Of a stretch of DNA of 64,000 nucleotides, positions 1 to 64,000 are shown piece after piece. The DNA is from Candidatus Woesearchaeota archaeon (GTDB taxonomy: Archaea; Nanobdellota; Nanobdellia; Pacearchaeales; GW2011-AR1). The DNA lies in assembly GCA_964406515.1 (NCBI GenBank), contig CAYORV010000001.1, positions 33,956 through 97,955 on the forward strand, read 5' to 3'. Each line of letters starts with the position of its first letter. Within the stretch, counting starts at the first letter, position 1. The notes under the pieces are model-generated. The model searched no databases. It saw nothing but the letters and a program-made list of their open reading frames with translations, and was not told where the DNA came from. The position numbers and the translations under genes were made by a program.

Positions 1-266
1 TTATCGCAATTTATCCTATCGCCACCTTGGTCGCACAGATACCTATCACCATTAGTGGATTGGGTACAAGGGAAGCCACCTTGATTGGATTATTTGGATT
101 ATTTGGGATTGAGGCTGTCAAAATCTTTTCAATGTCCATCATAGGTTTATTTATAATGGCTATTATTCCTTCATTGATAATTATCCCTTTTATATTGAAA
201 GAGAGAAATAAAAATGAAATACACAAAATCAAAGAAAGCAGACGAAAAAGTAGAGAAGGATCTTGA
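1..266 (+). CDS. Partial CDS (5' end outside the window). C-terminal piece of a membrane protein with a flippase-like / lysyl-PG-synthase-TM type region.
   Basis: Open frame from the window edge. Hydrophobic segments and an 'ISGLGTREATLIGLFG' (GxGxRE) motif typical of the PF03706-like TM domain. Overlaps the next gene by ~50 nt. Confidence 0.4.
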   Translation, partial: IAIYPIATLVAQIPITISGLGTREATLIGLFGLFGIEAVKIFSMSIIGLFIMAIIPSLIIIPFILKERNKNEIHKIKESRRKSREGS

Positions 267-1416
267 AATAATTAAGAAGATACTTGTTGAAGAATTAAAA
301 CCTATTTCCATTGTACTTTTTGGGGGTTTTGGAAGAGGTGAAGGAAGTTATGAAACTGTTGGTGGAAATATTGTTCCATTAAACGATTATGATCTTTATG
401 TTGTTACAAAGAAAGAAATTTCTGATAAGGAATTAGAAAGGGTTGGGATGTTATGTTCTAAAGCAATTGAAAGGGGTGGGGGGGAATTTGTTGAAAATTT
501 TAGAGATGGAATTTATGATAAGAATAAATTCTTTCATGTGGATTTGAGATGGCTTAATTATTCTAAGCTTGGAAAAATGAGAAGAATCAATCGGACTTAT
601 GAATTAAAACATGGTAGTACGGTTATTTATGGAGAAAATATTAAAGAAAAAATAAATGATATTTCTGTTCCCTTGTCAGAAGCTTTTCGTTATTTGATAA
701 ATCCTGCTTGTCATCTTTTGTTGGTTATGGACGAGCGAAGATTAAAGGGTGAATGGAAAAAAGATGAGGAGTTTTACGCTCAACACCATATTGTCAAAAC
801 ATATTTGGCCATAGCTTCTTCTCTTATTATTTCTGAAAGAAGTTTTAAACCAAATTATACAGAGACTGTAAAAGAATTTTCCAGATTGTATGAGAAGGAA
901 TTTCCCGGATTAGTAAAAAAAGTTGAAGAAGCTTTAAAATTGAAAACAGAATCTCGAAAAGATTTGAAAAATATTGGGAAAAGATGGTTTGATGCTAGGG
1001 ATGATTTGATTTTTGCCTTAAAGTATATTTCAAAGAAACATTTAAACATTAAAGAAACTGAACTTAAGAAATTAATAAAAAAATTATATAAAAAACTTCC
1101 TTATGTTTATTTTGCTCCTTATCTTCCTCTTCCCAGATTTCTTGCAAAGCTTGCTTTTCCTTCGCAATATTTTTTAAATATAATTTATGCTAAAAGGTCT
1201 AAATTTTTTAGAGTTTTATTGAATTGGAAGGACGTTGGTTTAAGGATAGCACTATCTGCTTTTCTTTTACTTTATGCTAAAGATGACGAAAAATTGCTTG
1301 ATGAAAGTTATTCTTATATCAAAACTTTTGCTCCAATTAAGAGTAAAACTTGGGAAAATTTAAGAATGGCTTTATTGTACTCGTTTGATAGATATTATTC
1401 GCAAAAATTAATTTAA
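214..1416 (+). CDS. Pol-beta superfamily nucleotidyltransferase-domain protein
   Basis: ATG at 214. N-terminal 'LFGGFGRGEGS...NDYDLYVV' (G[GS]x9-13Dx[DE] minimal NTase motif). 400 aa, rest of the protein uncharacterised. Confidence 0.5.
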   Translation: MKYTKSKKADEKVEKDLEIIKKILVEELKPISIVLFGGFGRGEGSYETVGGNIVPLNDYDLYVVTKKEISDKELERVGMLCSKAIERGGGEFVENFRDGIYDKNKFFHVDLRWLNYSKLGKMRRINRTYELKHGSTVIYGENIKEKINDISVPLSEAFRYLINPACHLLLVMDERRLKGEWKKDEEFYAQHHIVKTYLAIASSLIISERSFKPNYTETVKEFSRLYEKEFPGLVKKVEEALKLKTESRKDLKNIGKRWFDARDDLIFALKYISKKHLNIKETELKKLIKKLYKKLPYVYFAPYLPLPRFLAKLAFPSQYFLNIIYAKRSKFFRVLLNWKDVGLRIALSAFLLLYAKDDEKLLDESYSYIKTFAPIKSKTWENLRMALLYSFDRYYSQKLI

Positions 1417-1417
1417 A

Positions 1418-2506
1418 ATGTTATGTATTTTTATAGACGCCTTAAATCCATCATACCTTAAGCATATGCCTTTTTTGAATTCCTTGAGGGAAAATTCGTT
1501 GCATGGATTTCTTGAAGTTCCTTTGGGATATACTGGAATTATTGCATCTTTTATGACTGGTGTGTGGCCGGATAAACACAAAATATTTGATTTGTTTGTT
1601 CCAGATAAAGAAATAAAGAAAAAAATAAAGAACAAGTATTTGCTCGCAGCGATGAGATTATTGCAAGATAAGAGACTTTTTTATACGCCTTCAAAACTAA
1701 AAGCAATGGATTATTTTAAACCTAGTTTGAATAAAAATTGGGCTCAGAAGGATTGTCTTTCTTATCCTACTATTTTTGATTTTTTAGAAAAAAGCGGAAA
1801 AAGTTTTGAAGTTATAGATTGGCCAAATCATTTCAAAAATAGAAAAGCAAACATCCTTTTTTCAAAATCTTATCCTTCTGCATTAAAATTAGTAAAAAAA
1901 TCAAAAGCAGATTTTACTTTTGTTCATTTTTTAGATTTAGAAGTAGCTCATAAATTTGGGGTGGAATCTAAGGAAGTGATAAGAACAGCTAGAGAAATCG
2001 ATAATGCAGTTAAACAACTTTATGAAAAAGATGAAGATATTCTTATATTCTCTGACCATGGTATGGAAGATATTAAAAAAGAAGTGAATATTTTATTAGA
2101 AATTAAAAAATTGGGATTGAAATTTGGTGATGATTTTATATATATCATTGGTTCCACAACAGTGGAATTTTGGTTTAAGAACAAATATTCTGAAGAAAAG
2201 ATAATAAATATGTTGGAGAAATTAAATTACGGGAAGATTATAGATAAAAAAGAATTTCATATTGATACTGATTCTAATATTATTTTTTTGGCTAACTTAG
2301 GAATAGGATTTTATCCCAATTTTTTTTCTAGTCAACATTTTAAAGCTATGCACGGTTGGAATCCAAAAATTCAGAGAACCTATTATGTTTTAAAAAATCC
2401 TTTTAAAAAAGGTAGAAAAAATGCTAGGATGGTTGACTTCTTTCCTACAATTCTAAAGATAATGAATATTCCTGGAGCAGAATGTGATGGAAAATCAATC
2501 ATATAA
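1418..2506 (+). CDS. Alkaline-phosphatase-superfamily metalloenzyme (type I phosphodiesterase/NPP-like)
   Basis: 'IFIDALNPSY', 'GIIASFMTGVWPDKHKIF' and 'FSDHGM' motifs, i.e. the AP-superfamily metal-ligand pattern. Starts 2 nt after the upstream stop. Confidence 0.5.
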   Translation: MLCIFIDALNPSYLKHMPFLNSLRENSLHGFLEVPLGYTGIIASFMTGVWPDKHKIFDLFVPDKEIKKKIKNKYLLAAMRLLQDKRLFYTPSKLKAMDYFKPSLNKNWAQKDCLSYPTIFDFLEKSGKSFEVIDWPNHFKNRKANILFSKSYPSALKLVKKSKADFTFVHFLDLEVAHKFGVESKEVIRTAREIDNAVKQLYEKDEDILIFSDHGMEDIKKEVNILLEIKKLGLKFGDDFIYIIGSTTVEFWFKNKYSEEKIINMLEKLNYGKIIDKKEFHIDTDSNIIFLANLGIGFYPNFFSSQHFKAMHGWNPKIQRTYYVLKNPFKKGRKNARMVDFFPTILKIMNIPGAECDGKSII

Positions 2507-2508
2507 AA

Positions 2509-3033
2509 ATGGAAAATAACAAACTAGATGATACCTATAGTAGTGCAAATCCTTTAACTAAAGCTTATTTTAAAACCAAAGTTTGGCTGGCTATCAAAAT
2601 GGCTAAACTTTCAAAAAAAGACATAATTCTAGATTTTGGATGTGGGGGAGGATGGTTAGAAAAAAAATTGCAAAACTACAAAATTTATGGATATGATTCA
2701 AATCCGGAAAAAACATTCATTAAAAATTATAAAATTATAAATCCCACAAAAATTTTTGTTTTGGATGTTTTTGAGCACATCCCTCAAAATGAAATAAAAA
2801 AAATAATAAATGAATTTAAAAAATTAAATTCCAAATTTGAAATTATTGTTTCTATTCCTACTGAAAATTTTATTTCGAGAAAAATACGAAAATTTGTTGG
2901 AAAAGATGAAATTCCAAAAGAACACATTACAAAATATAAAGAAATCTTAGAAATATTGAAAAGTAATTTTAAAATAAAAAGGAAGATTAACTTTTTTACT
3001 GTAAGTCATATATTTTTATTTGAACACTCATGA
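2509..3033 (+). CDS. Class I SAM-dependent methyltransferase
   Basis: 'ILDFGCGGGWL' glycine-rich SAM-binding motif I. Confidence 0.6.
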   Translation: MENNKLDDTYSSANPLTKAYFKTKVWLAIKMAKLSKKDIILDFGCGGGWLEKKLQNYKIYGYDSNPEKTFIKNYKIINPTKIFVLDVFEHIPQNEIKKIINEFKKLNSKFEIIVSIPTENFISRKIRKFVGKDEIPKEHITKYKEILEILKSNFKIKRKINFFTVSHIFLFEHS

Positions 3034-4602
3034 AAAGTTTGATTCAAAAATAATTACTACTGGTTGTTCTCCTTGATTATATACTTGAACTGATTTCCAA
3101 AGGCTATTGTTTTGCAGATAATCTGTTACCCATTCTTCATGAGATTGGAAAACAGACCAAACTAAATATCTTGGTTTCACATCTTCCACATATGCATAAA
3201 ATTCTTCTTCAGAACAAGCAGGTTTATGATCTTCTGGACCATTATAACAATTATTGAACGTCGTTACTTTTCTTTCAGAATAATAAGATATTTGCGGGAA
3301 GGAATTAGTTATAACTCTGTCTCCTGGTTGGGAATTTGCTTTTATCCACTCTCCAGCAGGTTTAAGTTCATAATAAGACATTTTCTTATTTTCTGTTAAT
3401 TGATTTGCCCATAAAAGATTGGGTATAAGGGCTAAAATGAAAATAATCAAGATCAAAATAGCCATAATTTTTTTGTTAATCTTAAGATGTTTTTTGATTA
3501 ATCCTCCTATCTTGAACAAAGATATAATTGCTATTAAAAATAAAAAAGGATGCTGAGCCAGAGTGTATCTTTGTTCTGCAATTCCATTAACTCCGCCAAG
3601 ATATCCTAAAAATAAAAATGGAACAACTATCCATAAAAAAATAAAGAATTTCTTTTGAATTTTTTTATTTTTAAATATTTTATCAAATCCCAAAAAAAGA
3701 TCTGCGAAAAAATAAGGTATTCCGATTAAAAACAAAATTAATATGGGTTTAGTCAAATTATATGATAAATCCTTGAAATAGATTAGAACATTGGAAAAAT
3801 CTCGTTTTGCAACAGTTAATGCTGTTTCAGATTTAACACCAAAGATATATGACATTATATCTACCACCGGATTTCCAAAATGTTGAGAATACATGATAAC
3901 GAGGGGCAATAAAATTAGAGCAAATATGCCAAGTGCTATCCACAATGGCTTATTTTTTAATAATTTTAATTTGTCTTTTATGAACATAAAAAGTAAAAAA
4001 ATTGGAGCAAAAATCCAATTCTGCATTCTTGTTAAAATTGCAAGAGCAAAGAAAATTGCAAAGAGATAAATAAATTTGTTTCCTTGTTTAAGTTCGTATC
4101 CTTTCCAAAAAAATAGTAGACTTAACAGAATAAAAAAAGTTGAGGGAATTGAAGTCATTGGCCTTCCAGTGAAAAAAAGAGATACCCAAGACAAAGATAA
4201 TCCAATGCAGGCATAGAGAGCATATTTTTTGTTAAACATGTTTTTTATTAAGAAATATGAAACTGCTACTATCCCTGTAGAAAATAATACTGTAACAAAT
4301 CGAATGGTTGCGTCTCCTAACCCAATTCTAAAGAAAAGTGAACCTAAAAACGGCCATAAAAACCCCCTACGATAATACCAAATATCGCTCATCTCTCCAA
4401 TCCCTGCCCAATATTTTGCAGTAGACATATATTCTGCAGCGTCAAACCACATTGCTTGATCTTTTGTTGCTATGAAAACTAAAATCCTTATTATAAAAGC
4501 AGCCAATAATACTATAAGAAAAGCTTTGTCATAATTATTTTTTACCCATCCAAAAATATTTTTTTTAATCCAATTTTTTCTTTTTTCTAAAAATTCTTCC
4601 AT
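3028..4602 (-). CDS. GT-C fold polytopic membrane glycosyltransferase (ArnT/PMT-like, GT39/GT83 type)
   Basis: More than 10 predicted TM helices. N-terminal 'RILVFIATKDQAMWFDAAEYM' loop with acidic residues, as in lipid-linked-sugar-dependent GT-C enzymes. Confidence 0.55.
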   Translation of the reverse strand: MEEFLEKRKNWIKKNIFGWVKNNYDKAFLIVLLAAFIIRILVFIATKDQAMWFDAAEYMSTAKYWAGIGEMSDIWYYRRGFLWPFLGSLFFRIGLGDATIRFVTVLFSTGIVAVSYFLIKNMFNKKYALYACIGLSLSWVSLFFTGRPMTSIPSTFFILLSLLFFWKGYELKQGNKFIYLFAIFFALAILTRMQNWIFAPIFLLFMFIKDKLKLLKNKPLWIALGIFALILLPLVIMYSQHFGNPVVDIMSYIFGVKSETALTVAKRDFSNVLIYFKDLSYNLTKPILILFLIGIPYFFADLFLGFDKIFKNKKIQKKFFIFLWIVVPFLFLGYLGGVNGIAEQRYTLAQHPFLFLIAIISLFKIGGLIKKHLKINKKIMAILILIIFILALIPNLLWANQLTENKKMSYYELKPAGEWIKANSQPGDRVITNSFPQISYYSERKVTTFNNCYNGPEDHKPACSEEEFYAYVEDVKPRYLVWSVFQSHEEWVTDYLQNNSLWKSVQVYNQGEQPVVIIFESNFS

Positions 4603-4642
4603 GATTAGTTTTGGGGAAAAGGGTTTTTATTTGTTATTGTGA

Positions 4643-5671
4643 TTATAAATCTATGAACGTCTCTTTATTTGTTCCTGGACAATCTTTACAAAGTGGGATT
4701 TCTTTTTTATTTTTTAGAATCATCTTCCTAAAATTTGTATATTTTTGATTATTCCAAATTTCTTTGATTGGACTTTTGAATGCATTTCCAAAAACAAAAA
4801 GATTGTTCATATCAAAACAACATGGGACTACTGTTCCATCCCAATTTATTACTATTTCTTCCCAAATAAAATCACACCAATTTTTTACCTTAACTTTTGA
4901 TTTCACTCCCTCTTCTTGGATTTCATATCTTGAGTATTTTTTGTTTGTTGGAATGTATTTTTTTATATCCTTTTTAGAAAAATAATCCATAATCCCCACT
5001 GTTTTGAAAACCAATTCATCTATGCCTATTTTTTTTGCAAGAAATTTTATTTTGTTAATCTCATGTTCATTGTGTTTCATAATTATAAATTGTAACTTGA
5101 TATAAGGAGATTTTTTATTCAGTCTCTTTTTTTCTTCTACTAAAAGTTTTATTGATTCTATAATCTTGTTAAAATCCCCTCCTTTTCTATATTTTTTGTA
5201 AGTTTCTTCAGAGGCCCCATCTAAGGAGATTATTAATTCGTCTAAACCAGATTTGATTAAGTTCTTTGCTATTTCATCATTTAAAAAATAACTATTGGTA
5301 CTTAGGTTGGTGAATATTTTCTTTTCTTTAGCATAGGCAATCATTTTGAAAATATCTTTATTCAATAAAGGCTCACCCCAATTCCACATTCTTAGATGGA
5401 TTACATAATCTGCCATTTCATCAATTATTTTCTTAAAATTTGGGAAGGTTAGGAAACCTTTTGCTCGTTTCACTAAACCAGCCCCCGTTGGACACAAAGG
5501 ACATTTAAGATTACAGATGTTTGTTGGTTCAATCATTATTGTCGTGGGATATCCTTTGATTTTAGAAAGTTTTAGATATTTTGAAACATTTATCATAATA
5601 AGATTCATTAATCTTTTCTTACTAAAAAGGACGTATTTTAAAAAATAATTTATTTTTCTTTTTAATTTCAT
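4643..5671 (-). CDS. Radical SAM enzyme with C-terminal SPASM/twitch Cys cluster
   Basis: 'EPTNICNLKCPLCP' CxxxCxxC motif. C-terminal 'CDFIWEEIVINWDGTVVPCCFD...CKDCPG' cysteine cluster. Confidence 0.75.
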   Translation of the reverse strand: MKLKRKINYFLKYVLFSKKRLMNLIMINVSKYLKLSKIKGYPTTIMIEPTNICNLKCPLCPTGAGLVKRAKGFLTFPNFKKIIDEMADYVIHLRMWNWGEPLLNKDIFKMIAYAKEKKIFTNLSTNSYFLNDEIAKNLIKSGLDELIISLDGASEETYKKYRKGGDFNKIIESIKLLVEEKKRLNKKSPYIKLQFIIMKHNEHEINKIKFLAKKIGIDELVFKTVGIMDYFSKKDIKKYIPTNKKYSRYEIQEEGVKSKVKVKNWCDFIWEEIVINWDGTVVPCCFDMNNLFVFGNAFKSPIKEIWNNQKYTNFRKMILKNKKEIPLCKDCPGTNKETFIDL

Positions 5672-6588
5672 TTTTTATAATCCAAGGTTTTTGTTGATTC
5701 TGAACGAGACCATTGTGCAACATATGTGGTTTTTTTAATTTTTATTTCATAAAATGTTTTTAACCAAACATATAATCTTGGAGGATATAATAAAAAAGTC
5801 CAATAAAACTCCTTTATAGTCTTAGGGAAAGAAAGTGCAAAAGAAAATCCGTAGAAAATTTCATTGATTAAGGACTTTTGTTTAATTTCTTTTGAGGTAA
5901 CATACTTGTTCATAGCTTCATGAGATTTTGCAGAACGAACTTTTTGTTTTACCCAATCAGAAAAATTTCGTGGGTACATCACATATACTTTTGCATTTGG
6001 TTGGTAGATATTTTTATAACCTTTTTGTATAATCAAATAAGGGATTATTGCATCTTCTGCAACATCATTTGGGATTTCTTTCAAAAGATTATTTTTCATT
6101 GCTAAAAGGTTCGCACATTGTTCTACAAATTTTCCCTTGTGAAATCGCATTTCCCTTAATTTATGGGCTGCGTTTGTTAGAAGGTGTGCCCAAAATCCAA
6201 AAATATTGTCTCGATTATTTTGTGGACAAGGTTTTCCACCAACACATCCAACAGAGGGGTCTTCAAATTCTTTCAAAATTATTTTAATAGCATCTTTTTC
6301 AACAAATTTATTTCCATCTGTCCAAATTAAAATTTCCCCTTTAGCTAATTTAAGAATTTTGTTCATTAATTTATTTTTGTCAGGGTCGTCTTGTTTAACA
6401 TAACGAATTATAGAAGGATATCTCTTTTTGTAATCCATTATTACTTTTTTTGTGGGTTCATCAGGACAAGCCACGATAAGTTCAAATTTTTCATTGAAAT
6501 CCTCTTGATTAAGAAGTCGTTTAATACACTCGTTTGTTGATTTTGGGTCGTTATATGCTGTAACAATTAGTGAAATCATTTCAGTCAT
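5668..6588 (-). CDS. Family 2 glycosyltransferase
   Basis: 'ISLIVTAYNDP' GT2 N-terminus, 'ILIWTDGNKF' DxD-like region. Paralog of 12545..13462. 4-nt overlap with the downstream radical SAM gene. Confidence 0.7.
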   Translation of the reverse strand: MTEMISLIVTAYNDPKSTNECIKRLLNQEDFNEKFELIVACPDEPTKKVIMDYKKRYPSIIRYVKQDDPDKNKLMNKILKLAKGEILIWTDGNKFVEKDAIKIILKEFEDPSVGCVGGKPCPQNNRDNIFGFWAHLLTNAAHKLREMRFHKGKFVEQCANLLAMKNNLLKEIPNDVAEDAIIPYLIIQKGYKNIYQPNAKVYVMYPRNFSDWVKQKVRSAKSHEAMNKYVTSKEIKQKSLINEIFYGFSFALSFPKTIKEFYWTFLLYPPRLYVWLKTFYEIKIKKTTYVAQWSRSESTKTLDYKK

Positions 6589-6640
6589 AATCAGACTGTT
6601 TTTAAAAGGTTTATGAAGGTTAAACAGATGATATAGAGTT

Positions 6641-6662
6641 TATCTACAAAATTCTTATAAAG
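6641..6662 (+). promoter_or_regulatory. Archaeal-type TATA-like element (cTTATAAAg) ~22 bp upstream of the ATG at 6684
   Basis: Weaker member of the recurrent upstream motif family. Confidence 0.35.
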
Positions 6663-6683
6663 TGAGGTCTATAAATAATAAGA

Positions 6684-7430
6684 ATGAGAGCAATTTTACT
6701 TTCTGCTGGAAGGGGGGAAAGATTAAAACCCTTAACAGATACTATGCCAAAAGTCATGATTCCAATAAATGGTAAGCCACTTCTTCAATATTGGATAGAA
6801 TTTTTGAAGAAATATGGAATTGAAGAGATAGCAATTAATGTATGGTACCTGGGCGAACAAATAATGAATTATTTTGGAGATGGTTCTAAATTTGGTGTAA
6901 AGATAAAATACTCAAAAGAAGAAGCTCTTCTTGGAACAGCTACGCCCATTAAAAGGATTGAAGAATTATATCCTGGGTTTTGTTCAGAAGATAAATTTTT
7001 GGTAATTTATGCAGATAATTTAACAGATATGGATTTGAAAAAAGTTTTTGAATTTCATGAATTACATAAACCTCTTGTTACATTAACTTTGCATAAACAT
7101 GATGAACCTTGGACAAGAGGGATTGTTAGCACAACAGAAGAAGGTAAAGTTACAGGTTTTATAGAAAAACCACAAAAAGAAGATATTTTATCTGGAAAAT
7201 ATCCTGGAGAATCTGCATCATGTGTTTATATTCTTGAGCCAGGCGTATTAAAATATTTGAAAGATGAGAAAGAAGACCTTGGGACAGATTTGTTCCCTCG
7301 ATTATTGGAAAATAATTGCGAATTATATGCTTTTAATCCTCATGCATGTGTAATGGATACTGGAACCTCAGAAAGATATAAAAGAGCAAAAAAAGAAGTT
7401 GCAGAAAATCCTGAGAGGTTTAATTTCTAA
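6684..7430 (+). CDS. Sugar-1-phosphate nucleotidyltransferase, HddC-like (D-glycero-alpha-D-manno-heptose-1-P guanylyltransferase candidate)
   Basis: 'MRAILLSAGRGERLKPLT...PKVMIPINGKPLL' G-x-G-x-R-L pyrophosphorylase motif. ~250 aa and adjacent to HddA/GmhA homologs. Confidence 0.65.
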   Translation: MRAILLSAGRGERLKPLTDTMPKVMIPINGKPLLQYWIEFLKKYGIEEIAINVWYLGEQIMNYFGDGSKFGVKIKYSKEEALLGTATPIKRIEELYPGFCSEDKFLVIYADNLTDMDLKKVFEFHELHKPLVTLTLHKHDEPWTRGIVSTTEEGKVTGFIEKPQKEDILSGKYPGESASCVYILEPGVLKYLKDEKEDLGTDLFPRLLENNCELYAFNPHACVMDTGTSERYKRAKKEVAENPERFNF

Positions 7431-7450
7431 CTATAAAATATATATTTTCT

Positions 7451-7470
7451 CTTCATAATCCTTAAAAAAG
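7451..7470 (+). promoter_or_regulatory. BRE/TATA-like promoter motif (cttcataatcCTTAAAAAAG) upstream of 7493
   Basis: Matches the recurrent motif. ~23 bp to the ATG. Confidence 0.45.
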
Positions 7471-7492
7471 AATTATATTTTATAAAAAAGAG

Positions 7493-9217
7493 ATGATAAT
7501 ATCAAGAACACCTTACAGAGTTGATTTGATTGGAGATGGCACAGATATCGGAAGTTTTTGTAATAAAGAAAGAGGGTGTATTGTTAATGCAACTATTCAA
7601 AAATATATTTATGTTATTGTTCATCCTTCAAAAGATAAAAAGATTAATGTTAGTTGCGGAGGAGAAACAGAAATAGTTGGTAATGTAGAAGAATTAAAAA
7701 ATGGCCGTGTGAAGGAAGCGATGAAAATGGTGGGGGTTTTTGGAGGAATTGAGATTCATTCTATTGCAGATGCGCAAACAGGGACAGGTCTTGGAGGTTC
7801 AAGTTCTTTTACTGTGGGAGTGTTAAATGCTCTCCATAAATACAAGGGAGAAGAAGTAACCCAAGAAGTATTAGCAAAAGAAGCATCTCAAGTAGAAATT
7901 GACATTTTAAAAGAACCAATAGGAAGGCAGGACCAATATGCTGCTGCTTATGGGGGATTTAATCAAATGGAATTTGTTAATGAAAAAGTAGTTGTTTCAA
8001 AATTAATAAATAATTTAGAATTAAAAAAAGAGGTAGAGGAAAAAATGATGATGTTTTCTCTTGGTGAAGATAGGTCGGCCACTTCAATTCTCTCAGAACA
8101 AAATAAAGAAATGCAAACAAATCAGAGAGTTTTTGATGCTATGAGGGATATGAGGAACCTTGCAGATTATTCTTCTTTTGAAATTAAAAGTGGGGAAATT
8201 GAAAATTTTGGGAAATTTTTGCAAAAAAATTGGAATCTTAAAAAAGAACTTATTCAGAATATAAATAATCCTTCTATTGAAGAATATTATAATCTTGCAA
8301 TAGAAAATGGGGCAGAAGGAGCAAAACTCTCTGGTGCAGGGGGAAGTGGTTTTCTTTTAGTTTATGCTCCCTTAGAAAAACAGGAGAGGATAAGATATGC
8401 TCTTCATGATTTAGAAGAACACAAATTTGAACTTGAAGAAAAAGGAAGTTCAATTATTTATTCTAAAGAAGATGATGGAGAACAATTAACTTTAAATAAA
8501 AATTCCGAGAAAGAAATTAATAATATGGTAAAAGGTATAGCATTTGATTTGGAAGGGACTGTAGTTAATTTAGACCCCCTTCATATTTCTGCGCACTTAG
8601 AAGTTTTTAGAAGGGTTGGATTAAATTTATCTAGTGAAGAGGCTATGGAAAAAATTGAACATTTTATTGGAGGCCCAGATAGTGCAATAATGGAAGATGT
8701 TTACAATTTAGGTTATACTAATATGTCAATTGAAGAAATGGTAAAGTTAGATAAACAATTGTATGAAGAACAACTTAATGTGGCTGAAATTTCTCCTCGT
8801 CCAGGATTTTTAGAATTTCTTGAAAAAATAAAAGAATTGGAAATCCCCTATTCTATAGGTTCATTAACTGCAACTGAACAAGCAGATTTCATCTTAGAAA
8901 AATCTGGGCTCTATAATCATTTTAAGAAAGATAAAATTGTTTTAAAAGAAAATGTGAAAAATCTTAAACCCTCTCCGGATGTTTATTTAGAGACCGCGAG
9001 AAAGATGGGAATTCCCCCAGAAAATCAATTAGTATTTGAAGATTCCCACAATGGAGTAAAAGCTGCATTGGCTGCAGGATCAAAAGTAATTGGGATGCCA
9101 GTTTATCAAACTAAATTTATAATCAATAGATTAAATAAAACCGGAGCACATAAAGTTCTTTTAGGATGGGAAGGGGTGAATATTATTCAACTCTCTGAGG
9201 AAATTTTTAAGCATTAA
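7493..9217 (+). CDS. Bifunctional GHMP sugar kinase (HddA-like heptose-7-P kinase) fused to a HAD-superfamily phosphatase (GmhB-like role)
   Basis: N-term 'MIISRTPYRVDLIGDGTD' and 'GTGLGGSSSFTVG' (GHMP motifs). C-term 'IAFDLEGTVVN' (HAD DxD/E motif I) and 'VFEDSHNG' (HAD motif III/IV). Confidence 0.7.
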   Translation: MIISRTPYRVDLIGDGTDIGSFCNKERGCIVNATIQKYIYVIVHPSKDKKINVSCGGETEIVGNVEELKNGRVKEAMKMVGVFGGIEIHSIADAQTGTGLGGSSSFTVGVLNALHKYKGEEVTQEVLAKEASQVEIDILKEPIGRQDQYAAAYGGFNQMEFVNEKVVVSKLINNLELKKEVEEKMMMFSLGEDRSATSILSEQNKEMQTNQRVFDAMRDMRNLADYSSFEIKSGEIENFGKFLQKNWNLKKELIQNINNPSIEEYYNLAIENGAEGAKLSGAGGSGFLLVYAPLEKQERIRYALHDLEEHKFELEEKGSSIIYSKEDDGEQLTLNKNSEKEINNMVKGIAFDLEGTVVNLDPLHISAHLEVFRRVGLNLSSEEAMEKIEHFIGGPDSAIMEDVYNLGYTNMSIEEMVKLDKQLYEEQLNVAEISPRPGFLEFLEKIKELEIPYSIGSLTATEQADFILEKSGLYNHFKKDKIVLKENVKNLKPSPDVYLETARKMGIPPENQLVFEDSHNGVKAALAAGSKVIGMPVYQTKFIINRLNKTGAHKVLLGWEGVNIIQLSEEIFKH

Positions 9218-9240
9218 TAGTAAAAGTAATGTATATAGTA

Positions 9241-9261
9241 TTCCTCAACAATCTTTAAAAG
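9241..9261 (+). promoter_or_regulatory. BRE/TATA-like promoter motif (ttcctcaacaatcTTTAAAAG)
   Basis: ~27-34 bp upstream of the ATG at 9288. Near-identical copies at 11977 and 42262. Confidence 0.55.
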
Positions 9262-9287
9262 AAAAGAGTATCTAAATAATAAAAAGG

Positions 9288-10259
9288 ATGATAATTTCAA
9301 AAACACCATTGAGGATAAATTTTTCTGGAGGAGCGACAGACTTAAAAGATTATAGGCAGGTTCATGGAGGGGCAGTTCTTAATGTTTCTATTAATCAGTA
9401 TGCATATATTATTGCAAAAGAAAGAGTTGATAATGACCTCTGGTTAAAATATTCAAAAAATGAAATTGTGAAAAATGTAGACCAGGTACAAAATGAAGTA
9501 TGGAAAGAATGCTTGATGGCTACAGGAGTCACTAAAGGGGCAGAGATCGTTGCAATGGCAGATATTCCTAAAGGATTTGGACTTGGAGGATCAAGTGCCT
9601 TTACAGTTGGTTCATTAAATGCCCTTCATGCTTTAACTGGAAAACATAAATCTGGAAAAGAGCTTGCTGAAGAAGCTGTAGAAATTGGGAAAAAGATATC
9701 AAAGGCATATGGGTCTCAAGATTATTATGCTTCATCTCATGGAGGCCTTAATCTTATTGAATTTGGAAAAGAAGAGGGGGTTTTTGTTAATCCAATAATC
9801 ATTCCTCCTTCATTGAAGAAAAGTCTTTCTCAGAATTTGTTATTATTTGACATGAGAACGCAAAAGGCAATAGATCCCTTATCAAATTTAAATACAGGAA
9901 TGCAAACAAATGAAGGAACACTTCATAAAATTAAAGAGATTGTTTATGCTACTAGAGATTCATTGCATTCTTTAGATTTAAGGAGGTTTGGAGAATTATT
10001 ACATGAAAATTGGGAGTATAAAAAGACAGTTCTAAAGAATATCTCTAATTCAGAAATTGATAGATATTATAATCTAGCGAGAGAGGCTGGGGCGATAGGT
10101 GGAAAAATGTGTTGCAGTCCAGAATCTGGAGGATTCTTATTAGTTTATGGGGAACCAGAAAAACAAGACCAAATTAGAGCAGCATTAAATCTTAAGGAAG
10201 TTCCATTTGAATTTGAATCTGGACAATCAGGAAGTAAAATTATTTATGTTGGAGAGTAA
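9288..10259 (+). CDS. GHMP kinase, second HddA-like paralog (no phosphatase domain)
   Basis: 'MIISKTPLRINFSGGATD', 'GFGLGGSSAFTVGS' and 'GGKMCCSPESGGFLLVYG' motifs. Paralogous to the N-terminal half of 7493..9217. Confidence 0.7.
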   Translation: MIISKTPLRINFSGGATDLKDYRQVHGGAVLNVSINQYAYIIAKERVDNDLWLKYSKNEIVKNVDQVQNEVWKECLMATGVTKGAEIVAMADIPKGFGLGGSSAFTVGSLNALHALTGKHKSGKELAEEAVEIGKKISKAYGSQDYYASSHGGLNLIEFGKEEGVFVNPIIIPPSLKKSLSQNLLLFDMRTQKAIDPLSNLNTGMQTNEGTLHKIKEIVYATRDSLHSLDLRRFGELLHENWEYKKTVLKNISNSEIDRYYNLAREAGAIGGKMCCSPESGGFLLVYGEPEKQDQIRAALNLKEVPFEFESGQSGSKIIYVGE

Positions 10260-10871
10260 ATGAATTTTGCAAAAGAATATTTCCGGGAATTATATGAGGG
10301 ATTAGACAAAATTGATCCAGACAAAATAGAAAAAGTAACAGATGTTTTGTTAAACGCTTGGAAGAATGGTCAACAGGTTTTTATTTTAGGTAATGGGGGG
10401 AGTGCGGCTACTGCATCTCATATGGCATGTGATTTTGGAAAGGGAACTTTGAAAAAAATGTATGACCCTGTAGAAAAAAGATTTAAAGTTATATCCTTGA
10501 CAGATAATGCTCCTTTATTAACTGCATTGGCAAATGATGTCGGTTATGAAAATATTTTTGCCCAGCAGTTATATAATCAAATTAAGATGGGAGATATAGT
10601 TATAGTTATAACAGGTAGTGGGAACAGTGAAAATGTATTAAGGGCAATTAAAGTAGCTCAAGATAAAAAAGCCACCATCATAGCATTTTTGGGTGCTGAT
10701 GGCGGTAAGGCAAAAGACATGGTGGATTATTGCATAATCTATGAAGAATTACATTATGGGAGAATAGAAGATGCACATAGTATTCTTTCACATTTAATTA
10801 CTAATTGGTTAAAAGAAAAATTAGATAGTCTAAAAGGTTCTGGGGAATTTTTTAAGGAAGAAGCAAAATGA
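10260..10871 (+). CDS. gmhA: Sedoheptulose-7-phosphate isomerase (SIS domain, GmhA)
   Basis: 'FILGNGGSAATASHMACDF' and 'VITGSGNSENVLRAIKVAQDKKATIIAFLGADGG' align colinearly with E. coli GmhA signature blocks. Start abuts the upstream stop. Confidence 0.8.
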   Translation: MNFAKEYFRELYEGLDKIDPDKIEKVTDVLLNAWKNGQQVFILGNGGSAATASHMACDFGKGTLKKMYDPVEKRFKVISLTDNAPLLTALANDVGYENIFAQQLYNQIKMGDIVIVITGSGNSENVLRAIKVAQDKKATIIAFLGADGGKAKDMVDYCIIYEELHYGRIEDAHSILSHLITNWLKEKLDSLKGSGEFFKEEAK

Positions 10872-11965
10872 AAGTGTTAATAACTGGTGGAGCAGGATTT
10901 ATTGGAAGTCATACAGCAGATTTACTTTCATCAAAAGGATATTCAATAAAGATTTTAGATAATCTTAGTCCTCCAGTCCATGATGGAGATTGGCCAGATT
11001 ATGTTAAAAATAAAGGATATGAGCTAATCAGAGGGGATGTTACTGATAAAGAGGTTTTTACTGAAGCAATGAGGGATGTTAATTATATATTTCATCTTGC
11101 TGCATATCAAGATCAAATGCCAGATTTTAGTAAATTTTTTAGAGTAAATACAGTAAGCACGGCTCTTATCTTTGAAATTATTTTAGAAAATAAGTTTCCT
11201 GTTAAAAAGATAGTTTATGCAAGTTCTCAATTTGTATATGGGGATGGAGTTTATATTTCAAGTGATGGAAAAGAATTTTATCCTGAATTAAGATCAGAAG
11301 AACAATTTAAAAATAAAATATGGAATATATTGGATGCAAAAGGGGAGCTTGCAAAATTTATTCCGTTCAAAGAAGAGCAAAAGGTTAATCCGACAAATTG
11401 TTATGGATTATCAAAGATGGCTTCTGAGAATTTATCTATAAGATTGGGAAAAACTTATGGAATTCCTGTTTCAATTGTGAGATATTCTATTGTCCAGGGT
11501 TCAAGACAATCCCCAAAAAATATGTACTCTGGAGCATTAAGAATTTTTGTGACGCAAGCACTTGCTGAACAACCCATCACAGTTACTGAAGATGGAAATC
11601 AAGTGAGGGATTTTGTGAATGTTGAAGATGTTGCAAGAGCAAATGTTTTAATGATAGAGGAACCAAGAACAGATTTTGAAATATATAATGTTGGAGGTGG
11701 ACAGGGGTACAAGATTAAGGATTTTGCAGAGATGGTCAAAAGAATAACAAATTCTAATTCTGAAATTTTAATTGATGGAAGATTTAGAAGAACAGATGCA
11801 AGAGATTCTATATCAAATATATCAAAATTAAGAAATTTGGGTTGGAATCCGATTCATACTCCTGAAAAATCAATTAAAGATTATACTAATTGGATTAAAA
11901 CAGCAGGATTTGATGTTGGAGAAATTGCAAAAGGAGTGAATGAAGGACAGAAAAAATTAGTTTGA
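10868..11965 (+). CDS. NAD-dependent sugar-nucleotide epimerase/dehydratase (extended SDR), possible heptose epimerase
   Basis: 'VLITGGAGFIGSH' Rossmann motif and 'YGLSKMASE' YxxxK. ATGA overlap with gmhA. Confidence 0.7.
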   Translation: MKVLITGGAGFIGSHTADLLSSKGYSIKILDNLSPPVHDGDWPDYVKNKGYELIRGDVTDKEVFTEAMRDVNYIFHLAAYQDQMPDFSKFFRVNTVSTALIFEIILENKFPVKKIVYASSQFVYGDGVYISSDGKEFYPELRSEEQFKNKIWNILDAKGELAKFIPFKEEQKVNPTNCYGLSKMASENLSIRLGKTYGIPVSIVRYSIVQGSRQSPKNMYSGALRIFVTQALAEQPITVTEDGNQVRDFVNVEDVARANVLMIEEPRTDFEIYNVGGGQGYKIKDFAEMVKRITNSNSEILIDGRFRRTDARDSISNISKLRNLGWNPIHTPEKSIKDYTNWIKTAGFDVGEIAKGVNEGQKKLV

Positions 11966-11976
11966 AATATGTATTC

Positions 11977-11997
11977 TTCCTCAACAATATTTAAAAC
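11977..11997 (+). promoter_or_regulatory. BRE/TATA-like promoter motif (ttcctcaacaatATTTAAAAC)
   Basis: ~34 bp upstream of the ATG at 12030. Confidence 0.5.
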
Positions 11998-12029
11998 AAT
12001 TAGATTTTTAAAGAAAATAATAACATAAA

Positions 12030-12593
12030 ATGTTCCCAATAAATAATATTGAAATTTATTCTTCAGGAAAAATCATCAAACCAGAAGAAGTAGCTGTTTT
12101 TGTCTCAAAGTTGAAAAGTTTTGGGAAAAAAGTCGGTCTTTGTCTCGGATGTTTTGACCTGTTACATCCAGGTCATGTGAAACATTTAGAATCTGCTAAA
12201 AAATTATGTGATTATTTGATTGTTGCTGTAACTGCAGACAAATTTATAATCTCAAGAAAAGGTTCAGAAAGACCAATATTTAACGAACAGTTAAGAGCTT
12301 ATATGCTTGCAACCTTAGAAGTTGTAGATTGCGTGGTTATTCAAAATTTTGAAAAAGGAACAGAACTTCTAGAATTGATTAAACCTTCTTTTTATATTAA
12401 AGGACCTGATATAATTAATCTTGATACTCCTGCAATAAATGAAGAACGTGAGATGACTAAAAAAGTTGGTGGAGAGATGAGATATACTCGCGATCCTAAA
12501 TGGGCCACAACAGACATTATAGAATTTATGAGTAATTTAAATAATCAGGAAGGTTCAAGTTCTGGAACATCTCCTCTCCATATGGGAACATAA
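12030..12593 (+). CDS. Cytidylyltransferase-fold nucleotidyltransferase, HldE domain-II-like (heptose-1-P adenylyltransferase candidate)
   Basis: 'LGCFDLLHPGHVKHLESAKKLCDYLIVAVTAD...RP...LEVVDCVV' is colinear with the RfaE/HldE domain II HxGH family. Confidence 0.6.
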   Translation: MFPINNIEIYSSGKIIKPEEVAVFVSKLKSFGKKVGLCLGCFDLLHPGHVKHLESAKKLCDYLIVAVTADKFIISRKGSERPIFNEQLRAYMLATLEVVDCVVIQNFEKGTELLELIKPSFYIKGPDIINLDTPAINEEREMTKKVGGEMRYTRDPKWATTDIIEFMSNLNNQEGSSSGTSPLHMGT

Positions 12594-13435
12594 TGTCTTT
12601 TTCTAATTCTTAGCGAATAATATCCTCTCAATTGAACATATATCAGAAAGAAAATAAATGATAAAGACCAAAAAAATTCTTTAAAAGTATCTTTTATCGT
12701 TGAAAAGATTATTCTATTGTAAAAACTATGATATTTAATCTGGCTATTTTTTGTATATTTCAATAATTCCATATGTGCTTTTGTACTACGGGCTCTTTGT
12801 TTAAACAAATCAATAAAGTTTTTTGGATGCGAGACATAAACCTTTGCTCCTTCAACATAAGAATTTTTGTATCCTTTGTTACTTATTAAAAAAGATATTA
12901 TGGCGCCCTCTGCGACCTCTAAGGGAATTTTTTTAATTATTCCGTTTCTCATTGCAAGTATATTTATTGTGTGTTCTATAAATTCATTTTTATTGAATAG
13001 GTTTTTCCTCATCTTGTGTAATCCTTCTGTTAAAAGATGCGCCCAAAAACCGTATAGGGTGTTTCTATCTCCCATTGGAATAATCCTGCCTCCAACAATT
13101 CCTACTGCCTCATCCTCAAATGGTTCAAGTAGTAATTTAATAGAATTTTTTTCAAAAAATTTATTTCCATCTGTCCAAATCAAGATTCTGCCTTTAGCAA
13201 TTTTGAATATTTCATTCATTAGTTGATTTTTTGAACAAGTATACTCTTGATGTACATATTTTACTATTCTTGGGCATTTCTTTTTACAATCCATTATTGC
13301 TTTTTTTGTTGGTTCATCTGGACAAGCCACAATAATCTCGAATTCTTCATTTAAACCTTCTTGATTAAGAATTCTTTCTATACATTCTTTAGTCAAATCT
13401 GGACATTCAAATGCAGTTACAATTATACTTATCAT
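12545..13435 (-). CDS. Family 2 glycosyltransferase (paralog of 5668..6588)
   Basis: 'MISIIVTAFECPDLTKECIERILNQEGLNEEFEIIVACPDEPTKK' is ~60% identical to the other GT2. The ATG at 13435 is preferred by homology with the paralog; the track ORF extends to 13462. Confidence 0.7.
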   Translation of the reverse strand: MISIIVTAFECPDLTKECIERILNQEGLNEEFEIIVACPDEPTKKAIMDCKKKCPRIVKYVHQEYTCSKNQLMNEIFKIAKGRILIWTDGNKFFEKNSIKLLLEPFEDEAVGIVGGRIIPMGDRNTLYGFWAHLLTEGLHKMRKNLFNKNEFIEHTINILAMRNGIIKKIPLEVAEGAIISFLISNKGYKNSYVEGAKVYVSHPKNFIDLFKQRARSTKAHMELLKYTKNSQIKYHSFYNRIIFSTIKDTFKEFFWSLSFIFFLIYVQLRGYYSLRIRKRHYVPIWRGDVPELEPS

Positions 13436-13483
13436 TTTTGTGTTTATTATGAAGGAGAACACAGATTTAAAAGGATTATCAAT

Positions 13484-15022
13484 CTACACCCTATATCTTG
13501 TTTTGTCATACCAGATTTTGAAATTTACAGGCAAAGAGCGGTAGAGGGGTTTTGCTATTCTTTCTCTTATGATATCCAACAAACGTATTATTCTCAAGAT
13601 TATAAAAGTCGGAAATTGATTTCTTAAATTTTTTCTCACTCTCTCTGGTTTTAATAAATAATTTAGAAGAGAATTGGGCATAACCCCAAATCTTGATTTT
13701 GTAACAGAACCTCTCATGAGGTTTAGAATTAAATTGAGATATCTATTATTCTTTTTTAACAAAATATGTGCACTTCTGTCCCAATAATTAAGATTTTCTG
13801 CTGAATCTTTTTTTGATTTTATCAGGCCTTCTTTCTTTGCTCTGTCGTATAATTTTGTTCCTGGGAAGAAAACTAGATTATTAACAGATAGGTAATATGG
13901 TTTTGGAAGTTTTTGCAAAAGACGAATTAAGTTTATGACATCTTCGGGTTTTTCATAAGGGTTGCAGGTGATTACATCATACATAACTGCAAGCTTGTCT
14001 TTGTATTTGTTCAATATTCTAGCTGCATTTAAAACATCTTTGTCTGTTTGATTTCTATGGTAAATTTCCAGATTTATCCTTTCGCTTCCTTGAATTCCTA
14101 TGATTATATCGGTACATCCTGCATCAATCAATAATTTTATTTTTTCTTCTGAAACTGTGTGAGGATCTGCCAAGCATTTGAAACGCATGTTTACTTTTTC
14201 TTTGTAGAGCTTGCAGAATTTTTCTATGTCTTCTATGGGCCGAAGTGAAAATGTGTCATCCCTTATATCAAAATAACCAAGAGTGTTTGGAAATTTTTCC
14301 TTTAGTTTTAGAATTCCTTCTATGATGTATTCTGGTGAGTGCCATCTGAGAATCTTTTTTCTTTTCCCTTCATAAAGTTTATTGAAAAACGAATTGCTAC
14401 AATAGTCACACCCATAAGGGCAGCCCCTACCAGTTAGAAAAAATATTTGTCCGGCCAAATCATATTCTCTGAATTTCCTTATTTTCCTTTTTTCTAGGAT
14501 GAAGTGATTTTCAATATCATAATCTGGGCGTGGAAGAGAATCAATGTTGTCAATTATGTTTCTAACAGGATTTTTTGTTACATTGTTTTCTTGCTTTATC
14601 CAAAAATTTTTTATCTTGTTGAAGTTTTTGTTTTGTTCTATTGCTTTTGCTAAATCTAGTATTGCTTCTTCACTTTCACCTACGCAAACAATATCTGCAT
14701 ATTTTATGCAATCTTCTGGAGAAATTGTTGCATGCACTCCCCCATAAACTATTGGAATGCCGAGATTTTTTTTTAAAAAAGATATTATTCTTGCTGCTCT
14801 TTGAGAAGTTGAAGCAAAAGAATTTATTCCTATAAGTTGGCTGTCTTTGCAGATATTCAATAATTGCTTTAGTTCTTCTATTGAGTAATTTCTTGAATAG
14901 TCTTCTGTCAAGGTCATGAAAATTAATTGCACTTCGTAACCTGCTCTTTTTAAAACAGAAGAAATTGTTCTGATTCCCTGATCGGAAGGAAAAGTAGATG
15001 TTGAAATGAGAGTTATTTTCAT
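13484..15022 (-). CDS. Cobalamin-binding (class B) radical SAM enzyme
   Basis: N-terminal B12-binding Rossmann ('KITLISTS...YEVQLIF', 'VGESEEAI'). 'GRGCPYGCDYCSNS' CxxxCxxC. Confidence 0.75.
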   Translation of the reverse strand: MKITLISTSTFPSDQGIRTISSVLKRAGYEVQLIFMTLTEDYSRNYSIEELKQLLNICKDSQLIGINSFASTSQRAARIISFLKKNLGIPIVYGGVHATISPEDCIKYADIVCVGESEEAILDLAKAIEQNKNFNKIKNFWIKQENNVTKNPVRNIIDNIDSLPRPDYDIENHFILEKRKIRKFREYDLAGQIFFLTGRGCPYGCDYCSNSFFNKLYEGKRKKILRWHSPEYIIEGILKLKEKFPNTLGYFDIRDDTFSLRPIEDIEKFCKLYKEKVNMRFKCLADPHTVSEEKIKLLIDAGCTDIIIGIQGSERINLEIYHRNQTDKDVLNAARILNKYKDKLAVMYDVITCNPYEKPEDVINLIRLLQKLPKPYYLSVNNLVFFPGTKLYDRAKKEGLIKSKKDSAENLNYWDRSAHILLKKNNRYLNLILNLMRGSVTKSRFGVMPNSLLNYLLKPERVRKNLRNQFPTFIILRIIRLLDIIRERIAKPLYRSLPVNFKIWYDKTRYRV

Positions 15023-15090
15023 AAAAACAACAGAAAGAAGTAATTTTTAAAATTACTCTATTGTAAATATATATTTCAGAAGCATATAGT

Positions 15091-15105
15091 TTTCTTATAT
15101 AAATG
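15091..15105 (+). promoter_or_regulatory. TATA-like element (tttcTTATATAAAtg) upstream of 15135
   Basis: AT-rich box ~31 bp upstream of the ATG. Confidence 0.35.
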
Positions 15106-15134
15106 CTTTAAAGAGTTTAAGCCGAAAGATTTGT

Positions 15135-17015
15135 ATGAAGGCTGTGATAATTGCTGGCGGGAAAGGAACAAGATTAAAAGAATTCTCAGAAGATAAAAAT
15201 AAGGCTATGCTAAAAATATATGACAAAACTATTCTAGAATATAACTTAGATAGAGCAATAGAAGCTAAGGTGATTGAAATAATCCTTGTTCTTTGCTATA
15301 AACCTGAAGAAATTATAAAAAAAATAGGAAAAGATTACAATGGAGTTAGGGTGACTTATGTTATTGAAAAAGAAGGGAAGGGAATTGTAAATGCTATTCA
15401 CAATGCAAGAGATGCTATAGGTAAAAGTGATTTTATTCTTATGCTGGGAGATGAAATCCTAATTAATGCAGATATTGTTGGGATGCTAAAAAAATTTAGA
15501 AGAGAAGACCTATTTGCTATTTGTGGCATAGTTAATGAAAAGGATAAGTCTAGTATCAAAAAAACTTACTCTGTTCTATCTAATGAGGATGGAAGAATTT
15601 TTAGATTAATTGAGAAGCCAAGATTTCCGATTAGTGATATAAAGGGCACAGGACATTGTGTTTTCAGAAATGAAATTTTGGATTACATTGACAAAACTCC
15701 AATTAACATGTATAGAAATCAGAAAGAACTTGTAGACATGATTCAATGTGCTGTTGATGATGGAAAAAATATCAAAATCCACAAGATAGCTGAAGGATAT
15801 GCTAATATAAATGAGTTTGAAGATTTAAATATGGCAAAAGAAATGATAAAAAAAATAAAACCTAAAGTTTTGATAATCCATAATCAGATGAAATATTATG
15901 GTGGAGGAGAATTGCTAATTGTTGAACTTGCAAATGAATTAACAAGAAGGGGCATAAAAAATGATATCCTTGCTTTGTCAAAATCAGAGGAAGTTGAAAA
16001 TGCTCTTTTGAACACTGAAATTATAACTCCAAATAATAATATTGACCTCAGACCTCCAGGATATAAAAATATGGGAGATATTTTTAATGCAATAAAAGTT
16101 TTTAGAAAAAAACTAAAAGAGATAGAAAAGAACTATGATGTTATTAATTTCCATGATTTTCCAGTAACGTGGACTTTGTGGCCCCGAAAAAAACCTTGTG
16201 TTTGGTTTATGAATCTCCCCCCAAATCTTTATAGCAAACCCGATGCAGGATTTTTTTATAAAACTCTGAATAAGGTAAGAATTTGGTTAGATAAGTTTAT
16301 TGTTAGACAAAGTGTAGATATAATAACTGTGGCAGAGAGTTTAAATCTGATTAGAGCAAAAAAAAGATATGGTAAACAGGCTAAATTGATTGATTTTGGA
16401 ATTGATTATAATTTCTTCTCCAAGGGAAATGCACAAAGAGCAATAAAGAAATTTAACCTGAAAAATAAGTTTGTTGTTGTTCAATCAGGAATATTATGCG
16501 ATGTTAAAAATCAATTTGAAAGTGTGAAAGCAATTGAAAAAGTAAAAGATAAAATTCCAAACATATTCTTAATCTTCACTGGAAAAGAAGATGCAGAATA
16601 CAGAAAGAAACTTGATGCTTATATAAAAGAAAAAAAACTCGAAGAACATATTTTATTTGCAGGATTTCTTGAAACAAGGAATGAACTAAGAGACATATAC
16701 AAGGCTGCGGATGTTGGATTATTTCCTATAAAGAAACAAGGAGGAGTTTTGGCTCCATTAGAAGCTTTATGTGCTGGAATTCCAATAATTGTATCTGAGG
16801 ACATGGAAACAGCGCCACTAATTAAAAAAGAAAATCTGGGAATTACAACAAAAGAATATGATAAAGTTTTATTAGATGTCTATAATAATAAAGAATCTCA
16901 TAAACAACTAGCAAAAAAAGCTGTTTTGTTTGTTAAAGAAAATTTAAACTGGAAGGCATTTGCAGATAAAATGGTTCAAGCGTATATTGTAGCTTGGAAA
17001 AAGTATAAAAAATAG
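15135..17015 (+). CDS. Fusion of a sugar-1-phosphate nucleotidyltransferase (N-terminal) and a GT4 glycosyltransferase (C-terminal)
   Basis: 'MKAVIIAGGKGTRLKEF' pyrophosphorylase motif. C-terminal 'FAGFLETRNELRDIYKAADVGLFP...GGVLAPLEALCAGIPII' GT4 E-x7-E region. Confidence 0.65.
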   Translation: MKAVIIAGGKGTRLKEFSEDKNKAMLKIYDKTILEYNLDRAIEAKVIEIILVLCYKPEEIIKKIGKDYNGVRVTYVIEKEGKGIVNAIHNARDAIGKSDFILMLGDEILINADIVGMLKKFRREDLFAICGIVNEKDKSSIKKTYSVLSNEDGRIFRLIEKPRFPISDIKGTGHCVFRNEILDYIDKTPINMYRNQKELVDMIQCAVDDGKNIKIHKIAEGYANINEFEDLNMAKEMIKKIKPKVLIIHNQMKYYGGGELLIVELANELTRRGIKNDILALSKSEEVENALLNTEIITPNNNIDLRPPGYKNMGDIFNAIKVFRKKLKEIEKNYDVINFHDFPVTWTLWPRKKPCVWFMNLPPNLYSKPDAGFFYKTLNKVRIWLDKFIVRQSVDIITVAESLNLIRAKKRYGKQAKLIDFGIDYNFFSKGNAQRAIKKFNLKNKFVVVQSGILCDVKNQFESVKAIEKVKDKIPNIFLIFTGKEDAEYRKKLDAYIKEKKLEEHILFAGFLETRNELRDIYKAADVGLFPIKKQGGVLAPLEALCAGIPIIVSEDMETAPLIKKENLGITTKEYDKVLLDVYNNKESHKQLAKKAVLFVKENLNWKAFADKMVQAYIVAWKKYKK

Positions 17016-17019
17016 TTGG

Positions 17020-18018
17020 TTATCTCTTTGCTAGTGTCTTTAATGGATGCTTCCTCAAATTCCTAACCATTTCACAAAGAAGGTAACAATCTTCATAACA
17101 TTTTAGGTTTTTTATCTTCTTAGTATAATCCTTTTGAAGAATTGTAGTTTGTTTGATATTTCCCAATGGAGCAATCTTCCCAACCAAGTTTTCACAAGGG
17201 AATATATCGCCGGTAAAATCTATGTAAATTGAATTTGTTCCTGCATAGCAAACATTTGTTATTGTTTTGTTTTCATAGAATCTTTTGAAAAATAAAAAAT
17301 AAGTATCATCAAAGAATGGTCTTTTTCTCTCTGCATAAATTTTCTTAAGCTGTTCTAATACTTTTTGTTTTTGAGAGTCTGCTAATGCTCTTCCTTCTTC
17401 GGTGTTTAATCTTCCATAATCCATTTCTGGGGAGAACATTATGTTTATGTCCTGTTCTTTAGCAAAATTCCATGCCCATAACAACTGGTCATAATTTTCT
17501 TTTGTCACAGTAAAAATAAAACTCATGTTTTGTCCTAATTTTTTCAGGTTTTCAATTGTTTCTAATAATTTTTTAAAGTTTCCTTTTACTCCTCTTATTT
17601 CATCGTGAGTTTCTTCTTTTCCATTAAAAGAAAGATTTATCAAAACATCTCTGGGCATATTCTTTACTTTTTCGTATATTAATTCTGGGAGCAAAGCATT
17701 TGTTAAGATAGCTAGGTGTAAATTGGGATTCTTTTGTTTGAACATATTTACAATTTCGTCTATATCTTTTCTCAAAAATGGCTCTCCTCCTGTCAAGGCC
17801 AAAAATCTAGCTTCTTTAAATATGGGAGTTTCAGCAAATTTTTTTAAATCGCCCGTGTTTGGTTCAATCTTCTTTTTGTTTTTCCATAAAAAACAAGTTT
17901 TACACCTTGAATTGCACAAATTGGTTAAAGCCAAGATTATCCTTCTTCGTTTTTTTATTGGAAGAATATTTTCTAGAGCATATAAATAATCAGTTTTCAT
18001 TTTTCCCCTCTTTCTCAT
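17020..18018 (-). CDS. Radical SAM enzyme with SPASM/twitch domain
   Basis: 'LTNLCNSRCKTCF' CxxxCxxC. C-terminal 'CYAGTNSIYIDFTGDIFPCENL...CYEDCYLLCE'. Confidence 0.7.
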   Translation of the reverse strand: MRKRGKMKTDYLYALENILPIKKRRRIILALTNLCNSRCKTCFLWKNKKKIEPNTGDLKKFAETPIFKEARFLALTGGEPFLRKDIDEIVNMFKQKNPNLHLAILTNALLPELIYEKVKNMPRDVLINLSFNGKEETHDEIRGVKGNFKKLLETIENLKKLGQNMSFIFTVTKENYDQLLWAWNFAKEQDINIMFSPEMDYGRLNTEEGRALADSQKQKVLEQLKKIYAERKRPFFDDTYFLFFKRFYENKTITNVCYAGTNSIYIDFTGDIFPCENLVGKIAPLGNIKQTTILQKDYTKKIKNLKCYEDCYLLCEMVRNLRKHPLKTLAKR

Positions 18019-19129
18019 AAGCTGGACACAATTTACACTCTTCAGGACATTTATTTTTCCTTATTGCTTTTCTCATTGCTTTGTATTTTGGAGAATACCA
18101 AATTTCCTTGAATGGTTTTTCTAATGCGTTGCCTAATGCCATTTTTTTCTGCCATTCTCGAGCATTTGCTTCGTTTTGACTACAACAAGGAGTAACATCT
18201 CCTGTAACAAAAATAAACGGCATTATATATTCCTTGCAGTTTTTCATTTTGGGCTTTTTTTCCAAACCTTCTGCTCCTTGTTTCGCAGACATATTAATTG
18301 TTATGGGGATTTTGTATTTTCTTGCTCTTTCTTTTATTAAATTCACATAATTTTCATCTATTTCGACAGCATACTTTTCAGCTTCTTTAAAACTGTGTAA
18401 CAAGGGAGTTACAAGAACTTCTCCAACTTCTGTGTTTAGTGAATGAACAAAATCTAAAAAGTCCAGAACCTCTGGTTTTGATTCACTTGTGATTATATAA
18501 TGAAAATTCAGTAGAGGAAATCTTTTTTTCATTTCTTTTTTTAGTCTAACAAAAGTTTTTATGTTTTTTTCAACTTCATCATAATTGCTTCCAGCACAAA
18601 TTTTTTCAAAACTTTTTTTGCTTGCTCCGTAGGTTGAAACAAATTGGAAATCTGGGCCAATCTCTATTAATTCCCTAATTTGATTATCGTCCTTAAAATG
18701 CGCGAAATGGTCCATCACTTCTATGATTGTTCCTTTTGATTTTGCATACCTCAACATTTTATGGAAATCCTTATTGAGATAAGAAGAGCCAATACCTGTA
18801 AGTCCAAGCCATTTTGGTTTACCATTCCCAAAATTGTCAATTATTCTTTTAAATTGTTCAAAACTCATATTTTTTGGTGGCTCTTTCCAATAAGTATGCT
18901 CGCAACAAACACACTTAAAGTTGCAGATTGTTGTTGGTTCTATTTCAAGGAATGGGGGGAACAAATCAATTCCGATTCTTGGGAAAATTTTATTTAATAA
19001 AAAAGATGCCATTTTTCTATTCCACCAAAATGGATAAACCCAAAACATGTTTAGTATTTCCTTCCATCTCCCAGCTAAAATATAATTAGAAAATAATCTC
19101 ATCTTATGGGTCAAAGGCATAGTTGGCAT
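17990..19129 (-). CDS. Radical SAM enzyme with SPASM domain
   Basis: 'EPTTICNFKCVCCEH' with Cys at 0, 4 and 7. C-terminal 'CCSQNEANA...CPEECKLCPAYE'. Confidence 0.7.
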   Translation of the reverse strand: MPTMPLTHKMRLFSNYILAGRWKEILNMFWVYPFWWNRKMASFLLNKIFPRIGIDLFPPFLEIEPTTICNFKCVCCEHTYWKEPPKNMSFEQFKRIIDNFGNGKPKWLGLTGIGSSYLNKDFHKMLRYAKSKGTIIEVMDHFAHFKDDNQIRELIEIGPDFQFVSTYGASKKSFEKICAGSNYDEVEKNIKTFVRLKKEMKKRFPLLNFHYIITSESKPEVLDFLDFVHSLNTEVGEVLVTPLLHSFKEAEKYAVEIDENYVNLIKERARKYKIPITINMSAKQGAEGLEKKPKMKNCKEYIMPFIFVTGDVTPCCSQNEANAREWQKKMALGNALEKPFKEIWYSPKYKAMRKAIRKNKCPEECKLCPAYEKEGKNEN

Positions 19130-19230
19130 TTTAGAAAATGGGAGTGGAGGTTTTTAAAGATTATCTAGTTTTTATCTTATATCCCACCTTAATTAAATTT
19201 ATAAATCTCGTCTTTTTCAAAGTCCTACTT

Positions 19231-20784
19231 ATGAAAAATAAAATTCTTTTTTTGAAGGCAAGAACGGGGATTGATGATCCTTCCCCCCCATTATCATTTG
19301 GTTATTTGGGTGGAATCGCGAAAGAAAAAGGATTTGAAGTTCTTGTTGAAAATCTTAATGCTCAATATAATAATTTTTCAAACCAAGATATTATAGAACT
19401 AATAAAGAAAGAGAAACCAGATATTGTGGGGGTTCATATTTTTACAAATGCGGCTAGGGATTCTTATAAATTAATAAAAATGATAAGACCGCATAGTAAA
19501 ATGATTATTGCAGGGGGGCCTCATGCAACTGCTTATCCTGAAGAAATATTAGAAAGAGGAGTTGATATTGCTTTTGTAGGAGAGGCAGACATTTCTTTTG
19601 GAAAATTTTTAGATTCTATCTTATCCAAAAAATCTCTTAAAAAAGTAAAGGGGATTGTCTATAAAGAAAAAGGGAAAGTAATAAAAACAAAACCAGCAGA
19701 TTCAGTTGTTAATCTTGATGTCATTCCATTACAGGATAAATCAATTCATAGGAAATCTGATTATGTAAAAGTAAAGGATGAAATAAATAACTTTGGGCAA
19801 ATTTTGTCTACAAGGGGTTGTCCTGGAAGATGCACATATTGTTTTTCTTTGTTTAATAAATGTTATAGATATATGTCTGCTAAAAAAGTATTTGATGAAA
19901 TTCTGCAACTGCATAAGGATTATGACATTAATTTTTTTAATTTTATCGACGACGCATTTACAATAGATAAAAAAAGATTAAATGAACTTTGCGATTTGTT
20001 TATAAATTCTGATTTAAATCTTAAATGGTCTTGTGGGACAAGAGTTGATTTTTTAGATGAGGAGATAATCTCTAAAATGAAGGAAGCTGGATGTGAAATG
20101 ATTACGCTTGGAATTGAAACTTGTCTTCCTAAAACATTAAAAGAGATGGATAAAGTAATTGGAGCAAATGGGATAACAACACCTCAACTTTATACCAAAC
20201 GTGCTGATGATATCTTAAAATGGTGTTATAGAAAAAATATCAGAGTGGGGGTTAATGCCTTAACAGGATTTCCCTGGGAAACAGCAAAGGATATGAGAGA
20301 AATGCAAGATTACATAAACAGGATAAAAAAATATGTGACTCAGGGATTTTATGGAGGGATTTTACAGCCACAACCTGGAACAAAAATGTATAATGAATAT
20401 GCAAAAGAATATGGTTTTGAAGAATGGTGGATACACAAAAAACCGCTTTTTGAAGACACAAGTTACCATCCTTTCTTTATGACATACTATCATCAATATT
20501 GGGACCATCTCCATAATGATTTTTTTAAATTTGATAAGGAGATGTTCAAGGAATTAGATAAATTATACAGATTGATGGGAAGATGGAACATATATATTTT
20601 TTCTAGAAGAAGATTTGGTAAGAATTTTTTATCATATGGAATCTATCAAGGAGTTCTTTTTTTGAGCAAGATTTCTTATTTGATTTTCAAAGTTTCTCCA
20701 AAAATAGAAAGAATACTTATGGAAAGAGTAAAAAAATTTAGTTATCAATTTAAGTTTAGAAAAGGAAATAAAAATCTGAATTAA
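19231..20784 (+). CDS. Cobalamin-binding radical SAM enzyme
   Basis: 'STRGCPGRCTYCFS'. B12-binding N-terminus begins at 'MKNKILFLKARTG'. The internal ATG at 19231 is preferred over the track start at 19138 because it leaves a ~100 bp divergent intergenic region containing 'aaaTTTATAAAtc' 28 bp upstream. Confidence 0.7.
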   Translation: MKNKILFLKARTGIDDPSPPLSFGYLGGIAKEKGFEVLVENLNAQYNNFSNQDIIELIKKEKPDIVGVHIFTNAARDSYKLIKMIRPHSKMIIAGGPHATAYPEEILERGVDIAFVGEADISFGKFLDSILSKKSLKKVKGIVYKEKGKVIKTKPADSVVNLDVIPLQDKSIHRKSDYVKVKDEINNFGQILSTRGCPGRCTYCFSLFNKCYRYMSAKKVFDEILQLHKDYDINFFNFIDDAFTIDKKRLNELCDLFINSDLNLKWSCGTRVDFLDEEIISKMKEAGCEMITLGIETCLPKTLKEMDKVIGANGITTPQLYTKRADDILKWCYRKNIRVGVNALTGFPWETAKDMREMQDYINRIKKYVTQGFYGGILQPQPGTKMYNEYAKEYGFEEWWIHKKPLFEDTSYHPFFMTYYHQYWDHLHNDFFKFDKEMFKELDKLYRLMGRWNIYIFSRRRFGKNFLSYGIYQGVLFLSKISYLIFKVSPKIERILMERVKKFSYQFKFRKGNKNLN

Positions 20785-20785
20785 T

Positions 20786-21958
20786 ATGAAAATCAAAGCT
20801 GTTCTTATTTCGCATGCATCTGTTTCAGTATATATGAAAGGTCAGAAACCACTCAGACAGATGATTCTTGACGATTGGTATTCTTTAACTGCCCAGCAAA
20901 TTAAAAAATTTTATCCTGAAATTGATGTTGAATGTTGGACTCCAGAGAGGGCGTTCAAAAAACCCCAAGAATTCAAAGAAAAAAATATAACCTACAGGCA
21001 ATTTCCTACAACTTTTTCTCCAAAATATGGTCTTGATTTTTCTATTCAAATGTTAAGAGAAATGAAAGAAGAAATGAAAAGAGCGGAGAAAGAGAATTAT
21101 AAAGTTATATTCCATTTACATGAATATCATAATTTACATGGTTTGATGATTGCCACGTTGTTTAAGAAAGGAAATATAATCGGGCAACACCATGGAGGAA
21201 GCTGGCCATTGAAACATCTAAAAGAAAATAAAAAATATCGTTTTTTCTTTCCTTTCTTTTTACTAGCACAAGTTTGGGAGAAGAAGGTCTTAAAGAATAT
21301 CAAATATTTTTATGCTTTGGGAAAAGAAGAAATAAATTATTTAGAAAAAATTGCTCCGAATTCTAAAACAAGATTTCAGACAATGGGAATTGAAGATTAT
21401 TATTATGAAAATATGGAAAAAGATGTTGCAAGAAAAAAGTTGAAATGGCCTCTTAATAAAAAAATACTCCTTTTTTTAGGGAGGCTTATTCCTGTAAAAG
21501 GTATTACCTATTTAATGGATGCTATGAAAGATTTGAAAGACGTTGAGTTAAAGGTTATTGGATGGGGAGATCAGGAACAAGAATACAAAGATTATGCTAA
21601 AATTAGAAAATTAGAAAATGTGGAATTTTTGGGTTCTTTTTTTTATAAGGAAAAGCTTCCCTACCTAAGTGGTGCTGATATTTTTATACTTCCCTCATCT
21701 AAGGAGGGAGCATCTGTGTCTGTTATGGAAGCTATGGCAAGAAATCTTCCGATTATCACGACAGACATTGGGGGAATGCCATTAATGGTGAAAAATGATA
21801 GAGAAGGTATAGTAATAGAGCAAAGAAATCCAAAAGATATTGTTAAAGCGGTTAGAAAAATATTAAATTGGAAAATAAAAAATGTTAAAAAATATGCGGA
21901 AAGGTATCGATGGAAAAAGATTATTGATGATACTGTGAAAGATTATGAAAATATATAA
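20786..21958 (+). CDS. GT4 family glycosyltransferase
   Basis: 'PSSKEGASVSVMEAMARNLPIITTDIGG' E-x7-E motif. A truncated paralog copy lies at 24927..25428. Confidence 0.7.
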   Translation: MKIKAVLISHASVSVYMKGQKPLRQMILDDWYSLTAQQIKKFYPEIDVECWTPERAFKKPQEFKEKNITYRQFPTTFSPKYGLDFSIQMLREMKEEMKRAEKENYKVIFHLHEYHNLHGLMIATLFKKGNIIGQHHGGSWPLKHLKENKKYRFFFPFFLLAQVWEKKVLKNIKYFYALGKEEINYLEKIAPNSKTRFQTMGIEDYYYENMEKDVARKKLKWPLNKKILLFLGRLIPVKGITYLMDAMKDLKDVELKVIGWGDQEQEYKDYAKIRKLENVEFLGSFFYKEKLPYLSGADIFILPSSKEGASVSVMEAMARNLPIITTDIGGMPLMVKNDREGIVIEQRNPKDIVKAVRKILNWKIKNVKKYAERYRWKKIIDDTVKDYENI

Positions 21959-21996
21959 TCTTGGATAGAAATTCTTAAAAACTTTTTATTTTTAAG

Positions 21997-22968
21997 ATGA
22001 AAATGAGAATAGGCCTTATTGGGATTGGGGATATTGCAAATGAACATATTTATGCAATCGAAAAAGTAGATGGACTAGAATTAAAAGCATTATCTGATTT
22101 AGATGAAAAAAGAAATCCAAATATTTCGGGGGTTAAATTTTACAGAGATTATAAAGAAATGCTAAAAGATTCTGATTTAGGGGCTGTTACCATAGCAACT
22201 CCAAATTACCTTCATGAGCAGATGACTATAGACTCCTTAGATTCAGGAAAGCATGTTTTAGTGGAAAAGCCTATGGCTGCAACAATAGAACAGGCAGAAA
22301 GGATGACTGAAGCCGCAAAAAAATCAGACAAGAGTTTAATTGTTTCTTATCATTTTCAATTCAAACCAGAGATTCTTCATTTCCTTGGATCAATAAAAGA
22401 ATATGGAAAAATAAATGGGTTTAAAGTGCATATCAGCACTCCTCCACCTACATATAGACAATGGCTTTTAAAAAAAGAGCAATCGGGTGGCGGGCCTTGG
22501 ATCGATAATGGAACAAATTGTATAAGCATGATAAGATTATTTGTTAATGATTTGAAAGTTACTAAAGCTGAATTTGGTTATGAACAACAAGATGTTATCT
22601 GTAACAAAAAGATTGAAGATTATGCAAGAGTTGAGCTTTCTGGGAAGGGAGTTCAGGGAACAGCAGTATCTGATTGGAGAATGAATAGTAATCAACTAAA
22701 ACTAATCTCTCACTATGAAACATCAAAAGGTTCTGTTGTTCTAGATCATTTAGATAATACTGTTTCCTTTAATGGAAAAGAAGTTTTTAGAGGTATGAAT
22801 AGAAAAACAAAGGGGGGTGCTCTTGAGAAAGATCGGAGATATGAAATGGTTTATCAAGATTTTTTAAATAGAATTAGTAACAGAACAGGCAACATTGATG
22901 ATTCACTAAAATGTATGCGACTTGTTGTCGAAGCATATGAGTTGGGAAATAAAAATATTATTCTGTAA
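21997..22968 (+). CDS. Gfo/Idh/MocA-family NAD(P)-dependent oxidoreductase (sugar or sugar-nucleotide dehydrogenase type)
   Basis: 'MRIGLIGIGDIANEHI' N-terminal Rossmann, 'EKPMAAT' motif. Confidence 0.65.
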   Translation: MKMRIGLIGIGDIANEHIYAIEKVDGLELKALSDLDEKRNPNISGVKFYRDYKEMLKDSDLGAVTIATPNYLHEQMTIDSLDSGKHVLVEKPMAATIEQAERMTEAAKKSDKSLIVSYHFQFKPEILHFLGSIKEYGKINGFKVHISTPPPTYRQWLLKKEQSGGGPWIDNGTNCISMIRLFVNDLKVTKAEFGYEQQDVICNKKIEDYARVELSGKGVQGTAVSDWRMNSNQLKLISHYETSKGSVVLDHLDNTVSFNGKEVFRGMNRKTKGGALEKDRRYEMVYQDFLNRISNRTGNIDDSLKCMRLVVEAYELGNKNIIL

Positions 22969-22994
22969 ATCTTATCAGTTTTTATTCTATCTCA

Positions 22995-23022
22995 AGATTA
23001 TACCTCAATAATCTTTATAAAT
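22995..23022 (+). promoter_or_regulatory. BRE/TATA-like promoter (agattatacctcaataatcTTTATAAAt)
   Basis: 28-bp element identical to 23839..23866. ~21 bp to the ATG at 23043. Confidence 0.55.
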
Positions 23023-23042
23023 AATATTTTTGATTTAAGTTA

Positions 23043-23810
23043 ATGTTAGGGAATTATACACCCATAGATTATCGGAAATGGGTTCTTGGAGATAAAACAA
23101 GAGAAGGAGTTAATATAAAGAGGCTAAATTTGTTGACCCCCAATGAATTAAAAGTTTGGAAAGAAGCAGTTCCTTATCAAGATCAGAGAAATGATCCTGG
23201 GCATGGAGAGCTTGCTACTTATTTTGCAATAAAATCTCTTGATTATCTTCCTGGAAAAAGAGAGATTGCTATTCCTGCTGTAATTTGCCATGATACTGGT
23301 TGGCATGGAAATGATCCTGAAGCATGGAAAAGATTAACTGAAGCAAATAAAGATAACCCTCAAGCTCTTGATAGTGAAGAAAATCGAAGACCTCACCAAA
23401 ATAGAGGGATTTTATTAGCAGGAAGAATTTTAGAAAGAGCAGGATATTTTGAAAATTATCCTGTTGAAAACTGGTTGGAAATCGCAGATGCTATTGGAGA
23501 CCATGATACAAGAAAACTTCCAGTAACAGAAAATGGAAAAATTCTTAGAACAGGGGATTTTTTATGGAGAGTTACTTATCCTTGCATAGAAATGTATCTG
23601 AGCGATTTGAATTCTGAGGAATTGTTTGAAAGGGTGAAAAAAACGTGCTTAAATGATCCCACATCTCCATTAGAAGGAATTAGTTTTGAAATAGCCAAAT
23701 TTGAATTAGCAAATACAATGTATTTTAAGTTTGGAGAAGAACAAGCAAGACAAACTCTTGGTGAGGAATATAGTGAAGAATTAATGCAAGTTAAAGATTT
23801 TTACAAATAA
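23043..23810 (+). CDS. Hypothetical protein, possible HD-domain metal-dependent phosphohydrolase
   Basis: Spaced 'PGHGE ... VICHDTGWHG ... IGDHDTRK' His/Asp pattern reminiscent of the HD domain. Weak. Confidence 0.35.
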   Translation: MLGNYTPIDYRKWVLGDKTREGVNIKRLNLLTPNELKVWKEAVPYQDQRNDPGHGELATYFAIKSLDYLPGKREIAIPAVICHDTGWHGNDPEAWKRLTEANKDNPQALDSEENRRPHQNRGILLAGRILERAGYFENYPVENWLEIADAIGDHDTRKLPVTENGKILRTGDFLWRVTYPCIEMYLSDLNSEELFERVKKTCLNDPTSPLEGISFEIAKFELANTMYFKFGEEQARQTLGEEYSEELMQVKDFYK

Positions 23811-23838
23811 CTAACCTCAAAAGATAAAATTGTTATAA

Positions 23839-23866
23839 AGATTATACCTCAATAATCTTTATAAAT
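23839..23866 (+). promoter_or_regulatory. BRE/TATA-like promoter, second copy of the 28-bp element
   Basis: Identical to 22995..23022. ~21 bp to the ATG at 23886. Confidence 0.55.
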
Positions 23867-23885
23867 TAAGTTAATAAAAAATTTC

Positions 23886-24863
23886 ATGAGTGTAATTAAT
23901 TTAGAACAAGCGAGTAAGGGTTTGTTAGATTTTCACAATCATTCAACTTATTCTGATGGAGGAGATACTCCCTCACAACTTGTAGAAAGAGCAAAAGAAT
24001 ATGGAGTTAGTGCTATGGCATTAACAGACCATCATGTTATAGGTGGCTTACCTGAATTTAGAAATGCTTGTGAAGAATTAGATATTTTGGGTATTCCTTT
24101 TGGAACAGAAATTGGGGTAGAACTTCCTCAAGAGATTTTAGAGGAAGGAGATAATGATTCTCCAGACATGGTTATTTTAGGGAGAAATCCAAGAAATGTG
24201 GAAGCAAAAATACAAGAGTATCAAGCCATTTTACAAGAAGACAGAGCAAATAGATTTTTACCAGAAACTTTTGAAAGAATGATAGAAAGGGGGTTTGATA
24301 TTCCCAGATTACCTTCAGATATAAAAACTGCTAATCCTGAAAGGCTAAACGAGTTAACAGAAGATTTGAAAAGAAATATGGCCAAAGGAGAGAATCTTGG
24401 AAAATTAATTGATTATATTCATAGCGTTGATTCTTCTATTAGGAGAGAAGATATTGAAGAACAACCAGGGAAATATGCAAATAAATTTTTTGCCATAGGT
24501 CAACCAGGATATGTAAAAAGATTGGAAGGATTTAGTTTAAGTGACGCAAAGACTTTATCAGAGGCGATGAATTGTAAATTGGGCATCGCACATCCAGGAG
24601 GAGAATACGGATTCCTATCAGATTCAGTATTATATCATATGATTGAAAAAGGAACCCACATAATAGAAACCCGAAATTATTTTAACACTCCTGAGCAAAA
24701 TGTCAGGTTTGATAAGATAGCAGGCGAACATAATTTAACCAGGTCTGGTGGTTCAGATTGTCATGGGGATAATAGCCCATTTAAAATTGGCATGTATGAT
24801 CGTCCTCAAAATCAGGTTCCTAAAGAGGTTCTAGAAGAATTGTGGGAAAGTTTGCCTGAATAA
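23886..24863 (+). CDS. PHP-domain metal-dependent phosphoesterase
   Basis: 'LDFHNHSTYSDGGDTP...MALTDHH' PHP signature. Confidence 0.6.
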   Translation: MSVINLEQASKGLLDFHNHSTYSDGGDTPSQLVERAKEYGVSAMALTDHHVIGGLPEFRNACEELDILGIPFGTEIGVELPQEILEEGDNDSPDMVILGRNPRNVEAKIQEYQAILQEDRANRFLPETFERMIERGFDIPRLPSDIKTANPERLNELTEDLKRNMAKGENLGKLIDYIHSVDSSIRREDIEEQPGKYANKFFAIGQPGYVKRLEGFSLSDAKTLSEAMNCKLGIAHPGGEYGFLSDSVLYHMIEKGTHIIETRNYFNTPEQNVRFDKIAGEHNLTRSGGSDCHGDNSPFKIGMYDRPQNQVPKEVLEELWESLPE

Positions 24864-24869
24864 TTGGTT

Positions 24870-24925
24870 AAATAAAATTCACATCGCCACCATAACAATC
24901 TATTGTTGAATTGATTAAAATGGCC
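24870..24925. repeat. Displaced ~55-bp copy (2-3 mismatches) of the 3' end of the radical SAM gene at 26934..28016
   Basis: 'aaataaaattcacatcgccaccataacaatctattgttgaattgattaaaat' here versus 'aaataaaattcacatcatcaccataacaatctattgttgaattgattagaat' at 26936..26988. Confidence 0.7.
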
Positions 24926-24926
24926 A

Positions 24927-25428
24927 ATGGATAAAAAGATTATCATTTATTTGGGTAGGGTTGGTTATCTTAAAGGTACTAATTATTTAATAGAAGCTAT
25001 GAAAAAATTAAAAGATGTTGATTTAAAATTAATAGGGTGGCTTCAAGATGCAAATTTCAAAGAACTTGAATTATCTAAAGAAATGAAAAATGTTGAGTAT
25101 TTTGGAGCAATTTTTGGAAAAAAGAAACTTGTTTATACAAGTGCATGTGATGCTTTTGTTTTGCCTTCAACAAAAGAAGGAGCTTCAATTGTTGTAATGG
25201 AAGCTCTTGCAAGAAATTTGCCAGTTGTTTCAACAGATGTTGGAGTAATAAAATTAGTAATAGAAGGTGGTTTAAATGGTAAAATAATTCCCCGGAGATA
25301 GTGATGCCATTGTCAAAGCTGTAAAAGAAATTTTGATATGGAAGAAAAAAATGTGAAACAATATGCAGAAAAATATAGGTGGGAAAAAATAATTGATGAT
25401 ACTATAGAAGATTATGAAAATATTTAAT
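24927..25428 (+). pseudogene. N-terminally truncated and frameshifted GT4 glycosyltransferase fragment (paralog of 20786..21958)
   Basis: The 124-aa ORF matches only the C-terminal third of the GT4 ('LGRVGYLKGTNYLIEAMKKLKDVDLKLIGW...PSTKEGASIVVMEALARNLPVVSTDVG'). The remainder ('...AIVKAVKEILIWKKKNVKQYAEKYRWEKIIDDTIEDYENI*') continues in another frame to 25428. Confidence 0.65.
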
Positions 25429-25432
25429 ATGT

Positions 25433-25460
25433 GAGATTATAACTCAATAAATTTTATAAA
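25433..25460 (+). promoter_or_regulatory. BRE/TATA-like promoter (gagattataactcaataaatTTTATAAA)
   Basis: ~22 bp upstream of the ATG at 25482. Confidence 0.5.
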
Positions 25461-25481
25461 CTAAGTTATGTCTTTCTTTTT

Positions 25482-26909
25482 ATGGTGCAAAGAAAAAAAG
25501 TTATATTGATGTATCCTAATTTTGAATGGGCAGAATTTATGGAGAGAACAAAATGGATTACACATCCTTATAATATTGGGATTCTTGCAGCAATGATTGA
25601 AGATAAATATGATGTGAGTATAATTGATGCAAATATGGATAATTTATCTAAAAACGAATTTGCTGAATTAATAAAAAATTCACAACCAGATGTTCTTGGA
25701 ATATCTGTAGCTACAAACGAATATACCAAATCTGGATTAATTGCAGCTGAGATAGCAAAAAAAAATAATCCGAACACAAAGATCATCATGGGGGGTGTTG
25801 CAGTAACATCTAATCATAAACCTTTCATTGAAAACCCTCATGTAGATGGTGTAATTATTGGGGAAGGAGAATATGCTTTCAAAAAGTTTTGTAGTTTTTT
25901 ATGTGGGAAAGACGATTTTCCAGAAAAAGGAATTTTGTATAAAAAAGATGGTGAGATCATGGGAAGTGGCAGGGTAGATTTTATTCAAGATTTAGATAAA
26001 CTCCCTCTACCTGCATATCATCTAGTTGATTTTAAGAAATATACTACCCAAACACCAAGGGAGGGTATTGATAGACCAAGAGACAGACCTTATGCACGAA
26101 TTCTCACTTCTAGAGGTTGCCCACATAATTGCTGTTTTTGTGAAGTCGGTTCTATATCTGGAAAAAAAGTAAGATTTAGAAGTGTGGAAAATATTATCAA
26201 GGAGATTGAATGGTTAATCAAGGAATATGGTATAAAGGCGTTGATTTTTGATGATGATAATCTTACTATTGATAAAGAGAGAGCTAAGAAATTATTTAGA
26301 ACAATGATTGATAGAAAGTATAATTTAAAATGGCATGATTCTGCGATAGCCATAGGCACTTTGGATGATGAAATGCTCAGTCTGATGAAAGAAAGCGGTT
26401 GTGAATTTATAAATGTAGCAATTGAAAGTGGGAATCCAAGAGTGTCTAAAGAAATTGTACACAAACCTATTAATTTAGGATCTGTCAAAGAAATGATAAA
26501 GAAAATAAAGGATCCTGGGATTGATGTGGGTGCTAATTTTATAATAGGGTTTCCTGGAGAAACCTGGGAAGAGATAAGAGAAACTATTAAGTTTGCTGAA
26601 GACATAGATGTTGATTATGTAAGAATATTTATTGCAACTCCTCTCCCCAACACAGAACTCTATAGAATGGCAAGAGAAGGTGGATATTTAAAAGAAGGTT
26701 TTGATTTTAACAGGCATTTATGGACAGATGGGTGGATTGAAACCAATGAATTTCGTGCGCAGGATTTGAAAATTTTAAGAGCCTATGAATGGGACAGAAT
26801 TAATTTCTCAGACCCAGAGAAGAGGAAAAAGATAGCAAGAATGATGGGAATGAATGAAGAAAGGCTAAATGAAATTAGAAAAGATACCTTAAAGAGAGCT
26901 AATCCTTAG
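25482..26909 (+). CDS. Cobalamin-binding radical SAM enzyme
   Basis: 'KVILMYPNFEW...' B12-binding N-terminus. 'TSRGCPHNCCFCEVG' CxxxCxxC. Confidence 0.75.
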   Translation: MVQRKKVILMYPNFEWAEFMERTKWITHPYNIGILAAMIEDKYDVSIIDANMDNLSKNEFAELIKNSQPDVLGISVATNEYTKSGLIAAEIAKKNNPNTKIIMGGVAVTSNHKPFIENPHVDGVIIGEGEYAFKKFCSFLCGKDDFPEKGILYKKDGEIMGSGRVDFIQDLDKLPLPAYHLVDFKKYTTQTPREGIDRPRDRPYARILTSRGCPHNCCFCEVGSISGKKVRFRSVENIIKEIEWLIKEYGIKALIFDDDNLTIDKERAKKLFRTMIDRKYNLKWHDSAIAIGTLDDEMLSLMKESGCEFINVAIESGNPRVSKEIVHKPINLGSVKEMIKKIKDPGIDVGANFIIGFPGETWEEIRETIKFAEDIDVDYVRIFIATPLPNTELYRMAREGGYLKEGFDFNRHLWTDGWIETNEFRAQDLKILRAYEWDRINFSDPEKRKKIARMMGMNEERLNEIRKDTLKRANP

Positions 26910-26933
26910 TTTAAGAATTGTTTTGGAAAAATA

Positions 26934-28016
26934 TCAAATAAAATTCACATCATCACCATAACAATCTATTGTTGAATTGATTAGAATATTTTTTGCATTA
27001 TTTGCACAATGATGCTTGCATTGTTCTTGAGGATTAAATGTTTCAAATATCTTTTTTGCTTCTTCGCTAAACCATAGCTCTTTGAAAGATTTATCTTTTA
27101 TTGAACCAAGAATTCCTGTTGATGAATAAGCTTTGTCATGACAAAAATAAACATTGCAATCAGCGCCAATCACAGGAACAGTCTGCATTATCCAACATCG
27201 ATTATAATTTCTTTCAGAAACACTTGCTCCTGAGAAGTCTCCTTCATATGTATCATAAACATTAAAACTTTCATCTTGGAATTCTTTTTTTGCTCTTTCA
27301 ATTTGTTCTAAAACTTGAGAATTTATTGGTGCATGATATTCTTTGAAATTCTGTATCCACATTGGAGTAATTTTTATATGGTTGCATCCCAAATCTTTAA
27401 AGTGTTTCACACTTCGATAAACTTGGTCAGCATTATCTTTATGGACGACAAAGTTTATTCCTAGTTCGCAGTTAGGGTCTTTTATTTGAGCAAATTTTCT
27501 TATGTTTTCTGTTAGCTTGTGAAACCATTCCTCAGGAACTCGTCTTATTTTTGAAAAAGATGCTGCATCACTTGCATCTGAAGATATTCTGACCCAATGC
27601 GCACGAGAAAGAATTTCTGCTTTTTTTCCTTCTAAACCTTGCCCGTTTGTTATAATTGATAGATTAATACCTGCATCAAGAATTTTCTGCATTGCTTCTT
27701 CAATATATGGATAAATCAAAGGTTCTCCTCCTCCAGAAAAAGTTACAGATTTAACTCCCATTTCTTTAAAGTCATTTATTATTTCCATTGTTTTTTCACG
27801 GGGAATTTCATCTAATCTATCTTTCATTTTATCCCTAACTTCTGTGTCCCCAGTATCAGGGGCATAAGAACAAAAAGCGCAATGATGATTACATCTATTG
27901 GTTGGTTTAAATCTAACATAAATTGGAGGAGTAATCTTTCCATCTACAAAAGATTTAAGTTTTTCATGATGCCAGAGAATCTTAAGCCCACCGTATCTTT
28001 GTTTTATTTCAGTCAT
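26934..28016 (-). CDS. Radical SAM enzyme with C-terminal SPASM/twitch-like Cys cluster
   Basis: 'KPTNRCNHHCAFCSY'. C-terminal 'CWIMQTVPVIGADCNVYFCHDK...CKHHCAN'. The ATG at 28016 (MTEIKQ) is preferred: it removes the overlap with the aminotransferase and sits ~25 bp downstream of a 'TTTATAAAtt' box. The track start is at 28079. Confidence 0.7.
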   Translation of the reverse strand: MTEIKQRYGGLKILWHHEKLKSFVDGKITPPIYVRFKPTNRCNHHCAFCSYAPDTGDTEVRDKMKDRLDEIPREKTMEIINDFKEMGVKSVTFSGGGEPLIYPYIEEAMQKILDAGINLSIITNGQGLEGKKAEILSRAHWVRISSDASDAASFSKIRRVPEEWFHKLTENIRKFAQIKDPNCELGINFVVHKDNADQVYRSVKHFKDLGCNHIKITPMWIQNFKEYHAPINSQVLEQIERAKKEFQDESFNVYDTYEGDFSGASVSERNYNRCWIMQTVPVIGADCNVYFCHDKAYSSTGILGSIKDKSFKELWFSEEAKKIFETFNPQEQCKHHCANNAKNILINSTIDCYGDDVNFI

Positions 28017-28050
28017 CTTATAAAAGGATAATTTTAATTTATAAATATTA

Positions 28051-29235
28051 TTATCTTTTTTCCCTATCTTCAAGAACATTCCTCATTCTTTCTATTCCTT
28101 TCTCAATATTCTTAATAGAATTAGCGTAACATAATCTAACATAACCTTCACCTTGTTCTCCAAAAAAATTCCCCGGGCATATAGCAACTCCTGCTTTTTC
28201 AAGCATAAGATCAGAAAATTCTCCACTTGTAAGTCCGGTCTCCTTTATATTTGGGAAAACATAAAACGCTCCTTTTGGATTTAAACAACTAATGCCGGGT
28301 AAACTATTTAATTTTTCAACAATAACATCTCTCCTTTTTCTAAATTCATCTATCATATCACTAATCGGTTCTTGACTGCCTTTCATAGCTTCTATTCCTG
28401 CCCTTTGTATGAATGGTGAAACGCATGAACTTGTTGTTTCAAGCAACAACCCCATTTTTTCAATTAAATCCGAAGGTCCTGTCACAGCTCCAAGACGCCA
28501 ACCAGTCATAGCATAAGTTTTGCTAAAAGCATGAACCACAATTGTTCTTTTTTTACATTGGTCATATTTGCTTGGAGAACAAAAATGAGTTTCTGAATCA
28601 GGATAAACCATTCTGCCATAAACTTCATCACTTAATAAGTATAAATCATATTTTTCAGCGATATTATAAATTCTTTCCATTTCTTTTTCTGTCATAACAG
28701 AACCTGTAGGATTGTGCGGGGAATTAATTATAATCATCCTTGTTTTATCTGTTATCATTTTTTCAACATCATCAGGATTTAATCTAAATTCATTTTTTTC
28801 ATAAAGAGGAATCTTTACTGGCTTAACTCCTAGAACTTTAAGTATTGAATTATATGAAACAAAACTGGGATCAGGAATAATAACTTCTTCCCCGGGATTT
28901 ACTGCACATGATACAGCATAATAAATTTGTATATTTGCTCCTGCAGTAACTAAAATTTGATTTAATTCAGGTTTAAATTTTCTAGACCTTTCTGTCATCT
29001 CTACTGCAATTTTTTTAAATTCTAATAACCCAGAAGAATTTGTATAATGGGTATCTCCTTTTTTTAAGGCTTCACAAGCAGCTTCAACAATACTTTTTGG
29101 AGTATCAAAATCAGGGTCCCCTATTTCAAAATGAATAATTTCCTTTCCTTGCCTTTCAAGCTCTTGAGCCTTGGCAAGTATTTGAAACATTTTTTGCCCT
29201 TCTATTTTATGTGCAACATCGGATAATCTTCTCAT
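28051..29235 (-). CDS. PLP-dependent aminotransferase, class I/II fold (AspAT family)
   Basis: 'AFSKTYAMTGWRLG' Lys motif, 'INSPHNPTG'. Confidence 0.75.
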   Translation of the reverse strand: MRRLSDVAHKIEGQKMFQILAKAQELERQGKEIIHFEIGDPDFDTPKSIVEAACEALKKGDTHYTNSSGLLEFKKIAVEMTERSRKFKPELNQILVTAGANIQIYYAVSCAVNPGEEVIIPDPSFVSYNSILKVLGVKPVKIPLYEKNEFRLNPDDVEKMITDKTRMIIINSPHNPTGSVMTEKEMERIYNIAEKYDLYLLSDEVYGRMVYPDSETHFCSPSKYDQCKKRTIVVHAFSKTYAMTGWRLGAVTGPSDLIEKMGLLLETTSSCVSPFIQRAGIEAMKGSQEPISDMIDEFRKRRDVIVEKLNSLPGISCLNPKGAFYVFPNIKETGLTSGEFSDLMLEKAGVAICPGNFFGEQGEGYVRLCYANSIKNIEKGIERMRNVLEDREKR

Positions 29236-29368
29236 TTTAATATAAAAGTTTAATGAAATTTGTATATAAATATTCCCTAAGATACCTCTTCATAATTTAG
29301 GTTATTGTAAGAAATAGCTATTAAAGATATATAAATTTTAAAAAGCTAGTAATTTTTATTATATTTCA

Positions 29369-30154
29369 ATGGATTTAGAGATAAAAAATAAAAAAGCCCT
29401 TGTGACTGGTGCAGGAAGAGGGCTTGGAAAATCAATAGCAATTAATTTAGCAAAAGAAGGGGTAAAAGTTGTAGTTGTATCTAGAACAGAATCTTATTTA
29501 AAAGAAGTTCTAGAAGAAATGGGTGGAGAAAACGAAGGGCATTATATGATTGTATGTGATTTAATGGGAGAAGGAGCACCACAAAAAGTTTTTGAAGAAA
29601 TTAAAGAAAAATTTGGAGAACCAGATATTTTAGTAAATAATTTAGGTGGAGTATTAGATATCAGAGACCCTTTTTGTTCATTAGATGATTGGAAGAAGAC
29701 CTATAGAATTAATTTGGAAGTTGCTATTGAGTTAAATAATTTAGTTATACCTTATATGGAAAGTAAAGGGTGGGGACGAATTGTTAATGTTTCTTCAACT
29801 GCAGGAATGGAAAATAATGGTCCAATAACTTACTGCACAATGAAAGCGGCTCTTACAGCATATACTCGATCTTTAGGAAGAGTTTTAGCAAAATCAGGGA
29901 TTGTGATGTCGGCTATTATGCCAGGAGCAGTCCTCACAAAAGGGGGCGATTGGGATAAAGTGTTGAAGGAAAGACCAGAACATGCAGAAAAATATCTAGC
30001 TGAAAGATGTCCTATGGGAAAATTTGGAGAACCCGATGATATAGGAACTATGGTAACCATATTATGCTCAAAACAAGCAAAATTTTGTCAGGGATCGATT
30101 TTTCCAGTAGATGGAGGACAAAGTAGACATTATTTTTGGACACGAGATGACTGA
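29369..30154 (+). CDS. Short-chain dehydrogenase/reductase (classical SDR)
   Basis: 'VTGAGRGLGKSIA', 'NVSSTAG', 'YCTMKAAL' (YxxxK). Confidence 0.75.
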   Translation: MDLEIKNKKALVTGAGRGLGKSIAINLAKEGVKVVVVSRTESYLKEVLEEMGGENEGHYMIVCDLMGEGAPQKVFEEIKEKFGEPDILVNNLGGVLDIRDPFCSLDDWKKTYRINLEVAIELNNLVIPYMESKGWGRIVNVSSTAGMENNGPITYCTMKAALTAYTRSLGRVLAKSGIVMSAIMPGAVLTKGGDWDKVLKERPEHAEKYLAERCPMGKFGEPDDIGTMVTILCSKQAKFCQGSIFPVDGGQSRHYFWTRDD

Positions 30155-30178
30155 AATTAAAAAACAAAACTAAACAAA

Positions 30179-31969
30179 ATGAAATTATCAGATTATGTTG
30201 CAGAATTTTTAGCTAAACAAGAAGTGAAACATGTATTTGGAATAACCGGAGGAGCAATAGTACATATTTTTGATTCTTTAGGAAAAAGAGAGGACATTTC
30301 ATATATTTGTCCACAGCATGAACAAGCAGCTGCAATGGCTGCAGATGCATATGCAAGAATTACAGGAAATTTAGGGGTGGCAATAGCTACAACAGGCCCA
30401 GGAGCAACAAATTTAATCACGGGAGTTGCTTGTGCTTATTTTGATTCTATCCCAACACTTTTCATAACAGGGCAAGTAGCAAGATTTAGATTAAATAAAG
30501 ATAAAAAAGCAAGACAAATCGGGTTTCAAGAAATTGATGTGGTAAGTATGTTTAAACCAATAACAAAATATGCTGTTCTTGTTGAAGATCCAAAAAAAAT
30601 AAGATATGAATTAGAAAAAGCAGTTTATTTGGCAAAATCTGGAAGGCCTGGTTCTGTATTAGTGGATATTCCAGATGATGTGCAAAGAGAAGAAATTAAT
30701 CCAGATGAATTATCCTCTTATGTTCCGGAAAAAGAAATTAGAAGTGATAAAGAATTAGATAGGCAAATTGAGGAATGTATCTCTTTAATTAAAAAAGCAA
30801 AAAGACCAATAATCATCCCGGGAGCAGGAGTTAAATTAGGGAAGGTTCAAGAAGAAACAAAAAAATTTATTGAGAAACTTAATTTTCCAGTTGCACTAAC
30901 CTGGGCAACACTAGATATGTATTCATATGATGACCCCATTAATGCTGGGGGTTTTGGAATAACTTCTCCAAGAACAGGAAATTTCGCTGTACAGAATTCA
31001 GATTTAATTATTGCACTTGGTTCAAAATTAGATACGCACCATACAGGAACTCCAATAAATACTTTTGCACGAGAAGCCAAAAAAATAGTTTTAGACATTG
31101 ATAAAAGTGAATTAGATAAATTTGAAAAGTATGGTGTGGAAGTTGATATTTTAATTAACTCGGATATTAAACCTTTCATAAATAAAATAAATGAAAAAAT
31201 AGAAAATATAGAAACACAAGATGTTTCTGAATGGATTAAAAAAATAGGAGAATGGAAAGAAAAATACAAGGCATACCAAAAAAAAGACTTTGATATAGAA
31301 GATTCTCTCGATGCTTATATTTTCTTAGATGAACTATCAGAACAATCTTCTGAAGGAGATATAATTATCCCTGATGCTGGGGGGAATTTAACTCAAACTT
31401 TTGCAGGATATAGACCAAAACAAAACCAAACAATCTTCAGCGCTTTTAATAATTCTCCAATGGGTTATTCACTTCCTGCAAGTATTGGGGCTTGTTTTGC
31501 AAATGAGAAGAAACAAGTAATTTGTATAATTGGTGATGGAGGAATCCAAATGAATATACAAGAATTAGCAACTATTGTCAAACATAAATTGCCAATAAAA
31601 ATCTTTGTTTTTAACAATAAAGGGTATGGTATGATAAAACAAACCCAAGATGATTGGCTTAGTTCAAATTATCAAGCATCTTCTACTGAAGGGGGAGTAG
31701 CAATACCTAATTTTGTAGAAATTGCAAACGCTTATGGATTAAAAACAGAAAAAATATCTAATTATCAAGAATTAAAATCAAAGATGAGGGCTATTTTAGA
31801 TAGTGAAGAAGCTATCCTTTGCGACGTCAATATTTCGAAAGATCAAAGAACAATACCAATGCTAAAATTTGGGAGACCTATAGAAGATTCAAAACCCCTA
31901 TTAGATAGAAAAGAATTTCTTGAAAACATGATTGTTAAACCTTTAGATGCTTCTTTAGAAGAAGAGTAA
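30179..31969 (+). CDS. Thiamine-diphosphate enzyme of the acetolactate-synthase/YerE-like family
   Basis: N-terminal 'HVFGITGGAI...AAAMAADAYAR' pyrimidine domain. 'IGDGGIQMNIQELATIV...FVFNNKGYGMI' GDG-x(24-27)-NN TPP motif. Confidence 0.75.
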   Translation: MKLSDYVAEFLAKQEVKHVFGITGGAIVHIFDSLGKREDISYICPQHEQAAAMAADAYARITGNLGVAIATTGPGATNLITGVACAYFDSIPTLFITGQVARFRLNKDKKARQIGFQEIDVVSMFKPITKYAVLVEDPKKIRYELEKAVYLAKSGRPGSVLVDIPDDVQREEINPDELSSYVPEKEIRSDKELDRQIEECISLIKKAKRPIIIPGAGVKLGKVQEETKKFIEKLNFPVALTWATLDMYSYDDPINAGGFGITSPRTGNFAVQNSDLIIALGSKLDTHHTGTPINTFAREAKKIVLDIDKSELDKFEKYGVEVDILINSDIKPFINKINEKIENIETQDVSEWIKKIGEWKEKYKAYQKKDFDIEDSLDAYIFLDELSEQSSEGDIIIPDAGGNLTQTFAGYRPKQNQTIFSAFNNSPMGYSLPASIGACFANEKKQVICIIGDGGIQMNIQELATIVKHKLPIKIFVFNNKGYGMIKQTQDDWLSSNYQASSTEGGVAIPNFVEIANAYGLKTEKISNYQELKSKMRAILDSEEAILCDVNISKDQRTIPMLKFGRPIEDSKPLLDRKEFLENMIVKPLDASLEEE

Positions 31970-31980
31970 GTTAATTCAAA

Positions 31981-32637
31981 ATGACAGAAATAAACTTGAT
32001 GGAGAGATATCCTCAAACTAAAAGAAATTTGAGTGAAAGGAGTCAAGAAAAAACAGAAGAAGACAGGGTTATTGCAGGGAAATTTGGGAAAGAATACTTT
32101 GATGGCGATAGAAAATATGGTTATGGGGGCTATAGTTATCATCCAAGATTTTTTTCTGAAGTTGTGGAGGATATGGTAAGACATTATGGACTTTCTGAGG
32201 GAAGCAAAATTCTTGATGTGGGATGTGCTAAAGGATTTATGTTACATGATTTTAAGAGATTGCATCCTGAAATAATTGTGAGAGGTATTGATATTTCTGA
32301 GTATTCTATTGAAAATTCTAAGCCAGAAGTTAGAGAATTTTTAAGTGTCGGAAATGCAAGAGATTTGAGTGAATTTGGAGATGATGAATTTAATTTAGTA
32401 ATCTCAATAAATACTATTCATAATCTTCCTTTAGAAGAATGTAAGCAAGCACTTAAAGAAATTCAAAGAGTTGGAAAAAATTCATTCATTACAGTTGATG
32501 CGTGGAGGGATGATGCTGGAAAAGAAGACATGAATACTTGGAATTTGACAGCAAAAACATTCATGCAAGTAGATGATTGGAAAAATTTATTTGATGGGGT
32601 AGGATATACTGGAGATTATTATTGGTTTATTCCCTGA
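31981..32637 (+). CDS. Class I SAM-dependent methyltransferase
   Basis: 'KILDVGCAKGFMLHD' motif I. Confidence 0.6.
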   Translation: MTEINLMERYPQTKRNLSERSQEKTEEDRVIAGKFGKEYFDGDRKYGYGGYSYHPRFFSEVVEDMVRHYGLSEGSKILDVGCAKGFMLHDFKRLHPEIIVRGIDISEYSIENSKPEVREFLSVGNARDLSEFGDDEFNLVISINTIHNLPLEECKQALKEIQRVGKNSFITVDAWRDDAGKEDMNTWNLTAKTFMQVDDWKNLFDGVGYTGDYYWFIP

Positions 32638-32677
32638 TTTTCATAAGGAATGACAAAAAATAATTTTACTAGTCTTA

Positions 32678-32697
32678 CTACATAAATCTTTATAAAT
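32678..32697 (+). promoter_or_regulatory. BRE/TATA-like promoter (ctacataaatcTTTATAAAt)
   Basis: ~21 bp upstream of the ATG at 32717. Confidence 0.5.
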
Positions 32698-32716
32698 TAA
32701 ATTAATAATAAAATTT

Positions 32717-33331
32717 ATGGAAAAAGAAGAGTTAATCAGCTTTACAAAAGAGATAGAAGAATTGTGGAATCAAGCAAAAATAAGAGCCCCTATTCATCTT
32801 TCTGGAGGAAACGAGGAACAATTAATTGAACTTTTTAGAGAAATAAAAAAGGGGGATTATATTTTTTCAACTTGGCGTTCTCATTACCATTATCTTTTAG
32901 CTGGAGGCTCTAAAGAAAAACTTAAACAAATGATTTTAGATGGGCATAGCATGCATATTAATGATAAAGAATTAAATTTTATTACTTCTTCAATTGTCGC
33001 AGGAACTCCGCCAATAGCTGCAGGAGTTGCCCTTGCTTTGAAAAAGAAAGGGAGCGACAAGCATGTTTGGTGCTTTATAGGGGATGGTGCAGAAGATGAA
33101 GGACATGTATATGAAGCAATACGATATGTGGATGGGCATAATTTACCTTGTACTTTTGTAATAGAGGATAATAATCGGGCTGTTGAAACACCCAAAAATG
33201 AAAGATATGGGAGTTCAGAAATGCCTTGGCCCAAATGTGTAAAAAGATATCATTATGTTCCAACTTATCCTCATTTAGATAATGGAGCATGGGTTAATTT
33301 TTCAGGTCAAAAAGCAGGAGGCTTATTATGA
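32717..33331 (+). CDS. TPP-binding alpha subunit of a split E1/transketolase-like enzyme
   Basis: 'CFIGDGAEDEGHVYEAIRYVDGHNLPCTFVIEDNNRAVETP' GDG-x(25)-NN motif. Only 204 aa. Confidence 0.55.
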   Translation: MEKEELISFTKEIEELWNQAKIRAPIHLSGGNEEQLIELFREIKKGDYIFSTWRSHYHYLLAGGSKEKLKQMILDGHSMHINDKELNFITSSIVAGTPPIAAGVALALKKKGSDKHVWCFIGDGAEDEGHVYEAIRYVDGHNLPCTFVIEDNNRAVETPKNERYGSSEMPWPKCVKRYHYVPTYPHLDNGAWVNFSGQKAGGLL

Positions 33332-34872
33332 AATATAAAGATGCTTTAATAAAATCTATGAATATGCTTGCAGAAGATAAAAATACAATTTTTTTAGGAT
33401 ATAATCTTAATTTTGGTACAAAATGTTATGGTACCTTGGAAGGAATTTCTAATGAACAAAGGTTGGAAACACCTTTGGCAGAAAATTTAATGACAGGCCT
33501 ATGTACAGGATTAGCATTAGAAGGATTTAGACCAGTTTTATTTTTTGAAAGGCATGATTATATTTTACTGGCCCTTGATGCCATAGTAAATCATTTAGGC
33601 AAATTAAAGGAAATGACTAATGGACAATTCAAAGCTCCAGTTATAATTAGAGCAACAGTAGGTTCTTCAAAACCAATTCATCCAGGCCCTCAACATATAC
33701 AAGATTTTTCAGAAGAATTAAAGAAAATGATATCTTTTCCAGTTTATGAACCAAAAAATTCACAAGAAGTATTAGACGTTTATGAAAAAATAAAAAACAT
33801 TGAAACTCCTGTATTAATTCTAGAAAGAAAAGAACTGTATGGGCAAGATACATCTGTATCTGGTGAAGAAAAAGAAATTAAACAAAAAGTTTTAGTTACA
33901 GGAGGAGCAGGTTATGTTGGAAGTGTTTTAGTTCCAAATCTTTTAGAAAAAGGCTATGAAGTCAGGGTTTTAGATTCTATGCTTTTTAGCTCACAAGGTT
34001 TAGATTCTGTAAAAGATAAATGTGAAATTGTGGAAGGAGATATAAGAGATTATAATTTGGTAGAAAAATGTTTAGAAGATATAGATTTTGTTATTCATCT
34101 TGCAGCAATTTCTAATGACCCTTGTTCTGATTTAGATCCAGAACTAACAAAGCAAGTTAATTTTGAAGCCACTAAAAATTTAGTTAAATTATCAAAAGAA
34201 AAAAAGGTTAAAAGATTTATTTATGCGTCAAGTAGCAGTGTTTATGGAATCAAACAAGATCCAAATGTTACAGAAGATCTACCTTTAGATCCCTTGACAA
34301 TTTATTCTAAAACAAAAGAATGGTCAGAACAGGTTGTAAGGCAAAGCAATGATAATGACTTTACAGCAGTAGTTCTAAGACCTGCTACAGTTTGTGGATA
34401 TTCTCCAAGAATGCGTTTGGATTTAACAGTAAATATTCTAACAGACCATGCAATTAACAAGGGAAAAATAACAGTTTTTGGAGGATCTCAAAAAAGGCCA
34501 AATATCCATATAGAAGATATAACTAATTATTACATAGAATTATTAAAAATTCCTAAAGAGAAAATAGCTGGAGAAACATTTAATGCAGGCTATGAAAACC
34601 ACACAGTTATTGAAATTGCAGAAATGATAAAAGAAATTATTGGAAACAACGTGACAATTGAGAGAACAGAATCAGATGATTTAAGATCTTATCATATTTC
34701 CTCTGAAAAAATAAAAAAGATGTTAGGTTTAGCTCCAAAAAAGACAATAAAAGATGCGGTAAGTGATTTGAAAATTGCTTTTGAAAAAGGACTTATCCCA
34801 AACCCCTTAGACTCTAATTATAAAAATATTGAAAAAATGAAAGAGATTGGGATAGAAAATTTAACAGAATAA
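33328..34872 (+). CDS. Fusion of an E1-beta/transketolase pyrimidine-binding domain (N-terminal) with an NAD-dependent sugar epimerase/dehydratase (C-terminal)
   Basis: 'ETPLAENLMTGLCTGLALEGFRPVL' (E1beta-like), then 'VLVTGGAGYVGSVLVPNLLEKGYEVRVLD' and 'YSKTKEWSE' (YxxxK). ATGA overlap with the alpha gene. Confidence 0.6.
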   Translation: MKYKDALIKSMNMLAEDKNTIFLGYNLNFGTKCYGTLEGISNEQRLETPLAENLMTGLCTGLALEGFRPVLFFERHDYILLALDAIVNHLGKLKEMTNGQFKAPVIIRATVGSSKPIHPGPQHIQDFSEELKKMISFPVYEPKNSQEVLDVYEKIKNIETPVLILERKELYGQDTSVSGEEKEIKQKVLVTGGAGYVGSVLVPNLLEKGYEVRVLDSMLFSSQGLDSVKDKCEIVEGDIRDYNLVEKCLEDIDFVIHLAAISNDPCSDLDPELTKQVNFEATKNLVKLSKEKKVKRFIYASSSSVYGIKQDPNVTEDLPLDPLTIYSKTKEWSEQVVRQSNDNDFTAVVLRPATVCGYSPRMRLDLTVNILTDHAINKGKITVFGGSQKRPNIHIEDITNYYIELLKIPKEKIAGETFNAGYENHTVIEIAEMIKEIIGNNVTIERTESDDLRSYHISSEKIKKMLGLAPKKTIKDAVSDLKIAFEKGLIPNPLDSNYKNIEKMKEIGIENLTE

Positions 34873-34890
34873 CACCATAATTTTTATAAA
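34871..34890 (+). promoter_or_regulatory. TATA-like promoter (aacaccataaTTTTTATAAAt)
   Basis: ~23 bp upstream of the ATG at 34913. Confidence 0.45.
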
Positions 34891-34912
34891 TTAAAATAAG
34901 TAAAGCCATTAT

Positions 34913-35311
34913 ATGGAAAAAGATCTTTTAAACCAAGAATTAGATAAAAATGCTGTAAAGACTTGTTTAGATACTATCAAACTTGTAACAACATGGCAGG
35001 TAAATCCTTCTCCTGCAGAAGAATTAAAAGAAGGACAAGCAATTTTAGCTTACTCTTTTGGAATAGGTAAAAGAAGGGATGGGCAAGAAGAGAGAGAAGA
35101 TCCTTCAAAGATACGATACTCTCATAAAGTTTATTCTCCGGGCTTAAGTAATATTAAATTGGCAAGAAGTATTTCAAATCTTCATCATAAGGGGGGATTG
35201 AATGTCCCAACATTTGTTCAATGGGAAATTGGAGAAGCCCTACAAGAAATAGCTTCAAGGATCCACAATGTTTTTTTTAAAAAAACTCTGGCAGTAAAAG
35301 ATTTTGATTAA
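34913..35311 (+). CDS. Hypothetical protein
   Basis: ORF with a promoter-like box upstream. No recognisable motif. Confidence 0.3.
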   Translation: MEKDLLNQELDKNAVKTCLDTIKLVTTWQVNPSPAEELKEGQAILAYSFGIGKRRDGQEEREDPSKIRYSHKVYSPGLSNIKLARSISNLHHKGGLNVPTFVQWEIGEALQEIASRIHNVFFKKTLAVKDFD

Positions 35312-35314
35312 AAA

Positions 35315-36505
35315 ATGAAAGAGGAGTTAAATAAGAAACAAATTGTGTTCATTGAACCAAAACCAACTGTGACTATGTATCGTGTAGCGAGGAGCTTAAA
35401 ACAAACAGGAAAATATGAAACGATTCTTTTTTCTTTTTCTGAACTTGATAGAGAATTTTATGAAAAAGCTTATGATAAAATTTTTATTTTAGATTTAAGT
35501 CATAAAATTAAAACCAAAGATTTATTTGATTTTTCTAAAAGGATATTAAATGGGAAAGTTAAATCATTTCTTGAAAAAATAAAGAAAATGAGGCCATATC
35601 TTTTTAATATTACTGGACCAGATTTATTCGTTTTTATGGCAATGTCTTCTTTGATAAAAAATCCGAGTCCAAAGATTTATTATCCTAATGATATTTGGGG
35701 GGCACTTAAAAAAAATTACTTTTTTACAAAAGAATTTTGGATAAAGGGGGAATTTCAAAAATTCTTTGAAAAGATTTGTTTTAAAATGGCTGATGGAGTT
35801 CTAAATAAAGGAGCTCCACAACACTTAGATTTGTTGAATTATAGTATAAGTGTTCCAAGGATGGCCCTTCCTTCTTATTGCCTTGATGCTTGGATGTTTC
35901 CTCCAAGAAAAAAGAAAAATAAAGAGATTCATGTTGCTTTTGGGGCGAGCCCAGCACATCCATTATTCTTGGGTGAATTGTCCCACATAGAAATTATAAA
36001 AACCATCACTTCACAGAAGATTCACCTTCATACATATGGGCCTTGTTTTGATGAAAAAGAAAATAAAATCTTTGTTAAAGAATCAAAAAAGAACAAATAT
36101 TATCATTTTCATGGGCTAGTAAAACCTGGTGTGTTAAATAAAGAAATGTCAAAATACAATTATGGTATTTTTTTATTCTTTATGGATCCTGTAAAGGGAA
36201 TCCCATTCACAAAATTAGCAAAACCCATGCTTAATTCAAAGATGATAAACTATCTTGAATCAGGATTGCCAATAATTATAAACAAACAATATGAATATAT
36301 GGCTGGAATAATTGAAAAACATGGTCTAGGGTTGGCAATAGATGCTGAAGATTTAAAAAATCTCAGGAAGATTCTGGAACAAAAAGATTATTCTCAATTT
36401 CAAAAAAATATTAAAAAGTTTCAAAAAGAATTTTGCTTGAGTAAAAAAATAAAAGAAATAGAAGCATTTTATGATAAGATTGTGAAAATTAAAACTCCTT
36501 CTTGA
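35315..36505 (+). CDS. Hypothetical protein, possible GT-B-fold glycosyltransferase-like
   Basis: C-terminal 'KMINYLESGLPIIINK...GLGLAID' resembles the GT-B nucleotide-sugar-binding half. Weak. Confidence 0.3.
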   Translation: MKEELNKKQIVFIEPKPTVTMYRVARSLKQTGKYETILFSFSELDREFYEKAYDKIFILDLSHKIKTKDLFDFSKRILNGKVKSFLEKIKKMRPYLFNITGPDLFVFMAMSSLIKNPSPKIYYPNDIWGALKKNYFFTKEFWIKGEFQKFFEKICFKMADGVLNKGAPQHLDLLNYSISVPRMALPSYCLDAWMFPPRKKKNKEIHVAFGASPAHPLFLGELSHIEIIKTITSQKIHLHTYGPCFDEKENKIFVKESKKNKYYHFHGLVKPGVLNKEMSKYNYGIFLFFMDPVKGIPFTKLAKPMLNSKMINYLESGLPIIINKQYEYMAGIIEKHGLGLAIDAEDLKNLRKILEQKDYSQFQKNIKKFQKEFCLSKKIKEIEAFYDKIVKIKTPS

Positions 36506-36518
36506 GATTTATATACTT

Positions 36519-36540
36519 CACCTAATAAATCTTTAAAAAC
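36519..36540 (+). promoter_or_regulatory. BRE/TATA-like promoter (cacctaataaatcTTTAAAAAC)
   Basis: ~21 bp upstream of the ATG at 36561. Confidence 0.5.
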
Positions 36541-36560
36541 TATCTTCAAAATAAAACTTC

Positions 36561-38771
36561 ATGGAAATCTTGGATAATTTCTCCGACAAAAATTATACAA
36601 CTAGGGAAACATGTAGGGTTTGTGGTTCAGAAAATTTAACTCCTCTTTTTTCATTAGGAGATTTATATATTTCTACTTTTGTTAAAAATCCTTACGAGAG
36701 CATTGGAAAGGCTCCTCTTGAATTAGTATGGTGTGAAAATTGTACATTAGTACAGCTTAAGCATACTGCACCCCAAGAACTTATGTATTCAAAGCATTAT
36801 TGGTATCATTCTAAATTAAATAAGGTTATTGTAGAGGATTTAAGAGAAATAACAGAGATTGCTAATAAAATGGTTGACCTAAAAGAAGGAGATGTTATTC
36901 TTGACATTGGAGCGAATGACGGAACATTGTTGAGTTTTTATCCTTCAAGATACCTTCGAGTTGGATGTGAACCTGCAACAAATTTAATTGAAGATATGAG
37001 AAAACATTGTAATATTGCGATGAATGACTTCTGGACTTATGAGAATTACAAAAATGCTGTTGGAGAAAGAAAAGCAAAAATAATTACTGCTATTGGAATG
37101 TTTTATGATATGGAGGATCCAAATCAGTTTATCCGTGATTCTGCCGAGGCACTTGAAGAAGATGGTGTTTTTATTGCTCAATTGATGACTTCAAAAAAAA
37201 TGTTAGAACAAAATGATATAGGGAATATTTGCCATGAGCATATTGAATATTATTCTTACGAGTCTCTTAAATATCTTTTTGAAAAAAATGGTTTAGAAAT
37301 ATTTAAGGTTGAAGAAAATGCGATTAATGGAGGAAGTTATAGATTGTTTGCAAGAAAATACAAAACAGGAAGTGTTCATTATCCTGAAAACATAACTAAA
37401 GAAAATTATTTAGATTTTGCCAAGAAAATAGAAGAAAACAGACAAAATTGTTTGAATTTACTCAATGAACTCAATAAGCAAGGTAAAAAAATCTATGGTT
37501 ATGGAGCCTCTACAAAAGGGAATACAATTCTCCAATATTATGGTATAGGTACTGGTTTGATTAAAGGAATTGCAGAAATAAGTGAAGAAAAATTTGGCAA
37601 ATATACTGTTGGATCAGGAATTCCAATAATTGAGGAAAAAGAAGCAAAAAAAGATGCAGATTATTTTTTAATCTTGCCTTATGCATTTAGAGATTCTTTT
37701 ATTGAAAAAGAGCAGGAATGGATTAAGAATGGAGGAAAATTTATTTTTGCTTTGCCAGAAGTAGAAATTTATCCTAAGGAAGATTTTGAAAAAAAGAAAA
37801 AAGCTTTAATTTTGGGAATTACTGGGCAGGATGGAAGTTATCTTGCAGAATTTCTTTTAGAAAAAGGATATGAAGTTCATGGGATGATAAGAAAATCTGC
37901 TACAGGAAATACAAAAAATATAAAGCATATTATGGGCAAGATTGTTCTGCATAAGGGGAACTTAACAGACCCTGTTTCAATTTATAAAATCATTGATGAC
38001 GTTAGACCTGAAGAGATTTATAATGAAGCCGATCAAGATCACGTAAGTTGGAGTTTTGATATGGCAGGTTATAGTTATGATGTTACAGGGGCTGCTGTTG
38101 GGAGAATTCTTGAAATAATAAAACAAATTAATCCTAAAATAAAATATTTTCAACCTTTATCATCAAATATTTTTGGAATTCCTGAAGAGACACCCCAGAC
38201 AGAAGAAACTAATGTAAGGCCTCAGAGCCCATATGCTTGTGGAAAAGTGTTAGCCCAAGTTTTGTGTAAATATTATCGGGATGTTTATGGTATGTTTATT
38301 TCTACTGCAATTTTCTACAATCACGAATCTCCAAGAAGAACAGAAGATTATGTGACACATAAAATTACTAAAGCTGCTGTTAAAATCTCAAAAGGATTGC
38401 AAAAAAAATTATCTTTGGGAGATTTATCGACAAGGGTTGATTTTGGTTATGCTCCAGAATACATGGAAGCTGCATGGAATATGATGCAATTAGATAAACC
38501 AGATGATTTTATTATATGTACTGGCGAGACCCATACTGTTCAAGAATTTTTGCAAGAAGCATTTAAAGAAGTGGGATTAAATGCGGATGATTATGTTGAG
38601 TATGACAAACAATTTGAAAGGCCTGGAAAAACAGGAGATCTGATTGGAGATTATTCTAAAGCAAATAGGGCTTTTGGATTTACTCCACGAACTAAATTTA
38701 AAGAGATTGTAAGGATGTTAATTAAAAATGATTTAAAGGAAGTTGAGAGGGAAATGCAGGAAAATGATTGA
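36561..38771 (+). CDS. Fusion of an NDP-hexose C-methyltransferase (TylC3/TcaB9-like, N-terminal Zn ribbon) with a GDP-mannose 4,6-dehydratase
   Basis: N-term 'CRVCGS...CENCTLVQL' Cys4 ribbon plus 'LDIGANDGTLL' MTase. C-term '[31 protein letters not shown]', 'YNEADQDHV', 'PYACGK' (GMD/SDR). Confidence 0.7.
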   Translation: MEILDNFSDKNYTTRETCRVCGSENLTPLFSLGDLYISTFVKNPYESIGKAPLELVWCENCTLVQLKHTAPQELMYSKHYWYHSKLNKVIVEDLREITEIANKMVDLKEGDVILDIGANDGTLLSFYPSRYLRVGCEPATNLIEDMRKHCNIAMNDFWTYENYKNAVGERKAKIITAIGMFYDMEDPNQFIRDSAEALEEDGVFIAQLMTSKKMLEQNDIGNICHEHIEYYSYESLKYLFEKNGLEIFKVEENAINGGSYRLFARKYKTGSVHYPENITKENYLDFAKKIEENRQNCLNLLNELNKQGKKIYGYGASTKGNTILQYYGIGTGLIKGIAEISEEKFGKYTVGSGIPIIEEKEAKKDADYFLILPYAFRDSFIEKEQEWIKNGGKFIFALPEVEIYPKEDFEKKKKALILGITGQDGSYLAEFLLEKGYEVHGMIRKSATGNTKNIKHIMGKIVLHKGNLTDPVSIYKIIDDVRPEEIYNEADQDHVSWSFDMAGYSYDVTGAAVGRILEIIKQINPKIKYFQPLSSNIFGIPEETPQTEETNVRPQSPYACGKVLAQVLCKYYRDVYGMFISTAIFYNHESPRRTEDYVTHKITKAAVKISKGLQKKLSLGDLSTRVDFGYAPEYMEAAWNMMQLDKPDDFIICTGETHTVQEFLQEAFKEVGLNADDYVEYDKQFERPGKTGDLIGDYSKANRAFGFTPRTKFKEIVRMLIKNDLKEVEREMQEND

Positions 38772-39240
38772 GTTAAATGGGAAAAAAGAAAAAATAGTTA
38801 TGGTTAGTGGGGGATTTGATCCATTGCATTTGGGACACTTGCTTTCTTTTCAAGCAGCTAAAAGATTAGGTGATAAGCTTGTAGTAGTTATTGATGGAGA
38901 TGAATATTTAATAAAAAAGAGAGGGCATGTTTTTATGCCGATTGAAGATAGAATTGCCATAATAAGGGAGTTGGAGTGTGTAGATGATGTAATTACTATG
39001 GGTGATGGGGATCTTAGTGAAACAATCTTGCATATGAAACCAGATATCTTTGCAAACGGAGGAGATAAAAATCTTTTAGAAAAAATTCCTTCCTCTGAAA
39101 TAGAGGCCTGTGAAAAAGTAGGATGTAAAATTATTTTTAATGTTGGTGGAGGAAACAAATTGAGATCAAGTTCTGAATTATTAGATAGGTGGGTGACATT
39201 AAATAAAAATAAACTAATTAAAAATGAAGAAAGATTTTGA
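38764..39240 (+). CDS. Cytidylyltransferase-fold nucleotidyltransferase (HxGH)
   Basis: 'IVMVSGGFDPLHLGHLLSFQAAKRLGDKLVVVI'. The ATG at 38764 gives an ATGA-type 8-nt overlap with the upstream gene. The track start is at 38743. Confidence 0.6.
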   Translation: MIELNGKKEKIVMVSGGFDPLHLGHLLSFQAAKRLGDKLVVVIDGDEYLIKKRGHVFMPIEDRIAIIRELECVDDVITMGDGDLSETILHMKPDIFANGGDKNLLEKIPSSEIEACEKVGCKIIFNVGGGNKLRSSSELLDRWVTLNKNKLIKNEERF

Positions 39241-40102
39241 AATTGAGAAAACACAAGAGAGTATTCCTCTTATTAGAAAGAATATTGAAAATACAAAGAT
39301 TGTGTATTGTTTTGGATTAAGTGCAGCAGATCCTGAAAATCTTGATAGACTAAGAGAAAGTAAAAAATATTTAGAACATGTTCTTAATCCTATGATTGAG
39401 AAAGGAGAGGTTGGAGATGGCGTTAAAAGTAAATGGGATGATAGAAAGTTTAGGTTTCATTCAGCTAATTTAAAAGATAGCAAATTAGAATTAAATTTAG
39501 GGATAACACATTATCAAGAATGTGCTAATTGTAGATGTTGGGATGAAGAAAAAAGAATTAAAATGATTAAAGAGGGTGAAAAGATATTTAGTGACCCCAA
39601 CGCATTTTTTACAAGAGGATGTGGGATAGGAGTCACACCTATAACCTCTGAAGGTTCTATTTTTGTAGGAAAAAGACAAACTGAAGATAGTTCATATTCT
39701 GGAGAATTGGGTGCGATTAATGGATGGGTTGATTATGTGGAAAGAGTAGATGAGATTGATTTTACATTAGATGTTTTAAGAGAGATGAAAGAAGAATATG
39801 GTATACTTGAAAAAGATATTGATAAATTAATTTTTTCAGCAATAATCTCTCCACCTTCAAGGGCCGACACTGATTTTAGTTATCTTGCTTTATTGAGAAT
39901 TAATGATGAAAAATTCTTAGAAAGATTTCAAACAAGGCAAGATAGAGAACATGGTGAACTTGTTCAAATAGCAAATTATAGTGACATGCAAATATTATTA
40001 CAAACAGGAAGGTTGCCTAAAATTGAAGAAAAATTTAATCTTCTTTATTGCTTAAGAGCTTCTTTAGAACAAATAAAACCTAATGAAATGGTTCTAAATT
40101 AG
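39224..40102 (+). CDS. Hypothetical protein (degenerate Nudix-like segment at best)
   Basis: 'GWVDYVERVDEIDFTLDVLREMKEEYGI' loosely resembles a Nudix box but is not canonical. Confidence 0.3.
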   Translation: MKKDFEIEKTQESIPLIRKNIENTKIVYCFGLSAADPENLDRLRESKKYLEHVLNPMIEKGEVGDGVKSKWDDRKFRFHSANLKDSKLELNLGITHYQECANCRCWDEEKRIKMIKEGEKIFSDPNAFFTRGCGIGVTPITSEGSIFVGKRQTEDSSYSGELGAINGWVDYVERVDEIDFTLDVLREMKEEYGILEKDIDKLIFSAIISPPSRADTDFSYLALLRINDEKFLERFQTRQDREHGELVQIANYSDMQILLQTGRLPKIEEKFNLLYCLRASLEQIKPNEMVLN

Positions 40103-40155
40103 AATATATTCCCTACCTTCTAAAAACTTATAAAACAATTCTCTTTATTCTCCAA

Positions 40156-41301
40156 ATGGTAAAAGAAAAGGACTTATACAAAATACGAGCGGAAATTTCT
40201 CCTGGTTTTAATTACTATTTTGATAAGTTTACTTCTCTTTTTGTAAAAAGTAAGACACATCCAATAAAGAATCCTAAAAAGATTTTGTTTATACGAAATG
40301 ATCATATCGGAGACATGGTTTATTCTACTCAAATTTTTAGAGAAATTAAGAAAATTTTTCCAAATACTAAAATTAGTGTTTTAGCTACAAGGAGCAATAG
40401 AGAAATAATAGAAAAAGATCCTTATGTTGATGAAATTTTGGAGATAGATCTTTTTTGGAGAAGAGGATTAAGGGGGTTTTTAGATTATTTTAAGATACTT
40501 AAAAAAATAAAAAAAGAGAAATTCGACGTAGGTGTTGATCTTAGAAGAAGTAAATTGAATATTATTTTTTTCTTATGGATTCCTAAGATTAAAGCACGAG
40601 CAAGTTTCTATAATTTAAATGGTGGAAAAGCATTTTTGACCCATCCTATTTTGTATGACAAAAAAGCGAATTATGCTCAAGAAAATATTAGATTAATCAA
40701 CAAAGTTTTTGGATTAGATATTAAAAATTATTTGCCGCATGTTATAGCTGATAAAGAAGATGAAAAAGAAGTGGAAAAGTTATTAAAGAAAAATGATTTG
40801 AAAAAATATGTTGTTTTTGCTCCAGGAGCAACTGCAAATTCTAAAAGATGGCCTGAAGAAAAATTCAAAGAGTTAATTGAACGATTTCATGATAAATATC
40901 CCAATCATAAGATTATCTTATCTGGAGCAGGAAGTGACACAAATCTGATAAGGAGATTAGGTGATGATAGAGATTTTTGTGTTCCACTTATTAATTTTAA
41001 TTTAAGATTGATGTCAGTTATTTTCAAAAAGGCAGGAGCTGTTGTTGCTAATGACGGATGCGCAACAGATATATGCTGGGTTGCGGGAGGAAATTTGGTT
41101 GCACTTGTTGGACCAGTCGATTTGGAACTTTGCAAACCTTTAAAGAAAAGTAAAATAATTCATCACAAGGTAGATTGTTATCCTTGTTTTTGGGCAAGAG
41201 AATGTGAAAAGCCTAAAAAAGAATGGTGTATGAATTTAATCACTACTGACGAAGTTATAAAAGCTATTCATGAATTTATGGGAGAAAATAAATTATCTTA
41301 G
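40156..41301 (+). CDS. GT9-family glycosyltransferase (ADP-heptose:acceptor heptosyltransferase-like)
   Basis: 'KKILFIRNDHIGDMVYSTQIFREIKKIFPNTKISVLA' and 'VVFAPGATANSKRWPEEKFKELIERF' match RfaC/RfaF/WaaQ conserved blocks. Confidence 0.65.
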   Translation: MVKEKDLYKIRAEISPGFNYYFDKFTSLFVKSKTHPIKNPKKILFIRNDHIGDMVYSTQIFREIKKIFPNTKISVLATRSNREIIEKDPYVDEILEIDLFWRRGLRGFLDYFKILKKIKKEKFDVGVDLRRSKLNIIFFLWIPKIKARASFYNLNGGKAFLTHPILYDKKANYAQENIRLINKVFGLDIKNYLPHVIADKEDEKEVEKLLKKNDLKKYVVFAPGATANSKRWPEEKFKELIERFHDKYPNHKIILSGAGSDTNLIRRLGDDRDFCVPLINFNLRLMSVIFKKAGAVVANDGCATDICWVAGGNLVALVGPVDLELCKPLKKSKIIHHKVDCYPCFWARECEKPKKEWCMNLITTDEVIKAIHEFMGENKLS

Positions 41302-42159
41302 ACATAACACATTTTTTGCGAAGGGGTTTAAATTAATTATTTCTTTTCCTTCCATTAATATTAAATCTTTTTTGTCTTCGTCAAGATAATAAAAATTAAA
41401 ATTAAGTTTCTTTAAAAGTTTCAGATATTTTTCTTGCCCAAATTTAGAACGTTCAAGTCCTCCAGGAAATAATTCAGTAATTAGTTTAATCTTAGGGTTC
41501 TCTTTTAGTAAATTTTCTCCCCCCATAACAACATAGGGTTCAGCACCTTCTACATCCATCTTAATGAAATTTATTTTCTTATCCAAATTCTTAAAATAAT
41601 CATCTAAACTTATGGCTTCAACTTCAACAGAAGAATGAAAAGATTTGGATTCGAATAAACTACTTGATGCGGAATGTATATTATCTGAATGTAACTTCTT
41701 TTTTTCAAATTTATCTGAAACTGCTTTTTGTTCAAGAATAACATTCTGGTATTTATTTATTTCAACATTTTTCTTCAATAAAGAAAAATTGCTTGGGTCT
41801 GGTTCAAAAGCATAAACTTTACCCTCGTCCCCAACTAACTTTGCAAGAAGCAGAGTATAAAAACCAATATTAGCGCCCAGATCAATAACAATATCTCCTT
41901 TTTTAACAAGGCTTTTTATTGTTTCTGCTTCTAATTCCTCTCTTTCCCAATTAGTATGAACACTTAAATGTAATGCATCATATTTATCTAAGAATAATTT
42001 ATGCCCTTCGGAAGTAATAATAAATTCTGGTTTTAATTTCTTGCGGATATTATCATTTAACTTCATAATCTTTTTTGATTTAGTTAAGAAAGTATTGTTA
42101 AACATATTTACTAATTTTTTATAACTTTTTGCTAATAATTCTTTAGTTTTGATACCCAT
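41293..42159 (-). CDS. FkbM-family SAM-dependent methyltransferase
   Basis: 'IVIDLGANIGFYTLLLAK' FkbM motif. Confidence 0.6.
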   Translation of the reverse strand: MGIKTKELLAKSYKKLVNMFNNTFLTKSKKIMKLNDNIRKKLKPEFIITSEGHKLFLDKYDALHLSVHTNWEREELEAETIKSLVKKGDIVIDLGANIGFYTLLLAKLVGDEGKVYAFEPDPSNFSLLKKNVEINKYQNVILEQKAVSDKFEKKKLHSDNIHSASSSLFESKSFHSSVEVEAISLDDYFKNLDKKINFIKMDVEGAEPYVVMGGENLLKENPKIKLITELFPGGLERSKFGQEKYLKLLKKLNFNFYYLDEDKKDLILMEGKEIINLNPFAKNVLCLR

Positions 42160-42260
42160 TATATTATTTAATTAATGTCCCTTATAAATTTTTATATAAA
42201 ACATAATAAAAAATTAATAAATGCTAATGAATTTATGAGTAAAAAATAGTAATATATATT

Positions 42261-42282
42261 TTCCCTCAATAATCTTTAAAAG
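42261..42282 (+). promoter_or_regulatory. BRE/TATA-like promoter (ttccctcaataatcTTTAAAAG)
   Basis: ~22 bp upstream of the ATG at 42304. Confidence 0.55.
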
Positions 42283-42303
42283 ACATCATCTTCTTTTGCA
42301 TTA

Positions 42304-43377
42304 ATGAAAAGAGCGTTAATAACTGGAATTACAGGACAGGATGGAAGTTATCTTGCTGAATTTTTAATCAATTTAGGTTATGAGGTTCATGGAATTGTTA
42401 GAAGAAGCAGTTCACATAATCGTGGGAGGATAGATCATCTCACAAGTGCAGACAAACACACTTCTATAGCGCAAGAAAATCCAATTTTGCATCACGGAGA
42501 TTTGACGGATTCTTCTTCTGTTGAAAATATTATAAGAGAAGTTAAACCTGACGAAGTTTATAATCTCGGTGCGCAAAGCCATGTTCGGATTAGTTTTGAT
42601 ATCCCCGAAAACACTGCGAATATTGTGGCTTTAGGAACACAGAGAGTTCTAGAAGCTATTAGAAAATTCTGCCCTGATGCAAAATTTTACCAAGCTAGCT
42701 CTTCTGAAATGTTCGGAAAAGTCACAGAAACTCCCCAAACAGAAGAAACTCCCTTTCATCCTAGGAGCCCTTATGGATGCGCCAAAGTCCATGCCCATTA
42801 TATTACTATAAACTACAGGGAAGCTTATGGAATTCACGCATCAAATGGAATTTTATTTAATCATGAAAGTGAAAGACGAGGAGAAAATTTTGTTACAAGA
42901 AAAATTACAAGAAATCTTTCCAGAATTAAAGTAGGAATCCAAAAAAATTTCTCTCTTGGAAATCTTAATGCTGAGAGAGATTGGGGACATGCTCAAGATT
43001 ATGTAAGAGCCATGTGGATGATGCTCCAACAAGAAAATCCAGATGATTATGTTATTGGTACAGGAGAAAAACATTCTGTGAGGGAATTTATTAAAGAAAC
43101 AGCGAAATGTCTTGGAATGGACCTCAAATCAAATGGAGAGGAAGGAGTAAATGAAAAATATATCGATGAGAAAGGAAATGTTGTCATAGAAATTAACCCA
43201 TTATATTTTAGACCGTCAGAAGTAGATTTACTTTTTTCTAATCCTTCTAAAGCAAAAAATGTGTTAGGCTGGGAACCCAAAATTAGATTTAAGGAACTTG
43301 TTAAAAAGATGGTGGATGCTGATTTGACTCTTGCTGAAAAAGAAGCGCAAATAAATCAAAGAATTAAAACATTTTAA
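42304..43377 (+). CDS. gmd: GDP-mannose 4,6-dehydratase
   Basis: '[37 protein letters not shown]', 'YNLGAQSHV', 'SPYGCAKV...Y' and 'NHESERRG' are all GMD hallmark blocks. Confidence 0.8.
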
Positions 43378-44448
43378 ATGGAATATAAATATCCTATAGC
43401 AAAACCCTGCTTAAAGGGAAACGAATTGGAATATGTCACAAATGCCGTTAAAACCGGATGGATTTCTTCTCAAGGAGATTATGTGAAAAGATTTGAAGAA
43501 AAATTTGCTGAATGGAACAGCACTAAATATGGGGTTTCATGTTCTTCAGGAACAGCAGCACTTCTCATAGCATTAAGGGCATTAGGGATCAAACAAGGAG
43601 ATGAGGTTATTGTTCCAGAATTTACAATGATTGCTTCTGCTTGGGCGGTTAGTTATACTGGAGCAACTCCTGTTTTTGTGGATTGTAAGGATGACTTGAA
43701 CATCAATGAAAAACTTATAGAAGAAAAGATAACTGAAAAAACAAAAGCTATAATGCCTGTTCATATTTATGGGAGAAGGTGCAACATGGAAAAGATTATG
43801 GATCTTGCTTATAACTACAATTTGTTTGTTGTTGAAGATTCTGCAGAAGGCCATGGAATAAAACCTGTTGGAGATATTGCTTGCTTTTCTCTTTTTGCTA
43901 ATAAAATCATAACTTCGGGAGAAGGGGGAATTTGCGTAACAAATAACAAACGATTAGCAGAACAAATGGTTCATTTGAGAGGTATGGCTTTTACTCCAGA
44001 ACATGATTTTATACATAAAAAACTTGCTTATAATTTTAGGATAACTAATTTACAAGCAGCGGTTGCACTTGCTCAGACAGAAAAGATAAATGAATTTCTG
44101 CAAAAGAGAAAACAAATAGAATTTTGGTATGATGAAAATTTAAGGAATATCCCTCAAATTCAATTAATGCCCAATCGCGAGGTCTTATGGATGTATGATG
44201 TTTTAGTTAAAGATAGAGATAAATTAATGGAATATTTAAAGGAAAATGGAATTGAAACAAGGAAATTTTTTAGACCAATGAGTCAACAACCAATGTATTT
44301 TGATGAAAATTGGAAGAACCTCAATGCTGTTAAATTTAGTGATAGTGGAATTTATCTTCCAACTTATTTTGAACTAAAAGAGGAGGATATAAGATTTATT
44401 GCTAATAAAATAAGGGAATTTTATTCTGGAGTAGAAAATGTCCAATAA
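43378..44448 (+). CDS. DegT/DnrJ/EryC1-family PLP sugar aminotransferase (GDP-perosamine synthase-like)
   Basis: 'KAIMPVHIYGRRCNMEKIMDLAYNYNLFVVEDSAEGHG', 'SLFANKIITSGEGG'. Immediately follows gmd. Confidence 0.75.
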   Translation: MEYKYPIAKPCLKGNELEYVTNAVKTGWISSQGDYVKRFEEKFAEWNSTKYGVSCSSGTAALLIALRALGIKQGDEVIVPEFTMIASAWAVSYTGATPVFVDCKDDLNINEKLIEEKITEKTKAIMPVHIYGRRCNMEKIMDLAYNYNLFVVEDSAEGHGIKPVGDIACFSLFANKIITSGEGGICVTNNKRLAEQMVHLRGMAFTPEHDFIHKKLAYNFRITNLQAAVALAQTEKINEFLQKRKQIEFWYDENLRNIPQIQLMPNREVLWMYDVLVKDRDKLMEYLKENGIETRKFFRPMSQQPMYFDENWKNLNAVKFSDSGIYLPTYFELKEEDIRFIANKIREFYSGVENVQ

Positions 44449-44893
44449 GATATCTAATGAATTGTACGATCAGATTTTAGAGAACATTCCTATTTGTTGT
44501 GTTGATATTATAGTATCTCATAATGGCAAAGTTTTACTAATACATCGTAAAGAAGAACCTGCTAAGGATAAATGGTGGGTTGTTGGAGGAAGAATTTTGA
44601 AAGGAGAAAAATTTATAGAGGCGGTCAAACGAAAAGTAAAAGAAGAGGTTGGATTAGAAATTGAGGTCGAAAAAAGGGTTGGTGTTTACGAACTTATTTT
44701 TGAACAGGGGGATTCTTTAGAGGTAAGAGATGGCACTCATGCTGTAACAATTGTGTATTTGGTTAAACCTTCTAAAGAACAAGATATAAAAATTGATGCA
44801 ACAAGTTCAGACCATAAATGGATTAATGGTATTGAAGAAGACTTAGATCCTTATATTAAACAAATTTTAAAAGATTCAGAGGTTTTTGATTAA
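44438..44893 (+). CDS. Nudix hydrolase (GDP-mannose mannosyl hydrolase Gmm/NudD-like)
   Basis: 'GGRILKGEKFIEAVKRKVKEEVGLEI' canonical Nudix box Gx5Ex7REUxEExGU. Confidence 0.6.
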   Translation: MSNKISNELYDQILENIPICCVDIIVSHNGKVLLIHRKEEPAKDKWWVVGGRILKGEKFIEAVKRKVKEEVGLEIEVEKRVGVYELIFEQGDSLEVRDGTHAVTIVYLVKPSKEQDIKIDATSSDHKWINGIEEDLDPYIKQILKDSEVFD

Positions 44894-47083
44894 ATGGAAG
44901 TATCTCCTGCAGAAATAATCGATAGAATGAGCATTGTTCGATTAAAAATAGAACGAATAGGAAATCCTGAATTAAATTTAGAGATGACTGCGCTGAAACA
45001 AGCACTTGAAGAATTTAGAGAGGGAGAGATTCATATTGAAGATGGGTGGCTTGATGAACTTTATGATATAAATTCAAAAGAATGGGATTTATTAGATAAG
45101 ATGAATGAAGAGAAAAACAAAGGGAATTATGAGGAGGTTGGAAAATTATACTTGGAAACAGAGATGTTGAATAAAAAGAGAAGCAATGTTAAAAATAAAA
45201 TTGTCGAAAAAACAGAAAAGGGATTTAGGGAAATTAAAAAAGGTCATATTTCTGATATGGATAATAAGGAACTAGAAGAAGAAAATAAAAAAGTTCTTCA
45301 AGAAGAGTGTGTAAAAGTTTCTCTTGAAACAGCTAGGGGGGGAATTAAAGAATCCTGTGTGCTTCCAGAACATTTAAGTCAATATGAGGTGGATATTAGT
45401 CCGGAGACTAAAGCCGTGCTTATTACTCCAGACATGGGAAAAGTGAGTAATAAAGATGAAATCATAATTCCAAATCTTCATAATGGTCTCTTTCGGATTC
45501 ATGCATTTCTTCATGAAAAAAATATCTCCTCAGTTACATTGGATACTAGCCTTGATAATGTAAAAAGAGCGTGGGAGTTAATTGGTCGGCACAAGCCCCC
45601 TTTTATTGCATTTAGTCCTTATTATGATAGCATACGTAATGATTTAAACAACGTTGTAAAGGTTCTTGAACTTTCTCCCAATTCTATTATTGTAGCTGGA
45701 GGATTTGAAGCATCACTTAACCCTCAATGGGAAACTCTCGGGGGATTGATAGATATTCTTGTCAAAGGCGAAGGAGAATGGGCTTTAACAGAATTGATTC
45801 AAAGGCATCAAAAGTTTTTTCAGGATAATCCTTATGCAGACAAATTAAAATTTTTAGAGTATTTAAAAAAAGACTTTGAAATTCATCCAATTCCAGGAGT
45901 TTCTATTTTGAGTGCAGATGGCACAATACAAACATCTCCTGTAAAAAAGAGAATTGACCCTAATTTGTATCAGGAAATAAATCTCAATGCATTTCAAAAG
46001 TATCTATCTCTTTCACCAATCGAAAAATATTGGAAGATTAATCGGTGGTTATTTGGGGGTAAAAAGGATGCGTATTTTCGTTTTGTTTCTAGTGATCACT
46101 GCCCCTATAAGTGTGTTTTTTGCCAAAGTTCTGTTTATTATTCAAAAATTATGGGGAAAAAATTTTCTCCTGTTCGTTATATCAATCCTGAAAATATATT
46201 AAAAATAATCAAAGCTGTTTCAGACCAACTTCCATTTATTAATGGTATGTATATAGATGATGAGAATTTTATAATCAATCGTGAGCGTGCAATTGAAGCA
46301 TTAAATTTGATCATTGATGGACGGGAAACTGGAGAAATACGAAAGGACATAGTATTTCAGTGTAGAACAAGAACAGATAATATTGATTCGGAGATTTGCA
46401 GACTCTTGAAACAAGCAGGTTTTGAAACAGTATCTGTAGGATCCGAAAGTTATTCTTCTAAGGAATTGGAATATTTAAATAAAAATACTTCTCCCGAACA
46501 AAATTTGAAAGCAATTAAAATTATACTGGATAGTGGACTCAATGTAGCGGAGAATTATATTTTGTTTACTCCTGCCACAACTGCAGATACATTTTATGAT
46601 AATGCTTTGAGAATTTGTCAGAATATTGGGGAATTGGGTGTTGATGGAACTGCTACATTATTTTTAACTCCTCTTCCCGGGACTAAATTGTGGGGGGATG
46701 GAAATTATGAAATAGTGAGAGATTTTCCTTACAAACAAGAATTATTTAAAAATAAAGTGATGTTTTATAATCCAAAAACAGGATATGATTATATCGGAGA
46801 AGAAATTAAAGTTCCGGGAACAAATAGTATTCTTCCTCACCCTGAAATTATGTTGGTAAATAATCCTTTAATGCGTAAAGTTTCCTTGGAATTTCTCCAG
46901 CATCTCCCAAAAACTATTAATTATTTTAGAGAACTTGCAGGTGGAGAACATTCTCTTTCTAGAGAATTTATTACCTTGGCCAATCTCTCGGCAGCTTCAG
47001 AAATCTTATATGGATTAACAAAAGAACAACGTTGGAAGGATTTAAACAATAGAATTGAAGAGATTGTGAGAAAGAAATCCTAA
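44894..47083 (+). CDS. Cobalamin-binding radical SAM enzyme with a ~250-aa N-terminal extension
   Basis: 'SSDHCPYKCVFCQSS'. B12-binding segment 'VLELSPNSIIVAGGFEAS'. N-terminal charged / coiled-coil-like region has no known motif. Confidence 0.65.
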   Translation: MEVSPAEIIDRMSIVRLKIERIGNPELNLEMTALKQALEEFREGEIHIEDGWLDELYDINSKEWDLLDKMNEEKNKGNYEEVGKLYLETEMLNKKRSNVKNKIVEKTEKGFREIKKGHISDMDNKELEEENKKVLQEECVKVSLETARGGIKESCVLPEHLSQYEVDISPETKAVLITPDMGKVSNKDEIIIPNLHNGLFRIHAFLHEKNISSVTLDTSLDNVKRAWELIGRHKPPFIAFSPYYDSIRNDLNNVVKVLELSPNSIIVAGGFEASLNPQWETLGGLIDILVKGEGEWALTELIQRHQKFFQDNPYADKLKFLEYLKKDFEIHPIPGVSILSADGTIQTSPVKKRIDPNLYQEINLNAFQKYLSLSPIEKYWKINRWLFGGKKDAYFRFVSSDHCPYKCVFCQSSVYYSKIMGKKFSPVRYINPENILKIIKAVSDQLPFINGMYIDDENFIINRERAIEALNLIIDGRETGEIRKDIVFQCRTRTDNIDSEICRLLKQAGFETVSVGSESYSSKELEYLNKNTSPEQNLKAIKIILDSGLNVAENYILFTPATTADTFYDNALRICQNIGELGVDGTATLFLTPLPGTKLWGDGNYEIVRDFPYKQELFKNKVMFYNPKTGYDYIGEEIKVPGTNSILPHPEIMLVNNPLMRKVSLEFLQHLPKTINYFRELAGGEHSLSREFITLANLSAASEILYGLTKEQRWKDLNNRIEEIVRKKS

Positions 47084-47388
47084 ATATACCCTCTATCTCC
47101 AAGATGTTTTTTTAACTTCGCCTCTTCCCGCTCAGTATACGGATCCACTTCTTCTTCCTCGGCGTCTATTTTTTGTATTTGATTTCCTATAGCAGTTGCA
47201 AATTCTGCCTCTTCATCTTTAGTATATATTTCCTTTCTTTCATCTTCTTCATTTTCAAAAACTACTTGTTCTAAAACAAAAGTGATATATTGTTGAATAG
47301 ATTCAAAACTTGTTTCTTTTGTTTTCTTTTCTAATTTTTGTTTTAATTCCTTAGAAATTGAAAGATTTATTTTATTTGCCATCTTCAC
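47080..47388 (-). CDS. Small acidic protein with an RHH (CopG/Arc)-like N-terminus (family member 1 of 3)
   Basis: 'INLSISKELKQKLEKK...SIQQYITFVLEQ' beta-alpha-alpha pattern. Acidic tail with two 'YTxEEA' repeats, ending '...LKKHLGDRGYI'. 4-nt overlap with the upstream sulfatase-family gene. Confidence 0.4.
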   Translation of the reverse strand: MKMANKINLSISKELKQKLEKKTKETSFESIQQYITFVLEQVVFENEEDERKEIYTKDEEAEFATAIGNQIQKIDAEEEEVDPYTEREEAKLKKHLGDRGYI

Positions 47389-48815
47389 AATAATTTATTT
47401 TGCTTTATAAGAATTTGTATTCTTCTTTTTTCATTTAGTGTTTTCAGATCTCTTAAGGTTTTGTCTAATTTTGATTTCATTTCTCTTGTAATCTCTTTAT
47501 TTTTTTCAGCTAAATTTATATTTTCGTCCGGATCTTTTTCTAAATCATATAATGCGGTAATTGGTCCGTGCGTTGTATTACAGAGACAACACACAGAATT
47601 CTCTTTTTCAGGAGATTCCATATATTTATATTTTTTTGTTCTAATCGCTCTTCTTTTTATTCCTGCTGCATTTCCCTCTAAAATGATAGATTCTCTAATC
47701 TCTTCATCTTTTCCAAATAAGAGTGGAAATAAACTTTTACCATCAAATAATAAGGGGTCATATTTTATGCCGATTAAATCTAAAACTGTTGGAGCAAGAT
47801 CTTTTGATTGAATTAATGCTTCAACTTTTTTATTTTTTGGAATTTCTCCCCCAAAAATTATTAAGGGTATGCTAAAATTTGCATCGTATACTCCAGTATT
47901 ACTCAAACACAACACATGCTCACAAGGATCCATTCCATGATCTGCAAACAAGAAAACTATTGTGTCTTTTAGCAAGTTTTCATTTTTTAAGGTGTCAATT
48001 ATTTTTTCTATTAAAAAATCATCATAAAAAATGGCTGTATCATATTTTGCTATTAATCCTTCAAAAGTTTCATCAGACTTAAAACTATTCTTAGTCATCT
48101 CTATCGCTTTTTTATTATAACCTTCTGCAGAGTTTAATGCTTCAAATATCTTTTTACCTTCTTTAGTTGAAGTAAATTTATTATTCAACCAATGAGGAAA
48201 CATGTATGGGCCATGAGTCTCTTGATAATGTAAACAAAGAAAAAAATTATTTTCTTTATTTTGTTTTATTATCTCTATTGCATTGTTTGTGATTATTTCT
48301 CCATTATTATTGAATCGAATTTTGCTTTCCAATTTTTTTGGAACAATGTGGGTGTTGTGCAAAATAGATTTAAATAAATTGTACATCAATGGTTTTTTTT
48401 TGATAGATCTAATTAAACCCCATTTTTTTGATATGTCTAAATTATTTTGCTCAAAATAATAATCAAACCCCATTTTTTGCCAACCCCACAATTTTCTTGG
48501 AAAATGTGTTTTATAACCATTTTTTTGAAGTATTTCTGATAAGAAAACCCCTCCTGTCTCGAAAAAATAATCCATTTCCCTTTGTGTTGGATAATGCATA
48601 AAATCTTGTAATAAAAGATGTCTTCCACTGAGAATTGAGAAAAAAGATTTATGGGTGCCATTAGATACTGAGAAAAAATTTTTGAATAATACTCCTTGAC
48701 TTGCATAAGAATCTATATTTGGAGAAGTATTTCTTTCATATCCATAACAACCTAAGTTTTTTGGTCTTAAACCATCTATTGATAAAAAGATTATGTTTGG
48801 TTTTTTATTTTCCAT
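47385..48815 (-). CDS. Sulfatase-family (PF00884-type, AP superfamily) enzyme with Gly-Thr at the FGly position (Thr-nucleophile phosphotransferase/hydrolase type)
   Basis: 'PNIIFLSIDGLRPKNLGCYG...SVSNGTHKSFFSILSGRH' aligns with the sulfatase 'C-T-P-S-R' block but reads G-T-H-K-S. 'FADHGM'. Start taken at ATG 48815 (MENKKPN, matches the paralog); the track start at 48830 is a TTG. Confidence 0.65.
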   Translation of the reverse strand: MENKKPNIIFLSIDGLRPKNLGCYGYERNTSPNIDSYASQGVLFKNFFSVSNGTHKSFFSILSGRHLLLQDFMHYPTQREMDYFFETGGVFLSEILQKNGYKTHFPRKLWGWQKMGFDYYFEQNNLDISKKWGLIRSIKKKPLMYNLFKSILHNTHIVPKKLESKIRFNNNGEIITNNAIEIIKQNKENNFFLCLHYQETHGPYMFPHWLNNKFTSTKEGKKIFEALNSAEGYNKKAIEMTKNSFKSDETFEGLIAKYDTAIFYDDFLIEKIIDTLKNENLLKDTIVFLFADHGMDPCEHVLCLSNTGVYDANFSIPLIIFGGEIPKNKKVEALIQSKDLAPTVLDLIGIKYDPLLFDGKSLFPLLFGKDEEIRESIILEGNAAGIKRRAIRTKKYKYMESPEKENSVCCLCNTTHGPITALYDLEKDPDENINLAEKNKEITREMKSKLDKTLRDLKTLNEKRRIQILIKQNKLL

Positions 48816-48816
48816 T

Positions 48817-49104
48817 TCACATATATCCAAGATCTTCTAAACTTTCCTTCAAATCTGCTTCTTCCTCTCCGCTGTACCCCTTTCTCTTCTTATCTTCTTC
48901 ATCCCACCGAACATTTCCCTTAATGCCTGCTTCCTCTTCTTTTGTATATCCTTTTCTTTCTGTTTCCCTTCCAGAAAACATCTGTTCTAAAATAAAAAGC
49001 AAGTAATCTTGAATTGATTTAAAATTTGTTTGTTTTATCCTCTCGTCTAATTTTTGTTTTAATTCTTCGGGGATTGAAATAATTATTTCAGCTGTCATCT
49101 TCAC
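48817..49104 (-). CDS. Small acidic RHH-like protein (family member 2)
   Basis: 'IIISIPEELKQKLDERIKQTNFKSIQDYLLFILEQ'. 'GYTKEEEA...GYSGEEEADLKESLEDLGYM' repeats. Confidence 0.4.
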   Translation of the reverse strand: MKMTAEIIISIPEELKQKLDERIKQTNFKSIQDYLLFILEQMFSGRETERKGYTKEEEAGIKGNVRWDEEDKKRKGYSGEEEADLKESLEDLGYM

Positions 49105-50531
49105 AATAATTTATTTTTCTTTATAAGAATTTGTATTCTTCTTTTTTCATTTAATTTTTTCAAATCTCCTAAAGTTTTATCTAATTTTGATTTCATTTCT
49201 CTTGTAACTTTTTTATTTTTTTCAGCTAAATTTATATTTTCGTCCGGATCTTTTTCTAAATCATATAATGCGGTAATTGGTCCGTGCGTTGTATTACAGA
49301 TTCCACATACAGTGTGCTCTTTTTCAGGGGATTCCATATATTTATATTTTTTTGTTCTAATTGCTCTTCTTTTTATTCCTGCATTTTGTTCTTCCATAAT
49401 GATAGAATCTCTAATCTCTTTATCCCGACCAAATAAAAGCGGGAATAAACTTTTACCATCAAATGATAAAGAATCGTACTTTATTCCAATTAAATCAAGA
49501 ACTGTTGGAGCAAGATCTTCTAACTGGGTCAGTGCTTTAACATTTTTGTTTTGGGGAATTCCACTGCCAAAAATTATTAGGGGGATATTAAAAGAGACAT
49601 CATACACCCCCTCATTGTTGAAATAAACTTCATGTTCTCCAAGGCTTATCCCATGATCAGCGAATAAAAAAATGATAGTATCCTTTAGTAAATTCTCTTT
49701 TTTCAAAGTCTCAATTATTCTTCCTATCAATAAATCATCATAAAAAATGGCTGTATCATATTTTGTGGTTAATCCTTCGATGGTCTCATCAAATTTCCAA
49801 CAACCCCTTGAAAAATCTATATCTTTTTTATTATACCCTTCCATAGAATTTAATACCTCAAAGATTTTTTTACCCCCCGAGGGGATAGTGAATTTTTTAC
49901 TAAGAGCATAGGGAAACATATGGGGAACATGAGCATCATCATAATGTAACCATAAAAAAAAGTTGTTGTTTTTATTTTGTTTTATTATTTCTATTGCTTC
50001 ATTTGTCATTCTTTCTCCATTATTATTAAATCTTATTTTGCTTTCCAACCTTTTTGGGGTAAGATGAGTATTATGCAAAATAAATTTGAAGAAATTGTAT
50101 ATTAATGGTTTTTTTTGGAGAGATTTTATTAAATTCCATTTTTTTGATGCTTCTAAACTATCTTGTTCAAAAAAATAATCAAATCCTTTTTTTTGCCAAC
50201 CGAATAATTTTTCTAAAAAATGTGTTTTATAACCATGTTTTTGGAGTATTTCTGATAAGAGAACCCCCCCTGTATCAAAAAAAGAATTCATTTCTCTTTT
50301 AGAGGCATAATTCCCAAAATCTCTTGCTAAAATATGCCTTCCTCCGAGAATAGAGGAGAAAGATTTGTGAGTAACTGAGTAATACGAAAAAAAATTTTCG
50401 AATAATACTCCTTGGCTTGCATAAGAATCTATATTTGGGGAAGTATCTCTTTTATATCCATAACAACCAAGATTCCTTGGCCTTAAACCATCTACAGATA
50501 AAAAAATTATATTTGGTTTTTTATTTTCCAT
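49101..50531 (-). CDS. Sulfatase-family enzyme, tandem paralog of 47385..48815
   Basis: 'MENKKPNIIFLSVDGLRPRNLGCYG...' ~70% aa identity to the paralog, including long identical nucleotide runs. Confidence 0.65.
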   Translation of the reverse strand: MENKKPNIIFLSVDGLRPRNLGCYGYKRDTSPNIDSYASQGVLFENFFSYYSVTHKSFSSILGGRHILARDFGNYASKREMNSFFDTGGVLLSEILQKHGYKTHFLEKLFGWQKKGFDYFFEQDSLEASKKWNLIKSLQKKPLIYNFFKFILHNTHLTPKRLESKIRFNNNGERMTNEAIEIIKQNKNNNFFLWLHYDDAHVPHMFPYALSKKFTIPSGGKKIFEVLNSMEGYNKKDIDFSRGCWKFDETIEGLTTKYDTAIFYDDLLIGRIIETLKKENLLKDTIIFLFADHGISLGEHEVYFNNEGVYDVSFNIPLIIFGSGIPQNKNVKALTQLEDLAPTVLDLIGIKYDSLSFDGKSLFPLLFGRDKEIRDSIIMEEQNAGIKRRAIRTKKYKYMESPEKEHTVCGICNTTHGPITALYDLEKDPDENINLAEKNKKVTREMKSKLDKTLGDLKKLNEKRRIQILIKKNKLL

Positions 50532-50616
50532 TCATCTTAATATTTTAATCTATTTTTAAATTTTATGGACCTGGAATAGTAGAAATGTTTTAATACCTTA
50601 ATTTCATTTGTGAAGC

Positions 50617-50835
50617 ATGGATAAAAAAAGAGAATATGGAACAGTATCATTACCCTTGCCACTAATAACTTCTATTAAAGATAAGATTGAAGGAACAGGA
50701 ATACATTCTGTTTCTGCTTATATTTGTTTTATTCTTAGACAGATTCTTTCTTCTCCAGAAGAGAGTGATACTCCTTTAGACCGAAAAACAGAAGAAGAGA
50801 TTAAAAAGAGATTAAAAAAATTAGGCTATATCTAA
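50617..50835 (+). CDS. Small RHH-like protein (family member 3, single C-terminal repeat)
   Basis: 'VSAYICFILRQILSSPEES...KTEEEIKKRLKKLGYI' shares the helix and the C-terminal 'EEE.xK.L.xLGYI' with the other two. Confidence 0.35.
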   Translation: MDKKREYGTVSLPLPLITSIKDKIEGTGIHSVSAYICFILRQILSSPEESDTPLDRKTEEEIKKRLKKLGYI

Positions 50836-50898
50836 TAAAATTTATTACCGAGGAATACTAAATAAGATTTAAAAAGTAATTATATATAATTATATACA

Positions 50899-52317
50899 AT
50901 GGCAGAGGTTTCAAAAAAGAACGTGAGTAAAATAATGTTTCTAACTCCTAGATATACTTTGTTTAAAAATGATGTTAGAAGATGTGTGACTCCTCTTGGA
51001 TTAGCTTATTTAGGAGCATACTTGGAAAGAGAAGGTTATGAAGTAAAAATTCTTGATGTTGCTAATGAAGGGTATAATAATATTAAACCCAATTGTGAGT
51101 TTATTACTTTTGGTTTAAATGATGAAGAAATTAAAGAAAAAATCAAAGAATTTCAACCAGATATTGTTGGAGTTTCTTGTATATTTTCGACACAAGCAGA
51201 GAATGCAAAAGAGATTCTTAAGCTTGTTAAAGAAATTGATTCTGAAATTTTTACGATGATTGGGGGTTCTCATCCAACTTATGATTTATTAAATATTTTA
51301 GATAAAAATTATGTTGATTTTGTGGTGATGGGAGAAGGAGAATTGCCTGTTTCCCAATTACTGCTTGCATTAAATGAAGGAAAAGACCTATCTAAAATTG
51401 GGGGTCTTGCATACAAGTCAAACGGAAATAAAATAATAAACACCAACAAACAATATGTTGAAAACTTAGATGAATTAGCCTTTCCTGCGAGACATCTCTT
51501 AAATATGGATATGTATTTTAAGATTAATGCTCCACAAAACCCATATCCACAGGGAAAAAGGGTTGCTCAAATAATTACATCAAGGGGTTGCTCAGCGAAA
51601 TGTGTTTTTTGTACAACTACTAATTTTTGGGGGAATCGCCATAGAGGAAGAAGTGCTGAAAAAGTAATTGAAGAAATAAAGGAAATGAAGGAAAAATATA
51701 ATATAGATGAAATTCAAATCACAGATGATAATTTTACATTGAACAAAGAAAGAGCTATGCAAATTTTAGAAGGTATTAAGAATTTGAATTTATATTGGTG
51801 TGCTCCCCAAGGGATTGCTGTTTGGGCCCTAGACGAAGAATTATTGGAAAAGATGAAGGAAAGTGGTTGTTATCAATTGACTTTTGCTGTTGAAAGTGGT
51901 AATCAAAAAGTGCTGAATGAAATTGTGAAAAAGCCATTAAATCTTCAAAAAGTTAAACCTCTTGTCAAAAAAGCCAAGGAACTTGGAATTAAAGTTCATT
52001 CTTTTGCTATTTGTGGCTTACCTGGAGAAACAATAGAAAATATGCAAGAAACCTATGATTTTGTAAAAAATTGTAATTTTGATAGTGCTTCTTTTTTTGT
52101 TGCTACTCCCCTAATTGGTTCTGAATTATTGGAAACTTGTAAAAGAGAAGGTTGCTTAAGAAAAGAAATGACTTGTAAGGACCAATTGTTTAAGATTGGG
52201 AATATCTCAACTAAAGAATTTACTGCTAAACAAGTTCAGGAAATTTGTGCTAAGTTTAACAAGGAATATAATAAAAATGATACCAGGGAGAAAAAATTTG
52301 AAGATGAAAAATATTGA
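50899..52317 (+). CDS. Cobalamin-binding radical SAM enzyme (Fom3/PhpK-like position in a phosphonate operon)
   Basis: 'KIMFLTPRY...' B12-binding N-terminus. '[15 protein letters not shown]'. Overlaps the cytidylyltransferase-PEP mutase fusion gene by 14 nt. Confidence 0.7.
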
Positions 52318-53638
52318 AAATAAAAAAAGTGAAGATAAACCAAAAAAGATTTATGTGGCTATGTGTGCAGATTTGTTGCATCATGGACATATTAACATTA
52401 TAAAAGAAAGTAGGAAATTGGGAGAAGTTGTAGTTGGTTTGCTTACAGATGAGGCCATTGCGAGTTATAAAAGAGTTCCTCTTATCCCTTATGAACAAAG
52501 GAAAATAATTGTTGAGAATATAAAAGGTGTAAAAGAAGTTGTGGCTCAGGAAAATTTTGATTATGTTCCTACACTTAAAAAAGTGAGACCAGATTATGTT
52601 GTTCACGGAGATGATTGGAAAACAGGAATTCAAAGGAAGGTTCGGCAAAGAATTATAGATGTGCTTAATGAATGGGGAGGTAAAATTGTAGAAATACCTT
52701 ATACCAAAGGCATGTCCTCCACAGGACTACAAGGAAATGTAAAAGAAATAGGAATCACTCGAGAAATGAGAACGAAAAGATTAAGGAGGTTGCTTGAATT
52801 TAAACCACTGGTAAAAATTTTAGAATCCCATAATGGGTTGACAGCTATGATCGTAGAAAATACATTCATTGAAGAAAATAATGTAAAAAAAGAATTTGAT
52901 GGTGTATGGGTAAGTAGTTTAACTGACTCTGTCTCCAAAGGAAAGCCAGACACAGGAATTGTAGATTTGACTTCTAGATTGAGTACAATAAATCATATTT
53001 TAGAAGTGACTACAAAACCAATAATTCTTGATGGAGACAATGGGGGGGAAATTGAACATTTTTCATCCATGGTAAGAACATTGGAAAGATTGGGAGTTTC
53101 TGCAGTAATAATTGAAGATAAAATTGGATTCAAAAGAAATTCTTTATTTGGAACAGAAGCAAACCAATCACAAGAAGAGGTTTCAAAATTTGCAGAGAAA
53201 ATTTCTGCAGGGAAAAAAGTACAATTAGAAGATGATTTTATGATTATCTCGAGGATTGAAAGTTTAATTTTAGGAAAAGGAATTTATGATGCTCTTATTA
53301 GGGCAAAAGCATATATTGAAGCTGGAGCAGATGCCATAATGATTCACAGTAAAGAAAGAGATGGGAAAGAAATTTTAGAATTTTGTAAACAATATTCTCA
53401 AATTGAAAATAAAGTGCCCTTGGTCGTTGTGCCCTCTACATATAGCCATATTAAGGAAGAAGAATTAATCAATGCTGGAGTAAATATGGTTATCTATGCC
53501 AACCATTTATTAAGAAGTGCATATCCTGCAATGAAAAAAACAGCTGAAAAAATTTTATTGAATGAGAGAGCGTATGAGTGTGAAGAAGATTGCATGCCTA
53601 TCAAAGATCTTCTAAATTTAATTTCTGAAGGAAGATGA
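52304..53638 (+). CDS. Bifunctional cytidylyltransferase (HxGH) / phosphoenolpyruvate phosphomutase (Fom1-like architecture)
   Basis: N-term '[35 protein letters not shown]'. C-term '[15 protein letters not shown]', '[11 protein letters not shown]', '[18 protein letters not shown]', '[15 protein letters not shown]' and '[14 protein letters not shown]' match PepM/ICL-superfamily blocks. The ATG at 52304 is preferred; the track start at 52196 would lie inside the upstream gene. Confidence 0.8.
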
Positions 53639-54756
53639 TATCCTGCTCTGATTTAGCACACGTGTTTAAGGAAAATGATTTGACTTATTTTGCCGGTGTG
53701 CCTGATTCTACTTTTAAGGACTGGATGAGTTTTTTAGCAGATAGAAATAATTTAACAAACCGAATTGCATGTAATGAATGTGAGGCTATTGCTCTTGCAA
53801 CGGGATATCATCTTTCAACAAAAAATGTTGGAGTTGTTTATATGCAAAATTCTGGTTTAGGAAAAACAGTGAATCCTTTGACATCTTTAGCATCAAAAGA
53901 AGTTTATGGAATTCCTCTTATTTTAATGATTGGTTGGAGAGGAGAACCTGGAAAAAAGGATGAACCCCAACATAAAATGATGGGGAGAATTATGGAATCT
54001 CAACTTAAAACACTAGAAATTCCTTATTCAGTTCTCCCAGATAATATTGAAGATGTAGAAGAAACAATACGATGGGCTAAACAGACTGCAAAACAAAACA
54101 ACTATGCTTCAGCAATAATTATTAAAAAAAATACCTTGGAAAAATATGTCTCTGAGAATTCTACTGAAACAAATTATGAAATGTCAAGGGAAGAGGCAAT
54201 AAAAACTGTGATTGATAATTTGGAAGGAAATGAGGCAATTGTTTCAACAACAGGAAAAACTTCAAGAGAATTATTTGAATATCGGATTGCTCAAGGAGAA
54301 AAAGTCAGAGATTTTTTGACTCTTGGAAGCATGGGATGTTCTGCTTCAATTGTAGCAGAAGTGGCTTTGCAAAAACCTGATAAAAAGATTTATTGTTTTG
54401 ATGGAGATGGAGCCGTGTTGATGCAAATGGGGGCATTGTCCACTATTGGAAAATATAAACCAAAAAACTTTACTCATGTGATTTTTGATAATGCTTCTTA
54501 TGATTCAACAGGAGGGCAACCAACGAATTCAAGGAATGTTGATTTTGCACAGGTGGCAGAATCTTGTGGATATGTTAATACAAGAGTTGTTAAGACAAAA
54601 AGTGATTTAGGAAGAGTTGTTGAGAAATTAAGAAATTTAGAAGGGCCTAACATAGTTGTTGTTAATATTAATAAAGGATCGAGGAAGAATCTTGGAAGAC
54701 CCACAACAACACCCGAAGAAGATAAAACATCATTTATGGAATTTTTAGAAAAATGA
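53635..54756 (+). CDS. ppd: Phosphonopyruvate decarboxylase (TPP-dependent)
   Basis: '[16 protein letters not shown]' (Ppd N-terminal block). '[18 protein letters not shown]...[16 protein letters not shown]' TPP motif. ATGA overlap with the PepM fusion gene. Confidence 0.8.
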
Positions 54757-55856
54757 AACAACAAGAGTATTTTGACTTTGGAAGTTTAGAGAATCTTAGA
54801 GATATTTTGGAATATGAAAAATCAAGGAATGTTTTTCTTGTTACTGGAAGAGATTCTTATGAAAAATGTGGAGCTAAAGAAAAAATAGAAACGATCTTAG
54901 GAAATTCAGAAATTGGTTTTACAAGATTTTGTGATTTTTTTTCTAATCCTAACATAAAAGATATACAAAAAGGGTGTGATTCATTTAAGAAGAAAAACTA
55001 TGATCTTATTATGGGTGTTGGTGGTGGAAGTGTTATTGATACTGCAAAAGCCATTAAATTATTCAATTGCCCAAAAGCAGAGAAAATTCCTTTGATCGCG
55101 ATACCAACGACTGCCGGAAGCGGAAGTGAAGCTACGTGGTTTGTTGTTTTTTACAAAGGAAAAGAAAAACAATCTTGGGGAAATGAAACAATTACATTGC
55201 CCAATTATTCAGTCATTGACCCAAAATTAACAATGTCTCTGTCAAGAAAGGTTGCTGCGAGTACTGGTATGGATGCATTGGCTCAAGCAGTTGAATCATA
55301 TTGGTGCATTAATTCAACAGATGAATCAAAAAGAATTGCAAGACAATCGATAAAATTAACCTTAAAAAATTTGGAAAGAGCTGTTAATGGGAAAGGTAAG
55401 AGAGCAAGAGGAAATATGGCGTTATCTTCGAATCTTGCAGGAAAGGCCATTAACCTCACAAGGACTACTGCTTGTCATTCAATAGCTTATCCCATTACTT
55501 CTTATTTTGATGTTGCCCATGGGCATGCTGTTGGTTTAACTTTAGGAGAAATGCTGACTTATAATTCTAAAGTAACTGAAGGAGATTGTAATGATGGTAG
55601 GGGATTTGAGTATGCTAGAAAAACGATTAATGAATTAGTTGAGATATTTGAAGTAGGGTGTGTTGATGGAACTTCTCGTAGAATTAAAAATTTGATGGAT
55701 TCAATTGGATTAGAGACACGATTATCTGAAATAGAAATTGGCGAACAAGGAAGGGAGATTATAATCGACAAAGGATTTAAACCAGAAAGGGTTAAAAACA
55801 ATCCAAGGATATTAACAAGGAATGGATTGAGGAAAATTTTGGAGAAGATTGCTTAA
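54753..55856 (+). CDS. Iron-containing (group III) alcohol dehydrogenase (phosphonoacetaldehyde reductase, PhpC/FomC-like)
   Basis: 'DLIMGVGGGSVIDTAKAI' Fe-ADH glycine motif plus His-rich C-terminus ('CHSIAYP...HGHAVG'). ATGA overlap with ppd. Confidence 0.75.
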   Translation: MKQQEYFDFGSLENLRDILEYEKSRNVFLVTGRDSYEKCGAKEKIETILGNSEIGFTRFCDFFSNPNIKDIQKGCDSFKKKNYDLIMGVGGGSVIDTAKAIKLFNCPKAEKIPLIAIPTTAGSGSEATWFVVFYKGKEKQSWGNETITLPNYSVIDPKLTMSLSRKVAASTGMDALAQAVESYWCINSTDESKRIARQSIKLTLKNLERAVNGKGKRARGNMALSSNLAGKAINLTRTTACHSIAYPITSYFDVAHGHAVGLTLGEMLTYNSKVTEGDCNDGRGFEYARKTINELVEIFEVGCVDGTSRRIKNLMDSIGLETRLSEIEIGEQGREIIIDKGFKPERVKNNPRILTRNGLRKILEKIA

Positions 55857-57235
55857 TGAAAAAAGTATTTGTGTTTGGAATTGATGGTGCAATGCCTGAA
55901 AAGATTTTTGGCGAGTGGTTAGATGAGTTGCCAACCATCAAAAAACTTATGGGAGAAGGATGTTATGCTAAATTGAATTCGACTATTCCTCCTTTAACTG
56001 CTGTGGCTTGGACCTCTATGAGAACAGGTAAACCACCTGCTGAACATGGTCTTTTTGAATATATCTTTAGAAAAAAGAACTCTTACACAGATATGGGAGT
56101 TATATCTGCAAATAATATCCAAGAAAAATCTATTTGGCATATTGTATCTGAACACAATAAAAAATCAATAGTTTGTCTTGTTCCAATAACTTGGCCAATT
56201 AAACCTTTCACTGGAACAATTGTATCTGGATTTCTCACTCCAGATATTGAATCTGAATATACTTTTCCACGGGAATTCAAAAAAGAAATAAAATCTCTTT
56301 TTGACGAACCATTTATTATAGATCTCTATGATCATAGAAAACTATCTAAAAAAGAACTCTTAGAAAAATGTATTAAAATTACTGAAATGCATTTTAAATT
56401 AATGAAATATTTAATTCGAAAAAAGGAATGGGATTTATTTTTTGGAATAATTGCCGCGAGTGATTGGGTAAATCATAGTTTTTTCAAATATATGGATAAA
56501 GAACATAGAAATTATGAACCAGATTCTGAATTTAAAAATACTTTAAAAAATTATTATAAATTTGTAGATAAGAATCTTGGAGAATTGATAGAACTACTTC
56601 CAAAAGATACTACTATCATTATTGTTTCTGATCATGGTATAAAAAGGATGCATAATAGATTTAACTTGAGTGATTGGCTTTTGAAAAAAGGTTATTTGGT
56701 TTTAAAAGAAAAATTTGAAACAAAACTCCCTCTCAACTTAGAAATGATTGATTGGGAAAAAACAAGGGCTTGGGCGATTGGAGCATATGAAGGGCAGATA
56801 TTTATTAATTTAAAGAATCGAGAACCTGGAGGAATTGTAGACGAAAAAGATTATGATGAATTGGTGGAAGAGATTCAAGAAGGATTGTCTCAAATAAAAG
56901 GAGATCGAGGAGAGGAATTAGATACAAAATTCTTCAAGAAGAAAAAAGATTTTGTTGGGAAAAATAACCAACACGCTCCAGATCTGATGGTTTATTTTGA
57001 TGATTTGCAATATGGATGTAATAATTCTTTTGTCCACAATGAAACAATGTGGAATATTGAGACTCTGAAGGGGAAGGATGATGCGGGACATTCGAGACAA
57101 GGAATGTTTATAATGAACAAGTCTAATCAAAAGGGGTATATTGGAGAAATTGATATTTTAGATGTTGCTCCTACAATATTAAACCTATTAAAAGTAACAA
57201 TGCCCAGAGATCTTAAAGGAAAAATCATAAAATGA
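55856..57235 (+). CDS. Nucleotide pyrophosphatase/phosphodiesterase (NPP, PF01663-type) AP-superfamily enzyme
   Basis: 'VFGIDGAMPE', 'NSTIPPLTAVAWTSMRTGKPPAEHGLF' (T-x-P...TG..P..HG NPP block), 'VSDHGI'. TAATG overlap with the Fe-ADH. Confidence 0.6.
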   Translation: MKKVFVFGIDGAMPEKIFGEWLDELPTIKKLMGEGCYAKLNSTIPPLTAVAWTSMRTGKPPAEHGLFEYIFRKKNSYTDMGVISANNIQEKSIWHIVSEHNKKSIVCLVPITWPIKPFTGTIVSGFLTPDIESEYTFPREFKKEIKSLFDEPFIIDLYDHRKLSKKELLEKCIKITEMHFKLMKYLIRKKEWDLFFGIIAASDWVNHSFFKYMDKEHRNYEPDSEFKNTLKNYYKFVDKNLGELIELLPKDTTIIIVSDHGIKRMHNRFNLSDWLLKKGYLVLKEKFETKLPLNLEMIDWEKTRAWAIGAYEGQIFINLKNREPGGIVDEKDYDELVEEIQEGLSQIKGDRGEELDTKFFKKKKDFVGKNNQHAPDLMVYFDDLQYGCNNSFVHNETMWNIETLKGKDDAGHSRQGMFIMNKSNQKGYIGEIDILDVAPTILNLLKVTMPRDLKGKIIK

Positions 57236-57310
57236 TTTCTAAGCCTCCAAAATTTCATTGCCTATGAATACTCAATAAACTTTAAATAGTATTCCTAAAT
57301 AATTATTTTT

Positions 57311-58687
57311 ATGAGAAATAAAAAGGTGTTTGTTTTAGGGATTGATGGTGCTCCTCCCGAACTAATCTTCAATGAATGGTTGGATGATTTACCCGTAATT
57401 AAAAAATTAATGCTAGAAGGAACTTATGCAAAATTAAATAGCACCATTCCTCCTGTGTCTGCGGTTGCTTGGATATCGATGTGTACTGGAAAGTTGCCTT
57501 CTGATCATGGGGTTTTTGATTATATATGTAGAAAAAATAATTCCTATGAGGACATAAGTGTAGTTTCAACTAATAATGTTCAGGAAGAATCTGTTTGGGA
57601 AATTCTTTCTAGATATAATAAAAAATCAATTTTTTGTTTAATTCCAGTAACTTGGCCAATTAAACCCTTTGATGGCATTGGGGTTAGCGGATTTCTCACT
57701 CCGAGAGTTAAAAGAGATTATGTTTATCCTTCGCACCTACAACAAGAAGTTGAATCTCTTTTTGATGAACCTTTTATAATAGACATAGAAAAACATAGAG
57801 ATTTATCAAAAGAAGATTTGCTTGAAAAAATTTATAAAATGACTGAAATGCATTTTAAATTGATGAAGCATATGATAAAAAATAAACAATGGGATTTGTT
57901 CTGGGGAGTGATTATGGGAAGCGATAGAATGAATCATAACTTTTGGAGGTTCTTTGATAAGGGGCATAGAAGATATGAAAATAATCTTGAATTTGAAACT
58001 GCATTAAAAGATTATTATAAATTCCTGGATAAAAATCTTGGAGAATTAATTCAATTACTTGATGATGATACAACAATCATTGTAGTCTCGGACCATGGAA
58101 TACAGAAAATGGATACTAGGGTGAATTTAAGTGATTGGCTTATTAAAGAAGGATACTTGGTCCTTAAAGAACCTGTTAAAGAAAAAATGAAATTTACTAT
58201 GGATATGGTTAATTGGGACGAAACAAGGGTTTTTGCAAGGGGTGCATGGGATGGACAAATTTTTCTTAATTTAAAAGGCAGAGAAGAAAAAGGAATTGTG
58301 AATGAGGACGAATATGAAAATCTTATTGAAGAGTTAGAAATGAAATTAAAACAAATAAAAGGGGATGATGAAAAAGTTTTGGATACAAAGATTTTCAAGA
58401 AAAAAGATTATAGCGGGAAATTTGATAACATTGCGCCAGACATGATTATTTATTTTGATAATTTGAATTATGGATGTAATACAACTTTAATAGGAAATCC
58501 TACTTTTTGGTCTCCTCAAACAGCAATTGGTAGTGATGATGTCACTCATTCGAAAAAAGGGATATTTATTACTAATAATTCTCAGAAAGGAAACATTGGA
58601 GAAATTGGAATTATAGACATTGCTCCAACAATCCTAAATGAATTAGAAGTGCCAATCCCCAAAGATATGAAGGGGGAGATCTTATGA
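57311..58687 (+). CDS. NPP-family AP-superfamily enzyme, tandem paralog
   Basis: 'VLGIDGAPPE...NSTIPPVSAVAWISMCTGKLPSDHGVF...VSDHGI'. ~50% identical to 55856..57235. Confidence 0.6.
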   Translation: MRNKKVFVLGIDGAPPELIFNEWLDDLPVIKKLMLEGTYAKLNSTIPPVSAVAWISMCTGKLPSDHGVFDYICRKNNSYEDISVVSTNNVQEESVWEILSRYNKKSIFCLIPVTWPIKPFDGIGVSGFLTPRVKRDYVYPSHLQQEVESLFDEPFIIDIEKHRDLSKEDLLEKIYKMTEMHFKLMKHMIKNKQWDLFWGVIMGSDRMNHNFWRFFDKGHRRYENNLEFETALKDYYKFLDKNLGELIQLLDDDTTIIVVSDHGIQKMDTRVNLSDWLIKEGYLVLKEPVKEKMKFTMDMVNWDETRVFARGAWDGQIFLNLKGREEKGIVNEDEYENLIEELEMKLKQIKGDDEKVLDTKIFKKKDYSGKFDNIAPDMIIYFDNLNYGCNTTLIGNPTFWSPQTAIGSDDVTHSKKGIFITNNSQKGNIGEIGIIDIAPTILNELEVPIPKDMKGEIL

Positions 58688-59139
58688 AAGTTGTTTATAC
58701 ATATGTTGTTGCAGATTTATTGCATATGGGGCATGTTCTTTATTTAGAAAATGCTAGAACCTTCGGAGATAAATTAATTGTGGGGGTTTTAACAGACAAA
58801 GCTGCAATGGAAAAAAAACCAAAACCTGCCTTGGCTTTTAGTGAAAGAATGAGATTAGTAAAGGCACTTAAGTGTGTTGATTGTGTTGTTGCTCAAGATG
58901 ATTATTCTCCAATAAATAACATAAAATCAATTAAACCCGATGTCTTAATTGAGAGTTCTAGTCATTCTGAAGAAAATTTGCTGAAAGTAAAAGAACTTGC
59001 GAATGCAATTTCATGTAAGGTTATTGTAATGCCTTATTATCCTGGTCAAAGTTCAACTCAGATTAAGGAAGGTATAAGAAACAATATTGCAGATTCAGGA
59101 AATCAAGATAGTTTGAATAAGGAACCAAGAAGGGAGTGA
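58684..59139 (+). CDS. Cytidylyltransferase (TagD/LicC-like, HxGH)
   Basis: 'VVYTYVVADLLHMGHVLYLENARTFGDKLIVGVLTD'. ATGA overlap with the upstream NPP gene. Confidence 0.65.
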   Translation: MKVVYTYVVADLLHMGHVLYLENARTFGDKLIVGVLTDKAAMEKKPKPALAFSERMRLVKALKCVDCVVAQDDYSPINNIKSIKPDVLIESSSHSEENLLKVKELANAISCKVIVMPYYPGQSSTQIKEGIRNNIADSGNQDSLNKEPRRE

Positions 59140-59140
59140 A

Positions 59141-60340
59141 ATGGGAAAAGATAAATTCTGGCAGATTTGGAGTTCTTATGCAACCTATTATTTTGGCAGA
59201 GTTAATTTATCTATTGTAATTCCTGTTTTACTTGCTACTTATGGTTTAACGAAATATCATCTTGGACTTGTGGCAAGTGGTTTCTTTTTTGCATATGCTA
59301 TAGGGCAATTTTTACATGGCCAATTATCTGAAAGATTTAATCCCTATACTTATTTGGCAATTGGTTTAATTGGTTCTGCTATAATGAATTTATTTTTGGG
59401 ATTTTCCATGGGATTTTTTTGGATATTATTTATTGGAGAAATAATGGATGGAAGTTTTCAGTCTATGGGTTGGAGTTCTGCTGTAAGGGCTAATGCGGAA
59501 AATTCAAGGAAATTGGGAAAGAATATAGAAAAAAGATCTTGTGCTCTTGGGACTTCTTATCAAATTGGAAATTCAATAACTTGGTTGGTCTCTTCATTAG
59601 TTGTTGGGTTATTTGGATGGCAATGGGGATTCTTGACAGCGAGCGGATTTATGTTCTTGAGAGGTATAACATTATTGATAAATAGGCCAAGAATGAAATT
59701 TGAAAAACAGAAAGTTCAAAAACAATTAAAGAAAACTATTCAACCACCCATAGTCATTGCTGGATTTGCAATGATGCTATTGAATATTGTGAGATATGGT
59801 ATTATTGTGTGGATTCCAACCTATTTAATTGAAGTTCAGGGCTCAAGTATTATTGGTGCAGGATTGAAGATTTTCTTAATCCCTGTCGCAGGGGTTTTTG
59901 GAACCCTTATTTATAATAAATCGAAGATGAACAGGGATTTTTTAACAATTATCTTTTTAGCTGTTTTAAGCTCCATATTCATATTTTATGGCTATTTATC
60001 TAACTTAATGTCTGTTGTTGTATTAATCCTAAGTGGATTTTTCTTATATGGTCCCCATGTTTTTTTAGTTTCAACCTTTCCAAGCAAATTTTTAAAGGAT
60101 AATGTTGTTGGAGCTTCTACTGGATTCATAGATGGTATGGCTTATGTTGGGGCTATTATTGTTGGATTGCTTGTTCCTTTTTTGCTGGATATTAGTAATT
60201 GGGCATTAGTATTCTTATCTTGGTCAACTTGCTGTTTAATGATTATCTTATTAGTCATGTTCTTATATGTTGATGCACAAGTAGATGGGAAAAAAGCAAA
60301 AGAAAGAGATATATTGAATCTTAAAGAAGCCATAGAATAA
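59141..60340 (+). CDS. Major facilitator superfamily transporter
   Basis: ~12 TM segments. 'GQLSERFNPY' MFS motif A-like loop. Confidence 0.55.
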   Translation: MGKDKFWQIWSSYATYYFGRVNLSIVIPVLLATYGLTKYHLGLVASGFFFAYAIGQFLHGQLSERFNPYTYLAIGLIGSAIMNLFLGFSMGFFWILFIGEIMDGSFQSMGWSSAVRANAENSRKLGKNIEKRSCALGTSYQIGNSITWLVSSLVVGLFGWQWGFLTASGFMFLRGITLLINRPRMKFEKQKVQKQLKKTIQPPIVIAGFAMMLLNIVRYGIIVWIPTYLIEVQGSSIIGAGLKIFLIPVAGVFGTLIYNKSKMNRDFLTIIFLAVLSSIFIFYGYLSNLMSVVVLILSGFFLYGPHVFLVSTFPSKFLKDNVVGASTGFIDGMAYVGAIIVGLLVPFLLDISNWALVFLSWSTCCLMIILLVMFLYVDAQVDGKKAKERDILNLKEAIE

Positions 60341-60341
60341 T

Positions 60342-61895
60342 CTATTTTAAGTGTTTGTTTCTTTTGAATTTTTTAAAAATAGTTTTTATTATATACAAAT
60401 CATGTTCATCTAAACATTTTGTTGTTAAGAGTAAAAGAGTATAAACCGCTAGGAAAAAAATACCGCAAAGGATTAGAGATAGCAAGTTTGTTTCCATAAA
60501 AGATTTAACAATCAGGAGTAATATCGCAGACACGATTGTTATTAATGTTATTCTAACCATCTTTTTTCTTAATGGAATAATTGAAAGATATTTTTTAGCT
60601 TGTATTAGGAACAATACATTTAGGATTACTAAAGAGGTCATTGTGGCAAAACCTGCTCCTGTAATTCCATACAATGGTACTAATACGAAATTAAGGATTG
60701 CGTTTAGAATCCCTGCGAAAATTAAATCTATCAAAAGAAGTTTAGATTTTCCTTTCATAGAGAGGAGTTCTTGCGAAATTCCGAAAAGTGTTGAGAATAA
60801 AACTCCAATAGATAAAAATCTTAGAGCATTTACTGCTACAAGATACTCCTGACCAAAAAGGAGATTAATAACTGCTCCGGGAAAAATAATAAAAAGAACA
60901 AAAATTGGCAGAACCATCATAAAAACCCATTTACCAACCTGTTGACTTAATTGTTTTACTATTTCAAGTCTTCCTTTAGAGAATTCTTTTGTTACAAGAG
61001 GGAAAAAAAGTTGGGAAAAAAACATCATTGGCAAAGACAATAACATGGCTATTGGGATAGCAGCATTATAAAAACCAACATCTTTTGCAGTTTGGAATAT
61101 TCCAATCATAAAAGAATCAACCCAATAAAAAATGAATGTGACAACGCCATAAAAAACTAATGGCCAAGAATAAGAAAACATTTCTTTAAAGGCTTTTTTA
61201 GTTTCTAAGTTTTTTATTTTCTTCTTTGAACTAAAGATTTCAGAAAGTGTAATCTTACAAACAAAATAAGAGGCGATGAATATTGAGAGGGTTCCAATTA
61301 AATAAGATATTGGAACAGATTTTGAATTTATCCCAAAAAAGATTAACAGAATTAAAATTGCTAGTTTGATAAAATTTCCTAAAATATTTGCGATAAAAGA
61401 GAACCACCCTATTTTTTCATAAGCTCTTAAAACAGATAATAAAGTTTCTCCTAAAACCGCTAGAGGAACAGTAATACTAAAAATTTTTAGAAAAATAATT
61501 AAATTAGGATCAGAGAATATTTTCAATGCAATAAATTCGGAAAAAAAGAATAATAAAATACCTGCTATGATACTTGTAATGATTAAGATAATAAAGGAGA
61601 TTTTTATTAAACCTCGAATTTTCCCTTTTTCTCCTTTCCCCCTTAGTAGAGAGACATGTCTTAGAAGTCCTTGTTTAATTCCCAAATTAGAAATGACTCT
61701 AAACCAACTAAATAGCATAACTGATAAGGCAAATAAACCATAGATTTCTGGACCATAATGCCGAGCAATTACTATCCTATATCCATAAAAAATTATCTTT
61801 GATAAAAAAAGTCCAATAAAAACTATTATTGAAGATTTGGCCAGTAATTTTAATCCGGTTTTTATCCCTGCTTCATTGTCTTTCTCTAAGTTCAT
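60342..61895 (-). CDS. Wzx-like polysaccharide/oligosaccharide flippase (MOP superfamily)
   Basis: 517 aa, 12-14 TM helices. N-terminal 'LLAKSSIIVFIGLFLSKIIFYGYRIVIARHYGPEIYGLF', typical of polysaccharide-biosynthesis (Wzx) proteins. Confidence 0.65.
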   Translation of the reverse strand: MNLEKDNEAGIKTGLKLLAKSSIIVFIGLFLSKIIFYGYRIVIARHYGPEIYGLFALSVMLFSWFRVISNLGIKQGLLRHVSLLRGKGEKGKIRGLIKISFIILIITSIIAGILLFFFSEFIALKIFSDPNLIIFLKIFSITVPLAVLGETLLSVLRAYEKIGWFSFIANILGNFIKLAILILLIFFGINSKSVPISYLIGTLSIFIASYFVCKITLSEIFSSKKKIKNLETKKAFKEMFSYSWPLVFYGVVTFIFYWVDSFMIGIFQTAKDVGFYNAAIPIAMLLSLPMMFFSQLFFPLVTKEFSKGRLEIVKQLSQQVGKWVFMMVLPIFVLFIIFPGAVINLLFGQEYLVAVNALRFLSIGVLFSTLFGISQELLSMKGKSKLLLIDLIFAGILNAILNFVLVPLYGITGAGFATMTSLVILNVLFLIQAKKYLSIIPLRKKMVRITLITIVSAILLLIVKSFMETNLLSLILCGIFFLAVYTLLLLTTKCLDEHDLYIIKTIFKKFKRNKHLK

Positions 61896-61960
61896 ATGGA
61901 AAACAGAAAAAATTAGCTTTTAATCTTTATGTAACAAATGTATATTTGAAAACCATAGTT

Positions 61961-61982
61961 ATAATAAATAAATCTTTATAAG
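61961..61982 (+). promoter_or_regulatory. TATA-like promoter (ataataaataaatcTTTATAAG)
   Basis: ~22 bp upstream of the ATG at 62004. Confidence 0.5.
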
Positions 61983-62003
61983 AAGATTCACGATAGGAAT
62001 TAA

Positions 62004-63809
62004 ATGGATGAAGAGGAAATAGAATTATTTGTTCCTGGGAGATTATGTCTATTTGGAGAACATTCTGATTGGGCTGGAGGACATAGAAGGCAGAATCCAG
62101 CTATTGAAAAAGGTTATACCATTGTGGCTCCGACTAATCAAGGAAATTATGCTAGAGTTAAGAAAATTGATGAGCCAATTTTTCGTTTTAAGAGCTCTTT
62201 ATCTGATGAGAAGATGGAGGTTCGATTAGAACCACAAGCATTATTGAAAATTGCGGAAGAGGGTGGGTTGTTTAGTTATGTTGCAGGTGTTGTGCATGAA
62301 ATAATTTGTAGTTATCATGGTTTTATGGAACAAGGAATTGAAATAGATAATTACAAAACCGATTTGCCAACCAAAAAGGGAATTTCAAGTTCTGCTTCTA
62401 TTTGTGTTTTAGTGGCTAAAGCATTTAATGAAATTTACAATTTAGGATTTACTAACAAAAGGATTATGGAACTTGCATATTTTGGAGAAATAACAACTCC
62501 TTCAAGATGTGGAAAGATGGATCAAGCTTGTGCTTATAATAAACCTATTTTGATGACTTTTGATGGAGATAAATTAAATGTTGAAGAGTTGAAATTAGAG
62601 AAGGAGATTAATATTTTGGTAGTTGATTTAAACAGGGGGAAAGATACTGTGAAGATTCTTGCTGATTTAAATGAGGGGTTTCCTTGGCCGAATAGTGAAG
62701 TGGAGAGGAGTATTCACCAATATCTCGGAAAAATGAATAAGAGCATTGTTATTTCGGCAAAAAAGGCATTAGAAAAAGGAGATGCTGTTAAGGTTGGTTG
62801 TATGATGGAATTGGCCCAAAACTTTTTTGATGAATATTTAATTCCTGCTTCTGGTGAACTTGAAGCTCCAACACTTCATTCTGTTTTAGGGATGCAAGAA
62901 ATAAAAGAATTTATTTATGGTGGGAAATGTGTTGGGAGTGGGGGAGATGGAAGTGCTCAATTAATCTGTAAATCTATTAGAGTTAGAGAGAAGGTTAAAG
63001 AAATTTTGACAATGAAAGGGTTTAATTGTTTTGATTTAGATTTAAAGAGTTCGATAGAACCCCCTAATAATAAAATCACTGCTGTAATCCCTGCAGGAGG
63101 TTTTGGATTAAGATTATACCCTTTGACTGAAAATCAACCGAAATCATTATTAGAAATTCAAGGAAAACCATTAATAGATTATACGATTGATAAGATAAAT
63201 GAAATTGAAAACATTGATAAGATAATTATAACAACAAACAATAAGTTTTATGAGAAATTTAAAGAATGGGGCAAAGAAAAAGGAGAAAAAATAAAAATAA
63301 TTAATAATGGTGTGAACAATGAACAGGAAGCCCTAAGTGGATTTGGAGACTTAATGCTTGCCATAAATAATGAAAAAGTTGAAGGGGATATCTTAGTCCT
63401 TGGCGGGGATAATCTTTTTGACTGTTCTCTAAAAGAGATTTATAAAATTTTTAGGGGCGAGGAAAAAGATCTCGCGGTTTGCTATGATGTAATGAATATT
63501 GAAAAAGCAAAAAGTTTGGGTGTTGCAGAAATTAAAGATAACTTAATCAGAAATTTTAAAGAAAAACCAGAAAATCCAAAATCCACCATATGTTCTACAA
63601 GCGCTTACTTCTACAAAAAAGAAACCCTACAATTGATTAAAGAGTTTGCAGAAAAACATCCTCGTGGACATTTAGGCACTATTTTAGAATATCTTTTCCA
63701 AAGAGTTCCAATTTATGCATATATCATAAAAGATAAATGGATAGATATAAATGATAAGACTGCTTTGAAATTAGCTGATTCCATTACTTATCGGGATTTA
63801 TCTTTTTGA
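62004..63809 (+). CDS. Bifunctional GHMP sugar-1-kinase (N-terminal) / sugar-1-phosphate nucleotidyltransferase (C-terminal)
   Basis: 'LFVPGRLCLFGEHSDWAGG' and 'LPTKKGISSSASICVLVAKA' (galactokinase-like GHMP motifs). C-term 'AVIPAGGFGLRLYPLTENQPKSLLEIQGKPLI'. Confidence 0.65.
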   Translation: MDEEEIELFVPGRLCLFGEHSDWAGGHRRQNPAIEKGYTIVAPTNQGNYARVKKIDEPIFRFKSSLSDEKMEVRLEPQALLKIAEEGGLFSYVAGVVHEIICSYHGFMEQGIEIDNYKTDLPTKKGISSSASICVLVAKAFNEIYNLGFTNKRIMELAYFGEITTPSRCGKMDQACAYNKPILMTFDGDKLNVEELKLEKEINILVVDLNRGKDTVKILADLNEGFPWPNSEVERSIHQYLGKMNKSIVISAKKALEKGDAVKVGCMMELAQNFFDEYLIPASGELEAPTLHSVLGMQEIKEFIYGGKCVGSGGDGSAQLICKSIRVREKVKEILTMKGFNCFDLDLKSSIEPPNNKITAVIPAGGFGLRLYPLTENQPKSLLEIQGKPLIDYTIDKINEIENIDKIIITTNNKFYEKFKEWGKEKGEKIKIINNGVNNEQEALSGFGDLMLAINNEKVEGDILVLGGDNLFDCSLKEIYKIFRGEEKDLAVCYDVMNIEKAKSLGVAEIKDNLIRNFKEKPENPKSTICSTSAYFYKKETLQLIKEFAEKHPRGHLGTILEYLFQRVPIYAYIIKDKWIDINDKTALKLADSITYRDLSF

Positions 63810-63810
63810 G

Positions 63811-63828
63811 CATATAACTTTATAAAAT
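63811..63828 (+). promoter_or_regulatory. TATA-like promoter (catataacTTTATAAAat)
   Basis: ~21 bp upstream of the ATG at 63848. Confidence 0.45.
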
Positions 63829-63847
63829 TGTTTTTCAAATAAATTTC

Positions 63848-64000
63848 ATGTCAGATGAAAAAGTGTCGATAATTATTCCGTGTAAGGAAATTGATTCTTT
63901 GACTGAAAAATGTCTTGAAGAATGTCTAAAATTAGATTATGATGATTTTGAAATCTTGGTTCTACCAGATGAATCGAATCAAGAAAATCAAAAAAGGTTT
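63848..64000 (+). CDS. Partial family 2 glycosyltransferase (3' end outside the window)
   Basis: 'VSIIIPCKEIDSLTEKCLEECLKLDYDDFEILVLPDE' GT2 N-terminus. Confidence 0.5.
   Translation, partial: MSDEKVSIIIPCKEIDSLTEKCLEECLKLDYDDFEILVLPDESNQENQKRF

Follow-up and report, generated by a model that had tools for sequence, protein, structure and literature searches.

The stretch of DNA analysed here (the window, 64,000 nt) carries nine genes for radical SAM (rSAM) enzymes, which raises the question of what such a collection of radical chemistry is used for. The initial annotation had counted five cobalamin-binding and four SPASM/twitch-type enzymes, which will be referred to as B12_1 to B12_5 and SP_1 to SP_4. 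All nine open reading frames were present at the positions given there, matched Pfam Radical_SAM (PF04055) with 39-104 bits at a cutoff of 29.5 bits and contained one canonical copy of the CxxxCxxC motif. The subdivision held as well. An N-terminal B12-binding domain (PF02310, cutoff 32.1 bits) was found in five of the nine proteins, four exceeding the cutoff and B12_4 (44894-47083) lying just below it, and in the other four the SPASM matches (PF13186) of 71, 24, 51 and 35 bits all exceeded the cutoff of 21.5 bits. A full SPASM domain contains seven cysteines; these four proteins have 5-6 C-terminal cysteines each, and SPASM/twitch-type is therefore the correct label. The cysteine triad, whose loss from orthologs had been named as evidence against these assignments, was retained in every ortholog collected (B12_1, 11/11; B12_2, 11/11; B12_5, 6/6; SP_1, 44/44; SP_2, 3/3; SP_3, 32/32). 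Pairwise identity among the nine proteins is at most 32%, and none of them reached an NCBIfam equivalog cutoff. Cobalamin binding of the B12-type enzymes is predicted from their domains; as known for AprD4-type enzymes, a B12-type domain need not mean methylation. With radical SAM genes accounting for 9 of the 57 genes in the window, a binomial test yielded P = 6e-9 to 5e-5 for an assumed background of 1-3% radical SAM genes per genome; the clustering is functional and not a matter of chance. No tenth radical SAM gene was found within the window, and two further B12-type genes in the 10 kb upstream of it on the source contig bring the total to 11 in ~75 kb.

The island is part of the chromosome and is bounded on the source contig by AglB (STT3/AglB with the WWDYG motif) and an initiating GlcNAc-1-P-transferase-type enzyme (PF00953, GPT) on the upstream side, where the two additional B12-type genes are also located, and by housekeeping genes (SecDF, RNA polymerase and ribosomal genes) on the downstream side. 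It most likely represents an AglB-linked N-glycosylation locus, a point absent from the initial annotation. Adjacency to AglB is no proof that every module feeds the N-glycan, and N-glycans are the presumed destination of the products. Glycan genes in the window comprise two GT2, three GT4 and one GT4 remnant, a GT9, a GT-C, a Wzx-type polysaccharide flippase (60342..61895, minus strand; Pfam Polysacc_synt and Polysacc_synt_3; 15 hydrophobic segments), a true GDP-mannose 4,6-dehydratase (GMD), a DegT aminotransferase and heptose-pathway-like genes; a GFO/IDH/MocA dehydrogenase and, after the phosphonate cassette, an MFS transporter are also present. Syntenic contigs and named homologs belong to Woesearchaeota, Pacearchaeota or Nanoarchaeota, and the host is a Woese-/Pacearchaeota-like member of the Nanoarchaeota. 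The gene arrangement, likewise not recognized before, is lineage-wide and not special to this genome. We consider it likely that the window forms the central part of a ~75-kb chromosomal locus for cell-surface glycans, most likely N-glycans, in a small-genome (DPANN) archaeon, with the radical SAM enzymes as partners of glycosyltransferases (GTs) and B12_5 as part of a phosphonate branch.

The proposed role of the radical SAM enzymes in a sugar or glycan pathway was supported, as they abut or overlap GT genes, the pairings are kept in relatives and the closest solved relatives act on carbohydrates. SP_1 (4643..5671, minus strand; Pfam Radical_SAM 78 bits, SPASM 71 bits), which combines the radical SAM motif CNLKCPLC at residue 53 with a BtrN-type twitch domain, overlaps by 4 nt with the family-2 glycosyltransferase gene GT2_a (5668..6588, minus strand; Pfam Glyco_tranf_2_3 and Glycos_transf_2). 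The pairing also exists in DPANN loci L012-L015, in the Latescibacterota locus L019 (as GT2-rSAM-GT2) and in the Omnitrophota locus L044. A GT-C (PMT_2) membrane glycosyltransferase with eight hydrophobic segments (3028..4602, minus strand; Pfam PMT_2 44.6 bits) lies 40 bp downstream of SP_1, and this synteny is found again in L012, L015, L016 and L044. The best PDB match of SP_1 was BtrN (4m7t, E=7e-15), with which its twitch cysteines align (PCC/PC, LCKDC/LCKNC), peptide maturases ranking below; 44/44 orthologs retain C53/57/60 and C266/284/328/331.

SP_3 (17990..19129, minus strand; Pfam) is a highly conserved, Nanoarchaeota-restricted radical SAM/SPASM-like protein detected in 47 metagenome loci with mostly 64-81% identity. 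Its best 120 database matches were at least 70% identical, the named ones all being Nanoarchaeota or 'archaeon', its cysteines were kept in 32/32 orthologs, and DesII was the best, weak, PDB match (E=4e-4). The SPASM-like SP_2 (17020..18018, minus strand; Pfam Radical_SAM 77 bits, SPASM 23.9 bits; CNSRCKTC at residue 35) adjoins SP_3 in only 3/21 relatives. Convergent with both is a fusion of a sugar-1-phosphate nucleotidyltransferase with a GT4 (15135..17015, plus strand; Pfam NTP_transferase and Glycos_transf_1), which 15/16 loci having enough flank also carry downstream of SP_3. Upstream of SP_3, B12_2 orthologs (56-70% identity) were encountered in 11/24 loci and any B12-type gene in 16/24, with the glycosyltransferase GT4_b within 5 kb in 13/16. 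SP_4 (26934..28016, minus strand; Pfam; CNHHCAFC), a SPASM-like protein with weak viperin and MoaA-type matches, has orthologs adjoining GT4_b-B12_2 in two related loci (L067 and L071), and its annotated start at 28016 (maximal ORF, 28079) is backed by an ortholog length of 359 aa. Directly upstream of SP_4 lies a class I/II aminotransferase (28051..29235, minus strand; Pfam Aminotran_1_2 232 bits) of amino-acid rather than sugar type (NCBIfam aspartate-aminotransferase-like, 350 bits, below cutoff), which was not found in the other loci compared.

Among the cobalamin-type enzymes, B12_1 (13484..15022, minus strand; Pfam B12-binding 50.5 bits, Radical_SAM 65.9 bits; CPYGCDYC at residue 201) is followed after 21 bp by GT2_b (12545..13462, minus strand; Pfam), a family-2 glycosyltransferase 51.5% identical to GT2_a. 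Orthologs of B12_1 with 71-79% identity occur in many DPANN loci; the pair is kept in L012 and L067, and L009 contains a paralogous pair. B12_2 (19231..20784, plus strand; Pfam; CPGRCTYC) is divergent from SP_3 and separated by 1 nt from GT4_b (20786..21958, plus strand; Pfam Glycos_transf_1 124 bits). Ortholog lengths of 509-517 aa agree with its annotated start at 19231 (maximal ORF, 19138). B12_3 (25482..26909, plus strand; Pfam 104 and 71 bits) is located in a variable part of the island; it matched the NCBIfam models Sden_1168 (207 bits) and HpnJ (190 bits) below cutoff, and no ortholog reaching 35% identity was found in the loci sampled. AprD4 was the best PDB match of both B12_2 and B12_3 (E=2e-23 for B12_3) and the second best of B12_5; the PDB search gave no match for B12_1 and no solved relative for B12_4. 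The latter, a 729-aa protein (44894..47083, plus strand; Pfam Radical_SAM 55 bits, B12-binding 29.5 bits, below cutoff), represents a small family confined to Pace- and Nanoarchaeota, with ~20 close homologs that start near residue 135. Leading into it are the genes for GMD, the DegT-type sugar aminotransferase and a GDP-sugar-hydrolase-like NUDIX protein (42304..44893, plus strand; GMD TIGR01472 516 bits, cutoff 415; DegT 332 bits), with gaps of 0, -11 and 0 nt, and in L114 and L116 its orthologs are flanked by GT2 and GT4.

Overall, SP_1, B12_1 and B12_2 overlap a neighbouring GT gene or lie within 40 nt of it, and the pairings GT2–SP_1–GT-C, B12_1–GT2, B12_2–GT4 and SP_3/SP_2 with the nucleotidyltransferase–GT4 fusion are found again in dozens of DPANN loci as well as in some bacteria. 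Related DPANN loci hold 2-5 radical SAM genes per ~20 kb and share a conserved core (GT4<-B12 / SP_3 / <-NTPtr-GT4 / B12_1 ... GT2 ... GT-C). One relative even encodes a natural fusion of a B12-type radical SAM enzyme with a GT2, followed by a polysaccharide deacetylase gene. From these gene identities, motifs, synteny, conservation and the fusion we infer the substrates and reaction types. The radical SAM enzymes would act as tailoring partners of GTs, each co-transcribed with or adjacent to one and performing oxygen-independent radical chemistry on the sugar handled by it, probably while this sugar is part of a lipid-linked intermediate facing the cytoplasm. SP_1 may oxidize a sugar hydroxyl to a ketone in a BtrN-like manner between the GT2 and GT-C steps, and B12_1 to B12_4 may C-methylate or rearrange sugar residues, comparable to GenK, MoeK5 and HpnJ. 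The C-methyl, deoxy or epimerised sugars proposed in the initial annotation and products of ring contraction or oxidation are equally possible predictions.

The fifth cobalamin-type enzyme is part of a Fom-like phosphonate cassette that had been overlooked. B12_5 (50899..52317, plus strand; Pfam 94 and 93 bits) overlaps by 41 nt with the gene for a Fom1-type cytidylyltransferase-PEP mutase fusion (52277..53638, plus strand; TIGR02320 398 bits, cutoff 319.55) carrying the EDKxxxxxNS and HHGH motifs; Fom1 is an example of such a PF01467-Ppm fusion (PMC6697681). Phosphonopyruvate decarboxylase (53635..54756, plus strand; TIGR03297 448 bits, cutoff 312.5) and an Fe-ADH (54753..55856, plus strand; Pfam Fe-ADH) follow, the latter a predicted FomC/PhpC-like phosphonoacetaldehyde reductase (best NCBIfam model phosphonate-associated Fe-ADH, 167 bits, below the 424 cutoff). 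Together with B12_5 these enzymes resemble Fom1/Fom2/FomC plus Fom3, the likeness to Fom3 coming from the cassette context. Fom1/Fom2/FomC produce 2-HEP-CMP, which Fom3 methylates at C2 (PMC8158854), and in the class-B network Fom3 groups with MoeK5 and HpnJ (PMC9204698). The closest curated model of B12_5 is the NCBIfam Sden_1168 family (353 bits, cutoff 575), labelled there as a P-methyltransferase with native function not established. Homologs with 50-69% identity adjoin the same cassette in L007, L009, L117 and L118, that is, in 5/5 cases including this window, which makes Fom3-like modification of CMP-2-hydroxyethylphosphonate the most likely role of B12_5; the context of a 45% identical bacterial homolog is not phosphonate. 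The front end would thus be of the fosfomycin type and lead to CMP-2-hydroxyethylphosphonate, which B12_5 would modify, most likely by C-methylation to CMP-2-hydroxypropylphosphonate, before transfer onto the glycan. Candidate CMP-phosphonate transferases or hydrolases are two paralogous alkaline-phosphatase-superfamily (Phosphodiest) proteins with 60% identity and a stand-alone cytidylyltransferase (55856..59139, plus strand; Pfam), the last of which accompanies the cassette also in L007, L009 and L117. In the relatives, the cassette has LicD and Capsule_synth, or CDP-OH_P_transf, among its neighbours. In the window itself, neither LicD nor a CDP-alcohol transferase was found.

The initial annotation had noted the lack of an obvious peptide substrate and nevertheless offered hidden ones, such as small acidic proteins. 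The former is in line with a coding fraction of 96.7% and a largest intergenic gap of 180 bp; the latter was not supported. That the SPASM/twitch enzymes mature RiPP-like precursors, or sulfatase-like proteins via formylglycine in the manner of anSME, appears very improbable. SP_2 matches peptide maturases including PapB, StsB and WgkB with 69-76 bits, and the island contains two tandem pairs of a sulfatase-like and a small acidic protein plus a third small acidic protein (47080..50835). Nevertheless, no maturase model comes near its cutoff (PapB 76 vs 340, anSME 45 vs 349), Pfam detected no PqqD/RRE domain, only 34-68 residues precede the cluster motif, and the SPASM genes overlap with or directly border on the adjacent genes, leaving no room for adjoining precursor genes. 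The sulfatase-like proteins lack the formylglycine motif C/S-x-P-x-R, their site reading GTHKS or VTHKS, and SP_1 is closer to BtrN than to any peptide maturase. The small acidic proteins, three paralogs of 72-102 aa with a weak ribbon-helix-helix fold match, have no conserved cysteine and are kept beside sulfatase-like, not SPASM, genes in at least five other loci (L043, L076, L091, L101, L104); they were rejected as substrates. These findings favour unusual sugar chemistry over hidden peptide products, with B12_5 in a fosfomycin-like phosphonate branch.

Two further explanations were weighed. Some or all radical SAM enzymes might act on membrane lipids or head groups instead of protein-linked glycans, for example by Mss/Tes/Grs-like tail chemistry or by HpnI/HpnK/HpnJ-like conversion of a lipid-bound amino sugar to a cyclitol; the GT2s would then make glycolipids. 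Such activity would fit a symbiont remodelling host-acquired lipids. The best NCBIfam model of B12_1 is 'lipid biosynthesis B12-binding/radical SAM', with HpnJ and HpnR models matching too, GT2_a matches the lipid-GT type Glyco_transf_21, an LPG_synthase_TM gene lies in the upstream flank just before the window, and related loci L009, L114, L116 and L117 encode CDP-alcohol phosphatidyltransferases. Trios of GT2, B12-type radical SAM enzyme and polysaccharide deacetylase, upstream of the window and in L115, parallel HpnI/K/J (HpnJ chemistry, PMC9204698), and Mss matches have been reported in Woesearchaeia (PMC11868695). We nevertheless regard a lipid target as unlikely: the matches to lipid models all fall well short of their cutoffs (rSAM_ladder_B12 102 vs 360, Tes 43-48 vs 450), isoprenoid or lipid-tail genes are absent from the window, and AglB, GPT, Wzx, GT-C and many nucleotide-sugar genes are present in the island. 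The same AglB, GPT, flippase and GT-C genes in or flanking the island argue against use of all or part of the island for secreted small molecules, an aminoglycoside-like pseudo-oligosaccharide and/or a free, MFS-exported phosphonate related to fosfomycin precursors, which we consider rather improbable. An aminoglycoside-like set is indeed present (BtrN-like, AprD4-like and GenK-type radical SAM enzymes, GFO/IDH/MocA dehydrogenase, aminotransferases and GT4s), and the Fom1/2/C/3-like cassette is followed by the MFS transporter and nucleotide-pyrophosphatase-type enzymes that could free the phosphonate as FomD does. However, Pfam found no HppE-type epoxidase, FomD-type (DUF402) hydrolase or 2-deoxy-scyllo-inosose synthase, LicD and Capsule_synth adjoin the cassette in relatives, and the core genes keep 65-80% identity in many DPANN lineages, a degree of conservation that secondary metabolism does not usually show.

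The cell-surface glycan locus that we favour contains two additional sugar modules, both on the plus strand. An NDP-heptose-type pathway (6684..12593; Pfam; best NCBIfam matches HddA, GmhA and rfaE_dom_II, all below cutoff) comprises a nucleotidyltransferase, an HddA-like kinase-HAD fusion, a second HddA-like kinase, a GmhA-like isomerase, an SDR epimerase and an RfaE-domain-II-like adenylyltransferase. A branched-sugar module (29369..39240; Pfam and NCBIfam) encodes an SDR, an acetolactate-synthase-like ThDP enzyme, a methyltransferase, a split E1 alpha / E1 beta-SDR fusion, a TylC3-type C-methyltransferase fused to GDP-mannose dehydratase and a cytidylyltransferase. Within the 180-bp gap, a 29-aa ORF looks, on reading the sequence, like the remaining C-terminal end of a disrupted GT4 gene.

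The nine radical SAM genes that the initial annotation had claimed were all recovered in an ORF listing of the window, and a tenth was not found there. In Pfam searches all nine proteins scored above the gathering threshold of Radical_SAM (PF04055; 39-104 bits, cutoff 29.5), and each contains exactly one CxxxCxxC motif. An N-terminal B12-binding domain (PF02310, cutoff 32.1 bits) was detected as claimed in the five B12-type proteins, with 50-93 bits in B12_1 (13484..15022, minus strand), B12_2 (19231..20784, plus strand), B12_3 (25482..26909, plus strand) and B12_5 (50899..52317, plus strand) and with 29.5 bits, marginally under the cutoff, in the 729-aa B12_4 (44894..47083, plus strand). Four B12-type enzymes thus appear to have class B architecture, and cobalamin binding is predicted; AprD4-type relatives show that the B12 domain alone is poor ground for inferring cobalamin use. 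The four genes described as SPASM/twitch-type, SP_1 (4643..5671), SP_2 (17020..18018), SP_3 (17990..19129) and SP_4 (26934..28016), all on the minus strand, likewise each gave a SPASM match (PF13186) above the cutoff of 21.5. A full SPASM domain with two auxiliary clusters was taken to require the seven-cysteine C-terminal motif Cx9-15Gx4C...Cx2Cx5Cx3C...C, which was found in none of the four; their C-terminal domains hold 5, 5, 6 and 6 cysteines, spaced differently, and are more accurately termed twitch or partial SPASM.

Loss of the cysteine triads in orthologs had been named as the observation that would speak against these assignments. For the six enzymes with orthologs found (B12_1, B12_2, B12_5, SP_1, SP_2 and SP_3), the triads are kept in every ortholog, as are the auxiliary cysteines where checked (SP_1, 44/44; SP_3, 32/32). 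The maximal ORFs of B12_2 and SP_4 begin at 19138 and 28079, and ortholog lengths favour the shorter starts annotated initially (19231 and 28016). Pairwise identity among the nine proteins does not exceed 32%, which rules out recent tandem duplication as their origin, and none of them reached a curated NCBIfam equivalog cutoff. With 9 of 57 genes, the density of radical SAM enzymes is far above a genomic background that we assume to be 1-3%.

The window (30% G+C, 96.7% coding) is almost wholly devoted to glycan biosynthesis, and a tRNA scan found no tRNA gene in it. It encodes two paralogous GT2 glycosyltransferases, GT4 enzymes, an NTPtr-GT4 fusion, a GT9 heptosyltransferase-like protein, a GT-C enzyme (PMT_2) and a Wzx flippase, together with a GDP-mannose 4,6-dehydratase (516 bits, cutoff 415), a DegT aminotransferase and an NDP-heptose-like pathway. 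The flanks were read on a 213-kb metagenomic contig (JGI 3300025697 Ga0208769_1000002) that matches the window exactly. On this contig, 8-10 kb upstream of the window, lie the genes for AglB/STT3, with the WWDYG motif, and for a PF00953 initiating transferase (GPT) (L119:1-3153, L119 being the upstream flank); the island begins at the oligosaccharyltransferase AglB. The same upstream 10 kb encode a B12-type radical SAM protein with a CX4CX2C motif, an acetyltransferase, a polysaccharide deacetylase, a second B12-type radical SAM protein and a GT2. The two radical SAM genes (L119:3192-4652 and L119:6853-8292) are located about 1.5-6.6 kb before window position 1. One of them carries the CX4CX2C motif as CWWGRCKFC, which is kept in a Pacearchaeota ortholog and is spaced as has been reported for OxsB, a ring-contracting enzyme; its companion belongs to a trio with a GT2 and a polysaccharide deacetylase. 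Downstream of the window, one more GT2 gene is followed by genes for SecDF, RNA-polymerase subunits and archaeal ribosomal proteins (L120:13292-20108, in the downstream flank). Since it starts with AglB and GPT and has housekeeping genes at its far end, we take the island to be part of the chromosome; it measures about 75 kb and contains 11 radical SAM genes. The clustering of STT3 with WWDYG, GPT, glycosyltransferases and a flippase corresponds to an archaeal N-glycosylation (agl) locus, to which we assign the island by gene content, and its products are predicted to be N-linked. Named homologs and syntenic contigs derive from Woesearchaeota, Pacearchaeota or Nanoarchaeota. At least five cobalamin-dependent enzymes are predicted in the window, and seven with the flank; no gene for cobalamin transport or salvage was detected in the window, and organisms of this type are commonly regarded as incapable of cobalamin synthesis.

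The radical SAM genes are lineage-wide partners of glycosyltransferases. In the window, GT2_a (5668..6588, minus strand) overlaps SP_1 by 4 nt, with the GT-C gene (3028..4602, minus strand) 40 bp further on; B12_1 lies 21 bp from GT2_b (12545..13462, minus strand), and B12_2 is 1 nt from GT4_b (20786..21958, plus strand). SP_3 and SP_2 are convergent with the NTPtr-GT4 fusion gene (15135..17015, plus strand), and an operon of GMD, DegT and NUDIX genes ends in B12_4. The arrangement was followed in 99 loci obtained by scanning a genome collection with SP_1 and metagenomes with SP_3. SP_3 was found in 47 loci, mostly with 64-81% identity, and among named database hits in Nanoarchaeota only. Its surroundings recur in the order GT4 and a B12-type radical SAM gene in reverse orientation, SP_3, a reversed NTPtr-GT4 gene, then B12_1, GT2 and GT-C. 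Among the 16 loci with enough flank, an NTPtr-GT4 gene is present near SP_3 in 15 and a GT4 gene in 13; some B12-type radical SAM gene precedes SP_3 in 16 of 24 loci. The order GHMP-GT2-SP_1-GT-C is kept in four DPANN loci (L012-L015). More distant SP_1 homologs (41-44% identity) have GT2 genes on their flanks in Latescibacterota and adjoin PMT_2-GT2 and additional radical SAM genes in a MAG of Omnitrophota. The SP_1 family spans phyla, always beside a GT2. The small B12_4 family is confined to Pace- and Nanoarchaeota, with members located between a GT2 and a GT4 gene. An unassigned metagenomic contig encodes a natural fusion of B12-binding, radical SAM and GT2 domains (L115:8001-11243, 781 aa), with a polysaccharide deacetylase gene after it and a B12-type radical SAM gene, a GT4 and an rSAM/SPASM gene before it. 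This fusion is a distant relative, and the same trio occurs as separate genes just upstream of the window. Related DPANN loci contain two to five radical SAM genes per ~20 kb. The block at 21997-26909 (GFO, two unknowns/PHP, a GT4 remnant and B12_3) is without counterpart in the sampled relatives and represents the variable part of the island.

GT2_a and GT2_b are paralogs with 51.5% identity, and their partners differ in class, being the twitch-type SP_1 and the B12-type B12_1, respectively. The first ~130 residues of B12_4 (44894-45290) are missing in all orthologs but one, the others starting near residue 135; the N-terminus is either a lineage-specific extension or a gene fusion without Pfam match, or the true start is an internal Met.

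In a PDB sequence search, the best solved relative of SP_1 was BtrN (E=7e-15), a twitch-domain radical SAM dehydrogenase of butirosin biosynthesis. BtrN-type dehydrogenases are defined by oxidising a secondary alcohol of a carbohydrate or cyclitol by two electrons, an activity that SP_1 may share. Residues 274-337 of SP_1 align with the BtrN twitch domain (38 bits), matching PCC with PC and LCKDC with LCKNC, and it is these auxiliary-cluster cysteines that are kept in the 44 orthologs; scores with PqqE, SkfB and other peptide maturases were much lower. SP_1 can be aligned to BtrN in both core and twitch domain, and both occur in carbohydrate contexts, but overall similarity amounts to 58 bits only, SP_1 has 342 aa compared to ~250-270 aa for BtrN, and its partners are GT2 and GT-C instead of aminocyclitol enzymes. 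SP_3 matched DesII best, weakly (E=4e-4). B12_2 and B12_3 both had AprD4 as their best PDB match, and for B12_5 it ranked second; TokK and CysS came next. PDB sequence searches with B12_1 and B12_4 gave no match. For B12_3 and B12_5 the top NCBIfam models were Sden_1168 and HpnJ, both below cutoff: the Sden_1168 family P-methyltransferase model NF038361 requires 575 bits and gave 353 for B12_5 and 207 for B12_3, and the HpnJ model gave 187 bits for B12_5. A published class-B network, whose authors describe SD1168 as having no known function, places Fom3, MoeK5 and HpnJ, which ring-contracts a lipid-bound glucosamine, in one cluster (PMC9204698). GenK/GenD1, MoeK5 and HpnJ (with HpnI/HpnK), class-B enzymes whose substrates are sugars that have already been transferred, resemble the island enzymes in their B12-binding plus radical SAM architecture, in glycosyltransferase-adjacent genes and in recurring trios of GT2, radical SAM and deacetylase; however, the island enzymes score under all family cutoffs and belong to a primary cell-surface glycan locus, whereas the former act in antibiotic or hopanoid pathways. 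The relatives favour putative sugar substrates, on which methylation or rearrangement may take place. Tetraether synthase (Tes) identity was ruled out for the SPASM enzymes (43-48 bits versus 450).

B12_5 is part of a phosphonate cassette, overlapping by 41 nt the gene of a cytidylyltransferase-PEP mutase (CyTase-Ppm) fusion (52277..53638), which is followed by Ppd (53635..54756) and Fe-ADH (54753..55856), all on the plus strand. The fusion protein scored 398 bits with TIGR02320 (cutoff 319.55) and contains [10 protein letters not shown] and HHGH motifs; this score, an EDKxxxxxNS motif and the adjoining Ppd identify a PEP mutase. Ppd, a phosphonopyruvate decarboxylase, scored 448 bits (cutoff 312.5), and the best match of Fe-ADH, the putative reductase of phosphonoacetaldehyde, is a phosphonate-associated Fe-ADH. 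The Fom3-type context of Fom1-type CyTase-Ppm, Ppd and Fe-ADH was present in 5/5 contexts; homologs of B12_5 with 69, 67, 63 and 50% identity adjoin the same cassette in four other genomes, where the neighbours are LicD and Capsule_synth or a CDP-alcohol transferase. A bacterial homolog with 45% identity is without phosphonate context. Fusion of PF01467 to Ppm represents the Fom1 type (PMC6697681), and Fom1, Fom2 and FomC make 2-HEP-CMP, which is C2-methylated by the class-B enzyme Fom3 (PMC8158854). As FomD- or HppE-type genes were not found in the window, we infer that the CMP-activated product, by analogy most likely CMP-2-hydroxypropylphosphonate, would go onto the glycan. Two Phosphodiest paralogs directly downstream are candidate transferases or, alternatively, CMP-ester hydrolases. 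The four-enzyme logic and the grouping of the genes are those of the early fosfomycin pathway of Streptomyces (Fom1, Fom2, FomC, Fom3). The cassette differs in being without FomD hydrolase and Fom4/HppE epoxidase, in its location inside an archaeal glycan locus and in the extra stand-alone cytidylyltransferase and alkaline-phosphatase-superfamily genes; moreover, B12_5 is likened to Fom3 (UniProt Q56184) by gene context, its closest curated model being Sden_1168, below cutoff. It also resembles Pnt tailoring of surface glycans via CMP-activated phosphonates, in which nucleotidyl activation is fused to Ppm among glycan genes (Rice et al. 2019, PMC6697681), and relatives of the island contain LicD-like phosphotransferases. 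In contrast to the 2-aminoethylphosphonate of Pnt, the head group predicted here from Fe-ADH and radical SAM is hydroxyethyl- or hydroxypropylphosphonate, and the host is a DPANN archaeon. A 2022 inventory contained only 12 archaeal ppm neighbourhoods.

Hidden peptide substrates, which the initial annotation had considered, found no support, and peptide maturation is unlikely. Intergenic gaps do not exceed 180 bp; the 29-aa ORF in the widest one resembles, in our reading, the C-terminal tail of a broken GT4 gene (24927-25301), and neither an adjoining precursor gene nor an RRE/PqqD-like domain was detected in the window. A RiPP system was rejected in view of the lack of room for a precursor, the undetected RRE domain and the synteny of the small acidic proteins with sulfatase-like genes. 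The three small acidic proteins are conserved in an N-terminal segment and have L-G-Y in common at the C-terminus; they have no conserved Cys and come after sulfatase-like genes in five other loci. Pfam and NCBIfam searches with them gave nothing significant (RHH_1, E=0.24), and neither did their profile give a meaningful match in the PDB. An AlphaFold model built from the three paralogs (pLDDT 71, three helices) had the ribbon-helix-helix proteins NikR and FitA as top Foldseek matches, only at E~6, and an RHH-like regulator is our guess from this model. The sulfatase-like and small acidic pair, which is kept in other DPANN loci, is tandemly duplicated at 47080-50531 (75% and 45% identity). 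Both sulfatase-like proteins are soluble and have GTHKS or VTHKS in place of the formylglycine motif C/S-x-P-x-R, so that threonine may be the nucleophile and no anSME is needed; the missing motif and a best anSME score of 45 bits versus 349 rule out an anSME/sulfatase system.

Some modules may have a role in lipids or lipid head groups, a reading backed by lipid-type NCBIfam matches, the CDP-alcohol transferases of related loci, HpnI/K/J-like trios and 'Mss' hits that have been published for Woesearchaeia. That the product is a secreted small molecule is less likely in view of AglB, GPT, Wzx and GT-C and the high conservation. The island is real and is explained at the pathway level as a glycan locus. 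As a specific model, we tentatively suggest, while regarding it as rather doubtful in its entirety, that N-glycans or a lipid-linked surface glycan of Woese-/Pacearchaeota-type DPANN are built by modular glycosyltransferase plus radical SAM units and are phosphonate-capped. These units would act on dolichol-linked sugars, with a BtrN-like anaerobic oxidation or epimerisation between the GT2 and the GT-C step and with cobalamin-dependent C-methylation or HpnJ-like ring contraction by trios of GT2, deacetylase and B12-type radical SAM enzyme; the glycan would be capped with 2-hydroxypropylphosphonate from the Fom-like cassette.

The components are already known, namely agl clusters, sugar tailoring by class-B and twitch radical SAM enzymes, Fom-type phosphonate synthesis and Pnt-type tailoring. 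Archaeal agl clusters likewise group AglB (STT3, WWDYG), GPT, glycosyltransferases, flippase and nucleotide-sugar genes, but the present cluster differs by its 11 radical SAM genes and the phosphonate cassette. The combination, a DPANN-conserved AglB-linked island of 11 glycosyltransferase-coupled radical SAM genes with a Fom3-like branch, appears to be undescribed. Within an incomplete coverage of the literature, nothing was found on DPANN phosphonates or DPANN radical SAM-glycosyltransferase islands, and radical SAM enzymes and AglB were joined only in unrelated work on the bacterium Pectobacterium; due to this coverage, the silence is absence of evidence only. Outside antibiotic and hopanoid pathways, radical SAM tailoring of sugars is hardly known; the island suggests that a large group of uncultured archaea uses it throughout the lineage as a conserved element in the primary assembly of surface glycans. 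If this holds, new sugar structures and an archaeal phosphonoglycan are to be expected, with SP_3, SP_1 and the natural B12-rSAM::GT2 fusions as uncharacterised enzyme families to study, and Fosfomycin-type Fom1/2/C/3 logic would be extended to surface decoration. Small-genome symbionts would then spend about 7% of a ~1-Mb genome, by our estimate, on a surface coat requiring iron-sulfur and cobalamin cofactors, with a bearing on host dependence and on marine and lacustrine phosphonate sources. Under the specific model, N-glycosylation that depends on radical SAM enzymes would be described for the first time, and the cobalamin for the coat would be scavenged.

The GT4 remnant at 24927-25427, within the variable block 21997-26909, consists of a 124-aa ORF with 48% identity to the C-terminal half of GT4_b, with a separate 29-aa ORF nearby that resembles the GT4 tail, and is probably a decayed gene. 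The gene at 36561-38771 joins a TylC3-type NDP-hexose C-methyltransferase (Methyltransf_13/14) to a second GDP-mannose-4,6-dehydratase-like domain, which implies that a GDP-4-keto-6-deoxy sugar receives a C-methyl branch without radical chemistry; in two relatives (L116, L118), the fusion partner of the methyltransferase is a sugar isomerase. An acetolactate-synthase-like ThDP enzyme with a split E1 (30179-34872), comprising a 204-aa alpha fragment and a beta-SDR epimerase/dehydratase fusion, hints that a two-carbon branch is added to a keto-sugar, presumably comparable to yersiniose-type chemistry. At 7493-10259, two HddA-like GHMP kinases that are 39% identical are encoded in tandem, and the first has a HAD phosphatase fused to it; a third GHMP kinase forms a fusion with a nucleotidyltransferase (62004-63809).

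Follow-up and report, generated by a model that had tools for sequence, protein, structure and literature searches.

A probable recombination scar in an archaeal glycan island joins a displaced radical-SAM gene end to a glycosyltransferase remnant

Introduction

In the 64-kb stretch of archaeal DNA analyzed here (the window, meaning that stretch at its full length), the 3' end of a radical-SAM (rSAM) gene is present twice, once in the gene itself and once next to a PHP-domain gene, where it runs straight into the middle of a GT4 glycosyltransferase gene. How was this fusion formed, and does it have a function? A preliminary description of the window had taken it for the record of a past duplication or rearrangement within a variable glycosylation locus. 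We examined the repeat, the glycosyltransferase piece, the gene order in relatives and the representation of the locus in independent metagenome assemblies.

The island

Pfam was run on the open reading frames (ORFs) of at least 100 amino acids over positions 214-59139, and nearly all of the 52 ORFs scanned were glycan-related. They included sugar-nucleotide enzymes, glycosyltransferases of families GT2, GT4 and GT9, at least 10 rSAM or B12-rSAM enzymes, sulfatases and phosphodiesterases. The GC content of the window was 31%. Homologues were named Pacearchaeota, Nanoarchaeota or "archaeon" by their sources, and two of the metagenomes containing the locus, 3300025697 and 3300022858, come from Ace Lake, Antarctica (PMC8116208). 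The island, devoted to the biosynthesis of glycans and phosphonates, extends over at least 64 kb in an uncultivated archaeon of Ace Lake. We take this host with moderate confidence to be of the DPANN type, on the strength of the source names of homologues and of TATA-like motifs of archaeal type. No integrase, recombinase or transposase was detected by Pfam among ORFs of at least 100 amino acids across 214-59139, and Rfam (at the gathering threshold) and ARAGORN found no RNA element and no tRNA or att context in the whole window.

Several features of the island were recorded alongside. Genes for rSAM enzymes are unusually dense at 13484-28079 and 44894-52317; at least five of them are B12-binding (starting at 13484, 19138, 25482, 44894 and 50899), and five are of the SPASM or plain type, including those at 4643, 17020, 17990 and 26934. 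A phosphonate module (52196-55856) lies inside the glycan island and consists of a cytidylyltransferase-PEP mutase fusion (52196-53638), a TPP-dependent decarboxylase-like gene (53635-54756) and an Fe-alcohol dehydrogenase (54753-55856), followed by two paralogous phosphodiesterase-family genes; this module suggests a surface glycan decorated with phosphonate. The phosphodiesterase-family genes form a tandem pair (55856-57235 and 57311-58687; region 55859-57619; approximately 69% identity), as do two sulfatase genes (47385-48830 and 49101-50531; region 47243-50532), which share 79 to 89% nucleotide identity over repeat blocks. Such tandem paralogue pairs indicate that local duplication is active in the island.

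The displaced gene end and the junction

The gene at 26934-28079 on the minus strand encodes a protein with Pfam Radical_SAM and SPASM domains. Its true 3' end (26934..26987, minus strand) reads ...CYGDDVNFI* with a TGA stop, and its C-terminus in minus-strand translation is ...ILINSTIDCYGDDVNFI*. A displaced copy of this 3' end, comprising a TAA stop and the last 16 codons (...LINSTIDCYGGDVNFI*), was found at 24867..24917 on the minus strand by sequence comparison and BLAST, and translates as ...ILINSTIDCYGGDVNFI*. The two copies form a direct repeat (24870-24921 and 26936-26987) in which 49 of 52 bases are identical, and the repeat as a whole corresponds to the last 17 codons of the rSAM/SPASM gene. 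BLAST of the 52-nt repeat against the fetched loci gave 94% identity over 52 nt (E = 4e-17), and by our own estimate the chance expectation of a 49/52 match over all position pairs of a 64-kb window of 31% GC is approximately 1e-13. The repeat claimed in the preliminary description was thus confirmed. No third copy was present within the window.

Similarity between the copies begins on the left at the stop codon (TAA in the copy, TGA in the gene) and ends on the right at 24917/24921. Two of the mismatches fall in a single codon (24886-24887, GC versus AT), giving Gly in the displaced copy and Asp in the gene, and the third is at 24918 (A versus G), a base that probably already lies on the glycosyltransferase side of the junction. 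The identical core of the repeat is 30 nt long (24888-24917, equal to 26954-26983). On the left, only 3 nt separate the stop of the displaced copy from that of the PHP-domain gene (23886..24863, plus strand; identified by Pfam), with which the copy converges. All three rSAM orthologues examined have a TGA stop; at the Gly/Asp position they carry Asp (contig L014), Asn (L012) and Gly (L013). That the displaced tail has TAA and Gly and the functional tail TGA and Asp fits two versions of the island better than one duplicated sequence.

The fusion of the rSAM tail to the glycosyltransferase lies at about 24917, where similarity to rSAM stops and similarity to GT4 starts (24914-24918), and it is abrupt. 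By direct reading of the junction zone (24914..24921), the scar has TTAAAAT/GGCC, the rSAM gene TTAGAAT/ATTT and the resident GT4 gene (20786-21958) TTGAAAT/GGCC; in frame, TTA AAA TGG CCA of the scar (L-K-W-P) matches TTG AAA TGG CCT of the resident GT4. The TTA[G/A]AAT of the two rSAM tails thus resembles the TTGAAAT of the resident GT4, and a short, imperfect microhomology appears to join two unrelated genes. We infer the exact crossover base, the true parent of the glycosyltransferase piece (GT4') being absent from the databases searched.

The glycosyltransferase remnant

Rightward of the junction lies a GT4 remnant (24918..25427, plus strand), which alignment and Pfam identify as a pseudogene covering approximately residues 222 to 390 of a 390-amino-acid GT4. 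Once repaired, it yields 169 amino acids that align end to end with residues 222 to 390 of the intact relative, the resident full-length GT4 (20786..21958, plus strand, 390 amino acids), which follows the B12-rSAM gene 19138-20784, as in L014 and L020. Identity between the two was 54% at the protein level and 68% at the nucleotide level, and tblastn of the remnant against an orthologue gave E = 1e-57. The 124-amino-acid ORF at 24927-25301 contains Pfam domains Glycos_transf_1 (PF00534) and Glyco_trans_1_4 (PF13692), and the EX7E motif (EGASIVVME) is still legible. A match of this ORF to the C-terminal third of the GT4 had been proposed; the match is indeed C-terminal, but the remnant as a whole covers approximately 43% of a GT4 rather than a third. 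The first ~221 codons, encoding the N-terminal Rossmann-like (acceptor) domain, are gone, and in their place upstream of the remnant stand the rSAM tail and then the PHP gene.

The truncation and the change of frame described earlier are both real, and the change of frame is due to two compensating frameshifts, not one. The first is a +1 shift by an extra C at 25293 (run 25290-25293), which leads to an in-frame stop at 25299-25301 and so to the 124-amino-acid ORF; the second is a -1 shift by a missing A in the A7 run at 25345-25351. Together they return the last 25 codons to the original frame. No stops were found in the remnant beyond those due to the frameshifts, and its decay is therefore modest and its age uncertain. 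Divergence at second codon positions was 0.20 in the remnant versus 0.08 to 0.125 among intact homologues, at similar third-position divergence, which suggests that the remnant partly evolved under relaxed constraint; such codon-position counts give no date for the event.

A functional split GT4, or one expressed by programmed frameshifting, was considered and rejected: there is no N-terminal domain nearby and no promoter-like motif, and the +1 and -1 shifts lie in plain homopolymer runs. None of the copies of the promoter-like motif listed across the window (see below) lies upstream of the remnant. With the PHP gene only 64 nt away on its upstream side, the remnant might be reached by read-through transcription. 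Most likely, the scar has no effect of its own. The 124-amino-acid "glycosyltransferase" and a 29-amino-acid ORF called in public records are, in terms of annotation, pseudogene fragments.

The remnant was 54 to 60% identical to every available GT4, whereas those GT4s were 66 to 78% identical to each other over the same region. A database search for its full-length parent returned best matches of only 58 to 59%, on 1-kb contigs. The remnant derives from a divergent version whose full-length form is absent from the databases searched. At 68% nucleotide and 54% protein identity to the resident GT4, it is a relative of that gene and not a recent duplicate; it is what is left of the native neighbor of the B12-rSAM gene that follows it.

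Gene order in relatives

Immediately beyond the remnant is an intact gene for a B12-binding radical SAM protein (25482..26909, plus strand, 475 amino acids; Pfam B12-binding and Radical_SAM), the only intact gene between the two copies of the repeat and, from its family, presumably a glycan-modifying enzyme. Orthologues were found in L019 (81% identity), L020 (72%) and L021 (68%). An exact look-up of this protein found it in this context only, and exact-protein look-ups of the resident GT4 and of the B12-rSAM revealed no further arrangements. A 56-amino-acid representative of the 90% cluster of the B12-rSAM (L018; JGI 3300042316 Ga0453209_0005815) was set aside: its contig, with a GC content of 47%, showed no similarity to any part of the window, and its membership is probably a clustering artefact.

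In L020 (NCBI GCA_043817815.1), orthologues of the genes rSAM(17020) and rSAM-SPASM(17990) stand on the minus strand and are followed contiguously by an orthologue of B12-rSAM(19138) (70%), a full GT4 of 389 amino acids and the orthologue of B12-rSAM(25482); further on come an orthologue of rSAM(26934) (63%, minus strand) and then an SDR gene. In L019, an intact GT4 C-terminus lies immediately upstream of the B12-rSAM(25482) orthologue. The spacer from the GT4 stop to the ATG of the B12-rSAM gene, with a promoter-like motif, aligns among the window, L019 and L020. GT4 followed by B12-rSAM(25482), the order kept in these DPANN-type contigs, is an ancestral adjacency, and the remnant is, on this comparison of gene orders, the leftover of a GT4 that natively preceded B12-rSAM 25482-26909 and not a copy of the resident GT4.

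The 3' boundary of the rSAM gene was a place of change in the relatives as well. L021 shares with the window the convergent arrangement of the B12-rSAM and rSAM genes, here at the level of orthologues; in L014, an orthologue of GT4(20786) (80%) is directly convergent with the rSAM orthologue (80%); and L012 and L013 have other genes there. The differences among L014, L012 and L013 at the rSAM 3' end mark it as a recurrent boundary of variable content. The designation as a variable glycosylation locus was upheld. Contig scans with the rSAM protein, and then with its 3-sequence alignment, returned no relatives.

The promoter-like motif (ATTATAACTCAATAAATTTTATAAAC...; 25436..25474, plus strand) in front of the B12-rSAM gene belongs to a motif family of the window and is conserved in L019 and L020; its TTTATAAA lies approximately 22 to 29 nt upstream of the ATG. 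Copies precede neighboring genes at 22997, 23841, 25436, 32675, 34869 and 42258. As an observation in its own right, the family is a conserved motif of approximately 35 to 50 nt (ATTATACCTCAATAATCTTTATAAAT...) at 22997-23045, 23841-23889, 25436-25484, 32657-32719, 34866-34904 and 42258-42306, ending 20 to 25 nt before the ATG, and looks like a shared archaeal promoter of the BRE/TATA type with short leaders.

A 2,066-bp segment present in one allele and absent from another

The remnant and the B12-rSAM gene together make up a segment of 2,066 bp (24918..26983, with breakpoints that are ambiguous within the 30-nt core). The window carries this segment (allele A), and two contigs lack it (allele B). 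The first, L007 (ENA ERZ27315773, 8,131 nt), matches 16862-24921 of the window (8,060 nt) with 11 differences. Nine of them fall in a cluster at 20592-20655, another is the A/G difference at 24918, and a flanking SNP lies at 22493; past the repeat it continues into 71 nt of rSAM gene body instead of the GT4 remnant. The second, L017 (ENA ERZ27315627, 3,005 nt), matches 29909-26936 (2,974 nt) with only two, repeat-specific, differences and continues past the repeat for 31 nt into the PHP side. In allele B the PHP gene is thus directly convergent with an intact rSAM gene. Both contigs read CGCC...G across the repeat, that is, the variant of the left copy followed by that of the right copy, a hybrid expected if the 2,066 bp are absent with a crossover in the 30-nt core. 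Sample ERZ27315773 also contained an allele-A contig (L003). Allele B is defined by two short-read contigs from two samples, each ending within 31 to 71 nt of crossing the repeat, and a presence/absence polymorphism of the segment within the same Ace Lake population is likely.

The flanks of alleles A and B are nearly identical, with no differences in 2.9 kb on the right and, on the left, two isolated differences and one 64-nt patch in 8 kb. Near-identical flanks together with a remnant bearing two frameshifts favor an older allele A, from which allele B would have arisen by recent repeat-mediated deletion; on the other hand, indels in homopolymers may arise quickly, and another part of the island shows polymorphism for an indel of 1 nt. 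We consider it moderately probable that allele B is a recent pop-out deletion, and possible, at a lower probability, that it is the surviving parent with the left-hand arrangement (V1, below). Separately, the patch of L007 (20592-20655), located toward the end of the B12-rSAM gene 19138-20784, holds 9 differences in 64 nt, against only 2 in the other ~8 kb, and looks like a short gene-conversion or recombination patch.

A segment bounded by direct repeats of a gene's 3' end and precisely absent elsewhere is the classic signature of an integrative element, and the 2,066 bp could accordingly be read as a mobile cassette inserted site-specifically at the rSAM 3' end, the 52-nt repeat being a duplication of the attL/attR type that restores the gene end. 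Such an insertion is very improbable here: the Pfam scan of 214-59139 (ORFs of at least 100 amino acids), which takes in the segment, found no integrase, recombinase or transposase, and there is no tRNA; the left end of the segment is the middle of a truncated gene; both of its genes stand in the chromosomal order of the relatives' islands and not as a discrete element in other contexts; and the window has no other copy of the 52-nt sequence. A composition profile showed no GC step at the segment borders and no compositional sign of foreign origin.

The 30-nt identical core shared by the direct repeats means that the segment can be lost precisely. Whether it also behaves as a recombinase-independent gene cassette, lost and possibly regained by recombination in the 30- to 52-nt repeat, is a tentative and rather doubtful extension. 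Regain would proceed via a circular intermediate or via the DNA of neighbors, and the junction of such a hypothetical circle would consist of the end of the B12-rSAM intergenic sequence, a CATC-type tail and AAATGGCC. If this were so, a natural DPANN population would be polymorphic for one cobalamin-dependent rSAM glycan-modifying enzyme, and hence for its surface glycan, a population-level phase variation made by a recombination scar.

Reproducibility across assemblies

Both frameshifts lie in homopolymer runs, and both allele-B contigs end soon after the repeat, as might be seen if the junction, the frameshifts or both were assembly or sequencing errors and the allele-B contigs chimeras across the repeat. 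We rate an artefact of this kind as highly improbable. The stretch 24800-25500 (701 nt) was 100% identical in four assemblies covering 695 to 701 nt of it (JGI 3300025697, Logan SRR5458845, ENA ERZ27316110 and JGI 3300022858), and contigs of JGI 3300005915 and ENA ERZ27315536 matched at 100% up to their ends at about 25163, before the frameshifts. All independent assemblies extending to the junction of allele A, among them contigs longer than 200 kb, gave it with 100% identity, and the frameshifts were identical in all four assemblies spanning them, which come from the JGI, Logan and ENA pipelines. Identical sequence in independent assemblies means that the frameshifts are not random sequencing errors. 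A sequencing error that restores a full GT4, raised in the preliminary description as an alternative, fails on this agreement, and also because ~221 N-terminal codons are missing even after repair. With regard to allele B, the 30-nt core is far shorter than the assembler k of 141, from which we reason that a contig needs reads with CGCC, the core, G and the rSAM body; the same junction was, furthermore, obtained in two samples and from both sides.

Compared with the 213-kb contig of JGI 3300025697, the window matched except for one 1-nt indel elsewhere. At ~32436, in the methyltransferase gene 31981-32637, JGI 3300025697 is without one A (TTTAGAGAATG versus TTTAGAAGAATG), which splits the 218-amino-acid methyltransferase into calls of 183 and 35 amino acids. 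At this position the Logan and ENA assemblies have the same sequence as the window; the indel represents a frameshift that is segregating, or else an error of assembly.

Proposed formation of the scar

Most probably, the scar goes back to a single illegitimate join, made out of register between two island versions that had diverged, which left a non-functional junction. The first version (V1) would have had the order B12-rSAM(19138), GT4, GFO, hyp and PHP, the last convergent with rSAM(26934), which is the arrangement of allele B; the second (V2) would have had GT4' followed by B12-rSAM(25482), convergent with rSAM. V1 would have been broken approximately 50 nt inside the rSAM 3' end and V2 in mid-GT4', the ends being joined at a few bases of microhomology (TTA/AAT) and any second crossover lying in shared flanking sequence, a pattern of homology-facilitated illegitimate recombination (HFIR) or of unequal crossing-over between chromosomes. 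In its product, the left part would come from V1 and the right part from V2. The B12-rSAM gene would have been acquired together with its own promoter, whereas the 5' 57% of GT4' would have been left behind, and the rSAM 3' end would now be present twice, in direct repeats spaced by 2,066 bp. What remained of GT4', without N-terminal domain or promoter of its own, would later have acquired its two homopolymer frameshifts.

A single join explains why the rSAM tail abuts the PHP gene, why the GT4 piece starts in mid-gene and is then followed by its native neighbor and promoter, why the tails differ (in the stop and one codon) while the rest of the rSAM gene is identical between alleles, and why the duplicated tails are direct repeats. 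The left parental arrangement (PHP convergent with rSAM) is present in L007 and L017. The right one (GT4 followed by B12-rSAM, and B12-rSAM convergent with rSAM) is present in L019, L020 and L021 at 68 to 81% identity. The V2 parent that we infer was not found in the databases searched, where the remnant's nearest relatives, whether full-length or partial, were only 58 to 59% identical to it.

A simple tandem duplication was rejected: the rSAM tails are 94% identical versus 68% nucleotide identity for the GT4 parts, and the intervening genes differ (GFO-hyp-PHP versus B12-rSAM). Of the earlier proposal of a past duplication or rearrangement, the recombination scar therefore stands and a simple internal duplication does not, gene content and divergence being different. 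A two-step internal history would yield exactly the junction and repeats seen. Two full tandem rSAM paralogues would first have existed, by duplication or additive acquisition, in the order PHP, rSAM copy 1 (minus strand), GT4', B12-rSAM and rSAM copy 2 (minus strand), and a microhomology-mediated deletion would then have run from 50 nt inside rSAM copy 1 to the middle of GT4'. Tandem duplicates do exist in the island (sulfatases, phosphodiesterases); however, two events are invoked although one is enough, the search turned up no contig carrying the rSAM gene twice at full length, and allele B becomes a third event, though a pop-out would be easy. We regard this history as unlikely and retain the single out-of-register join.

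Comparison with known systems

Scars of this kind are already well known in bacteria (Rhs/T6SS orphan 3' ends, mosaic O-antigen loci), and the interest of the present one lies in its unusually complete documentation in an uncultivated archaeal population rather than in a new mechanism or molecular system. It is a natural example of the rebuilding of a surface-glycan island in a small-genome archaeon, in which the junction, the parental gene orders and the probable polymorphism are visible in metagenomes. Island content can, on this reading, change by out-of-register, integrase-free recombination inside the island; a B12-rSAM gene would have been gained at the cost of a dead GT4 half, and the short repeat would make the gain reversible.

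HFIR has been described for naturally transformable bacteria and for E. coli conjugation (PMC3240628; references in PMC5361080). As in HFIR, the exchange would have one end within shared sequence, while its other end would join unrelated sequences at a few bases of microhomology, with foreign genes added and truncated genes at the junction. HFIR was observed experimentally, whereas the event described here is deduced from a natural product in an uncultivated archaeon; donor and recipient are indistinguishable here, and the product would look no different after unequal crossing-over between two whole chromosomes. Orphan 3' gene ends and displaced modules also occur in T6SS effector-immunity and Rhs/CDI arrays, for which HFIR without an integrase has been proposed (PMC5361080). 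There, too, a module that comes in takes the place of part of a resident gene, whose old 3' end is set aside as a remnant, and mosaic loci build up over repeated events. Those arrays, in contrast, keep functional orphan immunity genes under conflict-driven selection, while in the scar the displaced 50-nt gene tail and the GT4 half appear dead, and the locus concerns surface glycans, not toxins.

Replacement-type flexible genomic islands (O-antigen and capsule loci, the archaeal and bacterial "glycotype") group genes for sugar nucleotides, glycosyltransferases and modifying enzymes into large clusters whose content varies from one close relative to another between conserved flanks, and classic island replacement proceeds by homologous crossovers in those flanks and leaves no scar. 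The present island resembles them in that the surroundings of one and the same rSAM gene vary in every one of the relatives L012 to L014, L020 and L021; it differs in that the crossover would lie inside the island and out of register, giving a duplication and a pseudogene. The last system compared is the direct-repeat pop-out of a duplicated or Campbell-type insertion. It would not apply if allele B were an unrecombined parent instead, but the hybrid repeat of allele B, with CGCC on its left and G on its right, is as expected of such a pop-out.

What the first reader, a model, noticed from the sequence alone, without database searches (positions are those of the whole stretch)
28051..34872. 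Two distinct TPP-dependent carboligase systems (ALS/YerE-like plus split E1alpha/E1beta fused to an SDR epimerase) in a sugar-nucleotide context
An acetolactate-synthase-family enzyme (30179..31969) and a split transketolase/E1-type pair (32717..33331 alpha; 33328..34872 beta fused to an NAD-epimerase/dehydratase) lie between an aminotransferase, an SDR and a methyltransferase. YerE-type ALS homologs and E1alpha/beta pairs (avilamycin AviB1/B2-type) are the known routes for adding two-carbon branches to NDP-ketosugars. The fusion of the beta subunit to an SDR that would generate or consume the keto-sugar is a direct architectural hint of such chemistry.
Basis: inference. Interest (0 to 1): 0.55.

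Follow-up and report, generated by a model that had tools for sequence, protein, structure and literature searches.

The report
Mini thiamine enzymes for branched sugars
A surface-sugar gene island of an uncultured low-GC microbe carries two thiamine-dependent carbon-carbon bond-forming enzymes. One is a previously undescribed stripped-down, two-piece type welded to a sugar-oxidising enzyme, and it most likely builds unusual branched sugars.

Summary

- **ALS-like ORF (30179-31969).** It is not an acetolactate synthase by NCBI's curated thresholds. Its closest solved relative is JanthE, a YerE-like enzyme that accepts ketones.
- **The "E1" pair.** It is a minimal ThDP enzyme. Alpha is 204 aa and contains only the PP domain. 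Beta is only the ~173-aa PYR domain, with no Transketolase_C domain. No E2 or E3 gene lies in the 64 kb window.
- **The fused SDR.** The PYR domain is fused to an extended SDR. Its best sequence and structural match is Cj1427, a GDP-heptose C4-dehydrogenase.

The main new results come from related loci.

- The mini alpha/beta family is large (DPANN archaea, Omnitrophica, Desulfobacterales, one Prochlorococcus cell) and sat in a glycan locus in every member locus I inspected.
- The same SDR is also fused to an unrelated, transketolase-type PYR domain. This points to two independent fusions.
- Mini-beta and ALS-like homologs are each also found fused to radical-SAM/SPASM enzymes. One of these is a 53%-identical counterpart of window gene 26934-28079.

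Best reading: a ketone-generating oxidoreductase plus a ThDP carboligase that makes C-branched NDP-sugars, probably heptoses. The function is inferred, not shown. I class it as a new variant of a known kind.

The parts
23043..23810 (+). Hypothetical 255-aa protein that co-occurs with the ALS-type module
   Evidence: No Pfam or NCBIfam hit. A 32%-identical homolog lies next to the PHP gene and the ALS-rSAM fusion in L059.
23886..24863 (+). PHP-domain phosphoesterase that co-occurs with the ALS-like enzyme
   Evidence: Pfam PHP. Counterparts of 49% identity in L004 and 54% in L059, both loci with an ALS-like gene.
26934..28079 (-). Radical-SAM/SPASM enzyme, conserved partner of the mini-E1/SDR module. 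The true start is probably the internal Met22.
   Evidence: - Pfam Radical_SAM plus SPASM.
- CX3CX2C at C63/C67/C70, plus a C-terminal Cys cluster.
- Counterparts of 49-59% identity in L004, L005, L007, L012, L014 and L018.
- A 53%-identical counterpart is fused to a mini-beta in P0252/L057.
- More distant relatives (23-28% identity) are fused to ALS-like enzymes.
- Best structural neighbours are DesII, viperin and BlsE, from a weak model (pLDDT 69).
28051..29235 (-). Class I/II (AspAT-type) PLP aminotransferase belonging to the ALS-type module
   Evidence: Aminotran_1_2, 232 bits. A 73%-identical counterpart in L059 is fused to an N-terminal extended SDR and sits directly upstream of an ALS-rSAM/SPASM fusion.
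29369..30154 (+). Classical (FabG-like) SDR, candidate ketoreductase for the acyl branch
   Evidence: adh_short, 149 bits. It lies 24 nt upstream of the ALS-like gene. Classical SDRs of only 28-30% identity flank alpha/beta in L014, L018 and L057.
30179..31969 (+). ALS-family, YerE/JanthE-like ThDP (and probably FAD) carboligase
   Evidence: - TPP_enzyme_N/M/C.
- Below all AHAS curated cut-offs, for example 444 against 538 for TIGR00118.
- Best PDB hit is 8rph = JanthE at 1e-100, then 5ahk, then AHAS.
- AHAS Trp574 is replaced, and the motif MIKQTQ is shared with JanthE's MIKHTQ.
- Homologs of 55-71% identity occur in uncultured archaea and bacteria; 6 of the top 120 are fused to rSAM/SPASM.
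31981..32637 (+). Class I SAM methyltransferase, conserved member of the mini-E1/SDR module
   Evidence: Methyltransf_31/11/25. Counterparts of 35-69% identity in L004, L005, L007, L012 and L057.
32717..33331 (+). Mini-E1 alpha: ThDP/Mg-binding PP domain only (204 aa)
   Evidence: - E1_dh profile positions 7-176 of 300.
- Human PDH E1 alpha at 1.1e-12, residues 53-208 of 365.
- Invariant GDG...EDN.
- The family has at least 1327 clusters, with lengths of 203-241 aa.
33328..33846 (+). Mini-E1 beta: PYR domain (residues 1-173) of the fusion protein
   Evidence: - PDH E1 beta model positions 7-190 of 327.
- Solved E1 beta chains at about 1e-12.
- Invariant catalytic Glu52.
- Stand-alone betas of 164-190 aa end exactly where this domain ends.
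- AF2 predicts a folded domain, then a disordered linker at 174-182.
33886..34872 (+). Extended-SDR domain (residues 187-514), Cj1427-like NDP-sugar C4 oxidoreductase
   Evidence: - phmmer hit to 6vo6 at 1.7e-45.
- Foldseek top hits 6vo6/6vo8 = Cj1427: 36% identity, TM 0.87-0.91.
- Next best are C4-epimerases, including the GDP-sugar 4-epimerase 8rdg.
- Shared signature SPRMRLDLxVN.
- Invariant Y326 and K330.
35315..36505 (+). Gtf3_C-like glycosyltransferase that co-occurs with the module
   Evidence: Precomputed Pfam PF26337. Homologs of 52-61% identity in L012 and L014, and 26-33% in L004, L010, L017, L018, L020 and L059.
36561..38771 (+). Context only: fusion of a C-methyltransferase (Methyltransf_13/23/14) with a GDP-mannose 4,6-dehydratase-like domain. 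This is a second "keto-sugar generator plus C-branching enzyme" fusion in the same operon.
   Evidence: Pfam and NCBIfam.

Best explanation
The region encodes two ThDP-dependent acyloin-type carboligase modules. They add carbon branches to nucleotide-activated keto-sugars destined for a cell-surface glycan. The sugars are most likely heptose- or mannose-derived and GDP- or ADP-linked.

**Module 2** consists of rSAM/SPASM 26934-28079, methyltransferase 31981-32637, alpha 32717-33331, beta-SDR 33328-34872 and glycosyltransferase 35315-36505.

1. The Cj1427-like SDR domain oxidises a ring hydroxyl, probably C4-OH, of the NDP-sugar to a ketone.
2. The minimal alpha/beta ThDP enzyme has its PP domain on alpha and its PYR domain on the N-terminus of the fusion protein. 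By analogy with E1, it probably assembles as alpha2beta2. It decarboxylates a 2-oxo acid, most simply pyruvate, to the hydroxyalkyl-ThDP carbanion. It then adds this carbanion to the ketone, giving a C-acyl tertiary alcohol.
3. The methyltransferase, a ketoreductase and the radical-SAM/SPASM enzyme tailor the product or prepare the substrate. The glycosyltransferase then transfers it.

The fusion places the generator of a labile keto-sugar next to the enzyme that consumes it. A redox-neutral cycle is possible, in which SDR-bound NADH reduces the new branch carbonyl. That step is pure speculation.

**Module 1** consists of hypothetical protein 23043-23810, PHP 23886-24863, aminotransferase 28051-29235, SDR 29369-30154 and the ALS-like enzyme 30179-31969. 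It does analogous chemistry with a YerE/JanthE-type enzyme. Reduction and/or transamination would follow.

**What is shown:** the domain architecture, the motifs, the homology relations, the gene-fusion and neighbourhood pattern, and the absence of dehydrogenase-complex features.

**What is inferred:** every substrate, the regiochemistry and the order of steps.
For: 1. **Architecture excludes a dehydrogenase complex.** Alpha covers only E1_dh positions 7-176 of 300. Beta lacks Transketolase_C. All stand-alone family betas are 164-190 aa. No lipoyl/E2/E3 domain was found in the >=100-aa ORFs I scanned, which cover all large non-overlapping ORFs of the window.
2. **ThDP catalytic residues are invariant**.
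3. **The SDR is closest to Cj1427** by sequence and by structure. Cj1427 is a net GDP-heptose C4-dehydrogenase (PMC10680097). The next neighbours are C4-epimerases that act through a 4-keto intermediate.
4. **A free ortholog feeds a C4 aminotransferase.** In L014 a free 76%-identical SDR overlaps by 4 bp a DegT gene whose best models are all C4-aminotransferases.
5. **Gene fusions link the components (Rosetta-stone pattern).**
   - The same SDR (66-78% identity) is fused to an E1-beta-type PYR domain with an E1-alpha-type partner.
   - It is also fused to a TK/DXS-type PYR domain (<=30% identity) with a transketolase-N-type partner.
   - Mini-beta is fused to rSAM/SPASM.
   - Alpha and beta occur as a single chain, overlapped upstream by a Zn-ADH gene, in Prochlorococcus.
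   - ALS-like enzymes are fused to rSAM/SPASM.
   - The aminotransferase ortholog is fused to an extended SDR.
   - In each case a ThDP enzyme is tied to an enzyme that can make or consume a carbonyl.
6. **The context is a glycan locus in every member locus I inspected, often heptose-flavoured.**
   - GmhA-like, two HddA-like kinases, HAD, nucleotidyltransferases, two RfaE-domain-II-like genes and a GT9 in the window.
   - HldE-like genes in L007, L016, L023 and L059.
   - GT9 genes in L014, L015 and L017.
7. **Precedent.** All three ThDP superfamilies seen here (DC/YerE-like, E1-type alphaKADH2, TK) are the ones known or proposed to branch keto-sugars (PMC12247030; PMC4753412).
8. **The ALS-like enzyme is nearest to JanthE** and fails the AHAS cut-offs.
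Against: - No biochemical or genetic data exist for any family member.
- The relation of the mini-E1 to AviB1/B2, Pau11/12 or KbDH was not tested.
- The mini alpha lacks half of a normal E1 alpha, so the active-site entrance and the acceptor cannot be extrapolated.
- The most conserved partner, rSAM/SPASM, has no role in the YerE/AviB paradigm. Most mini-E1 loci lack the Cj1427-like SDR, so the SDR is an accessory rather than the core partner.
- The SDR could act after the ThDP step, as a reductase, rather than before it.
- The heptose-pathway genes all score below their curated equivalog cut-offs.
- The JanthE-over-AHAS margin is real but modest (341 against 283 bits), and PpYerE (293 bits) is barely above AHAS.
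- The aminotransferase is of the amino-acid class.
Confidence: 0.55

Rival explanations
1. **ThDP/radical-SAM hybrid chemistry.** The radical-SAM/SPASM partner abstracts a hydrogen from an unactivated sugar carbon. The resulting radical is then coupled to, or electron-exchanged with, the ThDP-bound enamine, in a PFOR-like one-electron step through the auxiliary Fe-S clusters. The branch would be installed by radical acylation rather than by polar addition to a ketone.
For: - An rSAM/SPASM gene is adjacent to the mini alpha/beta genes in L015, L016, L018-L021 and to the TK-type alpha gene in L007, and is fused to mini-beta in L057.
- Independent fusions of rSAM/SPASM to two unrelated ThDP superfamilies: mini-beta (P0252) and ALS-like (six clusters).
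- Most mini-E1 loci have no Cj1427-like SDR that could make a ketone.
Against: - No natural precedent.
- Fusions are equally explained if the rSAM enzyme simply makes the keto-sugar. Its best structural neighbours, DesII and viperin, do radical eliminations that end in carbonyls.
- In Prochlorococcus the partner is a Zn-ADH and there is no rSAM gene, although the contig is only 6.5 kb.
- In the window the SDR fusion points to ordinary ketone chemistry.
Confidence: 0.12
2. **Transketolase/DXS-like chain extension or cleavage.** The ThDP enzyme transfers a two-carbon unit to a sugar aldehyde, making an octose or nonose (higher-carbon sugar). Alternatively it uses the keto-sugar itself as donor and cleaves next to the carbonyl. 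Either way it would not make a tertiary-alcohol branch.
For: - Type-B relatives are genuinely TK/DXS-like: 195-209 bits to a transketolase model for alpha, and TK/DXS-only hits for the PYR domain.
- DXS condenses pyruvate with an aldehyde.
- The loci are rich in enzymes for long or heavily modified sugars: B12-rSAM methylases and heptose genes.
Against: - The fused SDR's nearest relatives all oxidise C4, a secondary alcohol, giving a ketone and not an aldehyde.
- The free SDR pairs with a C4-type aminotransferase.
- The window pair is E1-like, not TK-like.
Confidence: 0.12
3. **Supplier of a small substituent.** The mini-E1 is a plain 2-oxo-acid decarboxylase or acyloin synthase. It makes a small aldehyde or acyloin, for example for an ether, acetal or acyl substituent. 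The fused SDR and the neighbouring reductases act on that small molecule, not on the sugar ring.
For: - Minimal PP+PYR ThDP enzymes such as sulfopyruvate and phosphonopyruvate decarboxylases are simple decarboxylases (my own knowledge).
- The window already shows this logic in its phosphonate cassette: Ppd-like 53635-54756 followed by Fe-ADH 54753-55856.
- Oxidoreductases of three different families sit next to the mini-E1.
Against: - The fused SDR is an extended, NDP-sugar-type SDR with the full C-terminal substrate domain. It superposes on Cj1427 at TM about 0.9.
- The pair is E1-type, not DC-type.
- The precedent for E1-type enzymes in sugar loci is branching.
Confidence: 0.12
4. **Ordinary central metabolism.** The alpha/beta pair is the E1 of a pyruvate, acetoin or branched-chain 2-oxo-acid dehydrogenase complex, and the ALS-like gene is a biosynthetic acetolactate synthase.
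For: Best Pfam and NCBIfam names are E1_dh, PDH E1 beta and acetolactate synthase large subunit. Some source annotations say the same.
Against: - All curated cut-offs are missed by wide margins: alpha 93 against 394; ALS 444 against 538, and 413 against 738.
- There is no beta C-terminal domain and no C-terminal half of alpha. No E2/E3, ilvN/C/D was found in the >=100-aa ORFs I scanned (all large non-overlapping ORFs of the 64 kb).
- Both enzymes are fused to SDR or rSAM domains, and every member locus I inspected was a glycan locus.
Confidence: 0.02

Closest known systems
YerE-like ThDP/FAD carboligases of the decarboxylase superfamily (YpYerE, PpYerE, ErwE, JanthE, MMAR_2332)
   Same: - ORF 30179-31969 has the same three-domain architecture, catalytic Glu and GDG-NN motif.
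- JanthE (8rph) is its best solved relative at 1e-100.
- It sits in a surface-glycan locus with keto-sugar-forming enzymes and an adjacent reductase, as YerE does with YerF.
   Different: - Only moderately related to the characterised members.
- Close homologs occur as fusions to radical-SAM/SPASM domains, which has not been described for YerE-like enzymes.
- Associated with an AspAT-class aminotransferase and a PHP phosphoesterase.
- Hosts are DPANN archaea and candidate phyla, not Proteobacteria or Mycobacteria.
E1-type (alphaKADH2) sugar-branching pairs of actinomycete antibiotic clusters (AviB1/AviB2, Pau11/Pau12, aldgamycin pair, KbDH-alpha/beta)
   Same: Adjacent alpha (PP) and beta (PYR) genes of E1 ancestry, inside a deoxy/keto-sugar pathway. 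Pyruvate-derived C2 branching is the proposed chemistry.
   Different: - As far as I know, those pairs have full-length E1 alpha and E1 beta architecture. I could not check their sequences.
- Here alpha is 204 aa, and beta is a 173-aa PYR domain without Transketolase_C.
- Beta is fused to an SDR, or elsewhere to rSAM/SPASM or to alpha.
- The context is a surface glycan of uncultured archaea and bacteria, not a secondary metabolite.
- Phylogenetic relation untested.
Transketolase-type enzymes proposed for hydroxyacetyl branching in miharamycin/amipurimycin
   Same: The type-B relatives of the window fusion (P0007, P0017, P0039, P0041 with their TK-N-like partners) are TK/DXS-like and tied to a keto-sugar-forming SDR.
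   Different: - They are split, lack the TK C-terminal domain, and are fused to the SDR.
- The window's own pair is E1-like, not TK-like.
[quoted passage not shown]
   Same: - The SDR domain is 36% identical to it, and it is the best sequence and structural match.
- Shared SPRMRLDLxVN signature and catalytic Tyr/Lys.
- GDP-heptose-type pathway genes lie in the same window.
   Different: - Cj1427 is a free-standing enzyme that recycles its tightly bound NADH with 2-oxoglutarate and hands the product to epimerases and reductases.
- Here the domain is covalently linked to half of a ThDP active site.
- Substrate, nucleotide and cofactor recycling are unknown.
Heterotetrameric E1 of pyruvate / branched-chain 2-oxo-acid / acetoin dehydrogenase complexes
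   Same: Evolutionary origin of both subunits. ThDP motif and catalytic Glu conserved. Split alpha/beta organisation.
   Different: - Lacks the alpha C-terminal half. From my own knowledge, that half carries the His and loops used for reductive acylation of lipoamide.
- Lacks the beta C-terminal domain.
- No E2/E3 partners found in the window.
Radical-SAM enzymes acting on (nucleotide) sugars: DesII, viperin, BlsE, BtrN, AprD4
   Same: - The partner 26934-28079 has the CX3CX2C motif plus a C-terminal Cys-rich auxiliary-cluster domain.
- DesII, viperin and BlsE are its top structural matches.
- Several of these enzymes generate keto or deoxy-keto products.
   Different: Only 14-20% identity, and the model is of modest confidence. 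Nothing is known about its reaction. Fusion to ThDP enzymes has no precedent.

Membership tests
2-oxo-acid dehydrogenase complex E1 (PDH/BCKDH/acetoin DH), heterotetrameric type | ThDP-binding GDG...N(N) motif in alpha and catalytic Glu in the beta PYR domain | tested here: met
   GDG122-124...EDN150-152 is invariant in 19 alphas. A-E52-[NS]-L-M is invariant in 15 betas.
2-oxo-acid dehydrogenase complex E1 (PDH/BCKDH/acetoin DH), heterotetrameric type | Full-length alpha (~320-400 aa), including the C-terminal half | tested here: not met
   Alpha is 204 aa. It matches E1_dh positions 7-176 of 300, and human E1 alpha residues 53-208 of 365. Family members are 203-241 aa.
2-oxo-acid dehydrogenase complex E1 (PDH/BCKDH/acetoin DH), heterotetrameric type | Beta carries the Transketolase_C (E2-binding) domain | tested here: not met
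   - The PYR domain ends at ~173 and is followed by a linker and the SDR.
- Stand-alone betas are 164-190 aa.
- The first hits with Transketolase_C rank around 104 at 36% identity and form a separate clade.
2-oxo-acid dehydrogenase complex E1 (PDH/BCKDH/acetoin DH), heterotetrameric type | Accompanied by E2 (lipoyl/2-oxoacid_dh) and E3 genes | tested here: not met
   None found in the >=100-aa ORFs I scanned, which cover all large non-overlapping ORFs of the 64 kb window, nor in more than 15 related loci. The rest of the genome was not seen.
E1-type (alphaKADH2) keto-sugar branching enzymes (AviB1/B2 type) | Adjacent E1 alpha-like and E1 beta-like genes inside an NDP-sugar modification locus with a keto-sugar-forming enzyme | tested here: met
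   4-bp overlap of alpha and beta. Fused Cj1427-like SDR. Whole-window glycan island.
E1-type (alphaKADH2) keto-sugar branching enzymes (AviB1/B2 type) | Groups phylogenetically with AviB1/B2, Pau11/12, aldgamycin and kibdelomycin pairs | not tested
Only the separation from canonical Transketolase_C-containing E1 beta representatives was shown.
E1-type (alphaKADH2) keto-sugar branching enzymes (AviB1/B2 type) | Pyruvate-dependent carboligation onto a ketone acceptor | not testable with these tools
   Requires an enzyme assay.
YerE-like carboligases (DC superfamily) | TPP_enzyme_N/M/C architecture with catalytic Glu and GDG-NN motif | tested here: met
   (HEQ at 46-48; GDG...NN).
YerE-like carboligases (DC superfamily) | Closer to characterised YerE-like enzymes than to AHAS, and not an AHAS by curated thresholds | tested here: met
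   - JanthE 341 bits, then 5ahk 293 bits, then AHAS 283 bits. I believe 5ahk is PpYerE, from my own knowledge.
- TIGR00118 scores 444 against a cut-off of 538, and all other AHAS models are far below cut-off.
- AHAS Trp574 is replaced by Thr, as in JanthE.
- The margin over AHAS is modest, and no tree was built.
YerE-like carboligases (DC superfamily) | Located in a glycan locus, without the AHAS small subunit or ilvC/ilvD | tested here: met
   Window scans. Homologous loci L004 and L059.
YerE-like carboligases (DC superfamily) | Accepts an NDP-keto-sugar as acceptor | not testable with these tools
   Requires an enzyme assay.
Cj1427-type NDP-sugar C4-dehydrogenases (extended SDR) | Extended SDR with GxxGxxG, a catalytic Ser/Thr-Tyr-Lys triad and a C-terminal NDP-sugar-binding domain | tested here: met
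   GGAGYVG; Y326 and K330 invariant; a Ser run at 301-304. The full-length superposition on 6vo6/6vo8 gives TM 0.87-0.91.
Cj1427-type NDP-sugar C4-dehydrogenases (extended SDR) | Cj1427 is the nearest characterised relative | tested here: met
   phmmer 1.7e-45 against 2.5e-33 for the next hit. Foldseek ranks 1-6.
Cj1427-type NDP-sugar C4-dehydrogenases (extended SDR) | Releases the 4-keto product (net dehydrogenase) rather than re-reducing it (epimerase) | tested here: inconclusive
   The evidence is only contextual. A free ortholog overlaps a C4-type aminotransferase gene in L014, and the domain is fused to ThDP enzymes. The next-best relatives are epimerases.
Cj1427-type NDP-sugar C4-dehydrogenases (extended SDR) | GDP-D-glycero-D-manno-heptose supply genes in the locus | tested here: inconclusive
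   GmhA-like, two HddA-like, HAD and NTP-transferase genes at 6684-10871. All have the heptose-pathway model as their best hit, except the NTP-transferase 6684-7430, whose HddC hit is only sixth. All score below the curated cut-offs.

The most novel reading that the evidence does not exclude
The recurrent fusion and adjacency of radical-SAM/SPASM enzymes with ThDP enzymes marks a natural ThDP/radical-SAM two-component catalyst. The pattern holds for two unrelated superfamilies, mini-E1 and ALS-like. In this reading a 5'-deoxyadenosyl-generated sugar radical is acylated through a ThDP-derived ketyl/enamine radical. That would be enzymatic radical acylation of an unactivated C-H, a reaction so far known only from engineered ThDP enzymes (my own knowledge).
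Probability: 0.12. Interest if true: 0.9.

Novelty: new variant of a known kind. Interest (0 to 1): 0.66.

Why it matters
**For ThDP enzymology.**
- Only three ThDP superfamilies are known or proposed to use ketones as acceptors. No structure exists for the E1-type or TK-type sugar branchers (PMC12247030).
- Here is a large, highly conserved family of at least 1300 sequence clusters of the smallest conceivable E1-type enzyme (about 205 plus 175 aa). It is naturally tethered to its presumed substrate-generating enzyme.
- That makes it an attractive system for structure determination, mechanism and biocatalysis of chiral tertiary alcohols.

**For glycobiology.**
- The cell surfaces of DPANN archaea, Omnitrophica and similar uncultured lineages, and at least one Prochlorococcus cell, probably carry C-branched or otherwise exotic heptose-type sugars that nobody has seen chemically.

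**For enzyme discovery.**
- The repeated coupling to radical-SAM/SPASM enzymes is unexplained. It could reveal either a new route to keto-sugars in anaerobes or new radical/ThDP chemistry.

Tried and rejected
1. **PDH/acetoin-DH E1 and true AHAS.** Rejected on missing domains, missed curated cut-offs, no E2/E3 or ilv genes, and the fusions.
2. **Sulfopyruvate- or phosphonopyruvate-decarboxylase-type split enzyme.** Rejected, because those belong to the TPP_enzyme_N/C fold family. The window has its own Ppd-like gene (53635-54756) next to a PEP mutase. The pair here is E1-type.
3. **Fusion as an assembly or frameshift artefact.** Rejected, because nine 90%-identity clusters from independent assemblies carry it.
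4. **Obligatory coupling of the two ThDP systems.** Rejected. An ALS-like gene accompanies the mini-E1 only in the window and L004, and occurs without it in L059.
5. **Organism identification.** This failed. The homologs' hosts suggest a DPANN archaeon or a candidate-phylum bacterium.
Only partly done, with PDB bit-score ranking, NCBIfam models and a rough NJ tree of PYR domains without support values. The AviB-type sequences were unobtainable. Three cited papers (PMC7509852, PMC7500870, PMC544256) were not held.
7. **Structure-based guess at the rSAM reaction.** The model was weak (pLDDT 69) and the hits generic (DesII, viperin, BlsE, anSME). I treat this as a hint only.
8. **Literature search for a described ThDP plus rSAM/SPASM sugar system.** It found nothing relevant.

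Full report
**1.

The window is about 31% G+C. Over its whole 64 kb it is one glycan-biosynthesis island. Its contents are:
- glycosyltransferases of several families, a Wzx-like flippase and a PMT_2 GT-C;
- five B12-radical-SAM enzymes and three radical-SAM/SPASM enzymes;
- GDP-mannose dehydratases, a DegT aminotransferase and a NUDIX hydrolase;
- heptose-type genes and a phosphonate cassette.

- Genes 29369-38771 are co-directional, with gaps of -4 to 79 nt.
- Alpha (32717-33331) and beta-SDR (33328-34872) overlap in ATGA, behind a GGAGG.

**2. The ALS-like enzyme (30179-31969)**

- It has the TPP_enzyme_N/M/C architecture, the catalytic Glu and a canonical GDG-x27-NN motif.
- It misses every curated AHAS threshold. 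Examples are 444 against 538 bits for TIGR00118, and 413 against 738 for NF006524.
- Its best solved relative is 8rph (1e-100, 341 bits). This is JanthE, a YerE-like aldehyde-ketone carboligase.
- Next come 5ahk (293 bits), which I believe is PpYerE from my own knowledge, and plant AHAS (283 bits).
- The herbicide-site Trp574 of AHAS is Thr here, and the motif MIKQTQ matches JanthE's MIKHTQ.
- No AHAS small subunit or ilvC/ilvD was found in the window.

I therefore file it as YerE/JanthE-like. The margin over AHAS is modest and no tree was built.

**3. The "E1" pair is a minimal ThDP enzyme**

*Alpha.*
- It is 204 aa and matches only positions 7-176 of the 300-position E1_dh profile. On human PDH E1 alpha it covers residues 53-208 of 365.
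- The ThDP/Mg motif GDG...EDN and several family-specific motifs (HLSGGNE, RSHYHYL) are invariant in 19 diverse homologs.

*Beta.*
- It is the first ~173 residues of the 514-aa protein.
- It matches the PYR domain of PDH E1 beta (model positions 7-190 of 327; solved E1 beta chains at about 1e-12). It does not match TK or DXS models.
- The catalytic Glu, in A-E52-N-L-M, is invariant.
- There is no Transketolase_C domain. The AF2 model (pLDDT 83.9) shows a folded PYR domain, a disordered linker at 174-182, and then the SDR.

No lipoyl, E2 or E3 domain was found in the >=100-aa ORFs I scanned, which cover all large non-overlapping ORFs of the window. A dehydrogenase-complex role is excluded as far as sequence can show.

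**4. The fused SDR**

- Residues 187-514 form an extended SDR with GxxGxxG, Tyr326 and Lys330.
- The best sequence hit is 6vo6 (1.7e-45).
- The top six structural hits are 6vo6/6vo8, at 36% identity and TM 0.87-0.91 normalised to the target. These entries are Cj1427.
- The two proteins share the unusual signature SPRMRLDLxVN.
- The next neighbours are C4-epimerases, including the GDP-sugar 4-epimerase PhGal4E_1.

**5. What related sequences add**

*(a) The mini-alpha family is large and tightly conserved.*
- At least 1327 clusters score E <= 1e-3. The top 120 are 63-92% identical and 203-241 aa long.
- Named sources include Nanoarchaeota/Pacearchaeota, Omnitrophica and Phycisphaerae.
- A scan of species-representative genomes added Deltaproteobacteria/Desulfobacterales MAGs and a Prochlorococcus single-cell genome.

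*(b) Alpha is normally followed by a stand-alone PYR-only beta.*
- These betas are 170-179 aa (L014-L022).
- A search of 1.84 billion representatives with the beta domain found 560 hits at E <= 1e-10.
- Nearly all top hits are 164-190 aa. Canonical E1 beta proteins with Transketolase_C appear only from about rank 104. They form a separate clade in a rough NJ tree.

*(c) Fusions of beta are informative.*
- Beta-SDR fusions are rare: nine 90%-identity clusters.
- They come in two kinds:

| Feature | Type A (P0001-P0005) | Type B (P0007, P0017, P0039, P0041) |
|---|---|---|
| PYR domain | E1-beta-like | matches only TK/DXS models; <=30% identical to type A |
| Alpha partner | 204-aa E1-alpha-like | 244-248 aa, transketolase-N-like (195-209 bits) |
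| SDR identity to the window's SDR | 71-84% | 66-78% |

- So a ThDP PYR subunit has been joined to this same SDR at least twice, from two different ThDP superfamilies.
- The best beta hit in the representative library, P0252, is beta fused to a radical-SAM/SPASM domain.
- That rSAM part is 53% identical to window gene 26934-28079. The next gene is a methyltransferase 46% identical to window 31981-32637.
- In Prochlorococcus L023, alpha and beta form one 399-aa chain. A Zn-dependent alcohol dehydrogenase gene overlaps it upstream. It lies beside HldE, GmhB-like and SDR genes.

*(d) Neighbourhood.*
- An rSAM/SPASM gene directly flanks the mini alpha/beta genes in L015, L016 and L018-L021, and the TK-type alpha gene in L007.
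- The 49-59%-identical counterpart of 26934-28079 occurs in every locus that has this SDR, namely L004, L005, L007, L012 and L014, and also in L018.

*(e) A free SDR ortholog.* In L014 a 76%-identical free SDR overlaps by 4 bp a DegT gene whose best models are all C4-aminotransferases.

*(f) The ALS-like enzyme has its own conserved set.*
- Six of its top 120 homologs (55-59% identity, 954-973 aa) carry a C-terminal Radical_SAM+SPASM domain.
- That domain is related to 26934-28079 at 23-28% identity, with E from 1e-26 to 1e-40.
- In L059 such a fusion is preceded by three genes:
  - a 676-aa extended-SDR/aminotransferase fusion, whose aminotransferase half is 73% identical to window 28051-29235;
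  - a PHP protein (54% identical to 23886-24863);
  - a homolog of 23043-23810.

**6. Synthesis**

| Module | Genes |
|---|---|
| M1 | 23043-23810, PHP 23886-24863, aminotransferase 28051-29235, SDR 29369-30154, ALS-like 30179-31969 |
| M2 | rSAM/SPASM 26934-28079, methyltransferase 31981-32637, alpha, beta-SDR, glycosyltransferase 35315-36505 |

The two modules are not obligatorily linked. An ALS-like gene accompanies the mini-E1 only in the window and L004.

The common denominator of all the fusions is a ThDP enzyme joined to an enzyme that makes or uses a carbonyl on a nucleotide sugar. The partners are an NAD-dependent SDR, a radical-SAM/SPASM enzyme, a Zn-ADH and an SDR-aminotransferase.

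All three ThDP superfamilies seen here are exactly those known or proposed to branch keto-sugars (PMC12247030; PMC4753412). The most economical model is therefore ketone generation followed by ThDP-dependent acyl-anion addition, then reduction, methylation or transamination, and glycosyl transfer.

Heptose is the leading candidate scaffold. Three lines of evidence point to it:
- The SDR's relative Cj1427 acts on GDP-heptose.
- The window holds GmhA-like, HddA-like, HAD and RfaE-domain-II-like genes, a nucleotidyltransferase and a GT9. All score below the curated cut-offs.
- HldE-like or GT9 genes recur in the related loci.

A second fusion in the same operon follows the same design. It joins a C-methyltransferase to a GDP-mannose 4,6-dehydratase-like domain (36561-38771).

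**7. What remains open**

- Nothing here is biochemical.
- The role of the radical-SAM/SPASM partner is the main unexplained feature. Its best structural neighbours, from a weak model, are DesII, viperin and BlsE. That fits a radical route to keto or deoxy-keto sugars. It does not exclude a genuinely new ThDP/radical mechanism.
- The relation to AviB1/B2-type enzymes is untested.
- The host organism is unidentified.

**8. Verdict**

It is strengthened in its core idea and corrected in its details.
- The system is a new architectural variant of ThDP-dependent sugar-branching machinery. It belongs to a large uncharacterised family in uncultured archaea and bacteria.
- A literature search found no description of it.

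Noticed in passing
window 36561-38771 (+): A 736-aa fusion. The N-terminal part is a TylC3-type sugar C-methyltransferase (Methyltransf_13/23/14). The C-terminal part is a GDP-mannose 4,6-dehydratase-like domain (328 bits, below the 415 cut-off). It is a second "keto-sugar generator plus C-branching enzyme" fusion in the same operon.
   Followed up: partly
window 52196-57235 (+): Phosphonate cassette:
- a cytidylyltransferase-PEP mutase fusion (52196-53638);
- a phosphonopyruvate-decarboxylase-like ThDP enzyme (53635-54756), the third ThDP system in the window;
- an Fe-ADH (54753-55856);
- a phosphodiesterase-family protein (55856-57235).

This suggests a hydroxyethylphosphonate-type decoration of the glycan.
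   Followed up: partly
window 47385-48830 (-) and 49101-50531 (-): Two sulfatase-family genes sit inside the glycan island. One of the radical-SAM/SPASM genes in the window could in principle be their anaerobic maturase rather than a sugar enzyme.
   Followed up: no
window 13484-15022, 19138-20784, 25482-26909, 44894-47083, 50899-52317: Five B12-binding radical-SAM enzymes in one 64-kb locus. There are also three radical-SAM/SPASM genes (4643-5671, 17990-19129, 26934-28079) and one more radical-SAM gene (17020-18018). This is an unusually radical-SAM-rich glycan pathway.
   Followed up: no
window ~32435 (within the methyltransferase gene 31981-32637): The JGI contig Ga0208769_1000002 (L001) has a 1-bp deletion relative to the window (TTTAGAAGAATG in the window, TTTAGAGAATG in L001). 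This splits the methyltransferase gene into 183-aa and 35-aa calls. It is either an assembly error or natural variation.
   Followed up: partly
window 24927-25301 (+): A 124-aa ORF that matches only the C-terminal part of a Glycos_transf_1 domain. It is probably a remnant or truncated glycosyltransferase gene.
   Followed up: no
L023 2630-3829 (Prochlorococcus sp. AG-402-G19): A single-chain alpha-beta mini-E1 of 399 aa, 46-48% identical to the window proteins, in a marine cyanobacterial single-cell genome. It is overlapped upstream by a Zn-ADH gene and lies next to an ADP-heptose cassette (HldE, GmhB-like, SDR).
   Followed up: partly
L059 7400-9430: A 676-aa fusion of an extended SDR with a class I/II (AspAT-type) aminotransferase. 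The aminotransferase half is 73% identical to window 28051-29235. This implies that an amino-acid-class aminotransferase has been recruited to nucleotide-sugar chemistry.
   Followed up: partly
L012 1014-5648 (-): A 1544-aa protein combining B12-binding/radical-SAM, an Epimerase-type SDR, and a second B12-binding/radical-SAM unit. It lies next to the free Cj1427-like SDR. This is another large fusion in the same kind of pathway.
   Followed up: no
window 34913-35311, 39224-40102, 214-1416: Three ORFs (132, 292 and 400 aa) with no Pfam or NCBIfam match and no homolog in the related loci examined.
   Followed up: no
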